This document shows positions 1 through 64,000 of a stretch of DNA of 64,000 nucleotides, in pieces; within the stretch, counting starts at the first letter, position 1, and each line of letters opens with the position of its first letter. The DNA lies in IMG/VR virus record IMGVR_UViG_3300032291_003679, positions 32,001 through 96,000 of that record; one strand, 5' to 3'. The DNA comes from a virus. The notes beneath the pieces are model-generated. The model was not told the origin of the DNA. It ran no database searches and was given only the letters and a program-made list of their open reading frames with translations. Both the position numbers and the translations under genes were made by a program.

Positions 1-38
1 CCCACCCGTGTCGCGCCCCCTTCTGGGGGTTTGGGGGT

Positions 39-77
39 GGGAGCCCCGAGGAAATCGGCGAAGTGCAACGGGGCTCC
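39..77. repeat. Box B inverted repeat GGGAGCCCC...GGGGCTCC
   Basis: Hairpin with loop containing AAATCGGCGA. A related element occurs inverted at 905-944. Confidence 0.75.
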
Positions 78-120
78 TCTTTCCAGCGCTGTCCCCACCC
101 TCGCATGGTCGGGGACTTAC

Positions 121-288
121 CTACACCTTCCTCTCTCGGAGTTCTCGGTATTGCTCTGCGAGGTCTTCCATAACAACTCGGGCACATGCGCCACAGAGTT
201 GCTGGGAGACGCCCTCACAGGTGCAGTCGGGGGGAATCGGGAACTCGCCCGAATCGTCAGGAATCGGGGTGTTGTGAATCGCTCGCAT
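121..288 (-). CDS. small Cys-rich hypothetical protein (55 aa, CxC..CxxC)
   Basis: ATG at 288 overlaps the upstream TAA (TAATG coupling). The TAG stop lies inside a Box A 13-mer. Confidence 0.6.
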   Translation of the reverse strand: MRAIHNTPIPDDSGEFPIPPDCTCEGVSQQLCGACARVVMEDLAEQYRELRERKV

Positions 289-788
289 TAGAACGCTCCT
301 TCCTTGTCGGCGAGGAACTCCTCGTAACGCTCTGCGTCTGTCTTGTGCTCCTCGGAGACCCACTCGTGACCGTTGGAGCAACGCCAACCAACATCAACGC
401 CGTTACGAAGAATGGGCTCAACTTCTCCGTGACAAGGAACAATGCTCCACAAGTCGGAAGGCTGGTCGGGCTCGGGATTGCCCGAAGGGACTTCCACTTG
501 CCAGTCGCACAGTGGAGTCCAACCAACTGAATCGCAACGGAATGTCGTTCCGTCTACTTCCACTTCATCACGAACCGAAAGCGCCGTGTGTGTTCGGTTG
601 TCCCACAGGAGAGGCTCAATGATGTCCCACAGCGAACCGTTGTATGTGTTCGTGTCGTGGAACACTCGCTCGCAAATGGCAAGCGCTGAATCTTCCGTGT
701 CTAGGTCAAACTCAACCGATGTGATGTATTCGTTATGAATCACTGATTCTCCGAATGCCTTCCATGTGACTTTGATGTGCTTCTTCAT
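288..788 (-). CDS. hypothetical early protein (166 aa)
   Basis: Start MKKHIKV at 788 follows an AAAGGGG RBS and conserved promoter P1. The longer track ORF runs through regulatory DNA. Confidence 0.7.
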   Translation of the reverse strand: MKKHIKVTWKAFGESVIHNEYITSVEFDLDTEDSALAICERVFHDTNTYNGSLWDIIEPLLWDNRTHTALSVRDEVEVDGTTFRCDSVGWTPLCDWQVEVPSGNPEPDQPSDLWSIVPCHGEVEPILRNGVDVGWRCSNGHEWVSEEHKTDAERYEEFLADKEGAF

Positions 789-830
789 TGGTGTGTCCCC
801 TTTGTTGTTGGTGGGCTGCTGCCCACAAGC

Positions 831-857
831 AATGTACCACGCACGGTTCAGACTTCC
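831..857 (-). promoter_or_regulatory. conserved phage promoter P1
   Basis: GGAAGTCTG-N9-TGGTACATT upstream of ORF 288-788. Confidence 0.8.
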
Positions 858-904
858 GAGGGTTACCTGCCGTTCTCCCCCGTTTCCGTGCCGTGTGCCG
901 AGCA

Positions 905-944
905 GGGGAGCCCCGTCGGTTGTCGCCGACTTTCGCGGGGCTCC
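905..944. repeat. Box B hairpin between divergent promoters P1 and P2
   Basis: GGGGAGCCCC...GGGGCTCC; the reverse complement resembles 33-78. Confidence 0.75.
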
Positions 945-992
945 TGCCCCCAGCGAGAACCTCTGGCACGGGTGGGTTCGGCAGGTAAGTGT

Positions 993-1019
993 GGAAGCCT
1001 GCCCCACGAGTGGTATCGT
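993..1019 (+). promoter_or_regulatory. conserved phage promoter P2
   Basis: GGAAGCCTG-N9-TGGTATCGT upstream of the ParA-like gene. Confidence 0.75.
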
Positions 1020-1059
1020 TTGGCAGGCCAACAAGGGCCGTACCTGAAAGGGGTATCCA

Positions 1060-1680
1060 ATGAAAGTAATAGAAGTAAGCGCACGAAAGGGTGGGGTCGG
1101 CACAAGCACTGTGGCCGTATCGCTCGCCGTTGCTCTCTCGCAGGCCAAGCCCAAGAGCGTTCTGTTGGTGGACACTTCACCAAACTCGGACACATGGGCT
1201 ATCGCAGGAGCCTCTACTCCTGTCGGCCCAAAGAAGTCCAGCACCACGCTCGGAGAGCATGAACTCTTGCTCATCAAGACAGGTGGCAACACTCTCGCCA
1301 CCTTGGAACACGATGACCTGTTCTCATTTGACTTCGTCGTTATTGACGCAGGCCTTTCACCAGCCTCTCACTACTTCGGCGAGACACCATTCCGTGTGTC
1401 CGTCGTGAACAACTCGTATCTCTCGCTTCGTGCGCAGGCGTTCACAGGTGGCCTCTACGCCGATGGGATTGTGTGCGTTCATAACGACGGCTTCGTTCTG
1501 AATGAGAAAGATGTCAAGAGTGTTCTCGGTGGTCGTTTCGTTCACTACTTCGGAGTGGACAACGCTGTTGCTCGTGCGATTGACGCAGGCCTCTACGCCA
1601 CATCACGCACCAACCTGTTCGCAGATTGGACAGGCTCGTTCATACAGTTTCACGAACTCGTAGAGCCTTCCAAAGTCTGA
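1060..1680 (+). CDS. ParA/MinD/CpaE-like P-loop ATPase (degenerate)
   Basis: Deviant Walker A RKGGVGTST, plus VLLVD and FVVIDAG motifs. Confidence 0.75.
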   Translation: MKVIEVSARKGGVGTSTVAVSLAVALSQAKPKSVLLVDTSPNSDTWAIAGASTPVGPKKSSTTLGEHELLLIKTGGNTLATLEHDDLFSFDFVVIDAGLSPASHYFGETPFRVSVVNNSYLSLRAQAFTGGLYADGIVCVHNDGFVLNEKDVKSVLGGRFVHYFGVDNAVARAIDAGLYATSRTNLFADWTGSFIQFHELVEPSKV

Positions 1681-1706
1681 CCAACTAGGTGTAGGTAAGT
1701 CTCACG

Positions 1707-1733
1707 GGAAGTCTGAACCGTTGGTGGTACATT
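1707..1733 (+). promoter_or_regulatory. conserved phage promoter P3
   Basis: GGAAGTCTG-N9-TGGTACATT, directly after Box A at 1688. Confidence 0.8.
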
Positions 1734-1777
1734 CCTTCTGTCGGCAGGACCGTCTTGCCGACAGAAAGGGGCCACCA

Positions 1778-1969
1778 GTGGCACAGTTCATAATCACCGA
1801 GTTTCCGAGAGGCTCACGCAAGGCAAACGCCCAGTGGGAGTTCGCAACTCGTGCCGAGGCCGAGGCCTTCCGAGACGCAAAGGTAGCCGAGGGCAACGAG
1901 AGCGTGTCCTACCAACTCGCTCACCGTGACCGACCAGCAGGCCTAGCAAACCTGCTTCGCCGTCAATAG
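1778..1969 (+). CDS. hypothetical protein (63 aa)
   Basis: GTG start after AAAGGGG RBS, downstream of P3. Confidence 0.6.
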   Translation: MAQFIITEFPRGSRKANAQWEFATRAEAEAFRDAKVAEGNESVSYQLAHRDRPAGLANLLRRQ

Positions 1970-1984
1970 CCGACAGGCCGACAG

Positions 1985-2022
1985 ACTTACCTACACCCTC
2001 ACGGCAATGGGTGTAGGTAAGT
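1985..2022. repeat. Box A palindrome: 14-bp arms with 10-bp spacer TCACGGCAAT (copy 1)
   Basis: ACTTACCTACACCC-TCACGGCAAT-GGGTGTAGGTAAGT. Confidence 0.9.
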
Positions 2023-2132
2023 GGCTGACGGGGCACGGCTTGGGGGTGGGAGCCCCGGTGGGGGCGCTGGGCGTAGCGGGGCTTCTCCCCTCAAAAGCGT
2101 TCGTGAACACGGGTGGCACGGCAGGTGAGTCG

Positions 2133-2159
2133 GGAAGTCTGACCCATGGGTGGTACATT
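2133..2159 (+). promoter_or_regulatory. conserved phage promoter P4
   Basis: GGAAGTCTG-N9-TGGTACATT. Confidence 0.8.
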
Positions 2160-2189
2160 GTGTGTATCACCAACAAGAAAGGGATACCG

Positions 2190-2375
2190 ATGAACGAGCC
2201 AATCAATCACACAGAAACAGACTGGGACGCCATTCTCGCAGAAGAGGCTCTCGCCGAACAGGCGTTTGAGGAACTTGCTGCTTTCGGAGAAGGCGCGACA
2301 ATCGTGAATGTTCTGACTGGCGAGCGCTGGACAGCAGGGAAGCGTCAGCGTCCAACAACAAGAAAGAAGGCATGA
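2190..2375 (+). CDS. hypothetical protein (61 aa)
   Basis: ATG after AAAGGGA RBS, downstream of P4. Confidence 0.65.
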   Translation: MNEPINHTETDWDAILAEEALAEQAFEELAAFGEGATIVNVLTGERWTAGKRQRPTTRKKA

Positions 2376-2728
2376 GAGAAATGAGCGAAGCACTCACTAA
2401 CTACTGGAACGACGTAGAGGAGGCAGTCAAGGGCTCACGCCTCATCGCGTGGGACACCTGCCACAAAATCTACATCGCGATGGACGAAGAGCAGGTTGAC
2501 TGGTTCAGCGAACACTACGCCCCCAACACGTTCACGGGGACAGCGAACGAAATGCTCGCAACGCTTCGTCAGTGGTACAGCGACTCGTGCCCACTGAAGT
2601 TCATCTCAGCCGTGACCACGAACCACGAAGACCCGAACGCAGGATTTGAGAGCCTCATTCCTCAGGGTGCTGAATGGGAAGATGAAGAAGACGAAGACGA
2701 AGACGACTACGAAGACGAAGAGGTGTAG
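2372..2728 (+). CDS. hypothetical protein with acidic C-terminal tail
   Basis: ATGA overlap with the previous gene; stop lies inside Box A. Confidence 0.75.
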   Translation: MREMSEALTNYWNDVEEAVKGSRLIAWDTCHKIYIAMDEEQVDWFSEHYAPNTFTGTANEMLATLRQWYSDSCPLKFISAVTTNHEDPNAGFESLIPQGAEWEDEEDEDEDDYEDEEV

Positions 2729-2735
2729 GTAACTC

Positions 2736-3074
2736 ATGGCGACCGAAACAACACCCGATGAGTTCGCCCTCATGGACTCACGCAATGCGTTCGCGTGGAA
2801 CCTGCTGACCGAACTGCGCGAGCGTTCCACGAACCCCGAGGTCGTGGAGGCTTCCGAGATTCTGCTCGCGAACATCACCGACCCGACCGACTACGCCGTC
2901 ATCGTGTGGGCGAATGAGGACGACCTCTGTTCGTTTGACGAGACCGAGTGGGGAACGGACGAGAACGGTTATTGGAGCGACTGCTACGAGACCCCTCTCG
3001 TGTGGTGCGACCGACAGGACGAGCACTCGCTCATCGTCTGGTACTCAGCGAAGTACGGAGAGACAGAGGTGTAG
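2736..3074 (+). CDS. acidic hypothetical protein
   Basis: Start immediately follows Box A; stop lies inside the next Box A. Confidence 0.7.
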   Translation: MATETTPDEFALMDSRNAFAWNLLTELRERSTNPEVVEASEILLANITDPTDYAVIVWANEDDLCSFDETEWGTDENGYWSDCYETPLVWCDRQDEHSLIVWYSAKYGETEV

Positions 3075-3085
3075 GTAAGTCCCCC

Positions 3086-3123
3086 ACTTACCTACGCCCT
3101 CACGGCAATAGGTGTAGGTAAGT
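3086..3123. repeat. Box A palindrome with the same TCACGGCAAT spacer (copy 2)
   Basis: ACTTACCTACGCCC-TCACGGCAAT-AGGTGTAGGTAAGT, a direct repeat of 1985-2022. Confidence 0.9.
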
Positions 3124-3270
3124 CGGCTGACGGGGTGGGAGCCCCGGCTGACGCCCTCACTTTGTTCGGTTGTCCTCGGCAGCAATGAAGGGAAGCAGGC
3201 GGGGCTCTTTGATGAAGTAAACCCCCTGACCTCTTTCGAGGGGGGGGTTACCTACACCTATCGGACTTAT

Positions 3271-3555
3271 CTACTTTCTTTCTAGTTCTCGCTCGGCCTC
3301 TTCGAGGTTGTCTGCGTGGAAGATGTCAGAGCATCCGTCTGGCAGCGTTGTGACAACGATGTACTCGGTGATGTTGAGAAGTTCTGTCCGATGCTCTCCG
3401 ACGGCCTCAACCTCGGCAACTCGCTTCCACAATGCCTTGCTGCCGTTCGTTATCAGGATGCTCTCATCACCCGTGTAAGTCCCAATGAACTCTAAGGATA
3501 CATCGGCTGCCTTAGCCCATTCCTCTGCCTCGAACCATTCGCTGAACTGTTTCAT
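3271..3555 (-). CDS. hypothetical protein
   Basis: AAAGGGG RBS, downstream of P5. Confidence 0.7.
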   Translation of the reverse strand: MKQFSEWFEAEEWAKAADVSLEFIGTYTGDESILITNGSKALWKRVAEVEAVGEHRTELLNITEYIVVTTLPDGCSDIFHADNLEEAERELERK

Positions 3556-3583
3556 TTGCTGCCCCTTTCACTTGGCTGCCATA

Positions 3584-3610
3584 ACAGTACCACAGCAGGT
3601 ACAGACTTCC
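3584..3610 (-). promoter_or_regulatory. conserved phage promoter P5
   Basis: GGAAGTCTG-N9-TGGTACTGT, preceded by Box A at 3615. Confidence 0.8.
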
Positions 3611-3802
3611 CAAGACTTACCTACACCTACTAGCAGGCGTGACCTGCACGGCTTTGACTTACCTGCTGCCCTTCCCGTGTTGTTCTCTGCGACCTCGCTC
3701 TTCTCCCCTTCGGGGAGCCCCGTTTATTTTGGTTGCTTGCAAACGGGTCAGTACGGCAGGTAGCATTTCGTCATCAAGCCACATCACCTCAAGGAGAGAA
3801 CA

Positions 3803-4126
3803 ATGGCAACACCAAAGAAGAAACCAGTCGTAAAGAAAGCTCCGGCCAAGAAAAAGCCTGCAGCCAAGAAAGCCGTAGCGAAGAAGACCCCAGCGAAGAA
3901 GACCCCAGCAAAGAAAGCTCCTGCCAAGAAGACTGCAGCCAAGAAGGCATCGCCGGCAAAGAAGGGCACGCTCCCTCGTAAGAGCGCAAAGACAACCACA
4001 AGTGCTGCAACTGCTACTTCCACGACTTCTGTCACTTCACGTGTGAAGATTATCCCCATCACCAAGACCAGCGTTACCTCCACTGTTTCGGGTGCGAAGG
4101 TTACCTACAAGGTTAAGAAAAAGTGA
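3803..4126 (+). CDS. histone H1-like Lys/Ala/Pro-rich DNA-binding protein
   Basis: Tandem PAKK/AAKK repeats; AAGGAG RBS. Confidence 0.8.
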   Translation: MATPKKKPVVKKAPAKKKPAAKKAVAKKTPAKKTPAKKAPAKKTAAKKASPAKKGTLPRKSAKTTTSAATATSTTSVTSRVKIIPITKTSVTSTVSGAKVTYKVKKK

Positions 4127-4398
4127 AAGAAATAACTCGGCAAGAAATCTCCGACATGTTTGAGGACATGGGGGAATCTGCGCTATTGATGGATGGATTC
4201 GAAAGTGCGTTCATCGGGCACAGCCAAAGAATCAACGAGCCGGTTCTCGCCGTCTACTCGAGGGCCAAGATGGTGGAAGTCCTTATGTCCCGTGACGGGA
4301 TGACAGACGACGAAGCAGAAGAGTTTATCGAATACAACTGCGTTGGTGCGTGGGTAGGGGAACAGACGCCAATCATTGTCAACGACTTCTTGGTTTAG
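4123..4398 (+). CDS. conserved phage hypothetical protein
   Basis: DGFESAFIG...AVYS...GAWVGEQTP pattern typical of a widespread small phage family. Confidence 0.7.
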   Translation: MKEITRQEISDMFEDMGESALLMDGFESAFIGHSQRINEPVLAVYSRAKMVEVLMSRDGMTDDEAEEFIEYNCVGAWVGEQTPIIVNDFLV

Positions 4399-4602
4399 TC
4401 GACTTTTCGACTAAGGGCAACAAGACCGGCGAGGGCCCTTGCGCAAACGCCGTGAGCTCGCTGCTTCAGAAACAGGGACAGCACGCGTCCGAAAAGATTT
4501 CTTCTCTTTGCCTTGTTCTTCTGGCTTCTTCTTTTCGTCCATAGACCCATTTTCCCACATTTTGCCAAACTAGACGGGGAGGTGTAGGTAAGTCGAAAGG
4601 TG

Positions 4603-4803
4603 CTAAAAAAGTGGAATGTCTGCGCTTGGAGCCTTAGAGGCGCAGAACTCATGCTTGTATTCATGAAGCTCCTCAACAACACGATTGACTGTCTTGCCGT
4701 TCGACTTCAGCCATACGATGGTTTTACGTTCTACCGTATTGTCTCCAGGGCGAAGCGAAAGTCCACAGATAGAGCAGGTGAATAGTGGTGGCAATCCAGC
4801 CAT
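4603..4803 (-). CDS. small Zn-finger-like protein (CxxC...HxxC)
   Basis: GGAGGG RBS; CSICG...HEFC. Confidence 0.5.
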   Translation of the reverse strand: MAGLPPLFTCSICGLSLRPGDNTVERKTIVWLKSNGKTVNRVVEELHEYKHEFCASKAPSADIPLF

Positions 4804-4884
4804 GTCAGTCCCTCCCTCGTGGGGATTTCTTTAGAAGTAGATAAGTAAGCAAGAGCACTGCCAGTCCAAGGAAAGCGCTGCAAC

Positions 4885-5070
4885 TCACTTTCGCCAGTCC
4901 CTTACGAAACCGTCCATGTAGTTCTCCATGGCTTCGTCTGTGCCACACTCAGAGCAGATTTCCGTCTTGTTATCAAGGCGCGAAATAGCCCCCGGGTATG
5001 CCCCCGGCATTTCGTTGTTGGGAATAAATCCCTCACAACGGGGACAAATGTGCTTTGTCGCTGTGTGCAT
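4885..5070 (-). CDS. small Zn-ribbon protein
   Basis: CPRC...SRLDNKTEICSECG; AGGAG RBS. Confidence 0.65.
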   Translation of the reverse strand: MHTATKHICPRCEGFIPNNEMPGAYPGAISRLDNKTEICSECGTDEAMENYMDGFVRDWRK

Positions 5071-5254
5071 TGTTTCTCTCCTGTGTCTAGGTACATGAGG
5101 AATAATAGCCCCACTTATGGAATCTTGCAACAGTTTGCTGCAGCAGGTCATTATGTGACTAGTATGTGCCTAGGACCGGTGGGGCTCGCGCAACCTCTCT
5201 CCTTTCGGTACATCCCCAGTGCGAGCCTCGCCGGTTTCTACTATTCTAGAAACA

Positions 5255-7171
5255 ATGAGGTTGTACCTAGATAAGAATGAGATAGTGCTGGACTTTCCCT
5301 ACGACCAGCATCAGGTTTCCGAACTGAAGCAGATTCGTGGAGCACGGTGGGATAAGCAGACGAAGTTGTGGCGTGTACCTATTACGTCTCTTGCAGAGGC
5401 ACGTGAGTTTGCTATCAAACATGAGTTCGACGTAACAATCGACGTACTTACATTCAGTGCCCCCAAGCCACGCACCGGCACAGCGAAGGTGTACCTCGAT
5501 GAAGACATGATTGCTGTTCGTGTTCCGTACGAACGCGTCATAGTAAAAGCAGTGAAACAGATTCCGGCAGTGTCGTGGAATGCGAAGAAACATTATTGGC
5601 AGGCACCAGCGTCATCTGTTCTCAATGTAATGGAGTGGGCAGAGAAGTTCGAAGTACCCGTAGAGCCCGAAGTATCTGCGATGTCGAGCGAAGTTACTGC
5701 ACGCATGAATCAGTTCATTGAGGCATCACGCTCAACAGAGGCAGAGATAGAGATACCTACACTCCAAGGAGAACTGCTGCCATACCAGCGCGCAGGTGTT
5801 GCCTACGCATCGAGTGCCAAGCGCACATTCATTGCTGACGACATGGGATTAGGCAAGACGCTGCAATCAATAGCAACGCTCGAATACGTGTGGGATTCGT
5901 ATCCTGCTGTTGTCGTGTGTCCTCCAAGTCTTGTACTCAACTGGGTAGCAGAATGGAATCGATGGCTTCCGAACAGAAGAATCGCTCACGTGACGAACCG
6001 AAAGGATTTCCCTGAACGTGGTTCGTATGACGTCGTCATTGTTGGATACAGCAACATTGCTCATTGGGAGAAGAGACTCGCCGGCCATCGTGCTTACATC
6101 TTCGACGAGAGCCACTATGCGAAGACTCCAACTGCACAGCGCACAAAGGCAGCAGTGAAGATGGCAAAGTCTGCGCACAAAGATGGAATAGTTTTGTGCC
6201 TCACTGGAACACCCGTGACTAACCGACCAAACGAATACGCATCACAGTTAGAGATTCTCGGTCGTCTCAAAGACTTCGGAGGACTATGGGGTTTTTATCG
6301 TCGTTATTGTGCTGCGTATCAAGACAACTTTGGACAATGGAACATCAGTGGCAACTCACATCTCGATGAACTAAACGAAAGACTGCGTGGCACGTGTTAC
6401 ATACGTCGAACAAAAGACCAAGTTCTATCAGAGTTGCCACCCGTAATACATAGTCGTGTTCTTGTCGAAGGAAGCTCGACAACGATGAAAGAATACGTCA
6501 AAGCAGAGAAGGACATTCTTCTTTACATCGCAGAGAGAGCACGTCAACTCGCTCTCGAACAAGGAAAGCCATCGTATGGAGCAGCGATTGCAGCGATGAT
6601 TCGTGCAGAAGCAAATGAGCATCTTGTACGACTATCAGTACTGCGCAAAATTGCAGCAAAAGCAAAAATGGAAGTAGCAGAGGAATGGATAAATGCGCGT
6701 ATCGAGAATGGTAAGAAAGTCGTTGTCGCTGCTCACCACCGTGACATCGTTGATGAACTCGCTCGTAAATACGGCAATCTTCGAATTCAGGGTGGCATGT
6801 CGGTCGAAGAGGTGGAAGAGAATAAGCGTCGCTTTCAGACCGAGAGCGTGGAAAGCGCACCTGTCATTGTTCTTTCGATTCAGGCTGCAAAAACGGGACA
6901 CACACTAACAGCAGCAGAGGAATGTCTATTCTTGGAACTTCCGTGGACGCCTGCTGATGTTGACCAAACTTATAGTCGGCTCCATCGTCTTGGACAAAAA
7001 GGCAGCGTAACGGCGACTTACATGTTGACGTCAGGAACGATTGATGAGGAAATCTATGAAATCATCGAAGCAAAGCGTTCTGTTGTAGACGCAGCAGTCG
7101 AAGGTGGAAGTGTAGGTAACTCTGACTTGTCTACAAAGATGATTATGAGTCTGCTCGACAAACTTGCTTAG
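5255..7171 (+). CDS. SNF2-family (SMARCAL1/HARP-like) helicase/annealing ATPase
   Basis: ADDMGLGKT, DESH, LTGTP and SRLHRLGQ motifs. Two N-terminal HARP-like repeats (GARWDKQTKLWRVP, AVSWNAKKHYWQAP). Confidence 0.9.
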   Translation: MRLYLDKNEIVLDFPYDQHQVSELKQIRGARWDKQTKLWRVPITSLAEAREFAIKHEFDVTIDVLTFSAPKPRTGTAKVYLDEDMIAVRVPYERVIVKAVKQIPAVSWNAKKHYWQAPASSVLNVMEWAEKFEVPVEPEVSAMSSEVTARMNQFIEASRSTEAEIEIPTLQGELLPYQRAGVAYASSAKRTFIADDMGLGKTLQSIATLEYVWDSYPAVVVCPPSLVLNWVAEWNRWLPNRRIAHVTNRKDFPERGSYDVVIVGYSNIAHWEKRLAGHRAYIFDESHYAKTPTAQRTKAAVKMAKSAHKDGIVLCLTGTPVTNRPNEYASQLEILGRLKDFGGLWGFYRRYCAAYQDNFGQWNISGNSHLDELNERLRGTCYIRRTKDQVLSELPPVIHSRVLVEGSSTTMKEYVKAEKDILLYIAERARQLALEQGKPSYGAAIAAMIRAEANEHLVRLSVLRKIAAKAKMEVAEEWINARIENGKKVVVAAHHRDIVDELARKYGNLRIQGGMSVEEVEENKRRFQTESVESAPVIVLSIQAAKTGHTLTAAEECLFLELPWTPADVDQTYSRLHRLGQKGSVTATYMLTSGTIDEEIYEIIEAKRSVVDAAVEGGSVGNSDLSTKMIMSLLDKLA

Positions 7172-7620
7172 TCGTTGTTCGGCTTTGACTCAGTCGTGTC
7201 GACACCCGAGATTATTTCCTGAGCAATCAACTTCGCATACTTTCTGCGAAGACGCCAAATCTTTCGATTCATCTCAATCAGTTCTTTGCTCATGCGAGCC
7301 TTGATGATTGCGTCGTCATCGAATACGCCATGAATAGTAAACAGCGCATCGTGCAGTTCTGTGTCTTCGATGAGAATGTCTGAAATCCACCCAGCACGAT
7401 TGTCGATTGCCATCATCAATTCACACATTCCCTCGACACCAAACTCGTCGAAAAGTCTGTTTACGACAATGTTGCAGAAGTGTCTTCTGTACAACCTTTG
7501 GGCCTTCTGTGATTGAGACATGAACTCTGACAGCCATACTGCAAGTTCTGCGCTCGAACGTTCATCTCCACTTTCATAGGCAGAGTCGATGAAGTCGTCA
7601 TCATCTTCGTCATCATGCAT
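7168..7620 (-). CDS. hypothetical protein
   Basis: 150-aa ORF with GAGAGG RBS. Confidence 0.65.
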   Translation of the reverse strand: MHDDEDDDDFIDSAYESGDERSSAELAVWLSEFMSQSQKAQRLYRRHFCNIVVNRLFDEFGVEGMCELMMAIDNRAGWISDILIEDTELHDALFTIHGVFDDDAIIKARMSKELIEMNRKIWRLRRKYAKLIAQEIISGVDTTESKPNND

Positions 7621-7673
7621 GACGCCTCTCCCTTATGTCCGGAACTCTACCCAAATGATAACAGCAGTAGACA

Positions 7674-8699
7674 TTACACTGCTGACAAGAGATGGTCTTG
7701 CGCTTTTACCTTTGCTCGTGACACCCATGAATTCGCACTCATCGAAGCAAGCGCACGTTCTGTCAATGTTGCGTCACGATAGTGGTCAAGGTATTCACCA
7801 ATCGCATTGACAAGCGACCAGCCGTTATACCCATAGTTCTTTGCGTTGTTGTCATTCGCATACACGGCACGAACTAGCGCAACTACCTCTTCACGGTTCT
7901 TTTGCTGACGTTCGGTTGCATCTTTTGCTAATGGAAACACGGCGTCAAGAGTCTTGTCGAGAATAGGTGACGATGCAGGGACATTGATTGATAACAGTTG
8001 TTCTGCTGTGCGAGAGAACTCACGAGCCCATGCGCTAGAAATGTTGAGAACTTCGTTTGCCTGTTCCATTGCTCTATCTGCATTGCGTGTATGTCTTGCA
8101 GTGAATACTCGCTTCGCTGACGAAACGCCAGCAATCACTGTGTTTTTACACACGGCACGAATGCTTGTGTTTGCGAACGTGATTGCCGTCTTGCCGTCGT
8201 GACCGTTATGCACTAGCAGGTAACGCTCGATTGAGTCGTTGATACCCATGGGGTCGATGATGAGGGAACCCATGTCAATAGATGCAAAGAACTCTCGACC
8301 ATCATGCAGGACTCCACACGTATCTACAACGGCGTCTCCCCCCGATGCGCCAACGATGTCGAGCGCATAGTCAAGACATTCACGATTTTGCTGAACGACA
8401 TAGCGTGTACCAACGGTGGCGAGACCGTCGAACGAACCGTCTGCGTTCACCCGTACGGTTGCACGGGAATCGGGAACAAGAATCGTAGTGCCATCAGGCT
8501 GACGAATCGGCTCACCGGTATCGTCACATACGGCAACCCGTGTTGTCACTACGTCGAAATCTGCCTGCGCTGCTTGGAGCATTGCCTCTGCTGTTTGCAG
8601 ACCTTTCATGGCTGTACCCATTCGGTGCCACGGGATTTCTCGGTCTACATACGCCATGCGTACTGTGCCGTCTTCGTTGATTTCTAACTGATGAGCCAT
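7674..8699 (-). CDS. DUF932 / phage-plasmid TIGR03299-like protein
   Basis: MAHQLE...PWHRMG, YVVQQN, YLLVHNGHDG, IRAVCKNT and HTRN motifs. Confidence 0.85.
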   Translation of the reverse strand: MAHQLEINEDGTVRMAYVDREIPWHRMGTAMKGLQTAEAMLQAAQADFDVVTTRVAVCDDTGEPIRQPDGTTILVPDSRATVRVNADGSFDGLATVGTRYVVQQNRECLDYALDIVGASGGDAVVDTCGVLHDGREFFASIDMGSLIIDPMGINDSIERYLLVHNGHDGKTAITFANTSIRAVCKNTVIAGVSSAKRVFTARHTRNADRAMEQANEVLNISSAWAREFSRTAEQLLSINVPASSPILDKTLDAVFPLAKDATERQQKNREEVVALVRAVYANDNNAKNYGYNGWSLVNAIGEYLDHYRDATLTERALASMSANSWVSRAKVKAQDHLLSAV

Positions 8700-8842
8700 A
8701 GTGTCTCCGTCTCTCTATCGTGTAGATAAATCTATCTGAAAGATGTGTCGTGTAGGGGAAGTGTAGGTAAGTAGTGCGGGGCTCCCGAAGGGAGGAGGCT
8801 CACCTGTGCGCTGTGAGACGGGTGAGCACGGCAGGTGACTCG

Positions 8843-8869
8843 GGAAGCCTGACCCACCCGTGGTACTCT
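8843..8869 (+). promoter_or_regulatory. conserved phage promoter P6
   Basis: GGAAGCCTG-N9-TGGTACTCT. Confidence 0.8.
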
Positions 8870-8911
8870 GTGGGTGTCGGGGGGAAAGTCTCCCCGACAA
8901 AGGAGTTCATC

Positions 8912-9418
8912 ATGTTCCCAGCATCTATCCACCAAGCACTCACAGGCGAGGCGACCACCGACCTCGGTAACGGGGCATACTCTGTGGGGCAGGTTCCCAC
9001 AGAGGCAGAGGCGTTCGTCAAGTCGTACGAGCCATGCGAAAACTCACCCGTCCATACCGTCCCCACCGACCCAACTGTCGTCACGCTCGCCGAGGTGACC
9101 ACCTACCTGCGCCTCGTTGCCGAAGGTACAAGCAAGGACGCAGGATTTGCAGGGAGCCTCGTGGCATACGCCGAGCGCACGGGAACGCTCACCGAGAAGC
9201 AGGCGAAACACGCTCGCCGACTCTACGCTAAATGGCACCGTGCCTGCGAGTGGCTCGCTCGCCACAAGAACGGACAGCACGCGTGGAAGTACGCAGGGAC
9301 AAAGTGTCACAACAGCAACTACGACCTCGGCACCTACGCCGAAACCTCGTACTACCAGTGCGAGCAGTGTGGGAAGTGGAAGTCGCAGTACACGAACAAG
9401 AACTACTCGGGGGACTGA
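8912..9418 (+). CDS. hypothetical protein with C-terminal H..CxxC motif
   Basis: AAGGAG RBS, follows P6, and is followed by Box A at 9427. Confidence 0.7.
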   Translation: MFPASIHQALTGEATTDLGNGAYSVGQVPTEAEAFVKSYEPCENSPVHTVPTDPTVVTLAEVTTYLRLVAEGTSKDAGFAGSLVAYAERTGTLTEKQAKHARRLYAKWHRACEWLARHKNGQHAWKYAGTKCHNSNYDLGTYAETSYYQCEQCGKWKSQYTNKNYSGD

Positions 9419-9450
9419 CCCGAAGAGGTGTAGGTAACCCAAGACGGACA

Positions 9451-9512
9451 GCCCCCACCCCACGCCCCCACCCCACGCCCCCACCCCACGCCCGAACACC
9501 CACGCCCCCACC
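9451..9512. repeat. C-rich tandem repeat (CCCCACGCCCCCA)n
   Basis: About four 13-nt units; runs of 4-5 G on the minus strand. Confidence 0.85.
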
Positions 9513-9639
9513 TGCCTCCGAGAGCAGAGGGCAAGCCGAGCGAAGCGAGACGGGAGAAAGCGAGGAACCAAGCGGGGCTCCTACCCCAATGACGGTGCAT
9601 GGGTGCATACACGGGTGGGCACGGCAGGTAGTCCGATTT

Positions 9640-9666
9640 GGAAGTCTGAACCGTTAGTGGTACATT
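9640..9666 (+). promoter_or_regulatory. conserved phage promoter P7 (leaderless transcript)
   Basis: GGAAGTCTG-N9-TGGTACATT; ATG lies 6 nt downstream. Confidence 0.8.
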
Positions 9667-9672
9667 TATGGC

Positions 9673-10881
9673 ATGACCGAAGTTTCATCTGCCTCAATCG
9701 CCTTTGACCTGCACACGCGATACTTGGAATATCGCAAGAGCCACCCAACGATGGACAGGCTCTTACATCTCGGATACTTTCGCGCCATGTGGGCAGACGA
9801 CGATACGCCTATTCTGACCCGTGAGGCATTAGAGAGCGAAGCAAAAATGGGCGCAGTTCATCACGAAGTACATCGCGCACTAGACGACACAATCATCGCA
9901 CTCGGTGACACCGTGTTTCTCACTGACGACTTGCGTGAGTTGGTCAAGACGGCAGAAGTAACAATGCCTGATGAGGTGTTATTTGAGACGGACATTTTCA
10001 CCCCGTGTGGATTCATCGTGATGGAGACTCCACTGCCACAAACGGTGAAGTCGCTTATCAAGGCCGAAGATTTTGACGAAGTGCTAACACTCTCAAAAAA
10101 GTACGGCGCAATCATCACTGGAACGCGCAACGACACTGAACCTGACGAAGATGGAAACTATGTAGGCGTAGAGAACTGGGAAGTGCAGGCGTTTGCATGG
10201 GCTGACGCGAGCGCAATAACACCCGAAGCACTTTCGGAAATAGAGAGACGGTTTGGGAAAGACAGCAACGAGTACGCCTTCGCTCAAAACATTTCTAAGA
10301 ACTCAGGAAATGACAGTGCCATTCAGGTGCGTGTTTTCGGAACTCTTATCTCTACCACTGTCAATGGGCTAACGATAGAAGTTCCACAACTACACCTTGC
10401 CCCTTTACGACTAATGGATATGTACGCGTTCTTCTACGGCGAAGATGGAATGGAAATAGAACGCGAAGTAAGTGGTGTAGGTAACTTTTCAGAGGCCGAC
10501 CTGAACGAGTCCTCATGGGAACGAAGCAGAGAAGTGCGCCGATTTCTTGTTGCTCTGTTCCGTCTCATGGACGAGTATGTGGACATTGACAGGCACGGCC
10601 TGCATCGCGCTTTCGGAAAGCGAGCAACCCGTGGTGGCCGAACAGGTGACACGAAGAATGTCACGATTCTCTCACTGCGTCGTGCGCTCGGTGATGATGA
10701 AGAAGGAATCGGTGCAGGAGCGAAGGTGACGCTCGCGCATCTCGTCCGTGGCCACTGGCGCAATCAGTGGTATCCATCACAGAAGATGCACCGTGCGAAA
10801 TGGATACGCGCACACCGTCGTGGTGGCAGTGCTGGTGATGAAGTGACTGCACGGCCTCGCATCATCAAGGTGGACAGATAG
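9673..10881 (+). CDS. hypothetical protein with C-terminal VRGHWR motif
   Basis: 402 aa; HLVRGHWRNQWYPS...WIRAH pattern seen in actinobacterial phage/plasmid proteins. Confidence 0.8.
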   Translation: MTEVSSASIAFDLHTRYLEYRKSHPTMDRLLHLGYFRAMWADDDTPILTREALESEAKMGAVHHEVHRALDDTIIALGDTVFLTDDLRELVKTAEVTMPDEVLFETDIFTPCGFIVMETPLPQTVKSLIKAEDFDEVLTLSKKYGAIITGTRNDTEPDEDGNYVGVENWEVQAFAWADASAITPEALSEIERRFGKDSNEYAFAQNISKNSGNDSAIQVRVFGTLISTTVNGLTIEVPQLHLAPLRLMDMYAFFYGEDGMEIEREVSGVGNFSEADLNESSWERSREVRRFLVALFRLMDEYVDIDRHGLHRAFGKRATRGGRTGDTKNVTILSLRRALGDDEEGIGAGAKVTLAHLVRGHWRNQWYPSQKMHRAKWIRAHRRGGSAGDEVTARPRIIKVDR

Positions 10882-10888
10882 AACCTGT

Positions 10889-10937
10889 GGACTTACCTAC
10901 ACCCGTAGCAGGCTCGCTATCAGGTGTAGGTAAGTCC
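10889..10937. repeat. Box A inverted pair (15-bp arms, 19-nt spacer) between convergent genes
   Basis: GGACTTACCTACACC...GGTGTAGGTAAGTCC. Confidence 0.9.
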
Positions 10938-10947
10938 GTTGGCCGTA

Positions 10948-11139
10948 TTAGTCTCGCGTTGGCGTGATTGCGAAACTGACTGAACGCTCGTCGTTGCGAG
11001 TCTCTGGAAAGTAGAACGCAAGACCGAGCCACGCTTGCGCTTCTCGCTTGCTGGCGAAGCCCGTGGCCTCAACCGTTGAGCGAGAGCGTCCGTTCGCGAG
11101 AACGGCAACGCGTGTGATGGTGAATGTGGAATGTGCCAT
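10948..11139 (-). CDS. hypothetical protein (63 aa)
   Basis: AAAGGGG RBS, downstream of P8. Confidence 0.6.
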   Translation of the reverse strand: MAHSTFTITRVAVLANGRSRSTVEATGFASKREAQAWLGLAFYFPETRNDERSVSFAITPTRD

Positions 11140-11169
11140 GATGAACCCCTTTCGTTCGGCAACACACAC

Positions 11170-11196
11170 AGAGTACCACCGATGGAACAGACTTTC
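11170..11196 (-). promoter_or_regulatory. conserved phage promoter P8
   Basis: GAAAGTCTG-N9-TGGTACTCT. Confidence 0.8.
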
Positions 11197-11378
11197 CAAA
11201 AGTGCATGATTACCTACACCTATTCGGCGCAACACTCGCACTCTATGCGAGGACAACCGAACGAAGTGAGGGCGTCAGCACCGGGGCTCCCACTCTCCAA
11301 CCATGCATAAGCACCGTGCCGAGACTTACCTACACCTAGTAGATGAGTGCCGACACGGTGAATACGCCGTGTACCGAA

Positions 11379-12083
11379 TCAGTATGCGTGTGGCGCGTCT
11401 ACTTCCATAGGTGCACGACACACATGACAGAGTGGGGACTCTGAACCGTCCTCACCGAATAGAGGTGTTTCGTCATCAGCGAGCGAGTACCCATGAGACT
11501 GCGAAAGCATTTCACCGTAGTTGCATTCCACTGAATGTTCTTCATCGTTCGGGCAAGTGAGCGAGTAGTTTGCGTTGTCGTATGGGAACGACTCTGCCAT
11601 GTCTACCGTGACACGGAATGCACGAGGACGCGTGTAGCCACCACGAACATCGCAACCCCCGTGAATCTGCAAGAGCACGAACACTTCACCACCGTCCGAG
11701 AATGTCACGCCCTGCAATGTCTGCGCGAGTGAGTCCTCTCCGTTGTATGTGTTCCATGTGTGTGCACTGTCGTCCTTTTCTGTTGCGAACTCTTGTGCGA
11801 GACCGAGCCACCCGTCATCAGGGTTCTCTTCACAGAACGCACGGAACTGCTTGTCCAAGAGTGGTGCATACTCCAATCGTTCTGAAAGGTAGTGATAGAC
11901 CGAGAGCGTCACGCCCCACTTGTCTGCCCATGCGCGAGGTTGCGCGTCCCACTCTGCGAGTGTGCGACCTGCGTTCTGTTCCCAGTGTCTCCCGTAGGCT
12001 CCACCACTGTCCAAGATGTGTCGTCCCGTAGGCTCCGTGAGCATTTCTGCGATTACTTCGCGTGTGCGTGTTGTTGTCTTCAT
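11379..12083 (-). CDS. conserved phage hypothetical protein
   Basis: LDSGGAYGRHW and QIHGGCDVRGGYT motifs; start follows Box A. Confidence 0.8.
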   Translation of the reverse strand: MKTTTRTREVIAEMLTEPTGRHILDSGGAYGRHWEQNAGRTLAEWDAQPRAWADKWGVTLSVYHYLSERLEYAPLLDKQFRAFCEENPDDGWLGLAQEFATEKDDSAHTWNTYNGEDSLAQTLQGVTFSDGGEVFVLLQIHGGCDVRGGYTRPRAFRVTVDMAESFPYDNANYSLTCPNDEEHSVECNYGEMLSQSHGYSLADDETPLFGEDGSESPLCHVCRAPMEVDAPHAY

Positions 12084-12397
12084 GACTTACCTACACCCTT
12101 GTAAGGGTATGACGGGTGTGCCCGTCGCCCCTTGTGGCGAAGTGTGGCGATTTCGTTGCGTGACCACAGCGTGAGAAGTGTGCTGACAATCGTGCCAACA
12201 ATGGTGACGAACAATCCTGCGAAAGTATCGTACGCAGTGTGACTCCAATAAGAGAGAACAACAAGGTACGCACCAAGCGTGGTCACGAGATACGAAGCCC
12301 CCGTGATGAATCGGTAGATGAATGTTGGATAGTTGTCGTCCAACCAGTTAGTAGCCCGTGCGTCTGCTCGGTCTAGTTTGTCAATAATGTTTGCCAT
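12080..12397 (-). CDS. small membrane protein (2 TM)
   Basis: Two hydrophobic segments; AAAGGGA RBS; C-terminal GVGKS is encoded by Box A. Confidence 0.7.
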   Translation of the reverse strand: MANIIDKLDRADARATNWLDDNYPTFIYRFITGASYLVTTLGAYLVVLSYWSHTAYDTFAGLFVTIVGTIVSTLLTLWSRNEIATLRHKGRRAHPSYPYKGVGKS

Positions 12398-12430
12398 GTG
12401 GATTCCCTTTCCGTTTGAGTTGGCAAGATG

Positions 12431-12457
12431 AGCGTACCACAGTGGGGACAGACTTTC
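12431..12457 (-). promoter_or_regulatory. conserved phage promoter P9
   Basis: GAAAGTCTG-N9-TGGTACGCT. Confidence 0.8.
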
Positions 12458-12568
12458 CGACCTACCTGCCGTGCCTCCCCGATGTGGCGAGGGGTGGGAT
12501 ACTTCCCCTGCTGGGAGCCCCGTTGTTTTTGACTCTTCTGTCATAACAGACACGAGTCGGTGACTTAC

Positions 12569-12826
12569 CTACACCTCGTCATCACCACGCAGGTAGTTGG
12601 CACGCATCACTTCCGTGCTGGCCTCACCTGTTTGGTCAAGCGTCGTGATGTCGTACACAGCACCACAGCGATAACACAGGTACGAAAAACCGTCCCATGC
12701 ACCCGTGGCGTCGGGGGCGATTATCTCTCCTGTTGGGAGACACGAGTAGAAGCCGTCGATGTCAGGTTCATTACCACATTCACAGACGAGCCAGTCTGCT
12801 GTAGTGCGTTCGAGATTGAGTGTCAT
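12569..12826 (-). CDS. Zn-ribbon hypothetical protein
   Basis: CECGN...CYRCG; stop lies inside Box A. Confidence 0.7.
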   Translation of the reverse strand: MTLNLERTTADWLVCECGNEPDIDGFYSCLPTGEIIAPDATGAWDGFSYLCYRCGAVYDITTLDQTGEASTEVMRANYLRGDDEV

Positions 12827-13302
12827 GATGGTTCCTCTTGATGGGTGATGGAAGATACATCATAGGGGTTTTCTTCAGGGTCGTCATGCCACACGCCATC
12901 AGGCCATGCAGTACGTGTGTGTACTCCATGAACGTTCTTGCCGAAGATGTCAGTGGCCTGCCATGCATGTGTGCAACACGGCACTGGGGTGTCTCGTGAG
13001 TCAGGGTGACAGTTCTGTCCAATGTCTTGAGCGAGTAGAGGGAACGTAGCGAGGAACTTGGCAACACAGTCATGACAAAGAATCCATTCACGTGTACGCA
13101 GGCTTCCTGTCAGTACACGAACGTTGTCATCGAATCCACCGTAGTAGCCGAATGTGTCAAAGGGTAAGACCCAACCATTGTCAGGGTATGACTCCTGTTG
13201 TGTACACGGCACTGATGCACAGCATGCTGAACATCGTGCGTGCTTGACGACTGGTGTAGATGGTGTGATGAATGGTGACTGTGTGTCAGGCGTATCGCTC
13301 AT
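12823..13302 (-). CDS. Cys/His-rich hypothetical protein
   Basis: CSACC, CHDC and CC motifs; leaderless from P10. Confidence 0.7.
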   Translation of the reverse strand: MSDTPDTQSPFITPSTPVVKHARCSACCASVPCTQQESYPDNGWVLPFDTFGYYGGFDDNVRVLTGSLRTREWILCHDCVAKFLATFPLLAQDIGQNCHPDSRDTPVPCCTHAWQATDIFGKNVHGVHTRTAWPDGVWHDDPEENPYDVSSITHQEEPS

Positions 13303-13309
13303 GCGAGAA

Positions 13310-13336
13310 AGAGTACCAGTATGGGGACAGACTTAC
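13310..13336 (-). promoter_or_regulatory. conserved phage promoter P10 (leaderless)
   Basis: GTAAGTCTG-N9-TGGTACTCT; ATG lies 7 nt downstream. Confidence 0.75.
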
Positions 13337-13396
13337 AACGTACCTGCAGTGCAACCCATGAGACGCCCGTGGCACTTGCGTCGTTCATGCTGATGG

Positions 13397-13762
13397 TCAG
13401 GTGACGATGTGTCCTGATGTCATGCGATACAGCACTGCGTAGCAGAAGCGTCTGCGCTGTGTGATGCTCCACTCCACCTGATAACGATGGTGTCTGTTGA
13501 GCATGTCGATGTCTGCCTGCGAACGGTGTATGCCTAGTTCCATCTCTGTCTCTATCATGATGGACATGATGTTCACCTCACTACCCGTGGCACTGCGAGG
13601 CGTCACACCTGCCTCTCGGCACGCCTGAAACACCTTGGTCATGAACATCGAGCATGCGAGCATGTGCTCAAGCTCTTCATCGTCAGTGAGGTAGTCATTG
13701 GTCAAGCGTGATACACGAATGGCCTGATGTACCTTGCGCTTAGGTATGTAGATGCCTGACAT
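13397..13762 (-). CDS. hypothetical protein
   Basis: 121-aa ORF; TACCCT -10-like hexamer 6 nt before ATG. Confidence 0.55.
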   Translation of the reverse strand: MSGIYIPKRKVHQAIRVSRLTNDYLTDDEELEHMLACSMFMTKVFQACREAGVTPRSATGSEVNIMSIMIETEMELGIHRSQADIDMLNRHHRYQVEWSITQRRRFCYAVLYRMTSGHIVT

Positions 13763-13798
13763 GAGGCAAGGGTATCACTCACTAGGTGAGCGTGTCCC

Positions 13799-13972
13799 CT
13801 ATCCCCATTTGATTTCTTTCGTCTGTTTCTCTTGGGGCTCTACTGCTACTACATCAAGCATGCTCCCCTGATTGAGTAGAGAGTGAACCATTGAGATTGC
13901 TTCGTCAATGTTCATTGGGGCGTCAAGGTCACTGCGCTTACGCACTGCGACGGTGATTCTGTATGTATCCAT
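13799..13972 (-). CDS. hypothetical protein
   Basis: ATG directly after the upstream stop. Confidence 0.5.
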   Translation of the reverse strand: MDTYRITVAVRKRSDLDAPMNIDEAISMVHSLLNQGSMLDVVAVEPQEKQTKEIKWG

Positions 13973-13974
13973 GC

Positions 13975-14184
13975 TTAGCACCATACAGCCTTCCATAGTC
14001 GCGCAACGCTTTGTGCTTGCTGAGGTGATTGACAAGGGATACGTCTGATGGTGTGTTGCGTCCCCTCTGATGAGGGTAGGGACAACCACACCTCCACGTC
14101 ATCACCAATGGCATTGACGTGAGTGACTGTCCCCTCTGATGAAAGGTCAGTGATGTGAGAGGTGAGTAGGTCTAGTGATGTCAT
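13975..14184 (-). CDS. hypothetical protein
   Basis: TACTGT 7 nt before ATG. Confidence 0.55.
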   Translation of the reverse strand: MTSLDLLTSHITDLSSEGTVTHVNAIGDDVEVWLSLPSSEGTQHTIRRIPCQSPQQAQSVARLWKAVWC

Positions 14185-14274
14185 GAGGGACACAGTACAT
14201 CAGGGGTGGTACATAGTCAATGGGGTGACGATGATGTGGGGTAGCGATGTTCAGGGGGGTATGGTGTTACTCGT

Positions 14275-14481
14275 ATGACACCCGTGACACCTCGCAAACA
14301 TTCACGCTCTCACTCACCTATGGCACGCCTATGGCAAGGGTGGTGCGACCTCTATGACAAGTGGTGGTCACGATGGTCACGATGGAGCAATGGCATAGGG
14401 CTTGACCCCTTTCCTCTCGCAATCGCAATCGGGTGTGTGGTGATGGCACTGCTCACACTGCTGTCTATTGGTCGTGTGTAG
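14275..14481 (+). CDS. small membrane protein
   Basis: Trp-rich segment and C-terminal hydrophobic helix. Confidence 0.45.
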   Translation: MTPVTPRKHSRSHSPMARLWQGWCDLYDKWWSRWSRWSNGIGLDPFPLAIAIGCVVMALLTLLSIGRV

Positions 14482-15243
14482 TACACCCGTGGCCCCCTGC
14501 GATTGACCTTACCTACACCTCAGGCGAACAGGTACGGCTTGACCTACTGGCCTTGCGCTTGTGGCATAGACGACACGCTTGCTTGCCTCATACATTGCGA
14601 GCATCACGCTATGCGCTTGCCTCACTAAGACATACGTCATTGGTAAACGATTGACGCTTGTCTGTTGTCTGCTTTGATTGGGCTATGTGCTTTCGCATAG
14701 CGTCAAGCACAACTCGGACAGTGCTCTCGCATAAGTCGTATGACCCACAGAACCCGAGAACCCGAAGGACCCGAAAACCCGAAAGGCATTGCGCTGACCT
14801 TGCTTGTATGAAAGGCAACGACGAACGACCAACGCACTTCGTGTGCGTGCGTCATTGAGTGGTGAGAGCAGGGGTATGTGTGTGTTTCTCTGTGTAGACA
14901 AGACACTGCTAGGGGCGAGACGAAGGGTGGCGTTTGGTTGTGACGTTCGCCTTCGCTGTGCTCCTCTATTGACGAGATACCTGCTGTGCTTCCCCACTCT
15001 TGGCTCTGCTCTGCTTGCTTCGTTCTGTCCACAGTGGTCGACGATTGACACGGTCACGCCTCTGTCCACAGAACTGACCATCGACGCCACCAGAGAGAAG
15101 GCACCCCCTTGGAGCCCCGCCGGCTTTCAGTCGAACCCCCAGCGCCGGGGGGAGCTAAAAATCAAATTTTTATGGCCACCTTTTTTTATCTTAATTTATC
15201 CAAACCGCTTGTGTTCGTCCCCAGGGCTGTGTACTATGTGCTC

Positions 15244-15501
15244 ATGAGTACTATTTACAGCTATGACGAATTCCTGGTTTTTGTTGCTCAAGAGCATCAT
15301 CAGCTCAAGGCCGGCGACCCCACTGTTCGCCTCGGTCAGACGTATTTCAACTGTTTGTGGGAGTTTCGTCCCAGCATTGCCAATGCAATCCGAGCTACCA
15401 AGTATGACCCTTTTCACAAGGAAGAGGTCCATCCTGACATCCACGTCCATGTGAATGACCTGTGGGATGAGATGAACACTAAGGTGTTGTCAGAGGAATA
15501 A
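15244..15501 (+). CDS. conserved phage hypothetical protein
   Basis: RLGQTYFN...DPF pattern; TACTAT 6 nt before ATG. Confidence 0.7.
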   Translation: MSTIYSYDEFLVFVAQEHHQLKAGDPTVRLGQTYFNCLWEFRPSIANAIRATKYDPFHKEEVHPDIHVHVNDLWDEMNTKVLSEE

Positions 15502-15511
15502 GTGTAGGGTT

Positions 15512-15724
15512 ATGGATTACCTGCTTCTTGTGTTTCTCGGTTTAGGGGCTCTGTGGGGTGTGGGAGCCCTTCTAGGGACCATGTTCACCGAGGAGCCCTG
15601 TGAGGCCTGTGGGAACTGGGATGCAGCTAATCGCATGGTAGTAGGCACAAACGGCAAGCTCTACCATCCTTCTTGTTACCAGCTCAGCGATAGCGTTGAG
15701 TCCCCCCATTCTCCCAGCGAATAA
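15512..15724 (+). CDS. membrane-anchored small Zn-finger protein
   Basis: N-terminal TM segment, CEAC...HPSC. Confidence 0.55.
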   Translation: MDYLLLVFLGLGALWGVGALLGTMFTEEPCEACGNWDAANRMVVGTNGKLYHPSCYQLSDSVESPHSPSE

Positions 15725-16062
15725 CTAACTAACTCTCCAGTTGGATGTCCATCTAGCTGTTCTCAGCCCCCTCGTGGAGGGAAATAAGGCCGCCCGTTAA
15801 TTTTCCTAGGCTGGATATTGCCTACCCCCTATATATTTTGAGGTCCTGCAGCATGCTGGGATAAATTTATCCAAAAGAGGGTGTGCGAAAAAAAAATCGC
15901 GTTGGGTTGTCTCTTTTCTGTTTATTGGAGTCCCCGGCGGGGTGGGGTTGTGGGGGGCGCGTTTGGAGGCTAGGGTGTCTAGATGGTAGAATTAATTACT
16001 GCCAAATATGAACCCGCTGTTAACAGGGTTGTCCGTATCCGCCGAGTACAGGAGCACGTATA

Positions 16063-17277
16063 GTGAAACCACACCGACTGATTGCCACTGCATTGTCCTT
16101 TTTAGTCTTAAGCCCTGCTGTGCAGGCTCAGGCTACCCCTGATGGGGAGACAGTAAAGGAGGTAGTTAGTCGGTCGGCGTTTACAGTGCAGACAGCAGGT
16201 TCACCTGTTGCTCACTCAGCTCTTGGCCTTCGACAATCGTCCGTACCGCGCGCTCATGCTTATGCCACTGAAGAATTTTGGGACAAGCTAGCGCAGTGTG
16301 AAACGGCCAACAATTGGCAGGACAAGGGCACCTGGGCAGGTGGTCTTGGTATTTACACCAAGAGCAAATTCCCGAAGGCCGCAATGGGGACGTGGGAGCG
16401 TTATGGTGGCGAGCAGTTCGCTTCCTCTCCAGATAAAGCGACTCGCGAAGAGCAGATAATTGTGGCTAACCGTATTTCGGTTGAGGGCTACAAGCAGATG
16501 GTTCATCGCGACCCAGATTGGGCTCGTCGACAGGGTGTTCCAGCTACGTATTTGTGGGACCAGAAACCAGTGGGGCTTGGTGGCTGGGGATGCTATAAGT
16601 CCAAGTCCACGGGTAAGTACAGAATGTCTAAGCCAAAGATGTACTACTACGAAAACTACAAAGATGTTGTTTTGTTCTCGTTTAAATTTAACGAAAGAAG
16701 CAAGGCTGTTCATGACTTGCAGATGTTCCTTGGAATAAAAGTAGATAACCACTACGGTAAGAAAACCAAGACTGCTCACATTAAGTACTTGAAGAAAAAG
16801 AAACTTCCTCTTGATGGCATTCCCGGAATGGCACCGAAAATTGAAAGCACGGGAACGGTCAGTGCTCAAAGTGTTGGGTCTGGCGATTCAACCGAGAAGA
16901 GTTGCCCTAAGTGGGAAAAACTTCTGAAGAAGTACAAACTTCCAGTTAAAGAATTCTCTTACATTATGTGGAGAGAAAGCAGATGCCAGACGATGGCTAT
17001 TGGATGGAACTATAAAAAAGGTTATGGACCTTCTAATTGTCGACTTGACGTGGCAAAGGTCTACAAGAACTGTCATGCTGTGCGTTCTTACGACATTGGC
17101 TTGTTGCAAGTCAACTCAAGTTGGAAGACCGTTACCGCGAAGGTGTGTAATCGACCTATCCGTCAGATAATAAAATCTCTAACGAATCCTGAGTGCAATG
17201 TAAAGGTCGCCCGCTATCTCTACGACAACGGCGGCATGCATCACTGGAAGGCAACGTCAGGCCGAGGTTCAAGATAG
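16063..17277 (+). CDS. secreted muralytic protein: Rpf-like transglycosylase + PG-binding + second lytic transglycosylase
   Basis: Signal peptide (AVQAQA); WDKLAQCE..GGL..ATREEQIIVA (Rpf); LQMFLGIKVDNHYGKKT (PG-binding); IMWRESRC..GLLQVN (SLT). Confidence 0.85.
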   Translation: MKPHRLIATALSFLVLSPAVQAQATPDGETVKEVVSRSAFTVQTAGSPVAHSALGLRQSSVPRAHAYATEEFWDKLAQCETANNWQDKGTWAGGLGIYTKSKFPKAAMGTWERYGGEQFASSPDKATREEQIIVANRISVEGYKQMVHRDPDWARRQGVPATYLWDQKPVGLGGWGCYKSKSTGKYRMSKPKMYYYENYKDVVLFSFKFNERSKAVHDLQMFLGIKVDNHYGKKTKTAHIKYLKKKKLPLDGIPGMAPKIESTGTVSAQSVGSGDSTEKSCPKWEKLLKKYKLPVKEFSYIMWRESRCQTMAIGWNYKKGYGPSNCRLDVAKVYKNCHAVRSYDIGLLQVNSSWKTVTAKVCNRPIRQIIKSLTNPECNVKVARYLYDNGGMHHWKATSGRGSR

Positions 17278-18114
17278 CAGTTTGGCTATAAGTCTTTCCA
17301 TCGGCACTAGATGATTGTCTAGCAGTGTCATTCCCTCGTCTTCCATTCTCTTGTTAGCGAGAACGGAGTTGAGTGGGCGTAGTGCTGGTCTCTGCGTGCG
17401 GATGGTTACATTTTTTATAGGTTTTACTGGTATGTCGATGCCGGCGAAATCTATAACATTCTTGGCGAATTCGTACCAAGATGTAGAGCCTTGATTTGTG
17501 ACGTGCCAAATACCTGATGCGCTATTTGTTGCGAGCTCAAGTATTCGAAGAGATGCATCATCTGCGAACGTTGGGTTACTGAACTGGTCATCAACAAATG
17601 AAAGCTCGGATGATTCTTTTGCAATTTTTAAAATTGTTTTAAGAATGTTCTTGCCGTTTTTTCCGCAAACAGAAGAAACGCGAATTACTGCGTCAGTTGG
17701 ACGCATGCATGTTTCTCCTTGAAGTTTGGTAAGTCCATAAGCAGAGATTGGAGAAGGAGAGTCATACTCTTCGTATGGAGAATCTTTTTTTCCATCAAAA
17801 ACGTAATCAGTAGAAATATAGGTGACGTGTGCCCCTACTTCTGATGCAGCCCGAACGATGTGTATTGCTCCGTCAGCGTTTACTCGCTCTGCCTTTATTT
17901 GATTGCGCTCGCAACCATCTACATCTGTCCATGCTGCACAGTGAATAATGTGCGTTGGTTCGTGTGTATGGATAGCTTCCGTAACTGCCGATTGGTTTGA
18001 CACATCAAGGCTTTTGTGGTCCATGGCAACAATTTCGTAGGCATGCTCATCGGCTCTTTCTACAATCTCTGAACCAAGTTGGCCGGTTGCGCCGGTAACA
18101 AGAATCTTAGGCAT
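17269..18114 (-). CDS. rmlD: dTDP-4-dehydrorhamnose reductase
   Basis: GATGQLG, STDYVFDG and YGLTK motifs. Confidence 0.95.
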   Translation of the reverse strand: MPKILVTGATGQLGSEIVERADEHAYEIVAMDHKSLDVSNQSAVTEAIHTHEPTHIIHCAAWTDVDGCERNQIKAERVNADGAIHIVRAASEVGAHVTYISTDYVFDGKKDSPYEEYDSPSPISAYGLTKLQGETCMRPTDAVIRVSSVCGKNGKNILKTILKIAKESSELSFVDDQFSNPTFADDASLRILELATNSASGIWHVTNQGSTSWYEFAKNVIDFAGIDIPVKPIKNVTIRTQRPALRPLNSVLANKRMEDEGMTLLDNHLVPMERLIAKLLS

Positions 18115-19072
18115 TTTTAAGCGGTTCCCACCACCAACGGTTTGACCTGTACCAAGAAATTACGTACCAAAGTTCATCTACGAGAATGTGCTTTTTTACC
18201 CAGCCAAGCTTCTGAACTTTATCCGTATTAACAGAATAGCGACGGTCATGTCCTTTTCTGTCTGCAACATATTCAATAGAGTCTTCTGGAAGCATGTCCA
18301 TGTATTCGAGAATCATGTTAACTATGTCAATATTTGGAGTTTCGTTACCGGCACCAATATTGTAAATCTCTCCATCAGCTCCGCTTGTTAGAACTTTATA
18401 AACCGCAGAGCAATGGTCCTCGACGTGAATCCAGTCTCTCTCATTCAGGCCGTCTCCATAGAGAGGTATTTTCTTCCCTTGAAACAAGTTTGTTATAAAG
18501 AGCGGAATTGCTTTTTCTGGAAACTGAAATGGGCCAAAGTTGTTTGTGCAGCGCGTTACAGAAACTGGAAGTCCGTGGGTGTGGAAGTGTGAAAGCGCGA
18601 GAAGGTCTGAACCAGCCTTAGAAGCAGAATATGGCGACCTAGGCTCCAATGGGTCGGTCTCCAGAGAGGAGCCAACTTCTACAGAGCCGTACACTTCATC
18701 TGTTCCTATGTGTACTATGCGCTCAGCTTCAATAAAGCGAGCAACATCCATCACGGTGTCCGTCCCTAGGCAGTTTGTGCGAACGAATGTGTCCGATAAT
18801 GAAATTGAGCGGTCGACATGGCTTTCTGCAGCAAAGTGAACTACGTAATCAGAACCTTTCATTGACTCAACAAGCTTGTCTTTATCGCAGATATCTCCGT
18901 GAACAAAGGAAACACGCTGAGAATCTATAAAATCTTGCATTGTTGACATGCGTCCGGCGTACGTGAGAGCGTCGTAGACAACCACATTGTCGTCTGTGTT
19001 TTGCAAAACATAACGAACGTAGTTTGAGCCAATAAATCCAGCTCCACCAGTGACAAATTGTTTTTTTATCAT
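18107..19072 (-). CDS. rmlB: dTDP-glucose 4,6-dehydratase
   Basis: GGAGFIG, HFAAESHVDRS, TDEVYG and YSASK motifs. Confidence 0.97.
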   Translation of the reverse strand: MIKKQFVTGGAGFIGSNYVRYVLQNTDDNVVVYDALTYAGRMSTMQDFIDSQRVSFVHGDICDKDKLVESMKGSDYVVHFAAESHVDRSISLSDTFVRTNCLGTDTVMDVARFIEAERIVHIGTDEVYGSVEVGSSLETDPLEPRSPYSASKAGSDLLALSHFHTHGLPVSVTRCTNNFGPFQFPEKAIPLFITNLFQGKKIPLYGDGLNERDWIHVEDHCSAVYKVLTSGADGEIYNIGAGNETPNIDIVNMILEYMDMLPEDSIEYVADRKGHDRRYSVNTDKVQKLGWVKKHILVDELWYVISWYRSNRWWWEPLKNA

Positions 19073-19638
19073 GTTCTAGAACCGTACTGCGGCTTCAGGT
19101 GTGGCGGTATGTCTTTTATCAGCGGATTCTGCATATCTCGTGCTGATAGGTTTGGCTTGCGATACATCCAGTCGGCTTTTATCTCTGGGTCGGACCACAA
19201 GATTCCAAGCTCATCATTCGAGTTGTAGTAATTATCCACCATGTATGTAATCGTCATGTCTGTTAGGGCAACAAAGCCGTGAGCGACTCCAGGGGGTATA
19301 AATACGCCCAGATGAATAAATTCTGGCTCCGTGATTACCGCACCGACATCAATTGTGAGTGTGTTTCCGTATGTTGGTGAACCCTTACGAATGTCGTGAA
19401 GAACTATTCGGCATGCTCCGAATGGGATATACCAGTAGTCGGCCTGATGAAGATGGTAGTGAAGACCAACTACCGAGCCAGCGATGCGGTCAGCCCTGTT
19501 CCCTTGAACCATCTCTCGCCCGAGAGGCAGCCACTGTCTACGATATGTCTCAAGAAACATTCCACGGTTGTCTTTGTGTGCATCTAAATGAACAAGAACT
19601 ACGTCTTTAATTTCTTCAGACTCGGTAATTAATGGCAT
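19069..19638 (-). CDS. rmlC: dTDP-4-dehydrorhamnose 3,5-epimerase
   Basis: DNRGMFLE, GLHY and IPPGVAHGF motifs. Confidence 0.93.
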   Translation of the reverse strand: MPLITESEEIKDVVLVHLDAHKDNRGMFLETYRRQWLPLGREMVQGNRADRIAGSVVGLHYHLHQADYWYIPFGACRIVLHDIRKGSPTYGNTLTIDVGAVITEPEFIHLGVFIPPGVAHGFVALTDMTITYMVDNYYNSNDELGILWSDPEIKADWMYRKPNLSARDMQNPLIKDIPPHLKPQYGSRT

Positions 19639-20711
19639 TACTCAACCTCAACTATGCTTTGGTCACTTATCATCAGTTTTAAGGCTGACGGTTTTTCTTC
19701 TGAACGATGCACGACAGCGCCTTTTCCAATTAGTGAATCACTAATGCGGCTAATATCGCGAATCACATTATTTCCTAGGAGAACAGAATTCTGTATCTCA
19801 GAGTTTTCGATGACACATCCATGTCCAACGGATGTATAGGGGCCGATATACGCATCACGAATTACGCATCCATCAGCAATACTTGCTGGACCAACGATTC
19901 GCGAGTTGTATATAAGGGAGTCTCCTATGACGACTCTTCCGTCAGCCGTAAACGAGTTATTGTCGTTTTCGTATATTTTTCGCTCGATAGTGTTAAGAAC
20001 CAAACGGTTGCACTCTAATAGAGGGTCTTTTTTTCCTGTGTCAATCCACCAGCCATGAAGCTTATGACACGTAACAGTTTCTCCTGAATCAAGAAGGTGC
20101 TGGATGGCGTCCGTTATTTCCAACTCCCCTCTATGTGATGCCTTAATAGAATTAACCGCTTCATGTATGGCCGAAGTAAAGAAGTAAACACCAACCATTG
20201 CGAGGTTTGATTTTGGTTCTTTTGGTTTTTCCTCAAGACGAACTAGACGTCCCTTTTCGTCTATTTCTGCGACTCCAAAATGCTCTGGGTTATCGACGGG
20301 GGTGACAAGTATTGAAGCTGCAGGTTTATCTACTGAGTAATGAATTGGCTCATAGAAATCACGAATGCTTTTTTGGAGCATATTGTCTCCAAGGTACATT
20401 ATGAAGTCGTCGTCGCCCAAAAAAAGACGAGATACTGCTACGCAGTGAGCAAGGCCGAGTGGTTGAGTTTGCTCGATGTATGTAACTTTTGCACCAAACT
20501 TAGAACCATCTCCAACGGCGCTTCTAATCTCTTCGCCTGTTTGTCCGATTACAATGCCAATCTCTGTTATCCCAGCATCTACCATTGACTCTATTCCGTA
20601 AAAGAGAATTGGCTTGTTCGCAATTGGAACTAACTGTTTTGCTCCAGTGTAGGTAATAGGCCTGAGCCGAGTTCCGTTTCCACCGGAGAGAATAAGTCCT
20701 TTTAGGCTCAT
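19638..20711 (-). CDS. rmlA: glucose-1-phosphate thymidylyltransferase (long form)
   Basis: GGNGTRLRPIT..KQLVP, LGDN, EEKP and RGELEITD motifs. Confidence 0.95.
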   Translation of the reverse strand: MSLKGLILSGGNGTRLRPITYTGAKQLVPIANKPILFYGIESMVDAGITEIGIVIGQTGEEIRSAVGDGSKFGAKVTYIEQTQPLGLAHCVAVSRLFLGDDDFIMYLGDNMLQKSIRDFYEPIHYSVDKPAASILVTPVDNPEHFGVAEIDEKGRLVRLEEKPKEPKSNLAMVGVYFFTSAIHEAVNSIKASHRGELEITDAIQHLLDSGETVTCHKLHGWWIDTGKKDPLLECNRLVLNTIERKIYENDNNSFTADGRVVIGDSLIYNSRIVGPASIADGCVIRDAYIGPYTSVGHGCVIENSEIQNSVLLGNNVIRDISRISDSLIGKGAVVHRSEEKPSALKLMISDQSIVEVE

Positions 20712-21415
20712 GGTGCTACCTTTCCATTATCAATCCATGCTTGGTAAGTTACAGGCATCACGTCTTTGAATAATTGCTCGACAGCATCAGCGTATTCACG
20801 AATCTCAAGCTGAGCATTTTTATCAGTGCGCAGTGATAGGAAGTTCATTAATGAACGCGCATTGACTGTCCAGTAAAACTGAGTGAACATGGAAACTGGC
20901 AGCACCATTCGCGCTACTTCTTTAGCAATCCCAGCCTCAACCATCTCTTTATAAATTTTGTAAGAAGCAATGTTATTTGAATTGATTGCCGTCATCGCCA
21001 TACTAACCCGTGGGTCAGATGTGTCTAGCTGCTCAAAATCATAAGCACCAGGTTTTCCTGTCTGCGTGCGTATGTGTTCTGGAAGAGGAACATGAAACTC
21101 GTTTGGGACTTCAGAATATCTAGCAGAGAACTCGTTGAACGACCCCACTCTGTGGCGAAACCATTCGCGAGCAACAAACATCGGGCACTTAACGTGAAAC
21201 CTAAAAGAGTTGTGCTCAAAAGGTGTTCCATGCCGTTCTCTCATCAGAAATCCGATTAGCCCCTTGTCTTTGCCGGACAAATCACTATGCAATTCTGAAG
21301 AGTGCTGAGCAAAAGAAACTCTTGCTGAGTTAACGACAGACATGTCGTCGGCCATATAACCGTCAAGCCTTACGAATCCACCGCTGCCAGGCATTACTTC
21401 AATGAGGTTCCCCAC
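20708..21415 (-). CDS. thyX: flavin-dependent thymidylate synthase
   Basis: HGTPFEH, RHRVGSFNEFSARY and NARSLMNFLSLR motifs. Confidence 0.97.
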   Translation of the reverse strand: MGNLIEVMPGSGGFVRLDGYMADDMSVVNSARVSFAQHSSELHSDLSGKDKGLIGFLMRERHGTPFEHNSFRFHVKCPMFVAREWFRHRVGSFNEFSARYSEVPNEFHVPLPEHIRTQTGKPGAYDFEQLDTSDPRVSMAMTAINSNNIASYKIYKEMVEAGIAKEVARMVLPVSMFTQFYWTVNARSLMNFLSLRTDKNAQLEIREYADAVEQLFKDVMPVTYQAWIDNGKVAP

Positions 21416-21461
21416 ACTCGCTCCTATTTGTATCTTTTTGCCAATCCTAAAACTAGCAGGG

Positions 21462-21537
<76 letters not shown>

Positions 21538-21738
21538 TCATGGAGGGTTCGGCTTCTTTCGCAACGCTTCCCGCTGGCTTCAAAACAACGCTCAAACAAG
21601 GTGTTGGCTAAAACTCCAACTTTCGGTACACGACCTTAATATGCCTCTAACGTTAATCTCCACCTTGAGTACTAACATTCTTACTTGCCTCATTTAACTA
21701 ACAGCTGTACATGCTGCAAGCCCTCTGGCGAAATTTAC

Positions 21739-21951
21739 TTATATTGATGTTTCTTCATTGCTTGCTGCGTTTATTGCGTTCAAGTGTCTTGTCGGCAAGT
21801 AGTTTAACGCCGTAACAATTAGTTGCACAAAACGCCTATCAACGGTTCCTATCTCTTCCCAGCCATCCACCTCTTGGGTTGAGCAGAGAAGCGTACACTC
21901 CGAAGGATTATCGGCTTTGATGGAATAAGCGTAAGTGGGTTTATCAGTCAA
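21739..21951 (-). CDS. hypothetical protein
   Basis: ORF coupled to the upstream gene. Confidence 0.5.
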   Translation of the reverse strand: MTDKPTYAYSIKADNPSECTLLCSTQEVDGWEEIGTVDRRFVQLIVTALNYLPTRHLNAINAASNEETSI

Positions 21952-22126
21952 CTTGGTCTTCCCCCATCAAGCGAAGAAGCTCCTCCTGGGTCATGGTTTT
22001 ACTTTTTTCGGTCGCCGCCCACAGCCATTGCCCGTCCGGGTTTACGCCGATTACTTCAATTAGGCCAGCTTTGCGGAGGAATTCCATGTCGTCGTGGAGG
22101 TCCTCGGGTGTGTATTCATCTTCCAT
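21944..22126 (-). CDS. small winged-helix-like hypothetical protein
   Basis: LRKAGLIEV...W.AT pattern; TACTCT 6 nt before ATG 22126. Confidence 0.6.
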   Translation of the reverse strand: MEDEYTPEDLHDDMEFLRKAGLIEVIGVNPDGQWLWAATEKSKTMTQEELLRLMGEDQVD

Positions 22127-22165
22127 GCCAGAAGAGTAGCCGCTGGTTACATCTCTGTCAAGCAT

Positions 22166-22369
22166 TTAAACATTTTCTAACAAAAGTTTTTCGATAAGAA
22201 CAACGGCATCACTCGCATTTGGGTGGTCTTTGTGTTTCGTGAGGAAGTCTCGTTTTTTACGCCGAAGCATTCGGGTCTGCATCGCTGGATGCACGGGTAC
22301 GACTGTTTCTATTGTTGAAAGTATTGCATTTAACTGAATCAAGAGTGTGCGCTGCTCTATTGATGTCAT
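22166..22369 (-). CDS. hypothetical protein
   Basis: 67-aa ORF immediately after tRNA-Leu. Confidence 0.5.
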   Translation of the reverse strand: MTSIEQRTLLIQLNAILSTIETVVPVHPAMQTRMLRRKKRDFLTKHKDHPNASDAVVLIEKLLLENV

Positions 22370-22389
22370 TGTTTTCTTTCTTTATTTAG

Positions 22390-22468
22390 TGGGCTTGGAG
22401 GGACTCGAACCCTCACTCCGAAGAACTGGTACCTAAAACCAGCGCGTCTGCCATTCCGCCACAAACCC
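22390..22468 (-). tRNA. tRNA-Leu(TAG)
   Basis: GGGTTTG acceptor, long variable arm, loop TT-TAG-GT, no encoded CCA. Confidence 0.9.
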
Positions 22469-22483
22469 GGGTTTTGAGCCCAT

Positions 22484-22651
22484 CTAGCGCTTGGATGCTT
22501 CTTCTATCGCCATACAGTAGGAGCACCGAACACCGTACTCGCAGTTATCGTCATGATACGGCAGCGTGAGGCGATAAGCAATGTCGCGCCACTTATTCAG
22601 CTCTTGTTGCATTTTTGCTATGCGCTCGGTGAGTACTTCGTGCGTTTCCAT
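22484..22651 (-). CDS. small hypothetical protein (55 aa)
   Basis: Translated by hand: METHEVLTERIAKMQQELNKWRDIA...CSYC. Confidence 0.45.
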   Translation of the reverse strand: METHEVLTERIAKMQQELNKWRDIAYRLTLPYHDDNCEYGVRCSYCMAIEEASKR

Positions 22652-22672
22652 GGTACGCAAGATAATACACTA

Positions 22673-22749
<77 letters not shown>

Positions 22750-22758
22750 GTGAATGTT

Positions 22759-22959
22759 TTATTTCTTGACCTTAAGAACACACCCTTGATGAGTATGTAC
22801 GGATTTCCCTTTTTCATCAACATGGTGGTTCATGTATTCTTCAGGTCCAAGATTTTTACAGACAGCACACTTTTTTGAATCAGTAGAGAATCCGATAAGC
22901 ATAAGAATGCCAGCAGCTCCCATAATAAAAGACGAGACTATGGCGAGATTATCAATCAT
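22759..22959 (-). CDS. membrane-anchored small Zn-finger protein
   Basis: N-terminal TM segment, CAVC...HQGC. Confidence 0.6.
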   Translation of the reverse strand: MIDNLAIVSSFIMGAAGILMLIGFSTDSKKCAVCKNLGPEEYMNHHVDEKGKSVHTHQGCVLKVKK

Positions 22960-23123
22960 TACTTTGAACCCTTTTTCTCTGAGTTTTCTAAATAGTCCCC
23001 GATTGCTTTTCTTATTACAGAAGCAACAGAGAGTTTGTTTCTTTCAGCAGCAGCTAGAAGCTTATCGTGCAGTTCTCTTGAAATATGCATAACAAGTTTT
23101 TCAAAGTCTTTATCTTTTGACAT
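22959..23123 (-). CDS. ribbon-helix-helix (CopG/Arc-like) DNA-binding protein (54 aa; not in ORF track)
   Basis: Translated by hand: LVMHISRELHDKLLAAAERNKLSVASVIRKAIGDYL; AAGGAG RBS. Confidence 0.7.
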   Translation of the reverse strand: MSKDKDFEKLVMHISRELHDKLLAAAERNKLSVASVIRKAIGDYLENSEKKGSK

Positions 23124-23135
23124 TTTTCTCCTTAG

Positions 23136-23210
23136 TGCTGGAGGCGGGATTTGAACCCGCGTGCACCCCTACGGTTTCCACACTTTATAAGAGTGAGCCG
23201 ATACTCCAGC
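23136..23210 (-). tRNA. atypical tRNA-like RNA, anticodon TAT (Ile), lacking a D-arm
   Basis: Perfect 7-bp acceptor GCTGGAG/CTCCAGC, T-arm GCGGG-TTCAAAT-CCCGC, anticodon arm CACT-CTTATAA-AGTG. Confidence 0.65.
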
Positions 23211-23229
23211 CATCGCGTATTAGATATGC

Positions 23230-23559
23230 CTAATCGGCGATGGCTATTCGTATGTTCTCAATAATTCGACTCTTGTTGAAACCGCCCGCCAAGGCTACGC
23301 GGCCAATTGGCGAGCCGTCCTTCAAAGCAACTAAAGCAGGTATTGATTTGATGTCGTATCGGATTCCGAATTCAGGAAACTCCTCGATATTGAGTTTGGC
23401 AAATTTTACTTCACTCTCCATCTCGGTTGACAGCTCATCAATGAGCGGCGCAATAATTTTGCATGGCCCGCACCACGGAGCCCAGAAATCTACAATTACA
23501 GGAATGTCGGAGCTGTTGACAAACTCGTCGTATGTATCTGCTGTTAGTTCTACTGTCAT
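23230..23559 (-). CDS. trxA: thioredoxin
   Basis: DFWAPWCGPCK. Confidence 0.95.
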   Translation of the reverse strand: MTVELTADTYDEFVNSSDIPVIVDFWAPWCGPCKIIAPLIDELSTEMESEVKFAKLNIEEFPEFGIRYDIKSIPALVALKDGSPIGRVALAGGFNKSRIIENIRIAIAD

Positions 23560-23595
23560 GGTGAAATACTACCTTCCTTTGAGATGAATGCTACA

Positions 23596-24045
23596 TTAAT
23601 CATAAAGTTCGTTGATGAGCAAATCCTTGACATCGTCAGCCATAAGCAAAAAACCTCTGGCTGGGTTGTCTGCTCCACCAAGGGATATTTTCGTTGACTC
23701 GTTAAATTTGTCTTTGTTTGCTCTTAGGTATCTCTTTAGACGGCCTACGTCAATTACCACAAAACCTTGACCTGGGGAAAAAACGTAAACCCACCATTTG
23801 GCGGTTGTTACATTGATTCCGCTCTTGTGCCAAATTGGTTCGCCGTCTTGGTTGCGTACGCCACGTGGATTTTGGTCTGTTTCCACAACCATCCGACCGT
23901 TTCTATAGCGGTCTGTTTTTACTTCGAATGCTCCGTCAGACAGGTCATCAAGGAAACTTGATATTTCCTTCTCGCTCTGTTGGCCAAACTCTAAGTCAGC
24001 TTTGAAATCGAACTTGCGTCCGGGAATATCAAATGCTGAACTCAT
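23596..24045 (-). CDS. PD-(D/E)xK-like phage protein
   Basis: FEVKTD..GRMVVE..SGINVTTAKWW. Confidence 0.55.
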   Translation of the reverse strand: MSSAFDIPGRKFDFKADLEFGQQSEKEISSFLDDLSDGAFEVKTDRYRNGRMVVETDQNPRGVRNQDGEPIWHKSGINVTTAKWWVYVFSPGQGFVVIDVGRLKRYLRANKDKFNESTKISLGGADNPARGFLLMADDVKDLLINELYD

Positions 24046-24274
24046 CAGGAACAGCCTTAGTAAGTGTGGCTTCTATCTCGCCTTTTTCGTTCGGTCCATC
24101 GTTGACCGTAAGTCCGATAATTCCAAGAATACTTTCGGCCGCATCTTCTGTTGTAAGACGATTTTCTCTGTCTTCTTCAGGGCTCACATCTTCGTTATCT
24201 AGAAACTCATAAATTGTGTTTGCTATTAAATCATTGAGTGAAAGTCTTAGTTCAGCAGAACTTCTATTTGTCAT
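24029..24274 (-). CDS. hypothetical protein
   Basis: TAGCCT 7 nt before ATG. Confidence 0.6.
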   Translation of the reverse strand: MTNRSSAELRLSLNDLIANTIYEFLDNEDVSPEEDRENRLTTEDAAESILGIIGLTVNDGPNEKGEIEATLTKAVPDEFSI

Positions 24275-24346
24275 GGTTGACAGGCTACCACTATGGGTGT
24301 AGTCTGAACATGCCTTAGGGCGAACTTATAGAAAAGAGACAAACCA

Positions 24347-24823
24347 ATGAATTTGGCACCAGTGACAATCATCGGGAATCTGACAGCAGACCCCGAACTC
24401 ACCTTCACAACAACAGGACAGGCGAAGCTCAGCTTCTCTGTTGCAAACACCCATATCTGGTACGATGCAGCCGGTGAAAAGCAGGAGAAGACCAGCTACT
24501 TCAACGTAACAGCATGGCGTTACCTTGCAGAGAACTCAGCACGCACCCTTGAAAAGGGAATCGGAGTTGTTGTTTATGGACGCCTTGAGCAGCGCAGCTA
24601 CGAAGACAAGGAAGGCAACAAGCGTTCAATTGTTGAGCTCGTAGCAGAGGAAGTTGCAATTTCGACAAAGTCCCTTGAGACAATCGAGCGCCGTCAGCGC
24701 AGCGAAGGTGGCGAAGGTGGAGCACCTCGTGGAGGTTCAGCACAGCCACGTCGCTCACGTCCAAGCACAGCCAAGGTCCCAGCAGGCGGACTCCTTGAGG
24801 ACGCAGACTCAGAACCGTTCTGA
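24347..24823 (+). CDS. ssb: single-stranded DNA-binding protein
   Basis: IIGNLTADPEL, GRLEQRSY and acidic EPF tail. Confidence 0.96.
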   Translation: MNLAPVTIIGNLTADPELTFTTTGQAKLSFSVANTHIWYDAAGEKQEKTSYFNVTAWRYLAENSARTLEKGIGVVVYGRLEQRSYEDKEGNKRSIVELVAEEVAISTKSLETIERRQRSEGGEGGAPRGGSAQPRRSRPSTAKVPAGGLLEDADSEPF

Positions 24824-24868
24824 GCATTAATTAGCCGTTAAGAGAGCCCGAGAGGCTCAACGGACAGC

Positions 24869-24907
24869 AAGCCCGGCCCTAGGGAAACCTAGAAAGGCCG
24901 GGTTTTT
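24869..24907 (+). terminator. intrinsic terminator after ssb
   Basis: GC-rich hairpin CCCGGCC...GGCCGGG followed by a T-tract. Confidence 0.7.
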
Positions 24908-25035
24908 GCATTTATATGGCAGTTATGGATAGAAAAACATTTCAAAAAAAAATCTGAGAAAAGTGTTGTCAAAGTAAAACCAGCGCCTTATGATTTCCTT
25001 ATCCCATTCACCTACTTATAAACATGGAGATACAA

Positions 25036-25284
25036 ATGTCGGAATATAACAAGCTTCGCGAAAAAGGAATCAACCGAGGTCGGCCTCGTCATAGCCCTGA
25101 GCAAAAGGCTGAATCACAGCTTCGCAACTCGCTTCGCCAAGAGGCTCGTCGTCGCGCTCATCTTGTCCTCAAGGCTCGTCACACAGACGAGTTCAATGAG
25201 ATTTACGAGACAGAGATGAAAGACCTCATTAAGCAGGCAACAGCAGCAGAAACTGCTAAACCAAAGAAGACACGTAAGTCTTAG
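25036..25284 (+). CDS. small basic protein with RGRPR (AT-hook-like) motif
   Basis: GGAG RBS; NRGRPRH. Confidence 0.65.
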   Translation: MSEYNKLREKGINRGRPRHSPEQKAESQLRNSLRQEARRRAHLVLKARHTDEFNEIYETEMKDLIKQATAAETAKPKKTRKS

Positions 25285-25430
25285 TCTTTTTCTTCTTGTT
25301 CTTCTTTGGACTCACCAGGACGAACAAATTCCTTAAGAAAACTTTTGGCCCATTCCCGGCGCTCTTCATCGTTCTGATTGAAGATGTCGTCGGGAATTGG
25401 TCTTACTCGGGGCAGTCTGCTATTCGACAT
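25281..25430 (-). CDS. small hypothetical protein (49 aa)
   Basis: Translated by hand; continues the minus-strand gene string. Confidence 0.4.
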   Translation of the reverse strand: MSNSRLPRVRPIPDDIFNQNDEERREWAKSFLKEFVRPGESKEEQEEKD

Positions 25431-25617
25431 CGTTTTCTACCGCTTCATCTTCTGGGAATACTTTTTCGCCCGTCTTAAAGGCCATTTTTCTACGAATATG
25501 TTCGTATGAAGCAATAAGGTCTAGCGCCCGCTCTTCACCTTGTGTGTTTCTTTTTGCATCGATTGCAGCAATATCTGCGAGGAGCTTAATGTCTCCGTCA
25601 AAACCAGGGAATGTCAT
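25420..25617 (-). CDS. hypothetical protein
   Basis: ATG right after the upstream stop. Confidence 0.5.
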   Translation of the reverse strand: MTFPGFDGDIKLLADIAAIDAKRNTQGEERALDLIASYEHIRRKMAFKTGEKVFPEDEAVENDVE

Positions 25618-25618
25618 C

Positions 25619-25804
25619 TTAAAAGTCCTTATCTCTACCCTTGCGCACGTTACGCTTAAGTGCTTTGCGGCGTGAACTACCATATTCTATCTCAAGCCAT
25701 TCGTCAAAATCCTCATACGTCCCAGGACTCGCTTGTATGTATCTTTCATACTGCGCTAAAAGCTTGAGGTAATCTTCATCATCCGCGTCAAACTGTGATG
25801 GCAT
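25619..25804 (-). CDS. hypothetical protein
   Basis: ATG shortly after the upstream stop. Confidence 0.55.
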   Translation of the reverse strand: MPSQFDADDEDYLKLLAQYERYIQASPGTYEDFDEWLEIEYGSSRRKALKRNVRKGRDKDF

Positions 25805-25811
25805 AACAATT

Positions 25812-26309
25812 CTATCCTTTTCTAACTTTCCTACCTGCTGCCGCGGCAGATTCTGTATTGGAAACAAATTGTCTCCCTTTCCTGCTACCAAGAATTTTTT
25901 TTCTATTGGTGGCTGCTCTTTGTGACGGCGTCAATTTTGACCAAGCCTTTGCTGGAAGGTACCTACGCGTGCCGCCTTTTCTTATGGCTGGCTTGCCGTC
26001 TGAAGTAGTCCACTTCTCACGAGTCCACTTCTTAAGCGAGCGCTGTGATTTTTTAGGAGCGCCTCTATATCCACCACCAGCTTTGCGGTACTCCATCGCA
26101 AGAAGCTGAGCTTTTCTTGCACTCCACTGACCAGGTTTTCCTCCACGTGAACCAGCCATAATGCGATTCTTAATTCGTTCACGGACTTCAGGCTTCGTGT
26201 AAGACATTTTGGCTGTCTTTTCAAGCATTGTGGGGGCGTCTTCAACAAACTTGGAGATAGAGTCTTCAACCCATGCCGGGCACTCTGGGGAATTTTTGTT
26301 TTCTCTCAT
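25812..26309 (-). CDS. basic conserved phage protein (DUF5872-like)
   Basis: GGKPGQWSARKAQL...SLKKWT.EKWTT. Confidence 0.7.
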   Translation of the reverse strand: MRENKNSPECPAWVEDSISKFVEDAPTMLEKTAKMSYTKPEVRERIKNRIMAGSRGGKPGQWSARKAQLLAMEYRKAGGGYRGAPKKSQRSLKKWTREKWTTSDGKPAIRKGGTRRYLPAKAWSKLTPSQRAATNRKKILGSRKGRQFVSNTESAAAAGRKVRKG

Positions 26310-26548
26310 TGCTTGTCTTCTGCTTCTTTTTTGGCCTGATTAATTATCCATGTTGTTTCTGCGTTCATATTGTCAAGCCACGGGTGTGATTTAGCGAAAT
26401 CCGCCACTTGTTTAGCGCCGTCTTCTGCAGAATAGTCAATGCCAATCTGTCTAAACAGGTCGTAGATGTCTTCACATTCAGGAATGTCAAGTGTTCTGAA
26501 TTTTATAAAGTCTGCATTTTCTTGCGAATTGTCTATATTCATTGTCAT
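26306..26548 (-). CDS. hypothetical protein
   Basis: ATGA coupling on both sides. Confidence 0.6.
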   Translation of the reverse strand: MTMNIDNSQENADFIKFRTLDIPECEDIYDLFRQIGIDYSAEDGAKQVADFAKSHPWLDNMNAETTWIINQAKKEAEDKQ

Positions 26549-29500
26549 ATCATTACCGCCACTGTTTTATCGCCCATCTGAATTCCGACTCTTGATAGGT
26601 CATTTGAAAATCCGTATAGATTTGCCATACCCGAGGTGAGGCCTCTATTTTTGTGTTCTTTAGAGACTTTTGCTTTACCAACATTGCGTCCACCAGCAAA
26701 CGACATAGACGCAACTGGCTTGGTGTTCTTCGCTTCAAACATGCTTGCCAGAATGTCTGACTGTGTTGACATCTTGTCAAAAAGCCCTTGTATTTTTCTG
26801 TCGCGAACCTTGAGGTATTGTTCGTGGGTAAAGACTTTGACCATGCCGTTTGTTCCAGCAACCATCCAGTAATCTTGCTTTTCTCCAGTTGCAAAATCAG
26901 TATTGCGAACTCTACGAGCTCCAGACACTGGTCCTTTTGTGAACTTCTTCGTGTTGCCTATCCTCTTTAGCTGCATTGAGCCGGTGTTGAACTTGTTCGA
27001 ATTAAGGTCACTCAGGGCTGCGCTAACTCGCTTTACGGATTCTTCATCAAGCGTAAAACCACCAGTTCCACCAGAATCTATAAACGCTGGACTGACATCT
27101 TCTCCACTCTCAAGAAGTTCCCAAAGTTTATTAAGGTTAGTTACTGCAATCTGGTCCTCTCCTAGTCCCATATCTGCAGCTTTGGTAAGGTTTTCTTCAG
27201 TATTTGGATAAACATCTACTACGTCAAGATAAACGGTTCCATCAGATACCCATCCACCGATTGTGGTTTTTTCAGCACCAGACTTAGGTTCCATAAAGGT
27301 CTTTGGTCCGTGGAAGTCCATCCAAGCCAAGAACGTGTCAACCAGTTCGTCTGATGGGTTTCCCTCGGCATCAAAGTCAGCCACTGCATCTACCTTCATG
27401 CCGTGCTTATTACGAGCAATCGCTATGCCTTCTTTGATGTCGTCCATTCGGTCGACCTCTACAGTGAAGCCACCCATAAACCCCTTTGTCAGAGTCGACT
27501 TAACCGCTGCAACGCGTTCTGGGTCTCTATTAAACGTGACTTTTATGTCGGCAGCTCGCATGCGCGCTTCAACAAAGTTGTACTTGATTACTTTTCCTGA
27601 AGAAAGACGATTTGAATTCTTCGAGGGAACAGGTCCAATGTTGTCTATTGCGTTGTCGTAAGTGTCTATTGTCGAACGGTAGGTTTTATTTTTTTGTATT
27701 TTAAGAATTTCTTCGTCGCTCATGTTGTCCAACAAAAGCATCTCGTTGCTTATGAAGTCTAGGAATCTAGAAAAATGCTCGCCTAAGTAGTCGCCACCCC
27801 TGCCGTCAATATGTCTGGACTCGTATAGTTCATTTGCATCATAAGTTCTGTTTTTTAGATACTGACGAACAACACCTGCATCTGACATTTCTGATTCTCT
27901 ATAGGCTCTCCCTACTTCTTTCCTAATTTCAGATATCGGCGGAATGCTTCTCTTGGCTCTAGCCCCAGAAGAAAGTTTTGCCGTTTGGCCCGTCATGGAG
28001 TCAAATTCTGTTTTAAATTCGTCAATATCGAGTGCTGCAAGCCTGTGATATGGCGGGTTTGTTTGTTTGTCTCGGTCGCTAAAGCTTGCGTTGATTAGTT
28101 TTACAAATTCTTTATCTTCATCGCTTTCAACACGCTTAAGCACCTCGGCGGGGAAAAATACAGATGGTGGCGTCATCATCATTGCTTCGGTCGGGCGACC
28201 AAGCAGAACTACTTCATCTTCGCCCAGACATCCAAAGCCGGTTAATGGATTTGAGAATATATTCTCGATAGGGACATACGCTTTAATAAGAATATTGTCG
28301 TCAAATAAATCTGGGTTGTCTACTTTTCCTGTCAACGATGTAGCGAAAGCCTGTGCCATGGAGCTGTTTGTTGTCCATGAAGAAAGAGGACGCATAGAAA
28401 CAGTATCTGCTTTTAGCTCTCCTCTAGGTACGCGCATTTCTGGAGTACCCTTCATGCCTCTCCATACCGCAACATGGGTAACGCCTTTTGTTTTGTAGTA
28501 ATGCTGTGTTGCTTCGTATATTGCAGACACCACAGAACGAACGGCTGCGCGTTGTTTTTCACTCAAAGACGGCGCGTCGTCGAATTCTAGGGCTGTCAAC
28601 TCTCCTCTTTCTTCAGGGTCAACTGCATCACCAAACCCGCTACCGGAACGAGGCAAGCCGCGAATGCCGCCATTCCATCCAACTGCTTCATCAAGTCCAA
28701 ACATTTCTCTTGCTTCGTGCTGTATAGCCAAAGCAACCGGGTTTGAGTTGTTCGCAGAAATAGCCCATGTATGAATGATGTCTGAAACTATCGCTGCCGC
28801 TGCTTCTCTTTCCCCCTCAGGGGTGTCGATATCAAAAAACGAAATACCTGAAGTGTATTCATATCTGTTCTTAAAATCTTCAGCAAAACCAGCAGAAGCT
28901 CGCAGCCTATTTATTAGAAAACCTTTAAATAGCTCTTTTGTTTCTTCGGAATCGATATTGGATTTATCAACAGTGATTATTCCCGCTTCAGCGATTTTTC
29001 GAAGGTATTCGTCAGTAAACCCGAGTTCCGACACAACCTTGACATAAGCTTTTCGCTGTTCCGGCGTTTGTTCGCTATCTGGAATTATTTTTCCATCTTT
29101 AATTACTGATTTTAGTAATTCAATCGGCTCACGCGGAGATAAGCCTAGTTTTGAAATTATGGCGTAACCATTTTTTCCAGTGGTAGGGTCAACCTCTCCT
29201 ATGGGGGAAAAAGCTACGACTAAGTCACTGCTTCCTCGTAGCTCTTCTCCACTCCGTATTCCTTTTGAGAATTCTTGAAGCATGTCACGTATGCGTAGGC
29301 CGAGCTCCATTTGTTTTTTAATGTCGTCTCCACCAACTTTAGTAAGGAGGTATGGAGTAAATATCGACTTCTCATCACCTATGTATATGTTGGTTAAGGC
29401 GTCCCACTCTGGACCAAAAAGTTCATCAAAAGAACGAGCTTCTAGTTGGTCAATCATTTCGTCAAAATAAAAACGACGTTGAATTATTTTGTCATGCTCT

Positions 29501-32500
29501 GTAACGGACACTAGCGACCCTGTAACTCTATCTACAGCAAATCTTCTAGCCTTTTTGCGTTCTTCATCTGTTTGAGCTTTATCTACTGCTTCAAAAACAG
29601 ACATTAACGCTTTAAAATTGCGAGCCGCCGAAAAAAACCGTCGCTGCAGTTGAGCGTCAGATATTCCAGAGCCTGTTATCTCGGCTTCAGAAAAAGCTTG
29701 TATAAATTCTCTTGGTTTAATTTTTGCTGTTTGAGAAAGGTTTAGGGAAATCATTCGTTTTGCAGCAGAACTTGCCTTGCGGTCCTCCATTGGGGCAAAC
29801 ATACTGACGCCAAAACCATGAATTTTATTTGAAGATTTTGCCCCTAGCTCTTTAAGTATTGGGTCTTCAGGAATTTGGGCAACGTCATTTTTTAGTTCAT
29901 CGCTAAGGTTGTATTCTCCCGGAACAGGGAGGGACTCACGTAATTGCTCTGATGGTTCTGAAGCGAAGGAGACCAAGGACTCTGGGCGCTCTGGGGCCTC
30001 GAAGGTGTAGTCGGGTTTGCGTTTCGACGGCTCTTCCTGTTCTGAAGATTCGTCCCCAGCCCCAACCAATTGACGAAGCGCTCTAGAAATACGACCGCGG
30101 CGCTTTTCTCTTCCTGGCTTTGCCTCCGCGCCAGAGGACAACGACATGCTGATTGATGGGCGGCCATCGGGACGCGCTTCCCACGGAAGGTTGTCTGGGT
30201 TAACCCCAGCTAGTGCGTAAATATCACGGCGAAGCTTGGGGCTCAGTATGTTTTTTGCCAAGTCCTTGTTTGGGTGCATGATTGCAACAAAAGCTTCAGC
30301 GATTGCTTCACGCTTGTTTACATTTCCATAAGATGTTGCAAGGAGAGCTTTGTCTGGGTGCGTCTTAAACATCTCGCCAGCATCACGGCCGGTTAGGTCA
30401 ATGAACTGAGAGTAAATTTCAATTGCTTCGTTATCAGTATCGGGATTTGCGTACTCTTCAGCTACGTCTAGGGCTGCACGGTACATAGGGTCGTCGAGCT
30501 TGCCACTTCCATAATACGTTTTTGACCCCCCAGAACTATTCGTTTCCAGGTCACGTATTGCTCTGTAGTGAAGCCAGTGGCCGTACTCGTGAATCAACGT
30601 CCCATGGAGCGAGCGGTCGATATGCGCCTCTCTGAGTCCTGGTTTCCGATTTGGGTCAAGCTCTAGTGGATACTTGGCCCCTACGTTGTCGTACGATTCT
30701 CTGTCGATAAGTGCGCGTGGCGTTAGGCCGACAAAACCAAACTCGCGAGATGCGAGTCCACTAACAAATGGAGTTTTTTCCATGCCACGCTGCTGGCGAA
30801 GAAGCTCCATTCTTTCCTTTACGTCAGGACGCCCCTCGTACTCGTTCATTGCATCTCTTGTAAATACACCAACAAGTGGTGCGCCAAAATTTTCAAACAT
30901 CCACTTCATTTGTGGAGAAGAATCAAGCATGCTGCGAACCAGTTCTCGAGACGCCTCTAGCCCTTCTGGAGAGTAATCAATTCTCAAGGCATTTTCATGT
31001 CCATCGAGCTGGTCGTAGTACTGCTTTAGATATTTTCTGTACTTTCTGTCTTTGTTCCAGCCAGTTCCAGCCAGGTCATCAGCCCACATCTCAAAATGCT
31101 CTTCTTTACTGGAAGGTACAAGAGCAAGAGACATTTCCTCGGATGTCATTCCTGCTAGCCATTTTGTTGAAGACCTACGTACTTCTTTGCCCGAGGCGTC
31201 TGCTTGCCCGTAGCCCTTAACTCCACGCTTGCCTGGCTCTACTGGTGTGCGTTCTGACACTCTTCTCATTGGAATAAGCGGGCGTTGTCTTCCGGAGCTT
31301 AGGCTTTGATTGTCGTCATCTGAGATGCGGCCAGAAGAAAGACGGTCGCTTTTTCCTAATGCGTCATGCGCAAGGGCAAGCTCAACATCTTTGGCGTCGG
31401 CTTCATAGATTGACTTGCGTCCAGAAGATAATTTCCCGCTAGTAGATACTGCATCAAATTTCTTAACAACCGAATCAAAATCACCGGCATAGACGCGTAC
31501 CGCAACGCCCGTATCAGGGCTTGTCATATCAGTAATATCAAATACGCTTCTTGGTCTATTACGAAACGACTCTGATTCTCTTTGGTTTTGCTCCTGCTCG
31601 TCAAGCCTGCCTGTATGCAGCATCCGCTGAGCCGAGTACATCATATAGGTGAGATGCTTTACGGCTAGTTTTTCTTGCGGCGTCAATGGTGAGTCCGGAT
31701 GGTCAACGATAGAAAACATCGCTAAGTCATTGGCCCATTCTCCATGACGGTCAAAAGCTCTTCCGGTTCCGAGGTGTCCAAATAAGTCATGGGAAGCCTG
31801 AAGTGCTTTACCATCAAGCCCCATATTGAATTTAGACGGGTCGGTTATGCCACCGATGTACCCACGAAGATAAGTACTCGTGCTGGTGCTAATTCTGGAA
31901 CCTGGAACAAAAAGCTCCTCGTCGCCCATCAGTTCTCCAGCGCGACGTGAAAGCTCTCTAAGAAACTGGCTGTGTTTTTTCCATGCCTCAAGATATGGTG
32001 CGGGCAGTCTGTCTTGCGCTAAAGCCCGAAGACCGATGTCATCGCCTCTAATGACGAATCCTTTTGGAGCTACCATTTCCAACATTGGGAATCTAGCTCT
32101 TGCTTCGTCGTTCTCGTACTCTAAAACGGAACCGGAAGTTTCGTTCTTGTATATTTGTCTAGCAACAATATTCCCGTCAGTATCTTTCCATACTGAATCT
32201 TGAAAAACAAGCGTATCTTTCATTGCTTCATCAAGTATTGAAATAACGTCATCACGCTTAGGCAACTCGACGGTACGCCAGTCTCGTTTGTCCGGTATCT
32301 GTTCTGCCATTTGAGGTATCGGGTCAGCAGAAACAAACGGAATTCCGTCTGAAGAAATGTCAATCGAAATTGATTCAAGCAGTTGTTTTCCGGTTTCAGA
32401 AAACGCATCGTCTATTTCAACGTCAAGAAGCGTTTTGCCCGCAATTTCTCTGGTTAAACCTGGAACCTCTCTCTCAATAATTCTTTTTTGTTGGTCGGTT

Positions 32501-35500
32501 AGTGTTGTTTCGGTTGTTTCTTCTATTTTTTGTATTATTCGTTCAGCAACTTTTTTGCCGGTCAATACTTCCCTGTTGGAACCAGACTCGGCAGCTTCTT
32601 GCTGAGTTACTTCTATGGGTTCATTAAATGCTTCAACTACATTTGCGCCAGAAGAGAGTCTTGTACTTTCCCCTTCGTCGTCCAGATATATCTTATCGTC
32701 CGAGAATCTTTCATCATTTTTAAGGTCACCAATAGCGCGGTTAATGGCGTCAAGAAGAGACATTCCTTCTTCTTGATACTTGTCCCTTAAGCGCCCGAGC
32801 TCTTCTGATTCAAGCTTTTTTAAATCAGCATTAAATGTGCGAAGTTTGTACCGTGAACCATTTTCATCATATACAAGTTTAAATCTTTTATTTTTTTTCT
32901 CATTGAAAATTTCAATGTCTTTTATTAATTTTTGCAACGTGTTGCGCGTTGCGGTATACCCGTCTCTTCCTCGTGGCAGATATATAAGTAGGTTATAAAG
33001 TGAGTTATATGCAAGTTCGTCGTCATACACGTCGATGCTTACGTTGGCAGTCAGCTCACCATTTTTATAAATCGGGCTATAAGCATAGCCATGTTTTTCA
33101 ATAGATTCTTGTTTTATTTTTTCTCTGTAATTTTCGTCTTCTTCAAACAGGTTTTGAAGCCTGTTCCATTCTTTGACCATTTCTTCAAAGGTGTCGAACC
33201 GCTTCCCGAAAACGTCTTCGCTGGCTTGCTCAAAAGCTTCCTGGTTGAATCCGTTTTCATCACGGCTCCCAAGGCGTCTGCCGCCATACCCACTATATCC
33301 ATCATGGTATTCATAACGAGCGCGATATTCGCCCATTAGTCCTATGGGCCGTTCTTCTTGATTAAGAATATAATTACGGGCATTGCTTCTTATCTTGTAA
33401 CTAGTTTTTTCATTATCTGAGATGCGGCCAGAAGAGAGATAGTCTTTTATTTCTTGAGGTGTTCTTATTCTGTATTTTTGTCTTCCTCTTTTTTTTGATT
33501 CAAATCTTTCAAAAATTTCAGGAAATTCACCTATGAAGAAGTAGGCATTAGAAAGCGGTATCTCTAGTTCTTGAGACATTATTTTGATGTCTACTTCTCT
33601 GTCTGCATTGTCCTCTGTCCATTGCAGTGTTCTTTCAAATTCGTCTTCGCCGTAGGAAAATGATGCTCTTTTTAGTTTTTTCTTTTTTCGCGCTAAATCA
33701 ACCATTTCGAGTATTGCGTCATACTCTGCTTCTCCAATTCCTCGCGCTCGCGGCATTCGTGTTCCGCGGCGGTTATTTCTCGGAATGGGCCCATATGCTT
33801 CGTCGTAAAGACTGTCGTCGCTCGCAACTCTCCCTGCCATGGCCTCCGGTGAAGGTTTTTTTAGCGGTTCTTTTGTTGGCCTGATTGGTCTAAGACGTCT
33901 TTTGAAAATGTCACCTTGCTCTGTCTCTGTTTCCGCCGATGTTTCGGCATACTCTTGAGGTGTCAAAAAATCAGCTTTATCTTTTTCAAACTTTTCTACA
34001 TCTGTGTTAAATTTATCGTTGTCGGCTTTTAGTTTTGCGTCTCTTTTTTCTTTATCCAAGACGTCAGTAGACCATCTGTTTTCAATGGCTCTATCAATTA
34101 TCTTCTGCATAACCTGACTGGTTGCAAAAGCGTCAGCATCGGCGTTGTGGTGACCCTCACCTAATTCAACATCCAAATACTTAGTTATTGCAGCAAGACT
34201 GCTGGATGGTTTCTTGTTTCCATCTCTATCGGTTGTGTAGGGGCCCTCTGGGCTCTCTTCGCTCCACACGGGCAACGTCATTGCACTTATGTCTCTTGTG
34301 TCAAGATAACCAGAAGGACGCCAATCAATCCCGCTTTCACTCAATGCGTCTTCTAGAACGTTCTTGTCAAACGTGGCATTCTGGACGCCAATGATTGCAT
34401 TTGGCCCAATAAACTCAGCAACTTGCCTATGGGCTTCTGCCATTGGCATCTGCGTAGCGAGCCATTCGTTCGTTATTGGATTGCCGTCTGCGTCCTTAAG
34501 GTTTTTCAAGGACCATTCGCCGAGAGATTCTTCGGGGTTCATGTATAAATTTAAACGACCAATTTCTTTGCCGTTCTTTATTCTTGCTAGACCTATTTGT
34601 ATTGGCTTACCATTGCTTGACGCTTTGCCAAATTCGTCAAAAGTCAGACCAGTTGTTTCGTAGTCAAGGAAGACCATTTCGGTTTCGTTGTATCGCTCTT
34701 TAAATTCTTCCCACGAACTGACGCCATCAAACCTCTTCTCTGCGTCACCAAGGAAAGCACCAAGCGTTGGTTCGCGTGGATATCGTGGGGCCTTACCACT
34801 GCTCAGTGTTTGCCGTGAATCAGTTGCAGAATCCGCATTGTTGTAAAGTTCACGAACCTTCTCGCTAGACATAGCCAGATATGCGTTTTCAGTAAGAATT
34901 AGCTTTTCTGGGTCTATGTCCCTGAAACCCATGCTTTCCCAGTACTCCTTGGAGCCAGGGGTTGATTCAAGGCTTATGCCAGTATTGTCGTCATTTGCTA
35001 TTTTTAAAATGTCACGGAAAACAGAGCTTCCCAGGTTGTCTATCCCGGATTCTTTTCCATAGCTTGCCATATGGTGGATGAATAGATTGTCGTTATCCCC
35101 TCTTCCGCCTCTTCTAAAACGTGCAGCACCAACAATATTATTGTTTGAATCTCTAGCTACTACTAACGACCTGTCAACTGGGTTTGGTTCGCCAAAAAAA
35201 TCAGAATCACCAAATACTTTGTCCATCTGTATTTTTGCTTCAGCAAATCTTTGAGGAACTTTTCCATCTGGATACTTTTCTTTAGATAGCTTTTTGTATG
35301 AATCATCTGCTTCTTTTTGAAGATTGTAAAAAGATTCTCTGATTTTTTCTACATTGTCGTATATTGCGTCACTGTAAGCATCGACATCAAAATCGCCGTC
35401 ACTATTAAGGAATTCAGGGTCGTCTTCGTCGATTATTGTTTGCTCAACAATGCTGGTAGACACGTTTTCGTCGCGGGTGTTTTTGCCACTAGATAGGCTT

Positions 35501-36984
35501 CTTGAACTGTCGCGAGAAGGTAATGCTCCAGCAAGTTCTCTTAATGGTCTTGTATAGAAAAATTGAGCACCAGCATCATGAAACACTTTATCCGCAGTAG
35601 CAAAGTCAACCAATTCTTCTGCTGTTGCTTCTGTTTCAAACAGTCCAGTATCTTCATCTTTGCTATATAAGGAAGATATTTTTTTTCTATCTTCGTCGGA
35701 GAAAAGTTCTGGTGTTTTGGAAATGGTGTCATCAATTAGTTTTATAAACCCTTGTTTATCTTTTTCACCAGCCCATGAGAAGCCGTTTTTCGGCCAGTGA
35801 ACAGCGCCAGTTGAACCGCCACCAGATGCGCCCCATGTAATTATTGAGCGTACGTCAAGCTCTTTGTATATTTGCTCGTTTCGAGCATTGAATGTAGACC
35901 CTATGCCTTGTCCTTGGGCGCGGTTCGTGACGTAGAACGAATCGTGTGACACCATCCGAACGTCTTTGTCGTCCCCCGATATCTGCATAAATGTTCTGTA
36001 CGATGTTGCAAGAGCAGGTGTTCCATCGTCTCTGGAAACGAATCTTCTCTTGTCCTCGTCGTCGAACATGGCGATAAGCCTGTCGTTGTACTCTGGAAGT
36101 GGTTTAATTCTAAAACCAATCTCCAGCTTGGAAAGCAAGTCGCTTTCTTCTAGATTTCTTTCGTACAGTTGTAATTCGTCTTGTTCTGCAAGGTCTTTTT
36201 CAGAAACTTTATCTATTTTTAGAGACGTGGCCCATTCTGGTTGTGGGACTACTTCTATCAAGACCCTTTTACCAATATTTAGCTGCTTCCCATCATCGCC
36301 CGTAATAATTACGTCTTTGTCTAGCGTCATTTCGCCTTCAAATATTTTGGCGAATAAATCACGAACTCGTTGTTTTTCTAGTTTTCTTTCTTCATCGTCT
36401 TGAATTAACTGAACCGGCTTTGGTTCAGGCATCCCTGGTGGTCTCGGCGGTTTTGGTCTGGTGTCGAGCTCGTATACGTCTGCTTTTTGAAATTCTTCTG
36501 CTGAGAGCTCTTCAAAAAAATCATTTATCGATTGTTTTTTGTCTTCGCTTAATGGCGGTTGCGCATCAACTATCTCTTGATATTTTTTCCCAGAAGAAAG
36601 CGCTGAGCTTCGGTCACCCTGTTCGTCGCCGCTTGGTGAAAAAACACTTCCTTCAGAACGACGAGCAGGGCTCGCAGGTTTTCCGCCCTGGCCTTCAATT
36701 CCTACCCAGACCGGCTTTGTAGTGCCTTCGTCGGCCCAACCGTCACCGTCGACATCTCTACGGCTTCCTGTTGGGTTTCTGGTGCCGGGCTTGCCGCCTG
36801 TTGGCAGGTCAAAGCCCCTTCCGCCTCGTCCTCTGCGTCTTTCGCCAATGGTGGGCCTGTTTACTGCCCTGGAACCCAAATAGCGGCCTAGTCGTCCTAG
36901 GGCAGCCTTTTGTTCCGGGCTTGAATTTGCACCGCGACGGGATTCCTCAAAGGGAATGGAGAACTCTTGATTATCTGCAGACAT
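26545..36984 (-). CDS. giant polyvalent protein (3479 aa): GNAT x2, DEDDh exonuclease, HDxxGH domain, HExxH zincin, ADP-ribosyltransferase and unknown domains, joined by 11 LSSG linkers
   Basis: Motifs AQGQGIG; LESTPGSKEYWESMGF; LDYETTG/NATFD/HNADAD; HDLFGH..GE; HEYGH..EAIAE; WRG..LSSWT..EDEV. Confidence 0.85.
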   Translation of the reverse strand: MSADNQEFSIPFEESRRGANSSPEQKAALGRLGRYLGSRAVNRPTIGERRRGRGGRGFDLPTGGKPGTRNPTGSRRDVDGDGWADEGTTKPVWVGIEGQGGKPASPARRSEGSVFSPSGDEQGDRSSALSSGKKYQEIVDAQPPLSEDKKQSINDFFEELSAEEFQKADVYELDTRPKPPRPPGMPEPKPVQLIQDDEERKLEKQRVRDLFAKIFEGEMTLDKDVIITGDDGKQLNIGKRVLIEVVPQPEWATSLKIDKVSEKDLAEQDELQLYERNLEESDLLSKLEIGFRIKPLPEYNDRLIAMFDDEDKRRFVSRDDGTPALATSYRTFMQISGDDKDVRMVSHDSFYVTNRAQGQGIGSTFNARNEQIYKELDVRSIITWGASGGGSTGAVHWPKNGFSWAGEKDKQGFIKLIDDTISKTPELFSDEDRKKISSLYSKDEDTGLFETEATAEELVDFATADKVFHDAGAQFFYTRPLRELAGALPSRDSSRSLSSGKNTRDENVSTSIVEQTIIDEDDPEFLNSDGDFDVDAYSDAIYDNVEKIRESFYNLQKEADDSYKKLSKEKYPDGKVPQRFAEAKIQMDKVFGDSDFFGEPNPVDRSLVVARDSNNNIVGAARFRRGGRGDNDNLFIHHMASYGKESGIDNLGSSVFRDILKIANDDNTGISLESTPGSKEYWESMGFRDIDPEKLILTENAYLAMSSEKVRELYNNADSATDSRQTLSSGKAPRYPREPTLGAFLGDAEKRFDGVSSWEEFKERYNETEMVFLDYETTGLTFDEFGKASSNGKPIQIGLARIKNGKEIGRLNLYMNPEESLGEWSLKNLKDADGNPITNEWLATQMPMAEAHRQVAEFIGPNAIIGVQNATFDKNVLEDALSESGIDWRPSGYLDTRDISAMTLPVWSEESPEGPYTTDRDGNKKPSSSLAAITKYLDVELGEGHHNADADAFATSQVMQKIIDRAIENRWSTDVLDKEKRDAKLKADNDKFNTDVEKFEKDKADFLTPQEYAETSAETETEQGDIFKRRLRPIRPTKEPLKKPSPEAMAGRVASDDSLYDEAYGPIPRNNRRGTRMPRARGIGEAEYDAILEMVDLARKKKKLKRASFSYGEDEFERTLQWTEDNADREVDIKIMSQELEIPLSNAYFFIGEFPEIFERFESKKRGRQKYRIRTPQEIKDYLSSGRISDNEKTSYKIRSNARNYILNQEERPIGLMGEYRARYEYHDGYSGYGGRRLGSRDENGFNQEAFEQASEDVFGKRFDTFEEMVKEWNRLQNLFEEDENYREKIKQESIEKHGYAYSPIYKNGELTANVSIDVYDDELAYNSLYNLLIYLPRGRDGYTATRNTLQKLIKDIEIFNEKKNKRFKLVYDENGSRYKLRTFNADLKKLESEELGRLRDKYQEEGMSLLDAINRAIGDLKNDERFSDDKIYLDDEGESTRLSSGANVVEAFNEPIEVTQQEAAESGSNREVLTGKKVAERIIQKIEETTETTLTDQQKRIIEREVPGLTREIAGKTLLDVEIDDAFSETGKQLLESISIDISSDGIPFVSADPIPQMAEQIPDKRDWRTVELPKRDDVISILDEAMKDTLVFQDSVWKDTDGNIVARQIYKNETSGSVLEYENDEARARFPMLEMVAPKGFVIRGDDIGLRALAQDRLPAPYLEAWKKHSQFLRELSRRAGELMGDEELFVPGSRISTSTSTYLRGYIGGITDPSKFNMGLDGKALQASHDLFGHLGTGRAFDRHGEWANDLAMFSIVDHPDSPLTPQEKLAVKHLTYMMYSAQRMLHTGRLDEQEQNQRESESFRNRPRSVFDITDMTSPDTGVAVRVYAGDFDSVVKKFDAVSTSGKLSSGRKSIYEADAKDVELALAHDALGKSDRLSSGRISDDDNQSLSSGRQRPLIPMRRVSERTPVEPGKRGVKGYGQADASGKEVRRSSTKWLAGMTSEEMSLALVPSSKEEHFEMWADDLAGTGWNKDRKYRKYLKQYYDQLDGHENALRIDYSPEGLEASRELVRSMLDSSPQMKWMFENFGAPLVGVFTRDAMNEYEGRPDVKERMELLRQQRGMEKTPFVSGLASREFGFVGLTPRALIDRESYDNVGAKYPLELDPNRKPGLREAHIDRSLHGTLIHEYGHWLHYRAIRDLETNSSGGSKTYYGSGKLDDPMYRAALDVAEEYANPDTDNEAIEIYSQFIDLTGRDAGEMFKTHPDKALLATSYGNVNKREAIAEAFVAIMHPNKDLAKNILSPKLRRDIYALAGVNPDNLPWEARPDGRPSISMSLSSGAEAKPGREKRRGRISRALRQLVGAGDESSEQEEPSKRKPDYTFEAPERPESLVSFASEPSEQLRESLPVPGEYNLSDELKNDVAQIPEDPILKELGAKSSNKIHGFGVSMFAPMEDRKASSAAKRMISLNLSQTAKIKPREFIQAFSEAEITGSGISDAQLQRRFFSAARNFKALMSVFEAVDKAQTDEERKKARRFAVDRVTGSLVSVTEHDKIIQRRFYFDEMIDQLEARSFDELFGPEWDALTNIYIGDEKSIFTPYLLTKVGGDDIKKQMELGLRIRDMLQEFSKGIRSGEELRGSSDLVVAFSPIGEVDPTTGKNGYAIISKLGLSPREPIELLKSVIKDGKIIPDSEQTPEQRKAYVKVVSELGFTDEYLRKIAEAGIITVDKSNIDSEETKELFKGFLINRLRASAGFAEDFKNRYEYTSGISFFDIDTPEGEREAAAAIVSDIIHTWAISANNSNPVALAIQHEAREMFGLDEAVGWNGGIRGLPRSGSGFGDAVDPEERGELTALEFDDAPSLSEKQRAAVRSVVSAIYEATQHYYKTKGVTHVAVWRGMKGTPEMRVPRGELKADTVSMRPLSSWTTNSSMAQAFATSLTGKVDNPDLFDDNILIKAYVPIENIFSNPLTGFGCLGEDEVVLLGRPTEAMMMTPPSVFFPAEVLKRVESDEDKEFVKLINASFSDRDKQTNPPYHRLAALDIDEFKTEFDSMTGQTAKLSSGARAKRSIPPISEIRKEVGRAYRESEMSDAGVVRQYLKNRTYDANELYESRHIDGRGGDYLGEHFSRFLDFISNEMLLLDNMSDEEILKIQKNKTYRSTIDTYDNAIDNIGPVPSKNSNRLSSGKVIKYNFVEARMRAADIKVTFNRDPERVAAVKSTLTKGFMGGFTVEVDRMDDIKEGIAIARNKHGMKVDAVADFDAEGNPSDELVDTFLAWMDFHGPKTFMEPKSGAEKTTIGGWVSDGTVYLDVVDVYPNTEENLTKAADMGLGEDQIAVTNLNKLWELLESGEDVSPAFIDSGGTGGFTLDEESVKRVSAALSDLNSNKFNTGSMQLKRIGNTKKFTKGPVSGARRVRNTDFATGEKQDYWMVAGTNGMVKVFTHEQYLKVRDRKIQGLFDKMSTQSDILASMFEAKNTKPVASMSFAGGRNVGKAKVSKEHKNRGLTSGMANLYGFSNDLSRVGIQMGDKTVAVMI

Positions 36985-37022
36985 CTAAATAAATAATACC
37001 ATTGGGGCGCATTAGGGCTGGT

Positions 37023-37346
37023 TTAAAGGCGATTTCCGCACTTGGTACAGATTTTTGCCCACGGATAGAAACGCATCATTTCCATTGGGTGGTCACATTC
37101 CAGCATCCTTTTTGCCTCAGCATTAAGGATTGTTCTAATCCACGAAGAAAGCGTTACCTGCTCTAGTGATGCGGCTTCTTTCCATCGGTTTCTTTCATAG
37201 TCGTTTGTGCGAATAAGGACCTGCTTGTCTGCTGGCCCGTCTTCGGCATCTATTGACGCAGAAATACTAGGAGTTAGTGTCTCAGCCACTTTGTCCATGG
37301 CTGCACGGATGTTGTCCTGCTCTTCTTGACTATTGTCCTGGCTCAT
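37023..37346 (-). CDS. RHH-like DNA-binding protein with C-terminal Zn motif
   Basis: QVLIRT..ERNRWKEAA..TLSSWIR; CDH...CTKCG. Confidence 0.6.
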   Translation of the reverse strand: MSQDNSQEEQDNIRAAMDKVAETLTPSISASIDAEDGPADKQVLIRTNDYERNRWKEAASLEQVTLSSWIRTILNAEAKRMLECDHPMEMMRFYPWAKICTKCGNRL

Positions 37347-37998
37347 CGTCGCTGAAATCCCTGTAACTTGACTCTTCTTGTGAGTCAGATACTACTTCAG
37401 CATCAATGATGTCAGCGTCAGTTTCTCTATGTTTAGAGAGAATTGAACGAACTGTTTCTTCTGGCAAAACTCCAGATATTGCCATAAGTTCCAAAAGTTT
37501 TCTTGCTTCTGATTCTGCGTCAAAACCGGAGGCTGGGGTCGTAACGCCAGGTTGACCGGCAATTGTGGCTCGAATTTGTGAACTTATATTTCCGTCAACA
37601 TTTACATTGACATTTGTTTGCTCCATACCGAGCAATTTCGTTCTTCTGTCCATAATTGACAAAACTTGTTGAATTGCCTTGAGGTCTGGTTCTACCTGCA
37701 TCTCTGTGCCATCGTCCATCACAACGCGTCTGTGCTGCGTCATGGGCCAGATTGCTTGCTGGAGGTTGTCTAGACGCTCTAGCTCCATTCTGAGGACCTC
37801 TGGATAGGCCAGAATGGCCTCTTTGTTCATCTTCTCTAGCTGGCGCTGTATAGAGCGTGAAACGGAAGACGTAGAAATGCCAAATCTTCTGGCTATCTCA
37901 TTGACAGACGTGCCAGCTTGACGCATCTTGAAGATACGCATGTCTCTTTCGTTAAGAAACTCTTTGGTTGTAATCGGTTTTGACTTTTCGTCGCTCAT
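37330..37998 (-). CDS. HTH protein, probable terminase small subunit
   Basis: N-terminal HTH (AGTSVNEIARRFGISTSSV) plus ELERLD...IMDRRTKLLG, typical of actinophage TerS-like proteins. Confidence 0.6.
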   Translation of the reverse strand: MSDEKSKPITTKEFLNERDMRIFKMRQAGTSVNEIARRFGISTSSVSRSIQRQLEKMNKEAILAYPEVLRMELERLDNLQQAIWPMTQHRRVVMDDGTEMQVEPDLKAIQQVLSIMDRRTKLLGMEQTNVNVNVDGNISSQIRATIAGQPGVTTPASGFDAESEARKLLELMAISGVLPEETVRSILSKHRETDADIIDAEVVSDSQEESSYRDFSDDEPGQ

Positions 37999-39839
37999 TT
38001 AACAGCCTTAGACCACTCAAGGACCTCAAACGGGAATCTGACGCCTCTCTTCATTTTAGTAGGCCATTGGCGTTCGTCACGTGCACCACGGAAATGTCGC
38101 ACATCGTAAACATAGGCCCCCAAAGCAGTTGGGTCTGGCTGGAGAGAGATGCCGAACTCTGGCCAGCGCGACCAAACGGCAGAACCAAAGGGTCGCAGGT
38201 CTCGACTTGTCATGCTCGTGCCCAGCGGTGCGTGATGTTCAATCCAGAGAGCACACTTATAGACAGTTCTAATTGTGTCAAGATATTTAGCCACTTCCAG
38301 AGCGATTGACTCAGAAGTTCTACCACCTGGGTCAAGAAATGCCTTATACAGGGGGCCAATACAAACGAGTTCTGGCTTTACTCTGTCTAATGTGTCTTCA
38401 AGAATTGCTCTGTCGCTTGCTTTCAGTAAGTCCATTCCCGATGGGCGTGTTAAGAGTTCGGCATTCAGTCGTGAAACTCGCCCGTGAGACATTGCCTGCA
38501 TTGCAATTGAGCGACCAGTTCTGCGAATAATACGGTCAGGGTTTTCAAGGTCCACCGTAAGAGTTTTGATAGGAGCCATTGGCTGAAATGAAAACGGATG
38601 AATTCCAGCAGCAGAAAGAAGCGCCACCTGACGGGCAAGCATTGTCTTTCCTACACCCTCAGCAGCAACAACAATAACTCTCTCTCCTCGTTCGATTAAT
38701 CCAGGGATAGCCCATTCATAAGAGTCACCGTCTGTCTCGTTTAAGAACTCGTTCCAGTGAACAAGACGGCCAGTATCAAGAGTGGAGGAAACTGTTGCAG
38801 TTGAAAGAATCAAATTGCTTTTAGCTATTTTTTGTTTTGCATTCAGGTCGTCTCGCTCAAGCATTTCTTTCAACTTGAGAAGAGCGAGTCCCTCTGGAGA
38901 GGCCTCTTCGTCTAGCGGCTGTTTTTGAACCTGGACTTCATTAAATCCATCATCCGAAACATGTGAAGAATTTGCTTCTGCGTATTCTTCGTATGCAATT
39001 AGTCCGTCGATTGAGTATCCAGCAGATAGGTGGTCTGTTATGTCTTTGTGTGACGGACAGACCCACACCTGAGCATCGCATCCTGCTTCGATAAGTTTCT
39101 GCTGAACATCAAGGGCGTGCTTTATTCCGACATCATCATTATCGGCAACAATTTCAACCAAATTATTGGCAAGTGCTTCGGTATGTATGTCCAACCATTT
39201 GCCAGCACCGCCTGGCATCGTTGTTGCAATGAAGCCAGCCTCTATGAGAGTGTCTGCGTCTTTCTCACCCTCTACAACCCATATCGGCGCATCGTATGTT
39301 TTTGCTGAAAGAACTGCTGGGAGATTGTAAAGAACCTTTGGAACGTCACCAAGGCTGTATTCCCATCCACCCTTTCCGTCAGGCTTGCGTTGACGAAAGT
39401 TTTTCTTACCGTCTTCGTCTACGTAGCGAAGCTTTTGGAAAAGAAGAAGACCGTTCTCGTCGGTGTACTCATAAGTCGCAACAAGTGTTTGTTTTTTTGG
39501 TGGTTCCACCTGTTTTGGTGTAGAAGGTTTTTGTTCTTGTTTTTTTGGAGCAACTGGCGTCTTTTTGTCCGTCTTATACGAATGTTCAAACTCATCTTTT
39601 TTTGGCATTAAGTCAGAGACGGTTAGACCCACAGAAGCACATATCTCTTCCACGTTGCATGACATGCCTCGATGGCAAGTAAGAAGAACGCGTCCATCAG
39701 CACCCTGTCCTACTGAAAGGGAAGGGTTTGAGTCGTCGTTTCTGCACGGACAACGCGCCACCCATCCTGCCCCTGCTCGACGAACGCCCTCTAGGAGCCC
39801 AAGAAAATTTTCTGTTTCTTCTGATGGAACTGTTGTCAT
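37995..39839 (-). CDS. primase-helicase (Zn finger + TOPRIM + RepA/AAA_25 helicase)
   Basis: RCPC..CHRG..C; VEGEKD..ADND; AAEGVGKT; GSAVW. Confidence 0.9.
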   Translation of the reverse strand: MTTVPSEETENFLGLLEGVRRAGAGWVARCPCRNDDSNPSLSVGQGADGRVLLTCHRGMSCNVEEICASVGLTVSDLMPKKDEFEHSYKTDKKTPVAPKKQEQKPSTPKQVEPPKKQTLVATYEYTDENGLLLFQKLRYVDEDGKKNFRQRKPDGKGGWEYSLGDVPKVLYNLPAVLSAKTYDAPIWVVEGEKDADTLIEAGFIATTMPGGAGKWLDIHTEALANNLVEIVADNDDVGIKHALDVQQKLIEAGCDAQVWVCPSHKDITDHLSAGYSIDGLIAYEEYAEANSSHVSDDGFNEVQVQKQPLDEEASPEGLALLKLKEMLERDDLNAKQKIAKSNLILSTATVSSTLDTGRLVHWNEFLNETDGDSYEWAIPGLIERGERVIVVAAEGVGKTMLARQVALLSAAGIHPFSFQPMAPIKTLTVDLENPDRIIRRTGRSIAMQAMSHGRVSRLNAELLTRPSGMDLLKASDRAILEDTLDRVKPELVCIGPLYKAFLDPGGRTSESIALEVAKYLDTIRTVYKCALWIEHHAPLGTSMTSRDLRPFGSAVWSRWPEFGISLQPDPTALGAYVYDVRHFRGARDERQWPTKMKRGVRFPFEVLEWSKAVK

Positions 39840-40177
39840 TGCATAACTCGTGTCGGTGGGGGAAGAAGAAGGTTAACAGGAACGCGAGGGATTGGAATAA
39901 TATTTAGCTGTTTGCGAATCTTGTGTCGTTCACGTTCGGTCGCCCCTCCCCATATGCCAAACATTTCGTGATAGAGGGCATACGAAAGACACTCATGTTT
40001 AATCTTGCATGTGTCGCATATTTTTTTGGCAGTCTCAGTATCTTCTCTTGCCTTGCGATAGTTCTGGGAAAATTGTCCTGGCTGCGACTTATCAGCCATC
40101 GGAAACCAAATCTCAGGGTCTTGCCCTACGCATTTTCCGCCACGCGGAAGTTCGTCAATACGACGAATTTCTTTCAT
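39836..40177 (-). CDS. whiB: WhiB-family Fe-S transcription factor
   Basis: C..DPEIWFP, AKKICDTC..C, GIWGG.TERER. Confidence 0.95.
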   Translation of the reverse strand: MKEIRRIDELPRGGKCVGQDPEIWFPMADKSQPGQFSQNYRKAREDTETAKKICDTCKIKHECLSYALYHEMFGIWGGATERERHKIRKQLNIIPIPRVPVNLLLPPPTRVMQ

Positions 40178-40204
40178 TACGCCCTCCCTAAATATTAACG
40201 GGGG

Positions 40205-40618
40205 CTAGGTGTCCCCCGCAATGCGATTAACATCGCGTGCAGAAAGATACACGACTGCGCTGCGAATTACAAGGACCCCGTTCATATCTTCTGCAGCTAC
40301 GTCAACAGCTTCCATCGGAACGCCAATTCTTGCAGCAATTGCCGCTCGTGTTTTTTCAATGCGTGTTTCTTCTTCTGCAAGGTTGTCATCGTAAAAAACG
40401 CTCTGCACTGGAGGAGCCGAAAGCTTTTTAAGTTCCACTGCCTGCTCTTCCGCGCGCAGACACCACATGCAGGCTATTTCGTCAGAAGTTGCAGCTCGCT
40501 TACGGACGTCAACATGCCCACATTCAAGCTTGTGGTTGTACGTAAGCTGTCCCCATCTGCCTATCTTTTCGATAGATACGATTTTTTTGCGTGGGGCGCG
40601 TCGTCTTTCTGTAGTCAT
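40205..40618 (-). CDS. hypothetical protein (CGH...CxxC)
   Basis: 137-aa ORF. Confidence 0.65.
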   Translation of the reverse strand: MTTERRRAPRKKIVSIEKIGRWGQLTYNHKLECGHVDVRKRAATSDEIACMWCLRAEEQAVELKKLSAPPVQSVFYDDNLAEEETRIEKTRAAIAARIGVPMEAVDVAAEDMNGVLVIRSAVVYLSARDVNRIAGDT

Positions 40619-40646
40619 CCGGCAAGAGACTTCTTACCGTAGCTTT

Positions 40647-41081
40647 TCAGCGCTTAAAAAGCTTTGAAAAGAAACGCTTTAGAAGACCATTCTTGGCATT
40701 GAGGTCAATCTCAATCTTGTCGTTCTTTACTGAAATCAGTCCTTCAGACTCTTCCTCAGCGAAATCCTTGGCCCATTCAACAATTGTGTCACGAGTATCG
40801 TCAAGGAAGTCGATTTTGATTGCATCCGCAGCATTCAGGGCTTCCATCAACTCTTTATGCATGTTCTCGTGTGCCTCGATAGAAGTAATCGCTTCATATA
40901 CCGACTCAACTGTCTGCTTTGCCTTCTTAGGTGCTGCAGCCTTCTTTGCTGGGGCCTTCTTGACCGCCTGCTTTTTTGCTGGAGCCTTTTTAGCCGCCTG
41001 CTTCTTAGCTGGAGCTTTTTTAGATGCAGGCTTCTTGGCTGATTGCTTTTTGGTTGTGTTCTTTTTCTTGCTTTCGCTCAT
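40647..41081 (-). CDS. second histone H1-like protein (PAKK repeats + acidic C-domain)
   Basis: KKAPAKK repeats; TAATGT 6 nt before ATG. Confidence 0.75.
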   Translation of the reverse strand: MSESKKKNTTKKQSAKKPASKKAPAKKQAAKKAPAKKQAVKKAPAKKAAAPKKAKQTVESVYEAITSIEAHENMHKELMEALNAADAIKIDFLDDTRDTIVEWAKDFAEEESEGLISVKNDKIEIDLNAKNGLLKRFFSKLFKR

Positions 41082-41173
41082 GGCCAAACATTAGCGCATT
41101 GTTGGGCTGCGTGCAGGAAAAGATGTTTATTTGTTTACCTCAAAATAAAAGGGTTCGGGTCTAGGATTCTTTC

Positions 41174-41812
41174 GTGGAGCAGTATGTCAACGATTTTAGT
41201 AAAATGGCGCTTGCGCTCACCTCTGCTCAAATGGCGAAAGACGATGCCATCCATGAGCATGGTGTTGGCGAAGAAATAGCCATTCATTTTCTTGCATGGA
41301 TTGACGATGCATTAATTGCCATATGTCAGATGAATGCAGAAACCAGCAAGCTGGACCCTGAAGAGCGGTTCAATAGATGTAAAGAGTTATGTAAAATACT
41401 AAGAAAAGACCTTTGGTGTACTGCTTTGACAATGGTCTCCGAGGGGTACTGTTCCTTGGATTCATCAAAAACGAACAATATGGACCTGGCTGCAGCATTC
41501 GCCGACCCAAAACTCCCCGTCTACGAGTGCATAACCATCACTCACGTATCCATAGACGAAGACTCTGGACACATAGCGCCGGTCTCCATGGTTGCAGCCC
41601 CTTATAAAATGGGGGTTGGCCGTAAGGTTGACTGGAAAGAGGTGCTCGTGTACCCCGAAAAAGCGGAACAGTACACAAAGCAGACAAAATACCCAGCCAT
41701 GCTTCGCAGGGTCCTTCAGATGCCTCCAGATGAACCAACGAATGACGAGAGCCTCAATGCTGCTGCCCTGAATATCGCCAATCTGGGTTTTGCCATGCAG
41801 AGCATTATTTAG
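41174..41812 (+). CDS. hypothetical protein
   Basis: 212 aa; TAGGAT 6 nt before GTG. Confidence 0.7.
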   Translation: MEQYVNDFSKMALALTSAQMAKDDAIHEHGVGEEIAIHFLAWIDDALIAICQMNAETSKLDPEERFNRCKELCKILRKDLWCTALTMVSEGYCSLDSSKTNNMDLAAAFADPKLPVYECITITHVSIDEDSGHIAPVSMVAAPYKMGVGRKVDWKEVLVYPEKAEQYTKQTKYPAMLRRVLQMPPDEPTNDESLNAAALNIANLGFAMQSII

Positions 41813-41825
41813 ATAATATATTAAA

Positions 41826-42161
41826 GTGAACCCTTTTTATACAAGCCCTGGATTTGGTGAAATATCTATTTTCGAGGACCCGTCAGGCGAAGTTAGAATA
41901 GCTAGAGCAGACAGACTTCCTTGTCCGGTGTGTGGACACCTAACCGGGGACTGTACTGGCGATAGCGAGCCACTAGACCAAGAAAAAGTGTGGGGCTTTA
42001 ACACAAATTCATCTCTCGACAACTCTGTCACTTTTTATTTAGAAGACGACTACATCGAAGAAAGAGAAATAGCGCCAGGAATTGTGACAAAAATAGTTAT
42101 CCACAAGAAGGGTAAAAACATCCCTCTTGCGGAAGCAAAAAATCTCGGCCTCGTAAAATAA
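41826..42161 (+). CDS. hypothetical protein (CxxCGH..C)
   Basis: TAATAT 6 nt before GTG. Confidence 0.65.
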   Translation: MNPFYTSPGFGEISIFEDPSGEVRIARADRLPCPVCGHLTGDCTGDSEPLDQEKVWGFNTNSSLDNSVTFYLEDDYIEEREIAPGIVTKIVIHKKGKNIPLAEAKNLGLVK

Positions 42162-42249
42162 ATCTCATCGTCTCTCGACTTTTTCTTTATTCAAATTTGC
42201 GCTACACTCGTTTCCTCAAGTTGTTAACCGACCTACATGACAGGAAATT

Positions 42250-44175
42250 ATGAGCCTTATCGATAATGAATTCGTTGCTTCGTACGCAAACCGCCCGGTT
42301 CCATGGGGCTTTAACGGAATGGGGGAAATTGTATTTCTCCGTACGTATAGCCGCACAAAAGACAATGGAAGCATTGAGACATGGCCAGAAACAATTCAGC
42401 GTGTCATTAACGGTGCAGTAGAAATCGGTGTTCCATATACACGTGAAGAAGCTGAAGAGCTTTTCGACCACATGTATCACCTTCGTTGCTCAATGAGCGG
42501 TCGCGCATTGTGGCAGCTGGGCACATCAATGGTTGCACGCTTCGGTGGTGCATCACTCAATAACTGCTACTTCACAAACATTGAAAAAGTAGATGACTTT
42601 GAGTTCCTTTTTGACTACCTCATGCTTGGTGGAGGTGTTGGCTTCTCTGTAGAGCGTTCGAAGATTCACGACCTTCCAAAGATTAAGACAGGCGTAACAA
42701 TTACGCACGAACGAACCAACGATGCCGACATTATTGTTCCAGACAGCCGCACTGGGTGGCGTCGCCTTCTTCACAGCGTTCTCAAGTCGTATTTCGACAC
42801 AGGCAAGTCATTCAGCTACTCAACTATTTTGATTCGTGAATTCGGAGCACCGCTTAAGACGTTTGGCGGAACAGCAAGTGGCCCAGGAGCGCTTATTGAC
42901 GGCATTACCGATATTTGTAAAGTCCTGGATAACCGTGTCGGTAAGAAATTGAGGTCAGTCGATGTTTTGGATATTTGTAACATTATTGGTCGCATTGTTG
43001 TTTCCGGCTCGTCTAGGCGGTCGGCGCAAATAGCAATGGGTGACCCAGACGACGTTCTTTTCCTTCGTGCAAAGAACTGGGGCTCAGGAAACATCCCAGG
43101 CTGGAGAGCAAACAGCAACAACTCTCTTTACGCAGACGGCTGGGAAGAAATGCCAGCAGAACTTTGGCGTGGATATGACGGTTCTGGTGAGCCATATGGT
43201 CTTGTTAACCGCAAGCTTGCTCGTACCTATGGACGCCTCGGAGAAAAGCGCCCAGACCCAACAATCGAAGGCTTTAACCCATGCGCCGAAATTGGATTGG
43301 CTGACGGAGAGTCGTGCAACCTTGCAACAATCTTTTTGCCAAACATCGAATCCCTCTCGCAGCTTTTGTCTATCTCACGACTTCTCTATATGACGCAAAA
43401 GCAAATCACACGTTTGCCATACCCATATGAAAAAACAACATCAATCGTAAGAGCGAATGCACGCCTTGGTCAGAGCATCACTGGTGTTTTGCAGGCGACA
43501 GAACAACAGATTGAATGGCTTGATACAACATACAAGTATCTCCGCGACCTGGACAAGGAGTATTCGGCAGAAAAGGGATTCCCTGAATCAGTCCGCATGA
43601 CGACAGTTCAGCCATCTGGAACTCTTTCTCTGTTGCCTGGGGTGACACCAGGAGTACACCCAGCATTTGCTCCGTACTACATCCGTCGTGTTCGTTTCGG
43701 CTCGGCTGACCCGTTGGTTGACGCTTGTCGTAAGCGTGGATACAAAGTTGTTTGGGATATTGGCATTGATGGTCGTGAAGACCACACGCGCTACGTTGTT
43801 GAATTCCCATGCATGTCGCCAGAGGGTTCAACCATGGCAAAAGACATGACTGCAGTTGAACAACTTGAGTGGGTAAAGAAGATGCAAACAGAATGGGCTG
43901 ATAACGCTGTTTCTGTAACCGTCTATTACCGCAAGGAAGAACTTGACAGCATCAAAGAATGGCTATCCAAGAATTACGACAAGGGCGTGAAATCTGTGTC
44001 ATTCCTTCTTCACAGTGACCACAACTTCGTATTGCCCCCATATGAGGAAATCGCAAAAGAGGCCTACGAAAAGATGGTGTCGAAGATTGATTTCTCTATT
44101 CCTTTGGTGCAAGAGAAGTTCAATGGCGATATTGACATGGATGATTGCGCAACTGGAGCATGCCCTGTAAAGTAG
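42250..44175 (+). CDS. nrdJ: class II (adenosylcobalamin-dependent) monomeric ribonucleotide reductase
   Basis: LNNC, GGGVG, RRSA, NPCAEI, QPSGT and C-terminal CATGACP. Confidence 0.95.
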   Translation: MSLIDNEFVASYANRPVPWGFNGMGEIVFLRTYSRTKDNGSIETWPETIQRVINGAVEIGVPYTREEAEELFDHMYHLRCSMSGRALWQLGTSMVARFGGASLNNCYFTNIEKVDDFEFLFDYLMLGGGVGFSVERSKIHDLPKIKTGVTITHERTNDADIIVPDSRTGWRRLLHSVLKSYFDTGKSFSYSTILIREFGAPLKTFGGTASGPGALIDGITDICKVLDNRVGKKLRSVDVLDICNIIGRIVVSGSSRRSAQIAMGDPDDVLFLRAKNWGSGNIPGWRANSNNSLYADGWEEMPAELWRGYDGSGEPYGLVNRKLARTYGRLGEKRPDPTIEGFNPCAEIGLADGESCNLATIFLPNIESLSQLLSISRLLYMTQKQITRLPYPYEKTTSIVRANARLGQSITGVLQATEQQIEWLDTTYKYLRDLDKEYSAEKGFPESVRMTTVQPSGTLSLLPGVTPGVHPAFAPYYIRRVRFGSADPLVDACRKRGYKVVWDIGIDGREDHTRYVVEFPCMSPEGSTMAKDMTAVEQLEWVKKMQTEWADNAVSVTVYYRKEELDSIKEWLSKNYDKGVKSVSFLLHSDHNFVLPPYEEIAKEAYEKMVSKIDFSIPLVQEKFNGDIDMDDCATGACPVK

Positions 44176-44179
44176 CGTT

Positions 44180-44638
44180 ATGGCTAAATTTGCATCCTAT
44201 GAGGAGCGCTTCTTTCAGAAAGTCGACAAGACGGATTCTTGTTGGATTTGGAAAGGAGCGCTCAGCTCAAAGGGTTACGGGTCTTTCAGTTTTAATCGCA
44301 AAACGACCTTAGCTCATCGTTATTCTTTTTTAATTCATAAGGGGCCAATCCCAGACGGTGCTGTGATTTGTCATACATGCGATATTCCGTCCTGCGTTAA
44401 TCCGGAACATTTGTGGGCTGGAACTAACTCGGAAAACACAAGAGATATGTTCAACAAGGGACGGGAACCAATTTCATGCAAAGAACAGACACATTGTAGA
44501 AGAGGTCATAGTTTCGATGAGTTTGGAGTTCTTGTTTATACAAAAAAAACAGGCAGACAAATTGGGAAACAATGGAGAACCTGTAAAGAATGCAAAAGAA
44601 TAAACGACGCATCAAGGCTCAAGAAAAATAAAAAATAA
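44180..44638 (+). CDS. free-standing HNH homing endonuclease
   Basis: CWIWKG..GYG..AHR..HTCD..CVNPEHL..N plus C-terminal CRRGH..CKEC. Confidence 0.9.
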   Translation: MAKFASYEERFFQKVDKTDSCWIWKGALSSKGYGSFSFNRKTTLAHRYSFLIHKGPIPDGAVICHTCDIPSCVNPEHLWAGTNSENTRDMFNKGREPISCKEQTHCRRGHSFDEFGVLVYTKKTGRQIGKQWRTCKECKRINDASRLKKNKK

Positions 44639-44643
44639 TTTAG

Positions 44644-44719
44644 GCGTCGGTGGCCAAATGGATAAGGCAACAGACTTCTAATCTGTCGATTGCAGGTTCG
44701 AATCCTGCCCGACGCGCCA
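44644..44719 (+). tRNA. tRNA-Arg(TCT)
   Basis: Canonical cloverleaf; loop CT-TCT-AA; encoded CCA. Confidence 0.95.
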
Positions 44720-44740
44720 ATTTATGTATAAACTTTGCGT

Positions 44741-45106
44741 ATGAAAGAATACATAGGTTCAGACCCTGATTTTCAAAATATTCTCGACCACTTTGCTGAC
44801 AACGTTCCAGCGACAATTGATTGCGGATATGGGTGGGCTGAACTGATTAGAGAGTGCGATGATGCTTTATTTATCGCCGACCCAAACTACACGATTTCTC
44901 AAGTAAAAGAAAAGTTTGGCGGACTTCGTTTCTATTTTAATCCAACAGACATGAATCAGTACAGCAAGATGAGTTCAACAATTATGGCGATTGAAGAGAA
45001 GTCTCTTGAGATGTGTGAGGAGTGTGGAGCGCCTGGTTATCGCCGGCGATGGAATGGCACTGGCTATATGTATACATCTTGTGATGAACACGAGAAAAAG
45101 GACTAA
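44741..45106 (+). CDS. conserved phage hypothetical protein
   Basis: GW..L..QVKEKFGGLRFY..CEECG. Confidence 0.75.
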   Translation: MKEYIGSDPDFQNILDHFADNVPATIDCGYGWAELIRECDDALFIADPNYTISQVKEKFGGLRFYFNPTDMNQYSKMSSTIMAIEEKSLEMCEECGAPGYRRRWNGTGYMYTSCDEHEKKD

Positions 45107-45212
45107 CTACTCCCACATTTCAGGGTTTGGGTGTTTTGCGGCTTTCCGAAAGCCGATTGATGCTTTTGCAGCAACGAATGAGCCAACCAGGACGGCTGCC
45201 CATCCAATAAGC

Positions 45213-45668
45213 CTAGTTATTTTTGTTTTCACGGATTGGACCACCGGTAACCCATGCTCTGCATGTTCTCTTTGAGGCACACTTGAAGTCAAAGGCCTCA
45301 CAGAAGCCAAGCTCTCCTGCCGCATCAATTGCTTCCCATTCATCATTATTTGCGTCACCAACAAGTCCTGACTTTATGCATGACTTCATCTCTGGCGTAA
45401 CTATAAACACTGCGCAATTACCACATAGTTGTTTCTTGGCGTCAGCTGCAGAAACTTCCCATTCTTCCGCCATCTTGTCCCAGTATTTAGCGTTTTCTTC
45501 GCCAGGATTTAGTGGTCCGTAGTCTGCCACGGCTATTGCTTTTGCTCTATTCTTTAAGTTGACTGCAACATCTTTTGTCGCCGTAGGGCACTTCTCTGCG
45601 TCAGCTTTTTCTTCGATGCGTATTCCGCTTATTGGGCCCCTGTAGGAACCCCATGTAATCTCTGTCAT
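45213..45668 (-). CDS. Cys-rich conserved phage head-region protein
   Basis: CP.AT..NLKNR..YGP; CGNC..F..GFC..FKC..TC..W. Confidence 0.7.
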   Translation of the reverse strand: MTEITWGSYRGPISGIRIEEKADAEKCPTATKDVAVNLKNRAKAIAVADYGPLNPGEENAKYWDKMAEEWEVSAADAKKQLCGNCAVFIVTPEMKSCIKSGLVGDANNDEWEAIDAAGELGFCEAFDFKCASKRTCRAWVTGGPIRENKNN

Positions 45669-46066
45669 TTCTTAAACTCGTCCCATGTTTTATCTCCGGC
45701 ACCGAAATAGGCTCTTGCATATCCTGAAGAAACTATATCTTCATTGAGGCAAGCAGTCTGCTCAGACTTTACGTCTTTGTCTGAATATATCTGGGCAAGT
45801 ATTCTTCCGTATTTGTCGTCCTTGCCGGCGATGGTCTTCAAGAACACTGTTTGATGTCTTGTTGTCCAGTCGGCTGTAAAGGTTTTTGCCTTCAGGCCCA
45901 TTTCTTTTTCTGCCAAGTCTTTTGTTCGTGATTCTGGAGTATTAACTCCGTAGAGTCGTACTCGTGCTTTATGGTGGATGTTGAACCCAAGGTCAATCAT
46001 GACGTCCAATGTGTCTCCATCGATGACTTTTAAGACTTTAGCCGTATACCAGTATTGCTCAGCCAT
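45665..46066 (-). CDS. staphylococcal-nuclease (thermonuclease)-like protein
   Basis: VIDGDT, RLYGVNTPE and DKYGRILA motifs. Confidence 0.9.
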   Translation of the reverse strand: MAEQYWYTAKVLKVIDGDTLDVMIDLGFNIHHKARVRLYGVNTPESRTKDLAEKEMGLKAKTFTADWTTRHQTVFLKTIAGKDDKYGRILAQIYSDKDVKSEQTACLNEDIVSSGYARAYFGAGDKTWDEFKK

Positions 46067-46874
46067 TTGACTTCTTCTTGCGTCGCTTTGACATTACTTT
46101 CGCCGCGTGTGCCATACGTCTACGTGCTTCAGAATCTTCTGGCATATACGAGGTCATTGCTTTCTCCGAAGCCCCCATGTGCACTAAATTTCCCCTAACA
46201 GCAAGACGAACGATTCTTTCGTCTTCAAAATTAATCTCATCTACGTCGTCAACTATTCCGCTCCACAAGCCCGCCATGTCCGGGTCGTTGCGGTGGGATA
46301 AGAAATTTTGATTCGCTGTCTTATTGAATACATCAAACTCAAAGTCGGACTTCTTTTTCTTTTTTGAGTTTTCGTATCTCTCTAGAAGTCTTCTACCTTT
46401 AGCAGCAAGTCTTCTTGCGTCTTCCATGTCTTGAGGAACCGGCTCTCCCCATGCTGCAGCAGACAAGGCTAGACGTGTTGAACGGCCTTTTTCATCTTTC
46501 ATCGGTCCAGATGGATTAGTGAAGAATCTAGTGAGAAACGAACCTTTTCTTCTCATCTTCTGTGGAGTATTGGCTGCACCCATAACTCCGGGCTTAAGGT
46601 TCGCGCCTTCTTTTCTCTTGAAGTATGCGCGACCTGCTGCCGTGAGTCCACCCTTAGGGTCTCTTAAGACTGGCTTCTTTGCCCCTTTTTTCATAACGTC
46701 GTTAAGTCGTTCTGACGTGTAGTACTCATCGAAAAGCGGCTGCATCTCAATTCGCTTGAGTTCTACAAGTGATTGCTCGGTAATTTGCCCTAGGGCCAAT
46801 TCTGCCTCTATTTGGTCAGATATTCCCTGAAGCTCTTCATAGAGCTTTTCTGTGTCATCAATAGGATTTGTCAT
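46059..46874 (-). CDS. conserved phage protein (DUF6321-like central domain)
   Basis: DPKGGLTAAGR..NLKPGV..RRKGSF..RLALS..W. Confidence 0.65.
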   Translation of the reverse strand: MTNPIDDTEKLYEELQGISDQIEAELALGQITEQSLVELKRIEMQPLFDEYYTSERLNDVMKKGAKKPVLRDPKGGLTAAGRAYFKRKEGANLKPGVMGAANTPQKMRRKGSFLTRFFTNPSGPMKDEKGRSTRLALSAAAWGEPVPQDMEDARRLAAKGRRLLERYENSKKKKKSDFEFDVFNKTANQNFLSHRNDPDMAGLWSGIVDDVDEINFEDERIVRLAVRGNLVHMGASEKAMTSYMPEDSEARRRMAHAAKVMSKRRKKKSNG

Positions 46875-46907
46875 ATAGATAATCTTCTCATATTTTGTGG
46901 CTACAAA

Positions 46908-46959
46908 AGAGAAACCCCCGGTTTCACCACATTTAAGTGGCTACTTCCGGGGGCTTCTC
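46908..46959 (-). terminator. intrinsic terminator after the capsid gene
   Basis: GAGAAGCCCCCGG...CCGGGGGTTTCTC stem followed by TTTT on the minus strand. Confidence 0.75.
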
Positions 46960-46977
46960 CTGAAGTGCTAAACGCTA

Positions 46978-48342
46978 TCAGGAAGGTGCGCTGTCGAAGT
47001 CCAGCTTCACGAATGCCTCTGGGCGCTTCACGGCGAGAGCAAGGCGCTGCTCGGCGAGAATCACGATGGCATTACGGATGAAGAAGTCCGAGTGCTGTTC
47101 GCTGATACGGATGCTTGCCTGCTCGCGGTCGTACAACTGAGCGCCGGTACCGAAAGCACCAACAAGAGCTGTACCCTCTGTCATGGCAGGAGTGTCAACG
47201 ATTGGCATTCTCCAAACACGTGGCTCGCCACCCATTGCAACCGAAACTGCGATGAGGTATTGACCCTGCTCGTCCTTGGTGAGCTCGATGTCTTCCCAGT
47301 CATTCGGGTGTAGAACTACACCTGATGGCTCGTAGTAAGCAAGGAATGACAACGTTGCTGCACGACGGATTGCGTCAGCCTTGGTGTCTGCGACAGGTGC
47401 TGAAACACCGTCTGACCATGCGTACTCCTGAATGTTCGGTGTCTGAAGAACGCCGAGCAAGTTTTCGCCAACGCCATTTCCGTTAAGGATTTGGTTATCT
47501 TCGAGAAGACGAAGACCGTACATGAGTTCGTTGTCGATGATTGCACGCAACTGTGGCTCATCTGACAAAACGTTGCGGTGAGCTGCTTCCCAGTGAGCGA
47601 GTGTGCGCACTGGAGCCTGCTCGCCAACGAAGGCAAATGAAGACTGTGGCTTGATACCGAATGCTGTGTTGCCGGAGTTACGCTCTGCAACTGACGATGC
47701 ACTGTTTGTGCCATGGCCAGCCTGCAGGGTTGTGAAACCGAGCTGACGGAAGTATTCAATAACTGCAGCGTTTGTTGTGCGTGTTGGGAACAGGTCACGA
47801 ACGCGCTTTGTACGCATTGGAGGTGTCACCATTGGGTCACGCTGAACGTTGCCAAATGAACCAAGACGGCTGTCTGTAACAGCGGTTGTTGGCAATGCTG
47901 AGTACACATCCTTGACATTGAAGCCATTGTGTGAAGTCAACGAAGCAGCAACCTGCCAAGGAGCAGCCATGTTTGCGCCATTGCGGCCACCGTTGAGTGC
48001 CTTGAACTCTGCTGACTCAAGGAACATCTGACCAATGCTCTTGATTTCACGTGATGTAAGTTGGTTCATGTCTGCAGATGCAGCTGCGTATGCGGCAGCA
48101 GCAGATTCGCCTGCAGGCTGTGAACCCCAGCCATCAACTTGGTTCATGGTCTCAAGGTCGCCGAGAAGGCCCTTGATTTCCTTGATGTCGCGCATGTTCT
48201 TATCGAATGCGCTCTTTTGCTCTGGAGTAACGACTACTGTGCCGTTCTCAACTTTGAATGAATCAGCGATGGTCTTATTGTCTGCCATCTTCTGACGTAG
48301 AGCTCCTTGGAGCTCATCTATACGGGCTTTGTCTTCCGACAT
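46978..48342 (-). CDS. HK97-fold major capsid protein with N-terminal delta/scaffold region
   Basis: Coiled-coil N-terminus; VRTLAHW, EDNQILNGNG, VLHPNDW and AEQRLALAVKRPEAF motifs. Confidence 0.93.
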   Translation of the reverse strand: MSEDKARIDELQGALRQKMADNKTIADSFKVENGTVVVTPEQKSAFDKNMRDIKEIKGLLGDLETMNQVDGWGSQPAGESAAAAYAAASADMNQLTSREIKSIGQMFLESAEFKALNGGRNGANMAAPWQVAASLTSHNGFNVKDVYSALPTTAVTDSRLGSFGNVQRDPMVTPPMRTKRVRDLFPTRTTNAAVIEYFRQLGFTTLQAGHGTNSASSVAERNSGNTAFGIKPQSSFAFVGEQAPVRTLAHWEAAHRNVLSDEPQLRAIIDNELMYGLRLLEDNQILNGNGVGENLLGVLQTPNIQEYAWSDGVSAPVADTKADAIRRAATLSFLAYYEPSGVVLHPNDWEDIELTKDEQGQYLIAVSVAMGGEPRVWRMPIVDTPAMTEGTALVGAFGTGAQLYDREQASIRISEQHSDFFIRNAIVILAEQRLALAVKRPEAFVKLDFDSAPS

Positions 48343-48498
48343 TACTTTTCTCCTCTTGAGATTAAGTGGTTGGGTTGTTGGGTTAGCAATGGCTTAGGTC
48401 AGCACCCAGCCCTCGTATAAATAAGAATAATAGATGATTTACACTCTTTAGTGGAACTAATAGAATTTTGGAATTAAAGTGCGTAAATGGTTGTTGCG

Positions 48499-49164
48499 TT
48501 ATTTCTTGCGAAGTTCTTCGGCTAGTGAAGTTTTTCTTCTAACTGTTTGCTTTGGCTTTTCCCGTAGCACCGTTCTGACAGCTCTTCGTGTCTCTTCTTC
48601 GCGTCGTTTCTGAATGTTTCTACGACCAAGGTCAGTAGAACCAGACCTGTTTGCATAATCAGACATATTCGTGCAAGGCATCCAAACTGTTCTTCCACCC
48701 TTGCTTACGCGTCTACTGATACCGATGCATCCAAGTTGACGTGACCTAAAGCGAGCTGACTCGGGGTCAAGAAAAACATCTGGGTCGTTATCTCTAACAA
48801 ACTCTGGACCTGCACTTTTCCCACTGCAACAGTCAAGAGATTTGCCACTAAAAGAAGGAGACGAAACAAGGCTTCCATCAGCAAGCGTTGCTATCCCTCT
48901 TATTGGGGCTTCTGTGAGATTTTCCCACTCATCGCGCTTGCGTTTCTTATTCTTGCCACGTGTTCTGCCTTTGCCTGATTTGCCATCAGGAACAACAGTT
49001 CTCCATTTGGATGTTTCCGCAATATTGGAGATTCTTTCAAGCTCATCCATGGAGGCACATGGCATCCAGTTGCCGTCTTTATCTTTGTGTGCTCCTGAAC
49101 AACCTATGTCTTTTGCCAAGCGCAGAGCGTCTGCCTTCTTGACAAGTTCTTTCTTATCGGCCAT
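48499..49164 (-). CDS. head-region protein with two GC.G...WMPC repeats
   Basis: IGCSGAH..WMPC and LGCIGI..WMPC. Confidence 0.7.
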   Translation of the reverse strand: MADKKELVKKADALRLAKDIGCSGAHKDKDGNWMPCASMDELERISNIAETSKWRTVVPDGKSGKGRTRGKNKKRKRDEWENLTEAPIRGIATLADGSLVSSPSFSGKSLDCCSGKSAGPEFVRDNDPDVFLDPESARFRSRQLGCIGISRRVSKGGRTVWMPCTNMSDYANRSGSTDLGRRNIQKRREEETRRAVRTVLREKPKQTVRRKTSLAEELRKK

Positions 49165-49834
49165 TTTTTACATCTTTTCGTGCCTTGTCAATGCGCGACA
49201 AAGTGGTTTTACCTGAGCCATAACTGTCTTCAGTGTTTAAATTGGACAAAAGTCGCGCACGTCGAGAAACTCTTCTTTTTGCTTTTGTTTTTTTCGCAGT
49301 TTTTCTTATAAAACCATCACCAAAAGAATCTCTAAGAATTTCTTCTTCGACGTGACTAAATGAGAACTTTGGATTTTGAACAATTCTCCCAAGAGGTTGG
49401 TCGAATAATACCTTTCCTGTATTTATTCTGTTTAAAAATTCACTTCTTCTGCTCGATGTTTTAAACGCAGCAGCCTTGAAAGCGATTACATTGATTTTGT
49501 CAACAGAATTAGAAAATTTATTTATCAAGATGCTTGAAACGTTTTTCTGATTTGACAATGATTTTTCGTGAAAGAAGCCAGCATAAGCAAAAGATTTTTG
49601 CCTTAGTTTTTTCTCTGAACTTACAGCCTCTTCTTTCCCAGTTTTTTCAAAAAACCCGGTAAACATAAAGCCGTCTGGAATGGTCGTGGATATGTTGTTT
49701 GAGTCAAAGTCAAAATCATTAATAATTGATTTACCAAACTCCGTAATTGACTTAACTTGAATATTTCCATTCTGTTCAGTCGCCATAACATGAGGCATTC
49801 CGCCGAATGCATCTTTTACAAATCCTATTTTCAT
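49154..49834 (-). CDS. hypothetical head-region protein
   Basis: Coupled ORF in the late operon. Confidence 0.65.
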   Translation of the reverse strand: MKIGFVKDAFGGMPHVMATEQNGNIQVKSITEFGKSIINDFDFDSNNISTTIPDGFMFTGFFEKTGKEEAVSSEKKLRQKSFAYAGFFHEKSLSNQKNVSSILINKFSNSVDKINVIAFKAAAFKTSSRRSEFLNRINTGKVLFDQPLGRIVQNPKFSFSHVEEEILRDSFGDGFIRKTAKKTKAKRRVSRRARLLSNLNTEDSYGSGKTTLSRIDKARKDVKNGR

Positions 49835-51861
49835 TGAGATGCTCCAGTAATTAGTCTTCTCAGGGTATTTTTTTGGCTTTTTAGCACATTAAGGCGAGAC
49901 TCAAATAACTTCCCAATAATGTTTATATGTATTCTTTCGCCTTCAGACATTCCGTACTGATTCATTGAATCCTTAAAGCTGCTTGGATTAAATTTTCTAG
50001 CCCTGTTTATTAACTGAGAAAGATATCTCATAAAAATAATTCTTTGTTCAGCTTTTAATGCTTGGTAGTAGTCAGAATACGATGGTGTCAATTGAGATGA
50101 GTAAAACTCTTCAATATTCATTTTCATGCGCTTTGTTATCTCAATTTTTGACAAATCAGTCAAACCTGAAGTAGAGTTTTGCCCAAGCACCAAGCGACGA
50201 GCATCAGGCGTGTCGAGCGTGTATATAGATGTCATCGGACGCTCGCGCTGGTCTGTCAAAAAGTCAGAGATAAGCATCGCTGCCACGTCCTGCGGCTCTA
50301 ATTCGTTGAATTTTGCTTCAGGATTAAAGTTGCTTCCAGGAATAGCGGAAGTTACCTCTTGCCGCAAAAACTGTCTTTTGTCTCCAGGTTTTCCTGAAAA
50401 AATGACGTCAGGAGATTCTAGGCCCAGCACCTGTTGAACGTCAGAAGCAAATCTCTCGCCTATGTGCTGGAAGGTCTTTGGCTTTTCGTATAAAAACAAC
50501 TGTTCCGATGGTGTTGCGATAGCGCTTATATTGTTCGCTAGGCGCTGTCTTTGAATCACACCGGACTTAGCAAGCACTTTTGGCATTATCGATGGGTCAA
50601 TAGCGGACATAGGTCCACCATCAACAATAAACTGCACTGCTTCGTCAACACTCTTGATTAGTTTTCTACGTGGACCAAATGTTTCGGTGTTTCGTACCGA
50701 AGACGAGTCTGGCTGAGAAGCCATACGTCCGCCCCATACCTGAGACGCCCAGCTCACTCTTCCCTTGATTATTTCGTTTGGATTTTTTACACCCGTAAAC
50801 TTTTCTGAGTACTTCAGGCCATCGCCTATCTCGTCCGCAACTGCACGAAGCCTCTTTGATGGGTCACGAGAGTTATCTATGGAAGCAACTTGGTTAACAA
50901 CGCGGCCAAGCTTGCGTCTTTCACCTATCTCAAGCTGCCTGGCTTTTTCCAGCGTTATTGAAGAACCTCCTGGAAGTACATAGACAAGCGACTTAACGCC
51001 AGTGTTGGAGAGAAGTCCAAGCTCTTCTCCGCCCATGTCTTTTGGAGAAAGGGCTGACATCAAGAAAGAAGCGCCTTCCATGTCTCGGTTGTCTGGAATT
51101 GCTCTTAAAACCTTGTTAGGTACAACCGGCTCAAGGACGAACCCATCACGACGAATCATTCGACGCACTTTTATTCCAGAACCCTTATTAAATCTCCCCA
51201 TTGAAGATATTTCGTCGTTAACCCTTCCTGAAGCAAGCCGTGGATTAGAGGTTGTTACTTTAGGGATTTGAGGCTCACGTGAAAGGATTATCGAACTGTC
51301 GTATGGTGCTCCAGTTATGTCTCTACCGCGTGTCTGTGGGTCTATTCCAGAAGTTAAGGCCCGCCTTGCTGCCCCAATAGCTGCCCCAAGAGCAGAAGGT
51401 ATACCAAACAATTTTGCTCCACAAGTTGAAAGACGATTATCTGTGAATCTTCCTCCATACTGATACCCCTCTGGGCATCTGTGCGCTCTGTTTTCTCCAG
51501 GACGCGAACCCCCACGTCCTCCGCCAAAACCTGGCGTTACAGTTCTGTAAAAAGCTGAACGTATAGGTGACCGTATTGGACCCATATCGCCCGGAGTTAT
51601 GGTGCTTAAAATACTTCCGCCTATTTGACGTGCTGCATTTGCCTTGAACTGCATTCCGCCATTAGATTCGCTACGCTGAGTCCGTCTCGTATTCCCAAAT
51701 CTTTTCGATAGAGCTTTGTATTCAGTTAGTTCTTGAGACGATGCCTTAACACCACGTATGTAGTCGATGTTTTGTTTTTGGGCAGGATTAAATAAAAGCA
51801 CCCGAGTAACAAGTACTTCACTGTCTCCACAACATCCAGTAAAATCAGCCACAGCACTCAT
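49831..51861 (-). CDS. 676-aa head-region protein with RCPxG motif and HipA/PI4K-like pseudokinase C-domain
   Basis: RCPEGYQYGGRFTD; GERFASDV..LGLESPDV..SDFLTDQRER. Confidence 0.6.
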   Translation of the reverse strand: MSAVADFTGCCGDSEVLVTRVLLFNPAQKQNIDYIRGVKASSQELTEYKALSKRFGNTRRTQRSESNGGMQFKANAARQIGGSILSTITPGDMGPIRSPIRSAFYRTVTPGFGGGRGGSRPGENRAHRCPEGYQYGGRFTDNRLSTCGAKLFGIPSALGAAIGAARRALTSGIDPQTRGRDITGAPYDSSIILSREPQIPKVTTSNPRLASGRVNDEISSMGRFNKGSGIKVRRMIRRDGFVLEPVVPNKVLRAIPDNRDMEGASFLMSALSPKDMGGEELGLLSNTGVKSLVYVLPGGSSITLEKARQLEIGERRKLGRVVNQVASIDNSRDPSKRLRAVADEIGDGLKYSEKFTGVKNPNEIIKGRVSWASQVWGGRMASQPDSSSVRNTETFGPRRKLIKSVDEAVQFIVDGGPMSAIDPSIMPKVLAKSGVIQRQRLANNISAIATPSEQLFLYEKPKTFQHIGERFASDVQQVLGLESPDVIFSGKPGDKRQFLRQEVTSAIPGSNFNPEAKFNELEPQDVAAMLISDFLTDQRERPMTSIYTLDTPDARRLVLGQNSTSGLTDLSKIEITKRMKMNIEEFYSSQLTPSYSDYYQALKAEQRIIFMRYLSQLINRARKFNPSSFKDSMNQYGMSEGERIHINIIGKLFESRLNVLKSQKNTLRRLITGASQ

Positions 51862-52498
51862 CTTCTATTGATTTTGTGCTGACGTAAACTGAATAGACTT
51901 TCTTTCCATTTTCGTCTTCGCCTTCTACTTGCCAGTTTTCATCGTCCTGAAGAAACTTTGTAAACCCTGGCTCCATTTCGCAAAACTCGCCCAAAACTTT
52001 GATTGCATGAGCTATGTCTGATTCTGTCACCACGAAGTTTTCGTCTGACTTGGTATCCATGTCTGGATATTCATAAAAGAAAACATCTGAGTAAATATCT
52101 TCTACAGACTTACCAGAAGTACGAACTGTATTTTTTGGTTTTTTTCCTCTTAACGACGAAGCAAACTGAGCATCTGTCCAGTTGGTGAGTTTTCTAAACT
52201 TCTTTTTACAATTTTTCATTCCGGGATGATGGCATCCCTCATTTGGCCACAGCCCTGTAGTCTCGTGATGCAACCATGCACAAATGTTGTTAAGAGGGTA
52301 AAGCTCAGGGTGGTTCGCCAAGATAACTCGGCATCGTCTAAAACCGCCAGGCTTTTTCATTATGGGACGCCAGTAACGGAGAAGTCTTTCAAGGTTTCCG
52401 CGGCGAGGTCCGTAGCCGCGCAGGATATCCCCCGTTACGAGTTCCTGAGGCAGTAGGCCGCCTAGCGGGTCTGCCTTTGTAAACTCTTCAGTTGACAT
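51845..52498 (-). CDS. conserved phage head-region protein
   Basis: LLRYW..PGGFRRC..CAWLH..GLWP. Confidence 0.7.
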   Translation of the reverse strand: MSTEEFTKADPLGGLLPQELVTGDILRGYGPRRGNLERLLRYWRPIMKKPGGFRRCRVILANHPELYPLNNICAWLHHETTGLWPNEGCHHPGMKNCKKKFRKLTNWTDAQFASSLRGKKPKNTVRTSGKSVEDIYSDVFFYEYPDMDTKSDENFVVTESDIAHAIKVLGEFCEMEPGFTKFLQDDENWQVEGEDENGKKVYSVYVSTKSIEDECCG

Positions 52499-53003
52499 CT
52501 TTTTGCTCCTCTATTTCCCGTAGAAGACTCATTGCTTTCCATGCAAAATCTCGTTCTTCGGCTGTTTTAAACTTGTAAATACTTGTATCCAACTTTACCA
52601 TTCCATCGCAACATGACTTTGTAAGCATTTGCTGTTCAATGTTTTCGGAAATAAATGATTTAACTGCCCTTTTTGTTTTGTCTAGTTTTCTTTTGTTTTT
52701 TCCGAGTGATGAGTTTGTCGGCATTGACTCAAGCATCGAGTCTTTTATCGGCCTTGTTTTAGTTATGAAGGTCTCATACCATGCTCCAGAGGTTGAATCT
52801 TTGGGCGCATCCCATAAAAATCTTTGAAAAGGGGTTGTGCGAAGTTTTCTAAACCCTCTTGTAGTGCTGGATATCTGTATTATGTTGGCCCTGATAGATG
52901 TGCCATCGGGGCGCTCTATTACTGCATCTTTTTCTCCAGGACCAGCCTCAATGTCGTAGTAGACGCGGCTGTCATTGAGTAGACCCACGATTATTGACTT
53001 CAT
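52488..53003 (-). CDS. hypothetical head-region protein
   Basis: Coupled ORF. Confidence 0.65.
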   Translation of the reverse strand: MKSIIVGLLNDSRVYYDIEAGPGEKDAVIERPDGTSIRANIIQISSTTRGFRKLRTTPFQRFLWDAPKDSTSGAWYETFITKTRPIKDSMLESMPTNSSLGKNKRKLDKTKRAVKSFISENIEQQMLTKSCCDGMVKLDTSIYKFKTAEERDFAWKAMSLLREIEEQKDVN

Positions 53004-56000
53004 AGACGACCCCCGTAGGTAGAGGTGATTCTTGGCTTGCTTGACTTTTTCATGTCCTTAAGCATTTCTTTAGCCATTGCGATTATTTCGCTAGATATTG
53101 ATTTTGCAAGAACTGATTCGACAGACTCTCCCTTTCCTGCCGTTTTAGAATGAGAGCGTGGGTCTTCTATGTTAAATCCACGCGGATGAGCAAATTTCAC
53201 GTTATTGAATCCGCGCTCTGAAAAGCTGTTTTTTATTTTTTGAGAAGCTCTATAATTTCTGAGCATCGCCATGCTTTCACTATTCATCATCTGACCGCCA
53301 CCAATAGAGTAGAAGTACTCAATTTCTTCTGGGGAAAATCCAGCGGCGCGCAATCTTTCGGCAATTGTTTTTGTGTTAACGATGTCGCTAATGTCTTCTT
53401 TTTCTGCTTCTTGTTCTATTTTTTTGAAAGGAACGTTTACTTGCTCAATGTCTGCCATGTCGAACCCACCAAGTATCTGGGCTTCAAATGGCTCACGAGA
53501 TGAACCTTCTGGAAGATTGGAATCAAAAGAGTTAGCCAGTTTTCCTTTTTTACCACGAGTAGCGTTGATGTTAGAAAAATCATTATTCAAAGACGCTGAA
53601 AGAAGGTTCATAAAAGCCTCCTGGCGCGTCTTTTCCCCATTTACACCGTCAGCGTTGAGAATGGCATCGGCCACGTCTTCACGATTGCGTGAATTAAGCC
53701 TCACTGGCCTGTGTGCAGTGCTAAGTGAATTTCCTCGACCGTAAGCAACTCGTTCCGAAACTCCCGGGCGAAGAACTATCTCCATGTCCCCAAGAGCGGT
53801 GAGTCCGTCACCCACGACATCTTGGTCGCCAATTTCAAACACAGCATCTGGCCTTAGATTCCCGGAGCCGTCTTTCATAACATCTTTTCGTTTGCTGTCA
53901 ATGTGTGATTTATGAATCAAATACCCGCTCACTGGTAGCTGGTCTGGTGCCACAGAATCCGGTATTCCGATACGCGCAAGGTATTCACGAACATAGTTCT
54001 CTGCAGATAACCCGACAGTGTCTCCGGATGGAGCCATGTCTGACTCCATGTCTCTTGTCTTTAATGTCGCCTGCGAGCGCCTAATCTTCGCCAGTCTTCC
54101 CATGTTGGCTCTTCCGCTAGACAGGGAGTTGCTTCTCTCTATGTCTGCAGCACGAATAATTTCGTCAAGTTGTCGTTCGCGCTCGCTAGAGATAGCGCTT
54201 GTTCTTCTTGTTTCAACCAAGCTTTGACGAACTTTTAGCGTTTGCGAGTATTCTGCATCATTTCTAAGACCAACGGAGCCAAGCTGTATAAAGTCACCTT
54301 CACTGTATTTTTCGTCAATGAGTCTTGGGCCGTTTTCAATTAAAAAAGCTTCGATAGCATCAATTTCTTCATTAGAAATATCTTCAATTCCCTGTGCTCC
54401 TGGAAGTCTCCCTTCTACCCAGTCATTCTCCGCCCCCAGCTTCGCCACCTTGATTCCCCACACATCTTGGAAAACCTTTCCGAGCGTCAGCCCTTCAACA
54501 ATGTCTGTTTGAACTTCATTTATGTTTAGTGGCATTTGAAGTTCTTCTGGCAGCGAGCGATTGGCTACAATCAGCGCCCCCCATCTGTGATGGCCATCAA
54601 GGATGTATCCATCTTTGGTAGCAAGAATTGGCTGCATAAACCACTCTTTGTTCATTTCGTCGAGGAATAGCTTTTTAAACTCTTCTGCTGATACCCCAGG
54701 ATTAGCTTTTCGCACTGCTTCTGCTTTAGCAACTGCAACTTCTTGCATTGTTTGCGCCGTGCCGTCGACCTTGCTTGCAACCAACTGCTGTTGTGATGGG
54801 GCTGCCAGGCCAGGGGCAACCTGCTTGCGCCTTACCGCAGGGCCATTATCGGGGTCTTCAACCTTTATCATCTTATTAAGCCAATTAATAAAAGGTGTTT
54901 CTAAGTTTACTTCGACATCATTCCAGTTTGTATTTGCGTATAGCCACTGTTTTGCTTCATCAGAAAGACTTTCGTACGATTCCTCTCTGTGTTGTGCTGC
55001 TGTCTTTTCGCCAAGCTCATTTCCAATAGAATGTTTTTTTGCTATAAGCTTGTACAGCATTTTTGGCGTATCTTCATCAGAAAGTGGCTCTTTACCTTTT
55101 TGTGCACGCTCTAAATTTTCTTTTGCAATATCTTTATCAAGGTCGTCCGCAAATTCGACTTCTAGTTTTCTGTTTCTTTCAATTTTTCCTAATGGTTCAA
55201 ATTTTCCTGCAGCACGCCCGGCAACAAGGGCGCGGACTGCAGCAGTGTCGTGGCCCTTTGTTCTTCCGTTTGTTTGAGGCATTTTTTCTCTGTCGATGCC
55301 TATATGTCCAGAACACATAAGATTTTTTGTTGGGTCATAAAGGGCGCACAGGTCTGCTTGGTAGCTCCCCACGTAATCTTTTTCCATTTTTTTGATAGTT
55401 GCAGGGTCGTCAAAATCAAAATCTCTATTTTCATTCATGTATTTTGATTTGTATTGCTCCCACTTCCAGTGGCCATTTTTTATATGGTCTTTAGCAATGT
55501 TTTTTACTTCATCTTCAAAAACTTTTTGTGCCTGTTCCGTTAGGCGAATGTCTTGCTCTTTTACTTCAACGTGATGACCAAGCATCATCATTGCAATAGC
55601 TGTTGGAACATCGTCTACTTCGTAAAGGTTTGGGTGTTTTTCACTTATTGAGAGTCGTGCTGACCGCCGCGCCAACCCGCCAAACATTTGGTTAATCTCG
55701 TCCTGGGTCATGTCGTCTATGTTTTTCCCATCTTCAATAACTTTATTGAAGATGTCTAACGCTTTTGTGGCGACTTCTTTTTCCTGGTTTCTACGAATTT
55801 TCAAGTTTTCTTGAGAATCTATAATTCTCCCCGAAGAAAGAGACCGCGATGCTCTTTGTTGGGGTGAAATGGAAGCCAATCTTTCCGCGCGACGTGATGT
55901 TCTTAGGTCTTCATCAGATGCGCTAGAAAAAGGGGAACGTATTCCAGCCCCAGATGAAAGACGCTCTATATCTTCATCTGTTGCTCTTACTCTGACTCTT

Positions 56001-59000
56001 CTGTCAAACCCTTCGTGCATTCTGTAGGCGGTCTCAGAAGCCCTTACTATTAAAAGCTCTTCTGGGGTCTCCGCAATTAGCTTTGCCACAGCTGGATGGA
56101 TATCTCCACGAGAAATGCTTCCGTCGCCTCTTCCGCCACCTAGTGCATCTTTTACGTTTCTTACGGTCGAGGACATGGAGGTGTTTCTTGAATTTGTTCT
56201 TTCTGGTCTTGTAGCAGGCTTGCCTAGAGTGTCTCCACTGGAAAGTGTGGTTCTTCCGCTCGAAAGATGCGGTGGAACTTCATCAAAACCTTCACCAAAT
56301 GAGCCACCAGCATCTATTATTTCATCAACCGAAACGCGGCTTGCGGTCACCGTCGCGTCGTCATAGTCGCTTCTAGGTCCAGGGAAGGTATCTCCAGAAG
56401 CGCGACGCTCAGTTACATACTTGTCGACCATCGCTTGTATTTTTTTGCCGTGGCTCTGCGCCCAGATTGCATCTGTTTTGTTCTTTGAAAGATTTTCTGC
56501 CATTGAGTCAACAACTTGAACAGTATCTTTTTGGTAAGAAATTTCAGCTCTTATCGTTCCGTCAGCGTCTCGTCCAATGATTCTTATCTTCCCAGGAGGG
56601 GCAACGAATTTCTGCTCGGTATCTCCGCCTGTAGTTGGAAACAATCCACGGTCGCCTTCGCGAACGGAAAGAATGACGCGTCGAGGCGTTCTTCCAGTTT
56701 TGGGGTCTTTTGTCCCTCGCGCTGGCATGTCTGTTTTTACGGTTCTGCTGGTAATTACTCGGCCGGAAACAAACTGTTCTAGGTCAATCTCTCTGCCTTC
56801 AACCTTGCCCTTAAGTTTGGATGGGTCAAAATCAATAATTGCTTCTATGTCAAATGGGTCAGCAACGGAAGTTTTATCTATCGCCTCCATGGTTGGTATC
56901 AGCAGTTTTTCTACTTGCTGAACAACGTCGCCTTCTGCGGAGGACATTGGGTCAATTTCTAGACCCAAGCGCTTGAGGCGTGCATTTCTCTTATTTATTG
57001 CGCGTCCAGCACGTGTCTGAATAACTGGGTCAAGCATTTTGCCTACGTCAGATTCAGAAACATCGCCCAACTCTTTCATGGCCTTTTTCTGCTCTGCGTT
57101 AGCTTTTACTCTTCTTCTTTCGCGTGCGCCATGGTCGGCTGCATCTTTAGCGTTCTTAAATTTTTTCTTCGGCTTGGGTGGTGGACTGATTATGTCAGTT
57201 ATTTTTTTGTCTAATTCTTTTTTGATTTGAGCTTTTGTTCTCTTGTCGCCAGAAGATTTAAGATTTTCAATGTATTGGTCACGAATGACTTCTATCTCGT
57301 CAGCAAGTTTTCTAAATTCGTCAGATGCTGGGTCGAGCGTAGAAAGACGCACTTCTTCATCTACAAGTTTCTGTACTATTTTCTTTTCGGGCATCGCCTT
57401 GATGCGCTCACGAAGGTCGTCTAGGTCAGCTTTGCGGGCGATTTCTGCCATTTCGCCCGGGTCTAGAAGACCTTCGCTTTCCCGAATAGAACGAACTGTT
57501 TCGTCAAATCTTTTCTTTTCTCCACTAGCGCCGACGCCGAATTTTTTACGCCAAATCTTGCTGGCTTCATCATATTTTTTGCTATGAAAATCGAGCTCTC
57601 TTTGGGCATCTCTAATTGCTTCGGATTTCGCTCTCTCCATAAAAATTCGTTCATCGTCAGCAAGTGACTCATCTATTTCGAATTCTTTATAACTTTCAAG
57701 TCTTCTAGAAGCGTCGTCTCTTTGTGAAGCTATTATTGCTGCCTCTGAGAACATGTCATCTTCTGCGAGTTCGGCAAAACTTGTTTTAAATTCTGCCAAC
57801 TCTGCTCTTAGCTCTGATGCGAGTCGAACATCCCTATCCTCAAGAGTTTCTTCAATTACGTCATCTGGCATATCTTCTGGAACAATTGTGTCGTCTGGAA
57901 TGCGAAAGACATCATCGAGCGATTCTAGGTCTGCCGTATCGTCGCTTTCAGCGCGAGCTCTTGAGGATTTAGAGAAAGATAATCCGTCCATCCATTCGAG
58001 AGCAGCGTCGACGTCTTCGCCGTAGATTATTCCACGTTCACGAAGTGCCCATATCTCAGCAGCGGCTTCCAGTGCCCACACTTCCGAGCCTTCGGTGTAT
58101 ACGTCTCTTGGATACGACCCAGCAAGTGGAGCAATTTTCTTAAGTCTCTCCATTGCGCTGTCTAGCGCTTCAAGGTTAATTGAGTCCGCAACGTCGGTCA
58201 TAATTGACATAATGTCGGAGCCGCTTAATGCATAAATTGAATCGACGTTACGAGAACCAACGACTACCCCATCCTTGATGATAGGAACACGTATGAAGCC
58301 CATCTCGTCTATCTCGTCTTGAATTTTTTCTATGAACACCTGCGCTTGCTTGTGGTGCGCTATTTCGTGAATCATAATGTGGCTAGAAAAGCCGTAAACT
58401 CCATCTAGCAGGCCTGCCATGCCTCTTGCCGAATAGTCGGCGTTGACCAAAAAGTCAGCTACAGCAAGACGACCTTCAGCTTCGCTTCTTGCTCCAACTG
58501 CAGAAATTGCGAGCCTTTCGTTTGGAAGCATGTCTGGCAACATTGTTTCTTGATTAGCAAGAATCATCCCCATGTTGACATGAATCTGGGTGCGAAGTTC
58601 TCCAGGAGTCTTCCCCATCACAGGATTTCCATCCCTATCAAGAACGGGGGTTCCGTCAGGCTTTAGTCGTGGACTAATTGACGGCGCATCCCTGTATACG
58701 GATGTTCCTGCTTCATCTCCTGAATCGAATCTGTAAACTATCCGCCCAATGCCACGCATGCTTTCTGGGTCTTTTACAAATTGGTCTATAAGTGATTCAA
58801 ACAAAGCTCTTTGTGTGTACTTGTACCTGTCAAAGTCAGACTTAAGAAGTCTGCTCTTTTCTTCGTTTGAAAGACCGCGCCATCCGGGAATGCTTTCTAG
58901 TCTTACTTCACAAAATCTTTCTATTTCTGAATCAAGTAGTAAAGCTGCGCCTTCACCAGAAGCATTGAGGACCTCTATGTCCCAGCCAGCTCTCCCACCG

Positions 59001-60175
59001 GAATCAACATGCATCTGCTGCAGGGCCCTAACTGCCAGTATTGCTGCATCTGGGTCTTCAGAATCAATACCAAGCGCGTCATATATGCGCGCTGCTTCCG
59101 CTTTCTGACGAGCAATATCATCTTGCCCGCGGATTGCACCGTTCTTGAAGAGACGCAAGTTCTCCTCAACAGGGATATCTCTCCACGATGGTGGCTTAAA
59201 TCTGTCACCAGAAATACTGTCCCAGTATGCAACTCGACCAAGAAAGGCTGGGTCTGCTATTTGCCTGGTTGACTTGCTGTATTGGTCGTTGTATAAAAAA
59301 TTAAAGAATGTTTTTGCATTGTTTCTTAGGCCCTCATATTGGCCTTCTGATTCAAGCTTTGCTGCTTGTCGTGCGGCAAATCGGGCGAACTTTGTTGGGC
59401 TAAAACCAAAACAGTTAGAGCCAGTAGCGTCAGTGAACTGGTTTGCAGCAGGCGTTCCAGGAGGGCATCTAAATTTGTTATTTTCATCGCGAAGAATGCC
59501 AAATACTGCAGCAGCACGTGAAAGCAGAGAGCCGCCTGGGACTCTCGATTCAAGACTGCGTCCAGGAAGCATCTTTTTCTCTATAAGGTTGTCTTTATAT
59601 TTACGAATAGACTTTTGTTTTTCTTCGTAACTAAGACCAGCGGCCATGCCAAAGGGGTCGACTATTTTTTCCGACTCTTGTATAACTTCGTCCGTCTTCG
59701 GATTTACTTTGTACTTGCTGAGCTTAATTGATGGCTTCGACCTATACATCTGAAGCATCTCTTCAAAGCTTGTTGGCGCATTTTTGTCTGGCTTAATCCA
59801 TCCAACGTTTGGCTTTGCGTCCATTCCTTCGCGCGACTGAAATGATGGACTAATGACGAGGGTGGAGCCAGGCTCCCATGTTGCCGCCCCTTCCCATCGA
59901 TAACCAAACTCGTTTGACTCCACGCCAGGCAAAGTGCCGCCCGTAAAGTCTCGTTTCTTTCCATCTGTATCTTCGTAGGTTTTTACCCTTATGCCGAACC
60001 CTTCCGTTATAGCTTTTACGGCTATATCGGCCTGAAGGCGGTTTGTTTCGATGGAAGCATTAATCGACTGCTTGAATCTGACAGCCTTTTCATTGAATCC
60101 GCCGCAGCAAGAGGTCGGCACCATGAGTCGTGCTGCAACTATTACTCTTTCCCGCGTTATTGGGGTATTCGCCAT
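53000..60175 (-). CDS. giant polyvalent protein (2391 aa): RCPxG motif, HExxH zincin, degenerate ART-like, ParB/Srx-like and DUF3626-like domains, 5 LSSG linkers
   Basis: HEIAH..EAAAE; EQKFVAPPG; R..MPQ, PSQ and ILDGHHRW; FEAQILGG..DIEQV. Confidence 0.8.
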   Translation of the reverse strand: MANTPITRERVIVAARLMVPTSCCGGFNEKAVRFKQSINASIETNRLQADIAVKAITEGFGIRVKTYEDTDGKKRDFTGGTLPGVESNEFGYRWEGAATWEPGSTLVISPSFQSREGMDAKPNVGWIKPDKNAPTSFEEMLQMYRSKPSIKLSKYKVNPKTDEVIQESEKIVDPFGMAAGLSYEEKQKSIRKYKDNLIEKKMLPGRSLESRVPGGSLLSRAAAVFGILRDENNKFRCPPGTPAANQFTDATGSNCFGFSPTKFARFAARQAAKLESEGQYEGLRNNAKTFFNFLYNDQYSKSTRQIADPAFLGRVAYWDSISGDRFKPPSWRDIPVEENLRLFKNGAIRGQDDIARQKAEAARIYDALGIDSEDPDAAILAVRALQQMHVDSGGRAGWDIEVLNASGEGAALLLDSEIERFCEVRLESIPGWRGLSNEEKSRLLKSDFDRYKYTQRALFESLIDQFVKDPESMRGIGRIVYRFDSGDEAGTSVYRDAPSISPRLKPDGTPVLDRDGNPVMGKTPGELRTQIHVNMGMILANQETMLPDMLPNERLAISAVGARSEAEGRLAVADFLVNADYSARGMAGLLDGVYGFSSHIMIHEIAHHKQAQVFIEKIQDEIDEMGFIRVPIIKDGVVVGSRNVDSIYALSGSDIMSIMTDVADSINLEALDSAMERLKKIAPLAGSYPRDVYTEGSEVWALEAAAEIWALRERGIIYGEDVDAALEWMDGLSFSKSSRARAESDDTADLESLDDVFRIPDDTIVPEDMPDDVIEETLEDRDVRLASELRAELAEFKTSFAELAEDDMFSEAAIIASQRDDASRRLESYKEFEIDESLADDERIFMERAKSEAIRDAQRELDFHSKKYDEASKIWRKKFGVGASGEKKRFDETVRSIRESEGLLDPGEMAEIARKADLDDLRERIKAMPEKKIVQKLVDEEVRLSTLDPASDEFRKLADEIEVIRDQYIENLKSSGDKRTKAQIKKELDKKITDIISPPPKPKKKFKNAKDAADHGARERRRVKANAEQKKAMKELGDVSESDVGKMLDPVIQTRAGRAINKRNARLKRLGLEIDPMSSAEGDVVQQVEKLLIPTMEAIDKTSVADPFDIEAIIDFDPSKLKGKVEGREIDLEQFVSGRVITSRTVKTDMPARGTKDPKTGRTPRRVILSVREGDRGLFPTTGGDTEQKFVAPPGKIRIIGRDADGTIRAEISYQKDTVQVVDSMAENLSKNKTDAIWAQSHGKKIQAMVDKYVTERRASGDTFPGPRSDYDDATVTASRVSVDEIIDAGGSFGEGFDEVPPHLSSGRTTLSSGDTLGKPATRPERTNSRNTSMSSTVRNVKDALGGGRGDGSISRGDIHPAVAKLIAETPEELLIVRASETAYRMHEGFDRRVRVRATDEDIERLSSGAGIRSPFSSASDEDLRTSRRAERLASISPQQRASRSLSSGRIIDSQENLKIRRNQEKEVATKALDIFNKVIEDGKNIDDMTQDEINQMFGGLARRSARLSISEKHPNLYEVDDVPTAIAMMMLGHHVEVKEQDIRLTEQAQKVFEDEVKNIAKDHIKNGHWKWEQYKSKYMNENRDFDFDDPATIKKMEKDYVGSYQADLCALYDPTKNLMCSGHIGIDREKMPQTNGRTKGHDTAAVRALVAGRAAGKFEPLGKIERNRKLEVEFADDLDKDIAKENLERAQKGKEPLSDEDTPKMLYKLIAKKHSIGNELGEKTAAQHREESYESLSDEAKQWLYANTNWNDVEVNLETPFINWLNKMIKVEDPDNGPAVRRKQVAPGLAAPSQQQLVASKVDGTAQTMQEVAVAKAEAVRKANPGVSAEEFKKLFLDEMNKEWFMQPILATKDGYILDGHHRWGALIVANRSLPEELQMPLNINEVQTDIVEGLTLGKVFQDVWGIKVAKLGAENDWVEGRLPGAQGIEDISNEEIDAIEAFLIENGPRLIDEKYSEGDFIQLGSVGLRNDAEYSQTLKVRQSLVETRRTSAISSERERQLDEIIRAADIERSNSLSSGRANMGRLAKIRRSQATLKTRDMESDMAPSGDTVGLSAENYVREYLARIGIPDSVAPDQLPVSGYLIHKSHIDSKRKDVMKDGSGNLRPDAVFEIGDQDVVGDGLTALGDMEIVLRPGVSERVAYGRGNSLSTAHRPVRLNSRNREDVADAILNADGVNGEKTRQEAFMNLLSASLNNDFSNINATRGKKGKLANSFDSNLPEGSSREPFEAQILGGFDMADIEQVNVPFKKIEQEAEKEDISDIVNTKTIAERLRAAGFSPEEIEYFYSIGGGQMMNSESMAMLRNYRASQKIKNSFSERGFNNVKFAHPRGFNIEDPRSHSKTAGKGESVESVLAKSISSEIIAMAKEMLKDMKKSSKPRITSTYGGRL

Positions 60176-60189
60176 CTGGCGTCCCCTTC

Positions 60190-61761
60190 TTAGTTGTCGT
60201 CTAGGGTGTCTTCGAGCAACTGGAACTCGACAAGAGAAGCCATGAACTCAGCGTCACTCAAGTCGCCAACTTTTTCTTCTCCGCCAGCAATCCAATTGCC
60301 AGGAATCATGCTTTCGAGCTTAAGTGCACGAGCACGCTTCATGATGTGCTTCTTTGTTGCCTCTTTGTCTTTTGCTCGTCCATATGCCTGGATAGCATTG
60401 CGCAAGTCGGTTTCAGAGACAATTGGGTATGAGCCATCTGCCATTGCTTCGCCGCTCTTCGCCAAGTCAAAGCGACGCTCTTCAGAGAAAGCGCGCTTGA
60501 GGGCAATTTCTGCAGCTTCTGCTTCGATTTCTTCAACTTCGTCAGCCTCGTACTTGTCGTAACCCAGAACCTCTCCGTCTAGGGCGACAAAAACGTCGTA
60601 CGACTTGCCATCAAATCCTTCGATTTCCACAGCGTATGCATCAAAGCCTTCAAATACGTCTGGCTCTACGGCGATTACTGTTCCGTCGATTGATTTAACT
60701 GCAATTTCAGCAGCTTCCGTGAAGTCAATAAGGTGGAAGTCACCAATATCTGACTTTTGTTCAAAGCTAGAAGAGTCAAGCTTGTGGAAGCCAAGTATCT
60801 CTGCTGATTGACCGTCAATGAAAACTTCATTGACCGAGCCATCTTTAACCTGAACGTCAACAACAAACATGTCTGCGTCTGAAGAATATCCAGAATCTAC
60901 GACAACACCGTCGAACATCTTTTCAGCAAGGCCTTCTACGTGAAGAATTCCTGGCATTCCTTTTTCTGCAACACATCCGCCAGGACAGTCGTCGCACACC
61001 GGAGAAGAGCCGCCATAGGCTTTGCGCTCAATTGCGCAAACATAACCGGTTGCGCCAATGTCGGAAGTCTTCAAACCCATGGATTTGATTCTCGAACGAC
61101 GAATTTGTTCCCATTCAGAGTCGCGAGCCGAGAAAGACTTTGTACCCATTTCTGCGTACTCTTCCTCGTCTTCTTCGTCCTCTTCTTCTTCGGCAACATC
61201 TTCTTCTTCTTCTTCGTCTTCCATCATTTCTTCGTCTTCAAGTTCAGCTTTCATGCCTCGCATTCTGCGCATGCGCTGTGCTCTGCCGCCGCTTGAGCCC
61301 ATCATCTTTTCTTCGTCAGATTCCATGTCCTCTTCGTCTTCAGGCATTTCATCTTCGTCGATTTCGTCTTCTTCGACCATTTCTTCGGCGTCGTCTTCGC
61401 TCATCATGACAGGAGCACCCTTTTTCTTGGGCATGACAGCAGCAAGTTCCTCTTCGGTCATTTCTGGCTCTTCCTCCTCATCAATCATGTCCATGAGTGC
61501 GTGTCCAGGCTTTTTGCCGTCCATCTTTTTCTTCACGGCGACAGCTGCTGTTGGGTTAAGCGCGTCTTCTGCCTCGATAGTTTCTTCGTCCTCTTCAGAG
61601 GATGCTGGAACCATCTTCATCTCGACAGGCATAGCACCACACTTGGCGCATAGCTCTGCTCCCTTGACGAAACCGCAATCTCCAGCGGCTGCGCCTTTGG
61701 CGCACTTCAAGACATTGCCGTCACCGTCAATGCTTACAGTAGCTTTTTCGTCGTACTTCAT
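60190..61761 (-). CDS. acidic scaffold-like protein with tandem PepSY-like domains and C-terminal DGSYPI domain
   Basis: Very acidic middle; EAAEIAVKSIDGTVIAVE..YAVEI..DGEVL (PepSY); AMADGSYPI..DLRNAIQAYGR. Confidence 0.7.
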   Translation of the reverse strand: MKYDEKATVSIDGDGNVLKCAKGAAAGDCGFVKGAELCAKCGAMPVEMKMVPASSEEDEETIEAEDALNPTAAVAVKKKMDGKKPGHALMDMIDEEEEPEMTEEELAAVMPKKKGAPVMMSEDDAEEMVEEDEIDEDEMPEDEEDMESDEEKMMGSSGGRAQRMRRMRGMKAELEDEEMMEDEEEEEDVAEEEEDEEDEEEYAEMGTKSFSARDSEWEQIRRSRIKSMGLKTSDIGATGYVCAIERKAYGGSSPVCDDCPGGCVAEKGMPGILHVEGLAEKMFDGVVVDSGYSSDADMFVVDVQVKDGSVNEVFIDGQSAEILGFHKLDSSSFEQKSDIGDFHLIDFTEAAEIAVKSIDGTVIAVEPDVFEGFDAYAVEIEGFDGKSYDVFVALDGEVLGYDKYEADEVEEIEAEAAEIALKRAFSEERRFDLAKSGEAMADGSYPIVSETDLRNAIQAYGRAKDKEATKKHIMKRARALKLESMIPGNWIAGGEEKVGDLSDAEFMASLVEFQLLEDTLDDN

Positions 61762-61876
61762 ACAACTCCCGTTAGTGCAGGGAAATGACCTGATAGACCA
61801 TTAACCAATAAATGTCTTTAATTATAACCTATCACGCTATACACGCGTGAATTAGCAACATCTGTTTCTTCTGTTT

Positions 61877-64000
61877 TTATTTATCTGGATTCTTTGAATT
61901 TTTCTTGTCCACCCAAAGGCTATTGCCGGATTCGACTCTCTCTCTTGCTGTTCTTAACTGCTCGTCGCTAAATATGTCATCAATTGTGTATCTTGTTCCA
62001 AACATCTCATTAAATCTGTTAACCATTGACTGCAGTTCACTACCCGAGAATCGTGGCTCGTTACCCTTACTTGGGGTCCACACCGAACCCCTGTTCTGCG
62101 TGGCCGCTTCTAGGGTGTACGCCAGGTCGGTAGCTTCGATTATTTTGTTGCGATTTTCTCTGGTATTAAGTTTTGGAAAACTCTTGTCGATAAATTCGTA
62201 AAGAGCCTCGTAGACGGCGTATTTTGGCCTCTTCATCTCCGTGTCGAACCTCTCGCCAGTATCAGATTCTTTCCATACCGATTTTGCGTCTGGAAGAACT
62301 CCATTGCGAATCATTTGAGCAATTGTTGCAGTAGGAATTCCTTTTCTTCTCCACGCATCATTGATTCCGATGGAATCCGTTCCAAAGGCTGATGAAAGTC
62401 GCTCCTGTAGACCCTTCTTCCATTCTTTTCTATCAATTCCAAGATAATCAAGAAGCGAATCAAGGTCGAAGTCTTCTATCGCGGTCTTGTCATCTCTGAT
62501 TATTTCCCCAGAATCATCTATAGAGCCTTCTTCTGGCAGAAGCATGTCAAAAGATTCACCATAAAGGTCTATCTCTGCCTCAGAATCTCCTCTTGTTGCA
62601 CTGTCTGGATAAAAACGGCCCGAGGCTCTAAATTTAGATGTTTCACTTACTTCTCCAAGTTGAACATATTCCTCAGGGGTCATTGATTGATTTTCTTCAA
62701 CATCAAACCAATATGGGAACGCATCTTTGCCAAACGTTTCAATAATGAATCTGTCACGCATATTTGCGCGGCCAGCATTTTCAGATGCCAAATCAATTTG
62801 CGAAATGTCTTCTATGATGTCGCCCTCTGGGGACTGCACTACTTTTTTGGCTTCATTTGCAGAAACTGGAGCAAAGTATCTCCACGCTGAAAGCTCTTTC
62901 TGCTTACCGAGTTCAGCAATCAAGAGGCGCACAGCGTCGTGGTTGATTCCAGCATCTGGTTCTCTCATCTTTGCTGCGTTAGCAGGGCTCAACCCAAGCA
63001 TCTTAGAGATTTCATCCCTTGTTGCTGGTCGTGACTGTGTCCACCTGATTGTCGAACCGTCTTCGGTATTAAAATTTTCTCTTGAAGTAAATTCTGTTGG
63101 GATTCTTATCGTGTCAGCAAGCTTGTCAATAGAGAGCATCCACGTTTCGGCCGACGGATTCTCGTTTTTGTTGTTGTCACTAATTTTGCCAATACGCACA
63201 CGTTCTTGACGTGCTTTCATCGCTTTGCCAACGTTCTGCATTGCGCCGCGAGTGCGTGATTGACGCACCGGCACTGAAAGCGAGTCGTCATCTATGTCAA
63301 TCGCTATGCCGCGCTTACGTACGCCGTCCCATGCCTGCATGGCGAACTGAAGTGCTTGTCTGTTTTTGCTGGAGTTTGGGTCTCCGTTTATTCTCAATCC
63401 GGCGAGCTGTTGTGCGCTTAGGCTACCTCCGTAGATATTGCTTCCAGAAATTTTTCTGCTTCTACGTGTCAGGCGTCTGCTTCCATCGGTGGTTGCTCCA
63501 CTAGACAGTGTCATTCCTAGAACGTCGTCGATGTCACCTTCGTCAACTACTTCATCATCGTCGTCACCTTCTGGAAGTACGAAATCGTCTTCTCCAGGTT
63601 TTCCATCTTCACCGAATTCGTAATCTTCTTCATCAATTTCAGTAATGATGCCTTCAACTTCTTCAGAATCACCATCATCATCAACTGGTACAGGAACCAC
63701 AATAACTTCGTCGTCTTTTTCATCAGTAGGACGAGCTGGGAATCCATTTTCCAGTTCTGAAAGCGACATGGCATTAATTGCCTTGTACCAATCTGGAAGA
63801 GGAATCCCGTCCTTATCACCGAAGGCTCCTCTATCAAGCTCTGGTGGGATATGCCCATCTACAACAGCTTGCTTCATTGCATCACGTATTGCTTTTGTTC
63901 GCTCGTCATGCAAGTAATAAAAGAAACCAGCATTGCCTGGGTCTAACATTTCTTTTGCGCGGGAGAATGCAACATGGACTAGGTTTCCCTCTTCCATGAA
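61877..64000 (-). CDS. C-terminal part of another large head-region protein with an LSSG linker (5' end outside window)
   Basis: Frame is open to the window edge; MTLSSGAT at 63497-63508. Confidence 0.75.
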   Translation of the reverse strand, partial: FMEEGNLVHVAFSRAKEMLDPGNAGFFYYLHDERTKAIRDAMKQAVVDGHIPPELDRGAFGDKDGIPLPDWYKAINAMSLSELENGFPARPTDEKDDEVIVVPVPVDDDGDSEEVEGIITEIDEEDYEFGEDGKPGEDDFVLPEGDDDDEVVDEGDIDDVLGMTLSSGATTDGSRRLTRRSRKISGSNIYGGSLSAQQLAGLRINGDPNSSKNRQALQFAMQAWDGVRKRGIAIDIDDDSLSVPVRQSRTRGAMQNVGKAMKARQERVRIGKISDNNKNENPSAETWMLSIDKLADTIRIPTEFTSRENFNTEDGSTIRWTQSRPATRDEISKMLGLSPANAAKMREPDAGINHDAVRLLIAELGKQKELSAWRYFAPVSANEAKKVVQSPEGDIIEDISQIDLASENAGRANMRDRFIIETFGKDAFPYWFDVEENQSMTPEEYVQLGEVSETSKFRASGRFYPDSATRGDSEAEIDLYGESFDMLLPEEGSIDDSGEIIRDDKTAIEDFDLDSLLDYLGIDRKEWKKGLQERLSSAFGTDSIGINDAWRRKGIPTATIAQMIRNGVLPDAKSVWKESDTGERFDTEMKRPKYAVYEALYEFIDKSFPKLNTRENRNKIIEATDLAYTLEAATQNRGSVWTPSKGNEPRFSGSELQSMVNRFNEMFGTRYTIDDIFSDEQLRTARERVESGNSLWVDKKNSKNPDK

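Follow-up and report, generated by a model that had tools for sequence, protein, structure and literature searches.

An oriented 13-letter word marks about 80 places among small, putatively early genes of an uncultured lake phage and is coupled to a conserved promoter

The DNA studied here comes from an uncultured 158-kb lake phage in which one oriented 13-letter word marks ~80 places among small genes that are probably early, judging from gene size, promoters and composition. The window (the whole 64-kb stretch that was analysed) covers only the right third of this array. It holds 13 exact matches, with 0 expected from 100 shuffles, and 23 matches with up to two mismatches (0.64 expected), of which 22 lie at 115-14519 and one, at chance level, at 38645. 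These numbers bear out an earlier note on this DNA, which had claimed 13 exact and 9 near-exact copies at 115-14519 and essentially none in the rest of the window, and the array proved larger than claimed. In the whole genome, 47 exact copies, 70 with at most one mismatch and 80 with at most two fall at 11.7-46.5 kb, and only three two-mismatch matches lie outside. The word is thus confined to one island rather than spread uniformly, its true extent being 11.7-46.5 kb of the genome and not the 14.5 kb described earlier. The extended site reads A-N2-A-GGTGTAGGTAA(G/C)T-C; its edges are sharp (-4 to +14 across the 80 copies) and the flanks show no conservation at any fixed distance. The copies in the window are:

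115-127, minus: exact; its TAG is the stop of gene 121-288 (minus; protein end RKV), with a CGGGGCTCC palindrome 38 nt downstream
1688-1700, plus: exact; the ParA-like gene 1060-1680 ends 8 nt before it, and promoter P 1707-1733 lies 6 nt downstream
1985-1997, minus, and 2010-2022, plus: exact inverted pair with a 12-nt spacer, behind gene 1778-1969 (plus); predicted hairpin of -26.1 kcal/mol
2722-2734, plus: one mismatch (AACT form); its GTG-TAG closes gene 2381-2728 (EEV), and gene 2736-3074 has its ATG 1 nt further on
3068-3123: triplet, plus, minus and plus at 3068, 3086 and 3111; the copy at 3068 contains the stop of gene 2736-3074 (TEV), and the first two copies form a 13-bp hairpin with a 5-nt loop
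3246-3258, minus: two mismatches; gene 3271-3555 (minus) ends 13 nt before it
3615-3627, minus: exact; 4 nt upstream of promoter P 3584-3610 (minus)
4581-4593, plus: exact; at a strand switch; the plus-strand genes upstream of it end at 4398, and convergent gene 4603-4803 (minus) ends 10 nt away
7109-7121, plus: two mismatches; within the SNF2 helicase gene, ~50 nt ahead of its stop
8760-8772, plus: one mismatch; heads a cassette of palindrome (8777), shortened word and promoter P (8843-8869)
9427-9439, plus: two mismatches; gene 8912-9418 ends 9 nt before it, and a C-rich 13-nt tandem repeat comes after it at 9451-9512
10474-10486, plus: one mismatch; within the 402-aa gene 9673-10881
10891-10935: exact inverted pair between convergent genes ending at 10881 and 10948; predicted hairpin of -33.7 kcal/mol (z -6.4)
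11208-11220, minus: two mismatches; 11 nt upstream of promoter P 11170-11196 (minus)
11324-11336, minus: exact; gene 11379-12083 (minus) ends 43 nt before it, and a palindrome arm comes after it
12085-12097, minus: exact; its open frame supplies the last residues, GVGKS, for gene 12080-12397, and gene 11379-12083 has its ATG 1 nt further on
12563-12575, minus: exact; GTG-TAG end of gene 12569-12826 (DEV), with a palindrome ~40 nt downstream
14507-14519, minus: one mismatch; final copy of the array

Sixty-six of the 80 sites lie outside called genes, although the island is 72% coding. Single copies point with local transcription, as had been proposed: 43 of the 49 unpaired words are on the strand of the nearest gene, the remaining six are at strand switches or beside doubtful ORFs, and orientation flips along with gene direction three times across the array. 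The two exceptions named earlier, at 4581 and 14507, are found at a strand switch and next to doubtful small ORFs. A long same-strand frame ends at -20 to +11 in 46 of 78 sites (59%), versus 14.5% at random nearby positions. Since the word carries stop codons (TAG, TAA) in two of three frames, any reading frame that enters it in one of these is closed there, and its description as written into gene ends is in part a matter of course; even so, there is an excess of stops that lie strictly before the word (22% versus 10%). The four genes that take GTG-TAG from the word, the GVGKS C-terminus, the gene-internal copies at 7109 and 10474 and the ATGs that follow the copies at 2722 and 12085 were all recovered as the note had them. 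At the helicase end, where the stop overlaps the convergent gene and leaves no 3' spacer, the word is found inside the gene. Genome-wide, four words lie 1 nt ahead of the ATG of a downstream cistron without a promoter of its own.

The word is physically coupled to a conserved class of extended -10 promoters, an addition to the earlier interpretation. This promoter, P, consists of GGAAGYCTG, 9 nt and then TG-N-TA-N3-T. In 13 of the 24 P copies the 13-mer ends 2-11 nt, mostly 2-4 nt, upstream of GGAAG, on the -35 side, and nine further copies have in its place a shortened word, CGGC-AGGTA(A/G) with an ACGGG-type sequence ahead, which keeps the 3' half AGGTAAGT. The 13-mer or its 3' half therefore lies directly upstream of the weak -35 in 22 of 24 P copies, and the coupling is also present in three relatives. 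The window contains ten P copies between 831 and 13336, together with shortened words (863-12471) and palindromes (40-12522):

993-1019, 1707-1733, 2133-2159, 8843-8869 and 9640-9666, plus: promoter P
831-857, 3584-3610, 11170-11196, 12431-12457 and 13310-13336, minus: promoter P
863-872 (minus), 979-988 (plus), 9622-9631 (plus) and 12462-12471 (minus): shortened word
Ahead of promoters P at 2133, 8843 and 13310: weaker copies of the shortened word
3754-3763, plus: shortened word without P downstream
40/69, 907/936, 2049, 3138, 3714, 8777, 9573, 11282 and 12514: arms of the CGGGGCTCC palindrome, terminator-like, between cassettes

Eight of the ten P copies have, within ~25-45 nt downstream, a ribosome site of GAAAGG/AAAGG type with a start codon (ATG or GTG); the P copies at 9640 and 13310 have no called leader of this kind. 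A cassette starts with the word and the palindrome, continues with the shortened word or the word, the promoter and the gene, and closes with another word. Ordinary signals show no excess over chance within the island: 3 canonical sigma-70 promoters against 8.1 expected, and 14 hairpin-plus-U terminators against 12.8 expected.

Related phages have the same promoter P, but their word is GAGTAGATAA(C/G)T; one relative (G001) has 95 copies of GTAGATAA(G/C)T, all of them at 92-131 kb. Among 2.9 million viral contigs, word and promoter co-occur only in the same 12 related contigs and this genome. Orthologous gene-internal sites changed with the lineage word, altering the encoded residues, and the lineage B orthologues of the sites at 7109 (helicase) and 10474 contain the lineage B word. 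This concerted change beside an unchanged promoter points to a lineage-specific reader and agrees with the proposal of a phage-protein site, as with Cluster A stoperators (PMC6550527). Gene conversion can also homogenise array repeats, so the concerted change alone is no proof of a co-evolving reader. Among candidate readers, the DNA-reading parts do not differ between the two word types in three HTH proteins (HA-sigma4, Cro-like and 222-aa), in either WhiB protein or in one RHH protein; of the readers named in the note, RHH 22959-23123, HTH 37330-37998 and both WhiB thus do not track the word. The RHH protein at 37023-37346 gave a weak DUF6290 match in a Pfam search, and a screen of 65 proteins yielded no convincing candidate for the word reader.

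Judged by its placement and by the separate versions in related phages, the 13-mer most likely serves as a docking site for a phage protein that regulates early transcription. We tentatively favour, with a probability of roughly 0.45, a stoperator-like operator and polar block for early-gene control outside the Cluster A family. The sites with their extent, orientation and positions, the promoter link and the concerted change are observations; protein binding, a negative effect and the polar block are what we infer. A sequence-specific factor belonging to the phage lineage, most likely a phage-made protein or one delivered with the phage DNA, would read the word and control transcription of the early gene island. 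As the word ends mostly 2-4 nt upstream of GGAAG, a bound protein would abut the -35 zone and could gate initiation, in the lytic cycle most plausibly as early-gene shut-off. Behind stop codons and between cistrons, an oriented bound site may hinder RNA polymerase from reading on, so that each small gene would become a separately closable unit. The logic would be that of the L5 operators and stoperators, serving timing instead of lysogeny. The block must be conditional because of the four words 1 nt before the ATG of promoter-less cistrons, whose genes a constant terminator would silence. Many gene-end copies lie just upstream of a terminator-like palindrome, where a block seems redundant, and the variable distance to P (2-11 nt) also speaks against this reading. 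The earlier suggestion that a phage protein shuts off or punctuates early transcription at the word thus fits its asymmetry and its intergenic, transcription-oriented positions at gene ends, but not those proposed readers that were compared between lineages.

The coupling to P might instead reflect a positive promoter part. The word would then help the extended -10 promoters as an upstream element or activator site, recognised by an activator of the phage or by an RNA polymerase alpha subunit that the phage has modified, or it would be a compact promoter in its own right that serves a later, phage-redirected polymerase. The word or its 3' half at 22 of 24 weak -35 regions, the like arrangement in relatives and the restriction of word and promoter to the same contigs all speak for such a part, and in T4 the Alt protein modifies the alpha subunit, to the advantage of early promoters with upstream elements. 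We nevertheless judge it unlikely: ~65 of the 80 copies have no P downstream, the spacing to P is not fixed, neither flank of the word shows conservation at a set distance, and the four copies 1 nt from an ATG leave no room for a start site and leader. Neither a T7-type polymerase nor sigma region 2 was detected, the negative for the polymerase being weak, as that search matched no control genome either. The sense orientation, which is the rule, and the position of the word between stop codon and palindrome in at least 12 units would also suit an element acting in RNA, in 3' untranslated or inter-cistron regions, where a nuclease or RNA-binding protein ends the life of early messages, or as a hairpin arm that stabilises or terminates transcripts. 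Some 30 words form inverted pairs with 5-35 nt spacers, which fit RNA hairpins better than protein dimers; these pairs and four triplets fold to -20 to -34 kcal/mol with variable loops, and where an ATG comes next, the word looks like a ribosome-binding site in its 5' part. Action in RNA is very unlikely all the same, given single copies without a pairing partner, the 13 promoter-upstream copies that lie behind a palindrome and would be transcribed only by read-through, no Rfam family match, and lineages B and C, which keep their copies even though the 5' part of their word is a poorer ribosome site.

It is quite unlikely that the word is chiefly the conserved border of a regulatory cassette that occurs many times, with recombination between the cassettes keeping it uniform and small genes being swapped there, an idea that can coexist with a regulatory role. 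The repeated cassette order and the precedent of PeSL cassettes (PMC2839356, PMC4122927) favour it, genes absent from relatives (for example 8912-9418 and 3271-3555) are flanked by a promoter on one side and a word on the other, and homology breaks are three times commoner near the word than at random positions. Breakpoints nevertheless fall within 20 bp of the word in 27% of cases versus 28% for any gene boundary, which leaves the recombination anchor of the earlier note without specific support; moreover, homologous exchange would have little to work with in 13 nt, the phage lacks tyrosine and serine recombinases, and the concerted change of gene-internal copies points to selection on the word itself. 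A site unrelated to transcription (a centromere-like array for the ParA-like ATPase, a DnaA-type decoy, or a DNA entry or nicking mark) could draw on the ParA-like gene in the island with a copy directly behind it, on six occurrences of direct repeats spaced 19-21 nt and on the reverse complement of the word, which matches seven of nine positions of the classical DnaA box. Such a match is expected by chance given the number of known motifs compared, a ParB was not noticed, a signal for replication, entry or nicking should not flip with gene direction three times, and the links to promoters and stop codons would go unexplained, so this function is extremely improbable.

The preferred reading, a stoperator-like operator, has its closest parallel in the operators and stoperators of mycobacteriophages of Cluster A (L5 gp71, Bxb1, TipsytheTRex), which are reported for Streptomyces phage R4 and its relatives as well (PMC9283540, PMC6550527, PMC10276819). 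Cluster A sites are asymmetric oriented 13-mers that occupy promoters as well as short gaps between genes, and they vary among relatives together with the repressor (PMC9283540, PMC6550527). Shared with them are an asymmetric, multi-copy 13-mer oriented with transcription, its positions at promoters, short gene gaps and stop or start codons, and a consensus that differs among related phages. The sequence differs, there are 80-95 copies here versus ~25-35 in Cluster A, they occupy one 35-kb island of a 158-kb genome rather than both arms, and the site abuts the -35 zone from upstream, whereas the Cluster A site overlaps it. This phage further has many inverted pairs, no integrase, no detected prophage copy and no identified two-domain repressor. 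With no integrase and its sites confined to one island, it does not have a Cluster A-type immunity system as defined.

PeSL cassettes, in which an early promoter is combined with a stem-loop in T4-type phages, have a role in indels shown from phage pairs (PMC2839356, PMC4122927). They too are short, composite promoter-terminator cassettes that recur in a large lytic myovirus among small and variable genes of early type, with the variable genes bounded by cassettes. Unlike the arrangement here, they consist of a host-type early promoter and a hairpin without a separate oriented 13-mer; breakpoints here favour the word no more than they favour gene boundaries, and hosts and sequences are unrelated. 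The SAS and extended SAS of Cluster K are likewise asymmetric one-orientation 13-mers among non-structural genes of actinobacteriophages, with inverted repeats nearby, but they lie almost always immediately upstream of start codons (PMC3203893), as do only 4 of 80 words here. Most 13-mers here, unlike SAS, follow stop codons or precede promoters. The C1 operators of P1, a large myovirus not known to encode an integrase, are asymmetric words in many scattered copies, single or paired, that control many separate units. In these respects they resemble the present array; they are 17-mers, ~20 in number and spread over the whole genome of a plasmid prophage, whereas here 80 copies of a 13-mer are gathered in one island.

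The 13-mer occurs in 13 exact copies in the window, where none is expected, and 23 matches with up to two mismatches were found against 0.64 expected; 22 of these lie at 115-14519 and one, at chance level, at 38645. The 13 exact and nine near-exact copies at 115-14519 counted in an earlier note on this DNA were thus reproduced. The same note confined the word to 14.5 kb, and the copies do form a clustered array, but the window shows just the right third of it. In the whole 158,021-bp IMG/VR phage record, of which the window is bases 32001-96000 and the ends of which overlap by 121 bp, there are 47 exact copies, 70 with at most one mismatch and 83 with at most two. All but three of the 83 (80/83) fall at genome positions 11.7-46.5 kb, the remaining three being two-mismatch, chance-level matches. 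The 70 copies with at most one mismatch are divided between the minus strand (50) and the plus strand (20). The word is non-palindromic, and a count matrix of the 80 sites revealed a conserved stretch from -4 to +14 that is composed of A, two free positions, A, the 13-mer and C; position 12 of the 13-mer is G in 57 sites and C in 22. Beyond this stretch, no conservation was evident at any fixed distance, on either side, in this matrix. Likeness to the DnaA box (7 of 9) was dropped as chance-level, as was likeness to the RfaH ops element, the sigma-28 -10 box and the eukaryotic 5' splice-site consensus.

The array occupies an island of small genes, mostly without family assignment, that are set apart by repeated cassettes; Pfam and PHROGs searches of ~45 proteins left most island proteins as orphans. 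The main neighbour of the 13-mer is a promoter-like element, P, which consists of GGAAGYCTG, nine free bases and TG-N-TA-N3-T (an extended -10), with invariant spacing and no canonical -35.

genome 17187-45336: promoter P, 24 copies
window 831-13336: promoter P, ten of these copies

A GAAAGG/AAAGG-type ribosome site and a start codon are located ~25-45 nt downstream of ~20 of the 24 copies. Directly upstream of GGAAG, at a gap of 2-11 nt, 13 of the 24 carry the 13-mer, while nine carry instead a CGGC-AGGTA(A/G)GTC repeat that is preceded by ACGGG-type sequence. This second repeat contains the 3' half of the 13-mer, AGGTAAGTC, and its distance to P is the same as that of the 13-mer. Cassette units run from a palindrome or hairpin to the 13-mer and then to P. 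Neither canonical sigma-70 promoters nor hairpin-plus-U terminators are enriched in the island, which appears to run on private signals. As a clue to the host, the promoter pattern gave single chance matches only in bacterial genomes.

The placement of the 13-mer relative to genes was assessed with a simple, crude gene caller trained on the island itself, whose start codons are especially uncertain; by these calls, 66 of the 80 sites lie outside genes, though the island is 72% coding. Unpaired sites lie on the strand of the nearest called gene in 43 of 49 cases, consistent with the earlier statement that single copies mostly follow local transcription, and the two exceptions it listed, 4581 and 14507, are among the six discordant sites, which are found at strand switches or beside doubtful small ORFs. 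Ten sites overlap a stop codon, seven in the GTG-TAG frame and three with a TAG made using the first G, and ten more are located no more than 18 nt behind a stop, for a total of 20 on or just behind stops. The protein C-termini RKV, EEV, TEV and DEV before GTG-TAG, and GVGKS, were recovered as described. As two of the three reading frames of the 13-mer hold a stop codon (TAG, TAA), the ending of a frame within it is partly automatic. However, the association with gene ends is real beyond these built-in stops: frames of 50 codons or more on the same strand end at -20 to +11 of 46 of 78 sites, compared to 14.5% at random nearby positions, and stops strictly upstream of the 13-mer are present at 22% of sites versus 10% of controls. 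At least 12 units are ordered as stop, 13-mer and, 15-60 nt on, palindrome. At the helicase gene, which overlaps a convergent gene with no spacer, the 13-mer lies within the frame itself, no more than 60 nt from its end.

The island is also distinguished by its composition, as its G+C content (window 1-16000) is 50-57% compared to about 45% (range about 41-50%) in window 16001-64000; this step coincides with the end of the array. In addition to the 13-mer and P, the island and its surroundings contain several other features.

window 40-77 and 907-944: CGGGGCTCC palindrome
window 2049, 3138, 3714, 8777, 9573, 11282 and 12514: single arms of the CGGGGCTCC palindrome
genome 10231-25691, all minus strand: TTGACGGTGGTGGAAG, nine copies
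window 1060-1680, plus strand: ParA-like Walker ATPase, 206 aa, of which only the P-loop end matches known families
window 3803-4126, plus strand: 107-aa protein, pI 11.7, net charge +33, with PAKKA-type repeats and then a Ser/Thr-rich end
window 9451-9512: C-rich 13-nt tandem repeat GCCCCCACCCCAC, 4.7 copies, directly after a 13-mer and gene end

The CGGGGCTCC palindrome, with 30 arms in the island, has an 18-20 nt loop and no U run. It is flanked on either side by outward-pointing ACGGG...CGGCAGGTA repeats, with which it forms a ~125-bp module of block symmetry between cassettes. Three of the nine TTGACGGTGGTGGAAG copies are directly upstream of a 13-mer-plus-promoter unit, and in two of the nine TTGACG stands 17 nt ahead of a TA-N3-T hexamer. 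The 107-aa protein, conserved in the related genome G001, resembles histone H1 or the tail of mycobacterial HupB and may be a non-specific DNA binder. The ParA-like ATPase evolves fast, sharing 32-46% identity with the copies of relatives; no ParB was noticed.

Probing viral contigs with the SNF2 helicase yielded 21 related loci. The word of this genome (lineage A) recurs in two contigs whose helicases share 94-95% identity with its own. Contigs with 86% and 91% identical helicases harbor GAGTAGATAA(C/G)T at a density of 20-27 copies per 20 kb, and this sister-lineage word differs from that of lineage A at the same three positions throughout. G001, which is complete at 156 kb, has its core copies concentrated at 92-131 kb (95, against one elsewhere), with a strand pattern as here. 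In the lineages with the changed word, P itself is unchanged, and upstream of it, in most cases at a gap of 3-4 nt, stands either the lineage's own word or an ACGGGG-type repeat terminating in the 3' half of that word. Word and promoter counts agree in four genomes. Two intra-coding sites, at the helicase end and at position 10474 in the gene for a 402-aa protein, are orthologous in lineage B, where both carry the lineage B word with resulting amino-acid changes. The distant relative G005, with a 67% identical helicase, has a different promoter consensus and no 13-mer core; its promoter-like unit contains 29 copies of GGAAACTCCAGCC, with GGTATAGAC ~6 nt downstream. A 14-mer scan of 2.9 million viral contigs gave single chance matches only. 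Among 2.9 million viral contigs, the word-plus-promoter composite and multi-copy P were present solely in 12 contigs of the clade, besides this genome. Neither the composite site nor the inverted pair occurs in 185,579 bacterial and archaeal reference genomes, and DNA searches of public phage records gave no match among cultured phages to the island or to one word-plus-promoter unit; among cultured phages, those of Arthrobacter and Gordonia have the closest helicases, at ~32% identity. These results extend the earlier note in five respects: how large the array is, its coupling to a private class of promoter, the half-site common to the 13-mer and the second repeat, the gene-end rule with its control, and the concerted switch of the word between sister lineages.

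The retention of the word in 80-95 sharp-edged copies, and its change at the same three positions while the promoter stays constant, suggest that it is read by a lineage-specific factor and not by the host polymerase alone. A reader was sought among HTH, WhiB and RHH candidates and in a screen of 65 proteins, and none was found. The genome encodes three HTH proteins, of 124, 74 and 222 aa, and two WhiB-like proteins.

genome 13583-13957, plus strand: 124-aa fusion of a helicase-associated (HA) domain and a sigma-70 region-4-like HTH, bordering the array on the left
genome 8008-8199, plus strand: WhiB-like gene
window 39920-40138, minus strand: WhiB-like gene

The reading parts of the three HTH proteins are identical between lineages or do not track the word type; the HTH of the 124-aa protein is unchanged even in G005, despite the other promoter consensus there. 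The 222-aa protein adjoins the primase gene and had no PDB match to the solved Cluster A repressor. The Cro-like protein is located inside the island; every lineage with the word encodes it, and G005 does not. Small proteins of this type usually read palindromes, and as it is also invariant between lineages we do not propose it as the reader. One WhiB gene is located immediately to the left of the island, and the C-terminal basic tail of its product is unchanged across all compared lineages. The DNA-reading parts of both WhiB proteins and of the RHH protein at 22959-23123 likewise do not track the word type, nor does the reading region of a winged-helix-like 154-aa protein; the RHH protein at 37023-37346 was covered by Pfam search only. 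Thus, the regulators named earlier that were compared across lineages (RHH 22959-23123, HTH 37330-37998 and both WhiB proteins) do not covary with the word. Proteins that are markedly closer between the two same-word genomes are acidic and lack a DNA-binding look. The split-pattern screen of 65 proteins, which has low power since the genomes are mosaics without a dominant tree, returned just two basic proteins near the virion genes with an unconvincing pattern. No further DNA binder emerged from the Pfam and PHROGs searches of ~45 proteins, and sigma region 2 was not detected in the genome. PF00940, the probe for a T7-type polymerase, had no match at E ≤ 1, and control genomes gave none either.

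No other reading accounts for as many of the facts as one in which the 13-mer serves as both operator and polar block. A putative protein docked beside the -35 zone would act as a gate on the promoters and, when bound one-way behind stops and between cistrons, would hinder read-through. The block would be conditional, acting only with the factor present; it cannot be constant because four sites stand 1 nt ahead of the ATG of a downstream cistron lacking its own promoter, and these four cistrons need read-through past a site. No tyrosine or serine recombinase was detected in the genome, and in a phage without an integrase such a conditional block suggests timed shut-off or insulation of the early genes.

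Other explanations of the 13-mer must be weighed against operator and polar block. It could be a positive promoter element or a later promoter, for which its position beside P might speak. Viewed as a housekeeping-sigma promoter, the lineage A word contains no hexamer that fits TA-N3-T and has no conserved sequence at 17 nt upstream, whereas the neighbouring P does satisfy the TA-N3-T and TG-extension pattern. The word could alternatively act as an RNA element, as 31 sites are arranged in inverted pairs or + - + triplets with spacers of 5-35 nt and predicted folds of -20 to -34 kcal/mol. Single copies cannot self-fold and paired copies fold without a U run, which does not fit an intrinsic terminator, and Rfam gave no match to known RNA families; direct repeats show only a weak cluster of spacings at 19-21 nt.

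The 13-mer could also be the edge of a cassette held uniform by recombination, in the manner of the PeSL cassettes of T4-type phages, which the island resembles in placing a composite promoter and stem-loop between small variable genes. In PeSL cassettes, indel and replacement junctions between close relatives fall in the cassette. Here, of 78 HSP ends, 27% fall no more than 20 bp from a 13-mer, compared to 9% for random positions and 28% for all gene boundaries. Breakpoints therefore show no preference for the 13-mer beyond that for gene boundaries, and the earlier idea of a recombination anchor gains no specific support. Finally, the word may serve one or more functions other than transcription, an alternative to be set beside its alignment with transcription and its coupling to P.

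Taking operator and polar block further, we can envisage a lytic-looking large actinobacteriophage that uses a stoperator-type timer and not lysogeny. One lineage-specific protein on ~80-95 oriented sites would close about two dozen early promoters and block read-through behind each small early gene, so that a restriction-site-poor island would be shut off or insulated gene by gene in one step, with the specificities of site and reader having changed together between sister lineages. We hold this scenario tentatively and would give it about three chances in ten.

To our knowledge, oriented many-copy operator words have so far been a hallmark of a few temperate actinobacteriophage groups, in which they silence prophages. 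The present case differs in coming from a 158-kb uncultured lake myovirus without an integrase, with ~3x the density of sites and in an early island only, and further in the tie to a private promoter class and in the existence of two sister word versions among phages that are otherwise alike. If a protein reads the word, the two word types would constitute a natural experiment on a regulator and ~90 sites shifting specificity together, and the system would be a compact orientation-dependent switch and a possible tool in Actinobacteria. Even as a promoter part or an RNA element, the word defines the regulatory grammar of a phage group with no cultured member.

Among known systems, the start-associated sequences of Cluster K phages are immediately upstream of starts, unlike the 13-mer, for which four of 80 sites are within 3 nt of a called start. 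The earlier comparison with the stoperators of mycobacteriophage L5 is apt in its logic, but this phage is not a Cluster A member as defined because its sites keep to a single island, no repressor of that kind was found and nothing indicates lysogeny. Cluster A sites are genome-wide, in early and late operons, whereas those described here are restricted to 11.7-46.5 kb (92-131 kb in G001). The Cluster A repressor is monomeric, with an N-terminal HTH and a stoperator domain, and when bound it halts elongation in one orientation only; here none of the three HTH proteins tracks the word. Cluster A phages are temperate, with an integrase or parABS; here there is no tyrosine or serine recombinase and a ParA-like ATPase without a noticed ParB, and the presence of this ATPase means that the phage may be a plasmid prophage. 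Cluster A genomes contain more than 20 asymmetric 13-mers, at promoters and in short intergenic spaces, that are oriented with transcription, and inversion of a site abolishes its effect (PMC9283540); their motifs vary between relatives together with the repressor (PMC6550527). The array described here is like these in having more than 20 asymmetric 13-mer sites (47 exact, 80 with up to two mismatches), in the orientation of its sites with transcription (43/49 unpaired) and in their location at promoters (13/24 P) and in short intergenic spaces (20 at or behind stops).

Follow-up and report, generated by a model that had tools for sequence, protein, structure and literature searches.

Three giant proteins encoded in the head region of an uncultured phage (G1, G2 and G3) contain swappable enzyme modules that are joined by the tetrapeptide Leu-Ser-Ser-Gly (LSSG). 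The phage is a myovirus with a 158-kb genome, belongs to a clade without a cultured member and probably infects Actinobacteria; the window, i.e., the whole stretch of DNA analyzed here, covers 64,000 nt of this genome. LSSG is best explained, with a little more than an even chance, as a genome-wide junction and processing signal separating the modules of G1, G2, G3 and the tape measure protein. Most likely, it would serve as the cutting signal of a protease, which could be the S78 domain of G3, a zincin, or a host enzyme. No paper describing an LSSG junction system was found in the literature.

LSSG as a selected peptide

The preliminary description listed 17 copies of LSSG in the window, and all of them were reproduced exactly (Table 1). 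Composition predicts 0.22 copies over the three giant sequences in the window (Poisson P = 1.5e-26), in agreement with the earlier estimate of less than one per giant by chance, and across 2000 shuffles the copy number averaged 0.25 and peaked at 3. The 4-mer count suggested earlier puts LSSG far ahead of all others in these proteins (17 copies; any other, 7 or fewer). The other annotated proteins had been described as free of the motif; the additional six-frame matches in the window (28607, 31285 and 58055, plus strand) all fall in antisense frames inside the giants. The partial protein at 63497 was credited with one copy, which is present, but the full-length G3 (3020 aa, genome positions 93877-102939) carries four, giving 20 copies in the three giants versus 0.26 expected. 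The motif is not strictly invariant, as had been claimed, because G3 reads LASG at aa 1255, where homologues have LSSG.

The 17 copies are spelled by 15 distinct 12-nt strings, and AGY serine codons occur in 7/17; this codon diversity therefore indicates selection on the peptide, as first proposed. A repeated oligonucleotide that incidentally encodes LSSG, that is, a DNA-level or recombination artefact, would fit CTT TCT TCT GG being the most frequent spelling. The variety of spellings, the AGY codons, which no single substitution links to TCN, and the 1299 motif copies in 157 diverged proteins, in which position 3 is strictly S and position 4 strictly G, make this origin extremely improbable. 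In 16/17 copies, Gly is directly followed by K, R or A, in line with the preference noted previously. Hydrophobic residues are depleted in the motif flanks (0.17 vs 0.28, p about 1e-255), which are acidic on the upstream side and basic on the downstream side.

Table 1. Features of the window (aa, residue number in the protein)
Feature	Position	Strand	Remark
G1, giant polyvalent protein, 3479 aa, 11 LSSG junctions	26545..36984	-	homologues with 4-13 LSSG; modules permuted between genomes, break points at LSSG
LSSG, G1 aa 3127	27595..27606	-	conserved C-terminal module begins; 79% identity in homologues
LSSG, G1 aa 3004	27964..27975	-	block end
LSSG, G1 aa 2282	30130..30141	-	
HExxH zincin-like motif, G1 aa 2132	30577..30591	-	nearly invariant in family alignment A2; MPTase likeness limited to motif helix
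LSSG, G1 aa 1895	31291..31302	-	block start
LSSG, G1 aa 1882	31330..31341	-	block end
LSSG, G1 aa 1852	31420..31431	-	
LSSG, G1 aa 1443	32647..32658	-	homology block begins here; block permuted in G001/G002
LSSG, G1 aa 1183	33427..33438	-	within pLDDT<50 segment 1094-1200
DnaQ/RNase_T-type exonuclease domain, G1 aa 771-958	34111..34674	-	Pfam PF00929 E=1.2e-8; phrog_192; Foldseek matches Pol III epsilon, ExoI
LSSG, G1 aa 727	34795..34806	-	final residues of pLDDT<50 segment 586-729, immediately before exonuclease domain
LSSG, G1 aa 497	35485..35496	-	within pLDDT<50 segment 484-518; homology block ends here
LSSG, G1 aa 129	36589..36600	-	N-terminal edge of confident AF2 domain 131-483
Basic motif, ~30 aa, G1 aa 26-58, common to G3 aa 556-590	36811..36909	-	BLAST 61% identity, E=3e-4
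Major capsid protein, HK97 fold, without LSSG	46978..48342	-	PF05065 E=3e-41; phrog_10; alignments A1 and A3
Five small/medium head-module genes (171, 217, 676, 226, 221 aa), G2-to-capsid gene interval	48499..53003	-	without conserved motif copies
G2, giant head-module protein, 2391 aa	53000..60175	-	conserved core aa 1-1303, then LSSG-separated modules
LSSG, G2 aa 2018	54113..54124	-	
LSSG, G2 aa 1446	55829..55840	-	invariant, 4 genomes
LSSG, G2 aa 1406	55949..55960	-	LASG in two homologues
LSSG, G2 aa 1311	56234..56245	-	in 4/4 genomes, inside indel-rich linker
LSSG, G2 aa 1304	56255..56266	-	
HExxH zincin-like motif, G2 core aa 603	58355..58369	-	conserved in G2-like proteins of three other lineages
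p523, very acidic, scaffold-like, between G3 and G2, without motif	60190..61761	-	acidic equivalents in other lineages also without motif
G3, C-terminal 707 aa	61877..64000	-	full G3 = 3020 aa, L010:1877-10939:-
LSSG, G3 aa 2478	63497..63508	-	invariant across 20 homologues, flanks variable

Module boundaries and enzyme content of the giants

Homology blocks of G1 are permuted between genomes, and their ends coincide with LSSG in both partners. A motif is found no more than 15 aa away from 52% of the block ends in the G1 family (10.5% at random) and from 31% of those in the G3 family (10% at random). The motif is conserved in homologous giants, and alignments of G2 and G3 display invariant LSSG islands within indel-rich linkers. 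The pieces between motifs have a median length of 163 aa. AlphaFold2 models covering eight sites (four in G1 and four in G3) placed all of them in low-confidence linkers, loops or domain edges, consistent with the earlier claim that LSSG sits between domains. In G1, none of the four sites falls in a confidently folded region: three are in pLDDT<50 segments, and the fourth, at aa 129, belongs to a block with a pLDDT of 56 on the N-terminal edge of a domain. Among the G3 sites, one is disordered, one is at a domain edge and two are in loops with a pLDDT of about 70. These alignments and models support LSSG as a marker of module boundaries, lying outside the folded cores amenable to modelling.

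The two G3 sites in moderately confident loops, instead of disorder, were counted against the processing explanation, and they would suit a short linear motif that is not cleaved. Such a motif might dock a chaperone, capsid or portal component, mediate unfolding or translocation through the tail, or undergo serine modification; a host-protease site belongs to the same group of readings. The giants and the tape measure are all expected to traverse the tail, and the genome-wide covariation of motif variants (see below) is compatible with any reader common to these proteins, a host factor among them. Even so, these readings are unlikely, considering that tandem sites are just 7-36 aa apart, that the motif is found exactly at permutation break points, that module sizes are domain-typical, and that small residues suit protease sites. 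In addition, a search for docking or modification motifs of LSSG form yielded no known example.

The giants had been described as polyvalent chains of unrelated enzymes, which is supported. G3 contains an S78 protease (aa 32-175), ArdC-N (877-968), MPTase-PolyVal (1027-1149, E=3.9e-40) and a UvrD-type helicase (about 1300-2333), and G1 contains RNase_T, the only Pfam match above threshold in the giants of the window. The GNAT matches in G1 stayed below threshold, and G2 gave no Pfam match. Each giant possesses one HExxH motif, the core of G2 is kept in all lineages examined, and pentapeptide domains are found in homologues of the giants together with GNAT and ART domains. Polyvalent proteins of phages and conjugative elements (Iyer, Burroughs, Anand, de Souza and Aravind 2017; PMC5512222) are likewise chains of unrelated conflict enzymes encoded beside virion genes, and they share ArdC-N, the MPTase-PolyVal zincin, helicase and nuclease with the giants, as well as GNAT and ART with their homologues. 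They evolve as mosaics and were proposed to be packaged, delivered with DNA and processed by embedded peptidases that release their parts (PMC5512222). The source paper, however, gives no shared junction or cleavage peptide, whereas a single, lineage-variable tetrapeptide code extends here across three giants and the tape measure. Assemblin-like peptidases were reported there solely at C-termini (PMC5512222), in contrast to the N-terminal S78 domain of G3.

Lineage variants and an implied shared reader

S78-headed giants carrying the motif form at least 280 protein clusters. LSSG ranks first among 4-mers in most of the 120 S78-headed giant clusters listed and in 35/37 G1-family proteins. FSSG, LASG or [FL]ASRG replaces LSSG in some lineages, and within one genome the variants shift in concert across its separate giants. 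The tape measure (1601 aa, outside the window) has two conserved sites, which read LSSG/LSSG in this phage, LASRG/LASRG in L047 and LGSG/MASGG in L048. The joint change in giants and tape measure therefore implies one shared trans-acting reader per genome.

According to the processing explanation, the giants would be made as polyproteins and then loaded into the procapsid; the capsid maturation protease that forms the N-terminus of G3 would account for the entry of this protein. A phage-encoded protease would act in trans, in the prohead or after ejection, and cut at or next to LSSG to generate enzyme-sized pieces, including an ArdC-like anti-restriction unit, the helicase, the exonuclease and the zincins. 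G1, G2, G3 and the tape measure would probably be delivered together with the phage DNA. A repeated motif of hydrophobic and then small residues also divides virion core or cargo polyproteins in adenovirus, whose protease cuts (M/I/L)xGG|x, and in ASFV (pp220/pp62, GG|x). The comparison is an analogy only; these viruses and their clan CE cysteine proteases are unrelated to this phage, and no clan CE domain was found in this phage system.

Candidate proteases

A prohead protease, predicted by the preliminary description to lie upstream of the window, is present just beyond it as the N-terminal domain of G3. This Peptidase_S78 domain (HK97-type, 44 bits vs a cut-off of 21) has intact His70 and Ser134 motifs and directly follows the portal gene. 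Actinophages with the closest capsid proteins have capsid maturation proteases that are ~42% identical to it, and the cultured phages with the most closely related maturation proteases are myophages of Gordonia and Brevibacterium. Its catalytic motifs and post-portal position are those of the HK97 family (PF04586, MEROPS S78); unlike this family, it heads a polypeptide with a further ~2800 aa of cargo and is separated from the capsid gene by ~14 kb of extra genes. Within the processing explanation, the S78 domain and a zincin have roughly equal odds of being the protease.

Cutting of LSSG by the S78 protease inside the prohead, in the manner of T4 gp21 and phiKZ gp175, is a sub-case of the processing explanation and, taken alone, rather unlikely. 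All genomes of the clade encode S78 as a fusion with cargo that bears the motif, and 18 S78-headed giants without any HExxH still have 6-12 motifs each. Assemblin-fold proteases prefer small residues and Ser at P1' (herpes A|S, HK97 K|S), which would agree with LSSG. Across 120 proteases, the segment that immediately follows the catalytic Ser (TLRAQ, aa 139-143) hardly varies; it is altered in just two clades, both motif-shifted, namely to TIDSV in the [FL]ASRG clade and to TINAK in an FSSG-rich clade. However, TLRAQ is retained in the LASG clade and in other FSSG-rich clades. The covariation amounts to two evolutionary events only.

SPN3US and T4 prohead proteases cleave ejected head proteins at short motifs (PMC5694885, PMC10052503). 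T4 gp21 (L/I-x-E), phiKZ gp175 and SPN3US gp245 (both A/S/G-x-E) each cut several packaged proteins, and the cleaved forms enter the host by ejection (PMC5694885, PMC10052503, PMC9026906). This precedent, invoked earlier for LSSG, does not carry over to the capsid. These enzymes cut the capsid protein at the motif of the cargo, whereas the motif, when sought here in the capsid protein, the acidic scaffold-like p523 and the portal, was absent from all three. Their substrates are separate small or medium proteins instead of 2400-3500-aa chains with up to 11 sites, and in this phage the protease is of the HK97-type S78 family and fused to cargo. The co-varying tape measure sites are outside the head, and cutting before assembly would ruin tape measure function, so at least those sites would be read after assembly or ejection. 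Cutting of cargo by a head protease within the prohead therefore does not, as a simple model, explain all of these observations. Near its presumed delta-domain junction, the capsid protein carries L(S/T)SR, which is probably not a cutting site, as the giants contain fewer copies of LSSR than expected (5 vs 13).

Action after ejection would account for both the tape measure sites and the motif-free capsid protein if the protease were a phage zincin, i.e., the MPTase-PolyVal of G3 or the HExxH module of the G2 core or G1. Such cutting would process the tape measure and liberate enzymes in active form, in line with the proposal of Iyer et al. for polyvalent proteins (PMC5512222). This assignment, although somewhat unlikely by itself, is suggested by the HExxH present in each giant, by the strong MPTase-PolyVal match, and by the G2 core with its HExxH, which is kept in 4/4 lineages, one of them with a motif-free G2-like protein. 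On the other hand, the three HExxH modules show no detectable homology beyond the motif helix, and those of G1 and G2 have no Pfam match and are thus putative proteases only. The MPTase-bearing N4 vRNAP, ArdC and TraC1 are reportedly transferred uncleaved (PMC5512222), and a zincin would have to act in trans on the 18 giants without HExxH.

The basic motif common to G1 and G3 was found in only these two proteins of the genome and is a candidate packaging tag.

The LSSG motif and its lineage variants

Every LSSG (Leu-Ser-Ser-Gly) position listed in the preliminary description was recovered on translating three long minus-strand ORFs, which encode the giant proteins G1, G2, and G3. As seen from the window, the giants hold 17 copies against 0.22 predicted from amino-acid composition (Poisson P = 1.5e-26), 2000 shuffles never yielded more than three copies, and the 4-mer count that had been suggested as a check placed LSSG first by far, well above all other 4-mers in the window's giants. 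The remaining six-frame LSSG matches in the window are in antisense frames. As the 17 copies are written in 15 distinct 12-nt spellings and AGY serine codons occur in 7 of them, it is the peptide and not the DNA that is conserved, in agreement with the selection on the peptide claimed earlier. The third giant had been taken for a partial protein with one copy; that copy is in its place, but the protein is actually 3020 aa long and carries four. The source record is a complete phage genome (158,021 bp with direct terminal repeats; the window is bases 32001-96000), in which the three giants have 20 copies against 0.26 expected, and the rest of the proteome (40,000 aa) has two, both within the 1601-aa tape measure protein. 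The LSSG observation is very solid; the mechanism, that is, cleavage, protease, and timing, is what we infer from it.

LSSG is present in all of the homologues of G2 and G3 (65-70% identity) from eight IMG/VR loci, and the G1 homologues of four related genomes, which came from a genome search after a related-locus search with G1 had returned none, have 9-10 copies. Relatives of all three giants therefore keep the motif, the lack of which had been named as grounds for rejecting the proposal. When homologues of G2 or of G3 are aligned, the linkers vary heavily by substitution and indel, yet the LSSG copies within them stand out as unchanged islands. Searching a database with the protease region of G3 gave 280 or more clusters of giants headed by a protease (1951-4759 aa). 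Most of the 120 that were listed have LSSG as their commonest 4-mer; the copies average 8.2 per protein and reach 18 at most. Three of these proteins (P0051, P0052, and P0053) end in a short basic tail 6-10 residues past the last G-LSSG-R, so LSSG can stand nearly at the C-terminus. LSSG ranks first among 4-mers in 28 of the 37 G1-family proteins and is abundant in 35. Over 157 proteins there are 1299 copies against 15.5 expected, with a grammar in which position 1 allows F and M, position 2 allows A, position 3 admits only S and position 4 only G, and the flanks are polar, with acidic residues on the upstream side and basic ones downstream. Cantare and GMA6, cultured relatives by capsid protein, lack a motif system of this kind.

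LSSG is replaced in some lineages by FSSG-rich, G-LASG-G, or D-G-[FL]ASRG sets, each of which occupies its own part of the protease tree. A separate G2-like giant of the LASG lineage likewise uses LASG, and the next giant of an FSSG/LSSG lineage has both forms. The tape measure sites at aa 36 and aa 607 (approximately 36 and 600 in the family) are both kept in four close genomes, both read LASRG in the [FL]ASRG lineage, and are LGSG and MASGG in the LASG lineage. As the motif-bearing proteins of one genome follow one specificity, these data suggest that each genome has one reader, acting in trans on all of them.

Modules and domains of the giants

BLAST comparison of G1 with its homologues revealed homology blocks in differing order between genomes. 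Blocks 1439-1887 and 1898-3009, for instance, have changed places in two related genomes (G001 and G002), and in each partner the block ends coincide with LSSG. Taking all pairs within a family, a motif stands no more than 15 aa from 52% of the internal block ends in the G1 family (10.5% for random positions) and from 31% in the G3 family (10% at random). The distance between motifs is domain-sized (median 163 aa, interquartile range 61-322 aa). Two AlphaFold2 models (G1 aa 1-1200 and G3 aa 600-1320) take in eight sites, all of them outside helix and strand cores; sites 497 and 727 of G1 directly flank confident domains. LSSG positions inside folded domains, which the preliminary description had named as a refutation of its proposal, were thus absent among the eight modelled sites.

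Coordinates of features of the phage genome and its giant proteins (L010 and L011, segments of the source genome)
Feature	Position	Strand	Remark
G1, 3479 aa	window 26545-36984	-	
G2, 2391 aa	window 53000-60175	-	
G3, 3020 aa	genome 93877-102939 (L010:1877-10939)	-	C-terminal 707 aa at window 61877-64000
p523	window 60190-61761	-	
WhiB-like gene (PF02467)	window 39920-40138	-	one of two, 59.8 and 56.2 bits
WhiB-like gene (PF02467)	genome 8008-8199	+	one of two, 59.8 and 56.2 bits
Tape measure, 1601 aa	L011:8802-13607 (genome 119802-124607)	+	after sheath, tube, chaperone genes
G1 sites	aa 497, 727, 1183		pLDDT<50 segments; AlphaFold2, G1 aa 1-1200
G1 site	aa 129		N-terminal edge of confident domain 131-483; AlphaFold2, G1 aa 1-1200
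G3 site	aa 656		disordered, right ahead of confident helical hairpin; AlphaFold2, G3 aa 600-1320
G3 site	aa 826		right after pLDDT<50 segment, edge of modelled region; AlphaFold2, G3 aa 600-1320
G3 site and LASG	aa 857 and aa 1255		coil, pLDDT ~70; AlphaFold2, G3 aa 600-1320
Basic ~30-aa motif, G1 aa 26-58	window 36811-36909		core G-R-L-G-R...G-S-R...R-P-x-I-G
Basic ~30-aa motif, G3 aa 556-590	L010 ~9170-9275		same core
Cys-Cys motif, G2 aa 23	window 60107-60109 region		
Cys-Cys motif, p171 aa 131	gene at window 52488-53003	-	
Cys-Cys motif, p217 C-terminus	gene at window 51845-52498	-	final three residues
Cys-Cys motif, p676 aa 10	gene at window 49831-51861	-	
Cys-Cys motif, p221 aa 112	gene at window 48499-49164	-	

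G3 contains an N-terminal Peptidase_S78 domain, ArdC-N and MPTase-PolyVal domains (aa 877-1149; MPTase-PolyVal, PF18818, E=3.9e-40, aa 1027-1149), and a UvrD-type helicase. The G1 gene is placed beyond the replication genes, and its product has a DnaQ-like exonuclease/RNase_T domain and an HExxH module. HExxH occurs exactly once in each giant; hhalign of the three HExxH modules detected no homology outside the motif helix, and neither Pfam nor comparison of these modules found MPTase-PolyVal in G1 or G2. Pfam searches at E up to 1 with ten LSSG-delimited modules gave only sub-threshold GNAT hints (G1), and G2 has no Pfam match. For G2, a protein atlas search with aa 300-900 gave weak unnamed matches only and tblastn against cultured phages gave no match; a PDB sequence search with G3 aa 1-650 likewise found none. 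Among homologues, domains of the ART, GNAT, pentapeptide, and sigma-70 region 4 types are found as well.

Two further sequence features were observed in these proteins. A basic motif of approximately 30 aa is common only to G1 and G3 (61% identity, E=3e-4), is strongly conserved within both families and absent from G2, and directly precedes the first LSSG of G3; it is a candidate capsid-targeting tag. G3 also has, where pLDDT is low between the LSSG copies at aa 656 and 826, three tandem repeats of approximately 25-33 aa (aa 749, 774, and 807); they contain LSQG and LARG as variants, with R-K-P-(E/G)-F-V after each.

Gene context and candidate readers

The phage is a myovirus, with genes for terminase, sheath, tube, chaperone, and tape measure, and its HK97-fold capsid protein is nearest to those of Gordonia and Brevibacterium myophages (46% identity). 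The host is likely actinobacterial, because the genome encodes two WhiB-like proteins and both the capsid protein and the protease are actinophage-like. The minus-strand gene order is portal (701 aa), G3, an acidic, scaffold-like 523-aa protein (p523), G2, five smaller genes, and capsid protein; the terminase, sheath, tube, and tape measure genes are near this cluster. G+C is 0.52-0.57 over window 1-16000 versus 0.42-0.47 over 16000-64000. The prohead protease foreseen in the preliminary description is the S78 domain (HK97-type capsid maturation protease family) at the N-terminus of G3 (PF04586, 44.1 bits against a cut-off of 21; phrog_80, E=4.6e-27), whose catalytic His70 (W-G-H) and Ser134 (W-S-I-G-Y), placed by motif position rather than structural superposition, are invariant in 20 homologues. 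The same actinophages (Gordonia, Brevibacterium) have stand-alone maturation proteases to which this domain is approximately 42% identical, which argues that the usual portal-protease-capsid module is enlarged here by approximately 14 kb of predicted cargo. Considering gene position and protease fusion, the giants would be carried within the virion and passed into the host. S78 may cut the delta domain of the capsid protein, which bears at its N-terminus an extension of approximately 100 aa and has an HK97-like K-S-I-G junction.

The S78 capsid protease is a candidate for the LSSG reader, as it is fused to motif-bearing cargo in the whole clade, and 18 giants without HExxH still hold 6-12 motifs. 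In addition, aa 139-143 after the catalytic serine (TLRAQ, invariant in 108 of 120 proteases) are altered in only two clades, both motif-shifted: TIDSV is confined to the [FL]ASRG clade, and TINAK to a single FSSG-rich clade. Protease and site may covary here, which is a lead rather than an established result, as the change represents only two evolutionary events and other motif-shifted clades retain TLRAQ. In T4, phiKZ, and SPN3US, it is established that a head protease cuts ejected proteins at short motifs, and the capsid protein has the motif of the cargo. The T4/phiKZ precedent invoked in the preliminary description does not extend to the latter feature, since the capsid protein, p523, and portal here are all without LSSG or a variant; this weighs against a head-confined S78, as does the tape measure, which is outside the head yet has the motif. 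The capsid protein does have L(S/T)SR close to the delta junction, but we rejected this as a site, because LSSR is depleted in the giants, implying that it is not a genuine variant, and because the capsid protein of the [FL]ASRG lineage has nothing equivalent. Similarly, R-LASG-R at aa 209 of the head-module protein p676 is unconserved in relatives and was attributed to chance.

A phage zincin is the other main candidate. Each giant has an HExxH motif, the G2 core including HExxH is kept in all four lineages examined, and MPTase-PolyVal is the domain for which autoprocessing was proposed by Iyer et al. (PMC5512222). Zincin action after ejection would account for both the tape measure sites and the motif-free capsid protein. 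LSSG may instead be read by a host protease or have a non-proteolytic function.

We tentatively propose, with confidence well short of even, that a large clade of uncultured actinophages has a lineage code (LSSG, with switches to FSSG, LASG, or [FL]ASRG) read by one phage protease, whereby cargo cassettes are cut on delivery. The reader would possibly be the cargo-fused S78 capsid protease, of which residues 141 and 143 are altered in two motif-shifted clades. The code would make all virion-delivered proteins, including the tape measure, strings of exchangeable cassettes, which would be swapped between phages at the code and separated by cutting upon delivery.

Relation to known systems and head-module features

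Polyvalent proteins are the closest described class to the LSSG giants. The likeness extends to unrelated conflict and effector domains in one polypeptide (S78, ArdC-N, MPTase-PolyVal, and UvrD in G3), the hallmark MPTase-PolyVal zincin, and a portal-terminase phage with giants encoded among the virion genes. Iyer et al. (2017; PMC5512222) likened polyvalent proteins to viral polyproteins and proposed processing by embedded peptidases; however, no junction peptide was defined there, and assemblin-like peptidases were described at C-termini only. The T4/phiKZ-type substrate set shares a repeated short motif in predicted cargo, kept in relatives; LSSG is here a putative cleavage site. No account of LSSG in phage proteins turned up in the literature searched.

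If the proposal is true, it would represent, in bacterial viruses, a counterpart to the polyprotein strategy of eukaryotic viruses, its site grammar being both defined and evolvable; polyvalent cargo has been thought to be processed, yet without a defined site grammar. As the code is present approximately 1300 times in 157 proteins, each cut and product can be exactly predicted and tested, and thousands of residues of unannotated phage sequence could be parsed into functional units, which is useful because most modules here are without a known family. The LSSG modules are a natural case of cassette exchange at set junctions, and the motif-free capsid protein and motif-bearing tape measure raise the concrete question of where and when the reader acts.

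As a separate observation on the head module, exactly one Cys-Cys-(Gly/Asp/Ser)(-Gly) motif is found in each of five consecutive proteins (G2, p171, p217, p676, and p221). Genome-wide, there are 16 Cys-Cys dipeptides against 6.3 expected, most of the others being in doubtful small ORFs. The G2 motif is kept in three related genomes, and one guess is that these motifs serve metal or disulphide cross-linking within the head.

Follow-up and report, generated by a model that had tools for sequence, protein, structure and literature searches.

How one phage gene comes to encode a protein of 3479 amino acids in which roughly one enzyme seems to sit in each unit between recurring LSSG peptides, and what becomes of such a chain during infection, is the question raised by this locus. 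It belongs to the complete genome (158,021 bp) of an uncultured phage of Actinobacteria, of which a stretch of 64,000 nucleotides, the window, was analyzed here (Table 1). The giant gene described in an earlier sequence-only reading is real: a single open reading frame of 3479 codons spans positions 36984 to 26545 (minus strand), and 36 giant relatives of its product, P0001, are found in metagenomes.

The general idea of polyvalent proteins, possibly released by embedded peptidases in analogy to viral polyproteins, is already published (Iyer, Burroughs, Anand, de Souza, and Aravind 2017, PMC5512222). Like the proteins described there, P0001 is phage-encoded and carries many conflict-type domains on one chain (ADP-ribosyltransferase [ART], candidate GNAT, zincin peptidase); with at least 4 assignable domains and about 6 others in one open reading frame, it falls within the range of 2 to 15 unrelated conflict-type domains typical of polyvalent proteins, and neighboring giants bear ArdC-N, MPTase-PolyVal, ParB-like, and helicase domains. 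Unlike in those proteins, a strict genome-wide code here bounds exchangeable cassettes: PMC5512222 describes no recurring junction peptide, never uses the word “linker”, and has “exonuclease” among its references only. We consider it reasonably likely that P0001 is a polyvalent effector polyprotein whose modules, joined by [R/S/K]-LSSG-[A/K/R], would be cut apart at LSSG by a phage protease and packaged.

Table 1. Features of the locus with their positions in the window.
Feature	Position	Strand	Remarks
P0001, putative polyvalent polyprotein, 3479 aa	26545..36984 (including stop codon)	-	single uninterrupted ORF
Basic leader, family F4, aa 1-132	36589..36984	-	conserved; first LSSG at its end
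Candidate GNAT acetyltransferase 1, F3, aa 133-500	35485..36588	-	Acetyltransf_1, below cut-off
Probable GNAT acetyltransferase 2, F13, aa 501-730	34795..35484	-	Acetyltransf_10, below cut-off
DEDDh 3'-5' exonuclease core, F1, aa 731-~1010	33955..34794	-	RNase_T, phrog_192
Extra module, aa ~1011-1186	33427..33954	-	joined to exonuclease without LSSG joint
Unit F14, aa 1187-1446	32647..33426	-	alpha/beta; 7 members; pLDDT 60-90
HDLFGH unit, F5, aa 1447-1855	31420..32646	-	conserved His/Asp/Glu motif
Two empty mini-units, aa 1856-1898	31291..31419	-	LSSG at end of each
Zincin metallopeptidase, F0, aa 1899-2285	30130..31290	-	HEYGH + downstream Glu
Variable N-terminal part of F2, aa 2286-2702	28879..30129	-	poorly conserved in 23-sequence alignment
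ART-like domain of F2, aa 2703-3007	27964..28878	-	R2842; S2868-S2869; E2922-x-E2924
Unit F12, aa 3008-3130	27595..27963	-	helical bundle; 8 members, at other positions in relatives
Unit F6, aa 3131-3479	26548..27594	-	two subdomains
HK97-type major capsid protein	46978..48342	-	conserved Q-L-[ST]-S-R-E at aa ~94-99
Second LSSG-bearing giant, 2391 aa	53000..60175	-	head module; 5 LSSG; HEIAH zincin motif and ParB-like DGHHRW motif
Protease fusion, 3020 aa, C-terminal part	61877..64000, continuing beyond the window to 70939	-	4 LSSG

LSSG bounds the units of the giant protein

LSSG occurs 11 times in P0001 against 0.13 times expected from composition, and its exact starts (aa 129, 497, 727, 1183, 1443, 1852, 1882, 1895, 2282, 3004, and 3127) coincide with the unit borders proposed earlier. 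Across the genome, the peptide is almost confined to 4 large proteins, namely P0001, the 2391-aa protein, the 3020-aa protease fusion, and the tape measure with 2 copies. It is the commonest 4-mer in 31 of 36-37 family members and 34 relatives, with identities as low as 35%, have 4-13 copies each. The joint logo, built from 314 sites in 35 related proteins, reads [R/S/K]-L-S-S-G-[A/K/R] with rare near-variants, S/T/D/E-rich sequence upstream, and disordered flanks, and among 80 related loci real LSSG sites are confined to homologues of the giants. Since the 22 LSSG sites of the phage's own genome use all six leucine codons, both serine codon families, and all four glycine codons, synonymous codons vary freely and the constraint acts on the protein.

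The peptide bounds both evolutionary and folding units: the stretches between joints form families of uniform length and act as cassettes, being acquired, dropped, and rearranged among relatives, AF2 models part into folded domains with low-pLDDT stretches at the joints, and no conserved domain crosses an LSSG linker. One enzyme per unit is an approximation, because 2 modules share some of the units, other units are empty spacers, and no activity could be assigned to at least 3. The 2 mini-spacers noted before are indeed empty units (30 and 13 aa) with LSSG at the end of each, and relatives contain similar spacers of 6-39 aa.

Other lineages of protease-fused giants use different short codes (GMRS, LGSR, GFAS, and I[ST]G[RKA]M). 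We judge it unlikely that LSSG stays uncut, serving one 3479-aa multi-enzyme chain as a conserved hinge that gives flexibility or as a tag on which, for instance, a chaperone, packaging adaptor, or modifying enzyme docks. Such a chain would be compatible with the present data, which are sequence and models, and uncut delivery is described for some polyvalent proteins (N4 virion RNA polymerase, ArdC, and TraC1; PMC5512222), but a hinge would have no need of a strict tetrapeptide. A protease site better fits the empty 13-30-aa units between two LSSGs, the replacement of the whole code by lineage, and the conserved site 36 residues from the N-terminus of the tape measure, where 17 of 21 sequences (the phage's own and 20 relatives only 57-65% identical to it) retain LSSG at aa 36. 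LSSG is thus probably a protease cutting site, and one gene would then probably yield many separate proteins.

Cargo of the polyprotein

The DEDDh 3'-5' exonuclease was recognized correctly, with all of its Exo motifs: its unit scores above the cut-off of Pfam RNase_T (PF00929; 4.6e-10, 40.7 bits against 24) and matches phrog_192 (5e-23), and D774 and E776 (Exo I), D873 (Exo II), and H946 and D951 (the H-x4-D of Exo III) are near-invariant in 29 aligned units. The label fits the ~280-aa core but not the whole of unit 731-1186, whose remaining ~176 aa are a second module. This module is found in only 5 relatives; in P0004, it forms an LSSG-bounded unit of its own and is parted from the exonuclease by a further unit.

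No Pfam GNAT model reached its cut-off for either of the units 133-500 and 501-730 that had been read as acetyltransferases. The former is a tentative assignment: its core (aa 297-402, with an R-x-x-G-x-G-type motif near aa 355-361) is the sole PF00583 candidate in the genome and scored 0.91 as an Atlas lead, but its Acetyltransf_1 (PF00583) score is only 13.9 bits (hmmscan) or 16 bits (search of the genome), under the cut-off of 20.7. The best E-values among its relatives are 0.0062 (Acetyltransf_7) and 0.039 (Acetyltransf_1). The latter unit is at best a probable GNAT enzyme, with Acetyltransf_10 matching 5 of 11 scanned units (7 of family F13 and 4 of F16, the source of the ART matches in this set); the best match (1.5e-4) and all others stay under the cut-off, including that of the P0001 unit itself (E 0.0026, 18.1 bits against 23.6).

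The zincin label for the HEYGH unit is well founded. H2132, E2133, H2136, E2226, and E2230 (HExxH plus downstream Glu ligand) are invariant in 25 sequences, and the predicted fold is that of an anthrax lethal factor/PPEP (M34)-like catalytic domain; by sequence, no significant match to any solved or Pfam family was obtained. It differs from anthrax lethal factor and the Pro-Pro endopeptidases (M34) in being a ~390-aa cassette within a phage polyprotein.

An R-S-E ADP-ribosyltransferase had been assigned to the whole of unit 2286-3007. This probably holds for the last ~300 residues, where R2842, S2868-S2869, and E2922-x-E2924 are invariant in 23 sequences and ART-fold matches were obtained, but not for the first ~420 aa. 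No specific likeness to T4 Alt/Mod or VIP2 emerged; the true VIP2-type ART cassette is a different unit that relatives carry separately and P0001 lacks; a profile comparison of this cassette with the ART-like domain was not significant. The domain also departs from known R-S-E ARTs (TreX, ExoS, cholera toxin/LT, and C3/VIP2 type) by an extra conserved helical segment that precedes it (SD.IHTWAIS.N..N) and by the lack of matches to Pfam ART families (PF03496 and others), with none at E up to 1 in the P0001 unit, none among 23 relatives, and none in the genome.

The HDLFGH unit belongs to a widespread uncharacterized family of >100 sequence clusters that is not found in Pfam, NCBIfam, or PDB. 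Its His/Asp/Glu motif is real (H1732, D1733, H1737, D1745, R1746, H1747, and E1749 are invariant), but “metallo-domain” is still a guess because no known fold or family matched. Fold comparison gave no convincing match for unit F14 and only generic helical matches for F12, while the C-terminal subdomain of F6 (aa ~3348-3479, window 26548-26943) has a predicted GNAT-like fold.

Proposed packaging of the polyprotein

The basic leader noticed at the N-terminus is conserved across 25 aligned leaders as KAA..RLGR..GSR..(D/N)RP.IG plus a DxDGDGWADEG loop. Searched against the phage's own genome, its profile matched one other protein, the protease fusion (aa 554-587, E 9e-7), which comprises an S78 head protease, a scaffold-like region, ArdC-N, MPTase-PolyVal, and a UvrD-like helicase; the leader-like segment sits after the protease/scaffold part. 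From this common motif, we infer that the polyprotein would enter the capsid and reach the host together with the DNA. The gene order of the head module (portal, protease fusion, ..., capsid protein) and the leader match are observations in favor of packaging.

Against packaged cargo, the P0001 gene lies outside the head module, with a plus-strand cluster between it and the head genes. It comes after whiB, a primase/helicase gene, and two small genes in a run with overlapping or nearly abutting ends, so that the protein may be made early and never packaged. It would then be produced in the infected cell along with the replication genes and either be cut there or work as one chain, much like an RNA-virus polyprotein. 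The absence of any P0001 homologue from the complete genome of relative G008, which makes the protein accessory, would agree with this course of events. We nevertheless find it rather improbable, given that the leader motif is common only to the head-protease fusion, that giants of the head module carry the LSSG joint code too, that ART and polyvalent proteins are typically virion-delivered effectors (PMC5512222), and that in Gordonia phage Hanem, a distant relative in culture, a gene for a VIP2-like ART lies between those for portal and capsid.

The packaged polyprotein that we favor would consist of the conserved ~130-residue leader and about a dozen independently folding modules linked by the strict LSSG peptide. 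A phage-encoded protease would cut it at LSSG into separate proteins: 1-2 GNAT-type acetyltransferases, the DEDDh exonuclease, the M34-like zinc endopeptidase, the R-S-E ADP-ribosyltransferase, the His/Asp-motif enzyme, and several further modules. Once delivered, these may target proteins and nucleic acids of the host at an early stage of infection.

Candidate readers of the LSSG code

As the protease that reads LSSG, we lean toward the S78 head protease, with less than even confidence. It is fused to LSSG-bearing cargo, but comparisons among lineages gave no link between it and the code: S78 domains remain 65-94% identical where the codes differ, and Q-L-T-S-R-E persists in the capsid protein when the giants of the genome use I[ST]G.M, so the code is not visibly tracking the head protease. 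Moreover, a capsid-confined protease is not expected to reach the conserved LSSG sites of the tape measure.

A phage zinc protease could account for these sites, and we regard such a reader as possible though doubtful, a grade that applies equally to the zincins of the other two giants. Candidates are the MPTase-PolyVal of the protease fusion, the HEIAH zincin of the 2391-aa protein, and the M34-like unit of P0001; cutting might even follow ejection into the new host, where all ejected proteins including the tape measure would be processed. Each of the three giants has a zincin, the M34-like fold is typical of sequence-specific endopeptidases, and autoprocessing by MPTase domains has been proposed (PMC5512222). 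As above, the capsid-protein site stays constant where the linker code differs. Genomes G008 (LSSG code) and G005 (LGSR code) encode MPTase-PolyVal, and both this domain and the M34-like unit are missing from three complete I[ST]G.M genomes that keep a near-identical S78. Yet the I[ST]G.M lineage has a similar code without either of them, and one of its code sites lies within its S78-scaffold protein. One tetrapeptide specificity shared by three unrelated zincins would also be unparsimonious. P0001's own M34-like zincin is not needed for the LSSG code, since the complete G008 genome lacks this unit along with the P0001 homologue but has 11 LSSG in its protease fusion; the M34-like unit is therefore not the sole reader.

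Discussion

The T4 internal proteins IPI-III and Alt bear a capsid-targeting peptide that is removed by the gp21 prohead protease, each being encoded by a separate gene with one site (L/I-x-E) for this T4-type protease. As a working model, P0001 resembles them in its N-terminal address peptide, its short protease motif, and an ADP-ribosyltransferase that would enter the host along with the DNA; it differs in carrying about a dozen modules in a single chain, which has 11 sites of a different motif. Phage P1 packs large multi-enzyme Dar proteins (DarB and DdrB) into its head, and DdrB is proteolytically processed (PMC5512222). The ParB-like and MPTase domains of DdrB have counterparts in the neighboring 2391-aa and 3020-aa proteins, but the domain sets are otherwise different, P1 has no repeated junction code, and packaging is demonstrated for P1 whereas we infer it here. 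Assemblin-like peptidases are C-terminal in PMC5512222, whereas the S78 domain of the protease fusion is N-terminal.

Beyond the published concept, our analysis adds a tested cargo list, the protein-level constraint of the code, and the exclusion of P0001's own zincin as a necessary reader. If the joints are cut, one gene would deliver about ten separate proteins, and the joint would mark domain borders exactly, which would provide a clean parts list of singly expressible effector cassettes, a testable protease-and-site pair, and a case from nature of modules being shuffled at fixed joints. New activities in counter-defense or host takeover might come from four of the modules: the exonuclease, the lethal-factor-like peptidase, the divergent ART, and the member of the His/Asp-motif family.

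More broadly, we think it somewhat more probable than the contrary that a large group of uncultured actinophages of freshwater type, with 353 related capsid genes in IMG/VR, assembles giant proteins out of exchangeable effector cassettes by means of short, lineage-specific junction codes (LSSG, LGSR, GMRS, GFAS, and I[ST]G[RKA]M); the giants would then be cut apart, with the tape measure also being processed. If this is true, these phages would follow an RNA-virus-like polyprotein strategy for delivered weaponry, and their cassettes would form a catalogue of new anti-host enzymes, among them the uncharacterized His/Asp-motif family and a DEDDh exonuclease, an enzyme missing from the listed domains of polyvalent proteins.

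An actinobacterial phage genome with a polyvalent giant

The virus record that contains the window is complete (158,021 bp with direct terminal repeats, G+C 47%) and belongs to a tailed phage of Actinobacteria with genes including those for a WhiB-like regulator, a primase/helicase, ribonucleotide reductase, ThyX, and rhamnose genes. Its structural genes encode an HK97-type capsid protein, portal, large terminase, and tape measure, and the closest cultured capsid proteins are those of Brevibacterium and Gordonia phages at 46% identity. The 3479-aa protein, encoded by a single ORF, falls among the polyvalent proteins, a published class for which proteolytic release of the domains has already been hypothesized (PMC5512222).

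LSSG joints separate exchangeable cassettes

The exact tetrapeptide LSSG occurs 11 times in the 3479-aa protein compared to 0.13 expected, and in the genome as a whole it falls almost entirely in four large proteins: the 3479-aa protein itself, a 2391-aa head-module protein (5 copies), a 3020-aa protease fusion (4), and the tape measure (2). A word-indexed search recovered 36 giant relatives of 2147–4703 aa, all metagenomic, and a search for close IMG/VR relatives by whole-protein peptide patterns found none. At identities down to 35%, 34 of these relatives carry 4–13 copies of LSSG each (35/37 proteins including the query), and it ranks first among all 4-mers in 31 of the 37. Across 314 sites, the motif has the consensus [R/S/K]-LSSG-[A/K/R], preceded by a stretch rich in S/T/D/E, and one-residue variants are rare. 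The 22 sites in the phage genome use all leucine codons, both serine codon families, and all glycine codons; selection is thus on the peptide rather than the DNA, and the idea that LSSG serves as a recombination signal at the DNA level was rejected.

When the 37 proteins were split at LSSG and the pieces clustered by BLASTP, they fell into unit families of near-constant length that are gained, missing, duplicated, or reordered across relatives. The 409-aa HDLFGH unit (family F5), for example, lies ahead of the zincin in the 3479-aa protein and behind the ADP-ribosyltransferase (ART) unit in relatives P0006–P0008, while the 123-aa helical unit (F12) is flanked by other partners in P0017 and P0027. 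Other cassettes of the relatives are absent from the 3479-aa protein. These include a VIP2-type ART cassette of about 229 aa with a true VIP2/C3-type signature (Pfam ADPrib_exo_Tox, 1.6e-11), found in P0004, P0005, P0007, and P0012 at or beside the position of the second GNAT, as well as long pentapeptide-repeat tracts (Pfam Pentapeptide, 1.3e-100) that follow the ART unit without a joint in P0013, P0017, P0019, and P0027 and are possible DNA mimics. Empty spacers of 6–39 aa between two LSSGs are common in the family. Two modules form a single unit wherever the joint between them is missing: the exonuclease and its 176-aa tail are fused in the 3479-aa protein and separate in P0004, so that the sequence-only reading of aa 731–1182 as one exonuclease unit held for the exonuclease but not for a single module. 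Since the units behave as cassettes and low-confidence stretches in two AF2 models fall at the joints, no domain straddles the linkers, and the proposal that LSSG borders domains was borne out.

The literature searched contained neither a strict genome-wide junction code nor cassette exchange at such a code, a DEDDh exonuclease as core cassette, or the His/Asp-motif (F5) family, and no paper combining LSSG with phage and cleavage.

Cargo of the 3479-aa protein

The modules of the protein and the other features discussed here are listed in the table.

Modules of the 3479-aa protein and other features of the phage genome
Feature	Position	Strand	Observation
3479-aa gene	window 36984 to 26545	-	3479 codons
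Leader	aa 1-132		strongly conserved in 25 relatives
GNAT 1 candidate (F3)	aa 133-500		weak; Acetyltransf_1 13.9 bits, E 0.067
GNAT 2 (F13)	aa 501-730		Acetyltransf_10 in 5/11 units scanned (7 F13 + 4 F16), best 1.5e-4, under cut-off
DEDDh exonuclease	aa 731-~1010		Pfam above cut-off; phrog_192 5e-23; all five catalytic residues conserved
Extra module fused to exonuclease	aa ~1011-1186		
Alpha/beta module	aa 1187-1446		folded; no convincing fold match
HDLFGH unit (F5)	aa 1447-1855		invariant H1732, D1733, H1737, D1745, R1746, H1747, E1749
M34-like zincin unit (F0)	aa 1899-2285		
ART unit (F2)	aa 2286-3007		first ~420 aa variable; last ~300 aa modelled, pLDDT about 90
Helical bundle (F12)	aa 3008-3130		generic matches only
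Capsid protein	window 46978-48342	-	Q-L-[ST]-S-R-E at aa ~94-99
221-aa protein adjoining capsid gene	window 48499-49164	-	DUF3721 (3e-12)
2391-aa head-module protein	window 53000-60175	-	5 LSSG
3020-aa protease fusion (L001)	window 61877-64000 and beyond; genome 93877-102939		4 LSSG
Tape measure (L002), outside window	genome 119802-124607		LSSG at aa 36 and aa 607

The DEDDh exonuclease is secure by sequence, as the earlier reading had claimed. The two GNAT domains that it had placed at aa 133–496 and aa 501–726 fared less well. The first may tentatively be viewed as a GNAT acetyltransferase candidate: it is the sole PF00583 candidate in the genome (16 bits, profile positions 17–116) and gave an Atlas lead with a score of 0.91, and 3 of 21 relatives match at E 0.039 or worse. 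The second is recognized by Acetyltransf_10 in some of the scanned units but below cut-off, and hhalign of the two unit families (F3 versus F13) was not significant.

For the proposed ADP-ribosyltransferase (aa 2286–3003), the assignment was supported for the last ~300 aa, as an ART-like domain, and not for the first ~420. Its invariant residues (R2842, S2868-S2869, and E2922-x-E2924) are those onto which ExoS, cholera toxin A1, LT, ART2.2, PARP10, and tankyrase all map; Pfam ART models did not match the unit, and its hhalign comparison with the true VIP2-type cassette was not significant.

An exhaustive profile search extended the F5 family to 130 representative clusters, the distant members of which have only a core of ~35 residues in common (FRAVHD.FGH..TGRGFDRHGEE). 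Neither Pfam nor NCBIfam has a family with this core, sequence comparison links it to no solved structure, and a scan of 58 distant core proteins against both collections revealed no common family. DUF3721, as in the 221-aa neighbor of the capsid gene, occurs in 3 of these 58. An Atlas feature search gave only a weak Peptidase_M49 lead (0.87), and no homologue emerged when the F5 profile was used in a word-indexed search; a putative metal-dependent hydrolase is a reasonable guess. The hhalign likeness of F5 to the zincin family F0 was spurious and came from exonuclease segments fused in two alignment rows.

Profile searches of PDB sequences with F2, F3, F13, F5, F0, and the F5 core gave nothing significant (best lethal factor, E 0.12). 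Foldseek of both multi-domain models against the PDB returned mostly noise with no E <0.001, and an ESM Atlas fold search with model B was uninformative, reaching a TM of at most 0.37. Significant BFVD matches (E down to 8.5e-12) were to uncharacterized phage proteins, including a "DEDDh domain containing" polyvalent protein and several named as ART, which is consistent with the cargo list but not specific. Because PF03496 and PF04233 had no match in the phage's own genome, the BFVD top hit, "phage head morphogenesis domain", stays a candidate lead.

Other carriers and other codes

The 3020-aa protein consists of an N-terminal S78 head-maturation protease, a scaffold-like region, ArdC-N, MPTase-PolyVal, and a UvrD-like helicase, in this order. 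In the published survey of polyvalent proteins, assemblin-like peptidases are found at C-termini (PMC5512222), unlike the N-terminal S78 domain here. The 2391-aa protein has a HEIAH zincin motif and a ParB-like DGHHRW as in DdrB-type ParB domains of polyvalent proteins, and a Pfam scan of it found nothing. In the tape measure, the first LSSG persists in 17 of 21 sequences (its own and 20 relatives that are just 57–65% identical to it), and a second site recurs in 12, within an unalignable low-complexity region.

Alternative codes mark the giants of related phage lineages, as seen in protease fusions (L114–L177) and in giants beside capsid genes (L050–L083). Related lineages of the protease-fused giant use GMRS, LGSR, GFAS, (L/F)ASRG, GFSS, or GLSS, and in another clade the code is I[ST]G[RKA]M or VSGKM; most junction codes have a hydrophobic-x-Ser/Gly core in common. 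The conserved capsid motif lies near the expected point of HK97-type delta-domain removal and resembles the LSS of the joints. Its co-variation with the linker code was not seen, and this idea is weakened by three loci that keep the motif where the giants use I[ST]G.M.

The complete 160-kb sister phage G008 (L189–L196) lacks any homologue of the 3479-aa protein and encodes a 3567-aa protease fusion with 11 LSSG, as if cargo had moved between carrier proteins. In the cultured distant relative Gordonia phage Hanem (OP867024.1, L178), RNA ligase and VIP2-like ART are separate genes between portal and capsid protease and are an unfused counterpart of the cargo.

A probable protease site and possible capsid delivery

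A strict peptide at all domain borders, empty units, constraint at the protein level, and lineage-specific replacement are together best explained if LSSG is, as it probably is, a protease recognition site. One candidate reader is the S78 protease, which is fused to LSSG-bearing cargo in the 3020-aa protein and present in every lineage tested; one local-code site falls inside the S78-scaffold protein of the I[ST]G.M lineage, and head proteases that process internal head proteins offer a precedent. However, S78 domains are 65–94% identical across lineages with differing codes, the capsid protein retains Q-L-T-S-R-E where the giants' code changed, and the conserved sites of the tape measure also count against this reader. 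Complex prediction for the S78 domain and residues 1866–1905 of the linker region scored 0.00, which speaks neither for nor against binding. Alternatively, the code may be read by a zincin, given that three I[ST]G.M genomes, all complete, have neither the M34-like unit nor MPTase-PolyVal. The M34-like unit is nevertheless excluded as a necessary LSSG protease by G008, which lacks it and keeps its 11 LSSG; the protein's own zincin is thus not a necessary reader, and the 3479-aa gene is accessory.

The gene is located downstream of whiB and the primase/helicase, in a series of genes that overlap or nearly abut, and separated from the head genes by a plus-strand cluster, which would suit a possible intracellular polyprotein. 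The leader points elsewhere: its profile finds a single other protein in the genome, namely the protease fusion, where the match covers aa 554–587 just ahead of that protein's first LSSG (E 9e-7). T4 Alt and internal proteins are precedents for proteins that are loaded into the capsid and delivered with the DNA. The Dar proteins of P1 are another (PMC5512222). The leader motif common to the head-protease fusion, together with the sister giants in the head module, suggests that the 3479-aa protein may likewise be loaded into the capsid and then delivered with the phage DNA.
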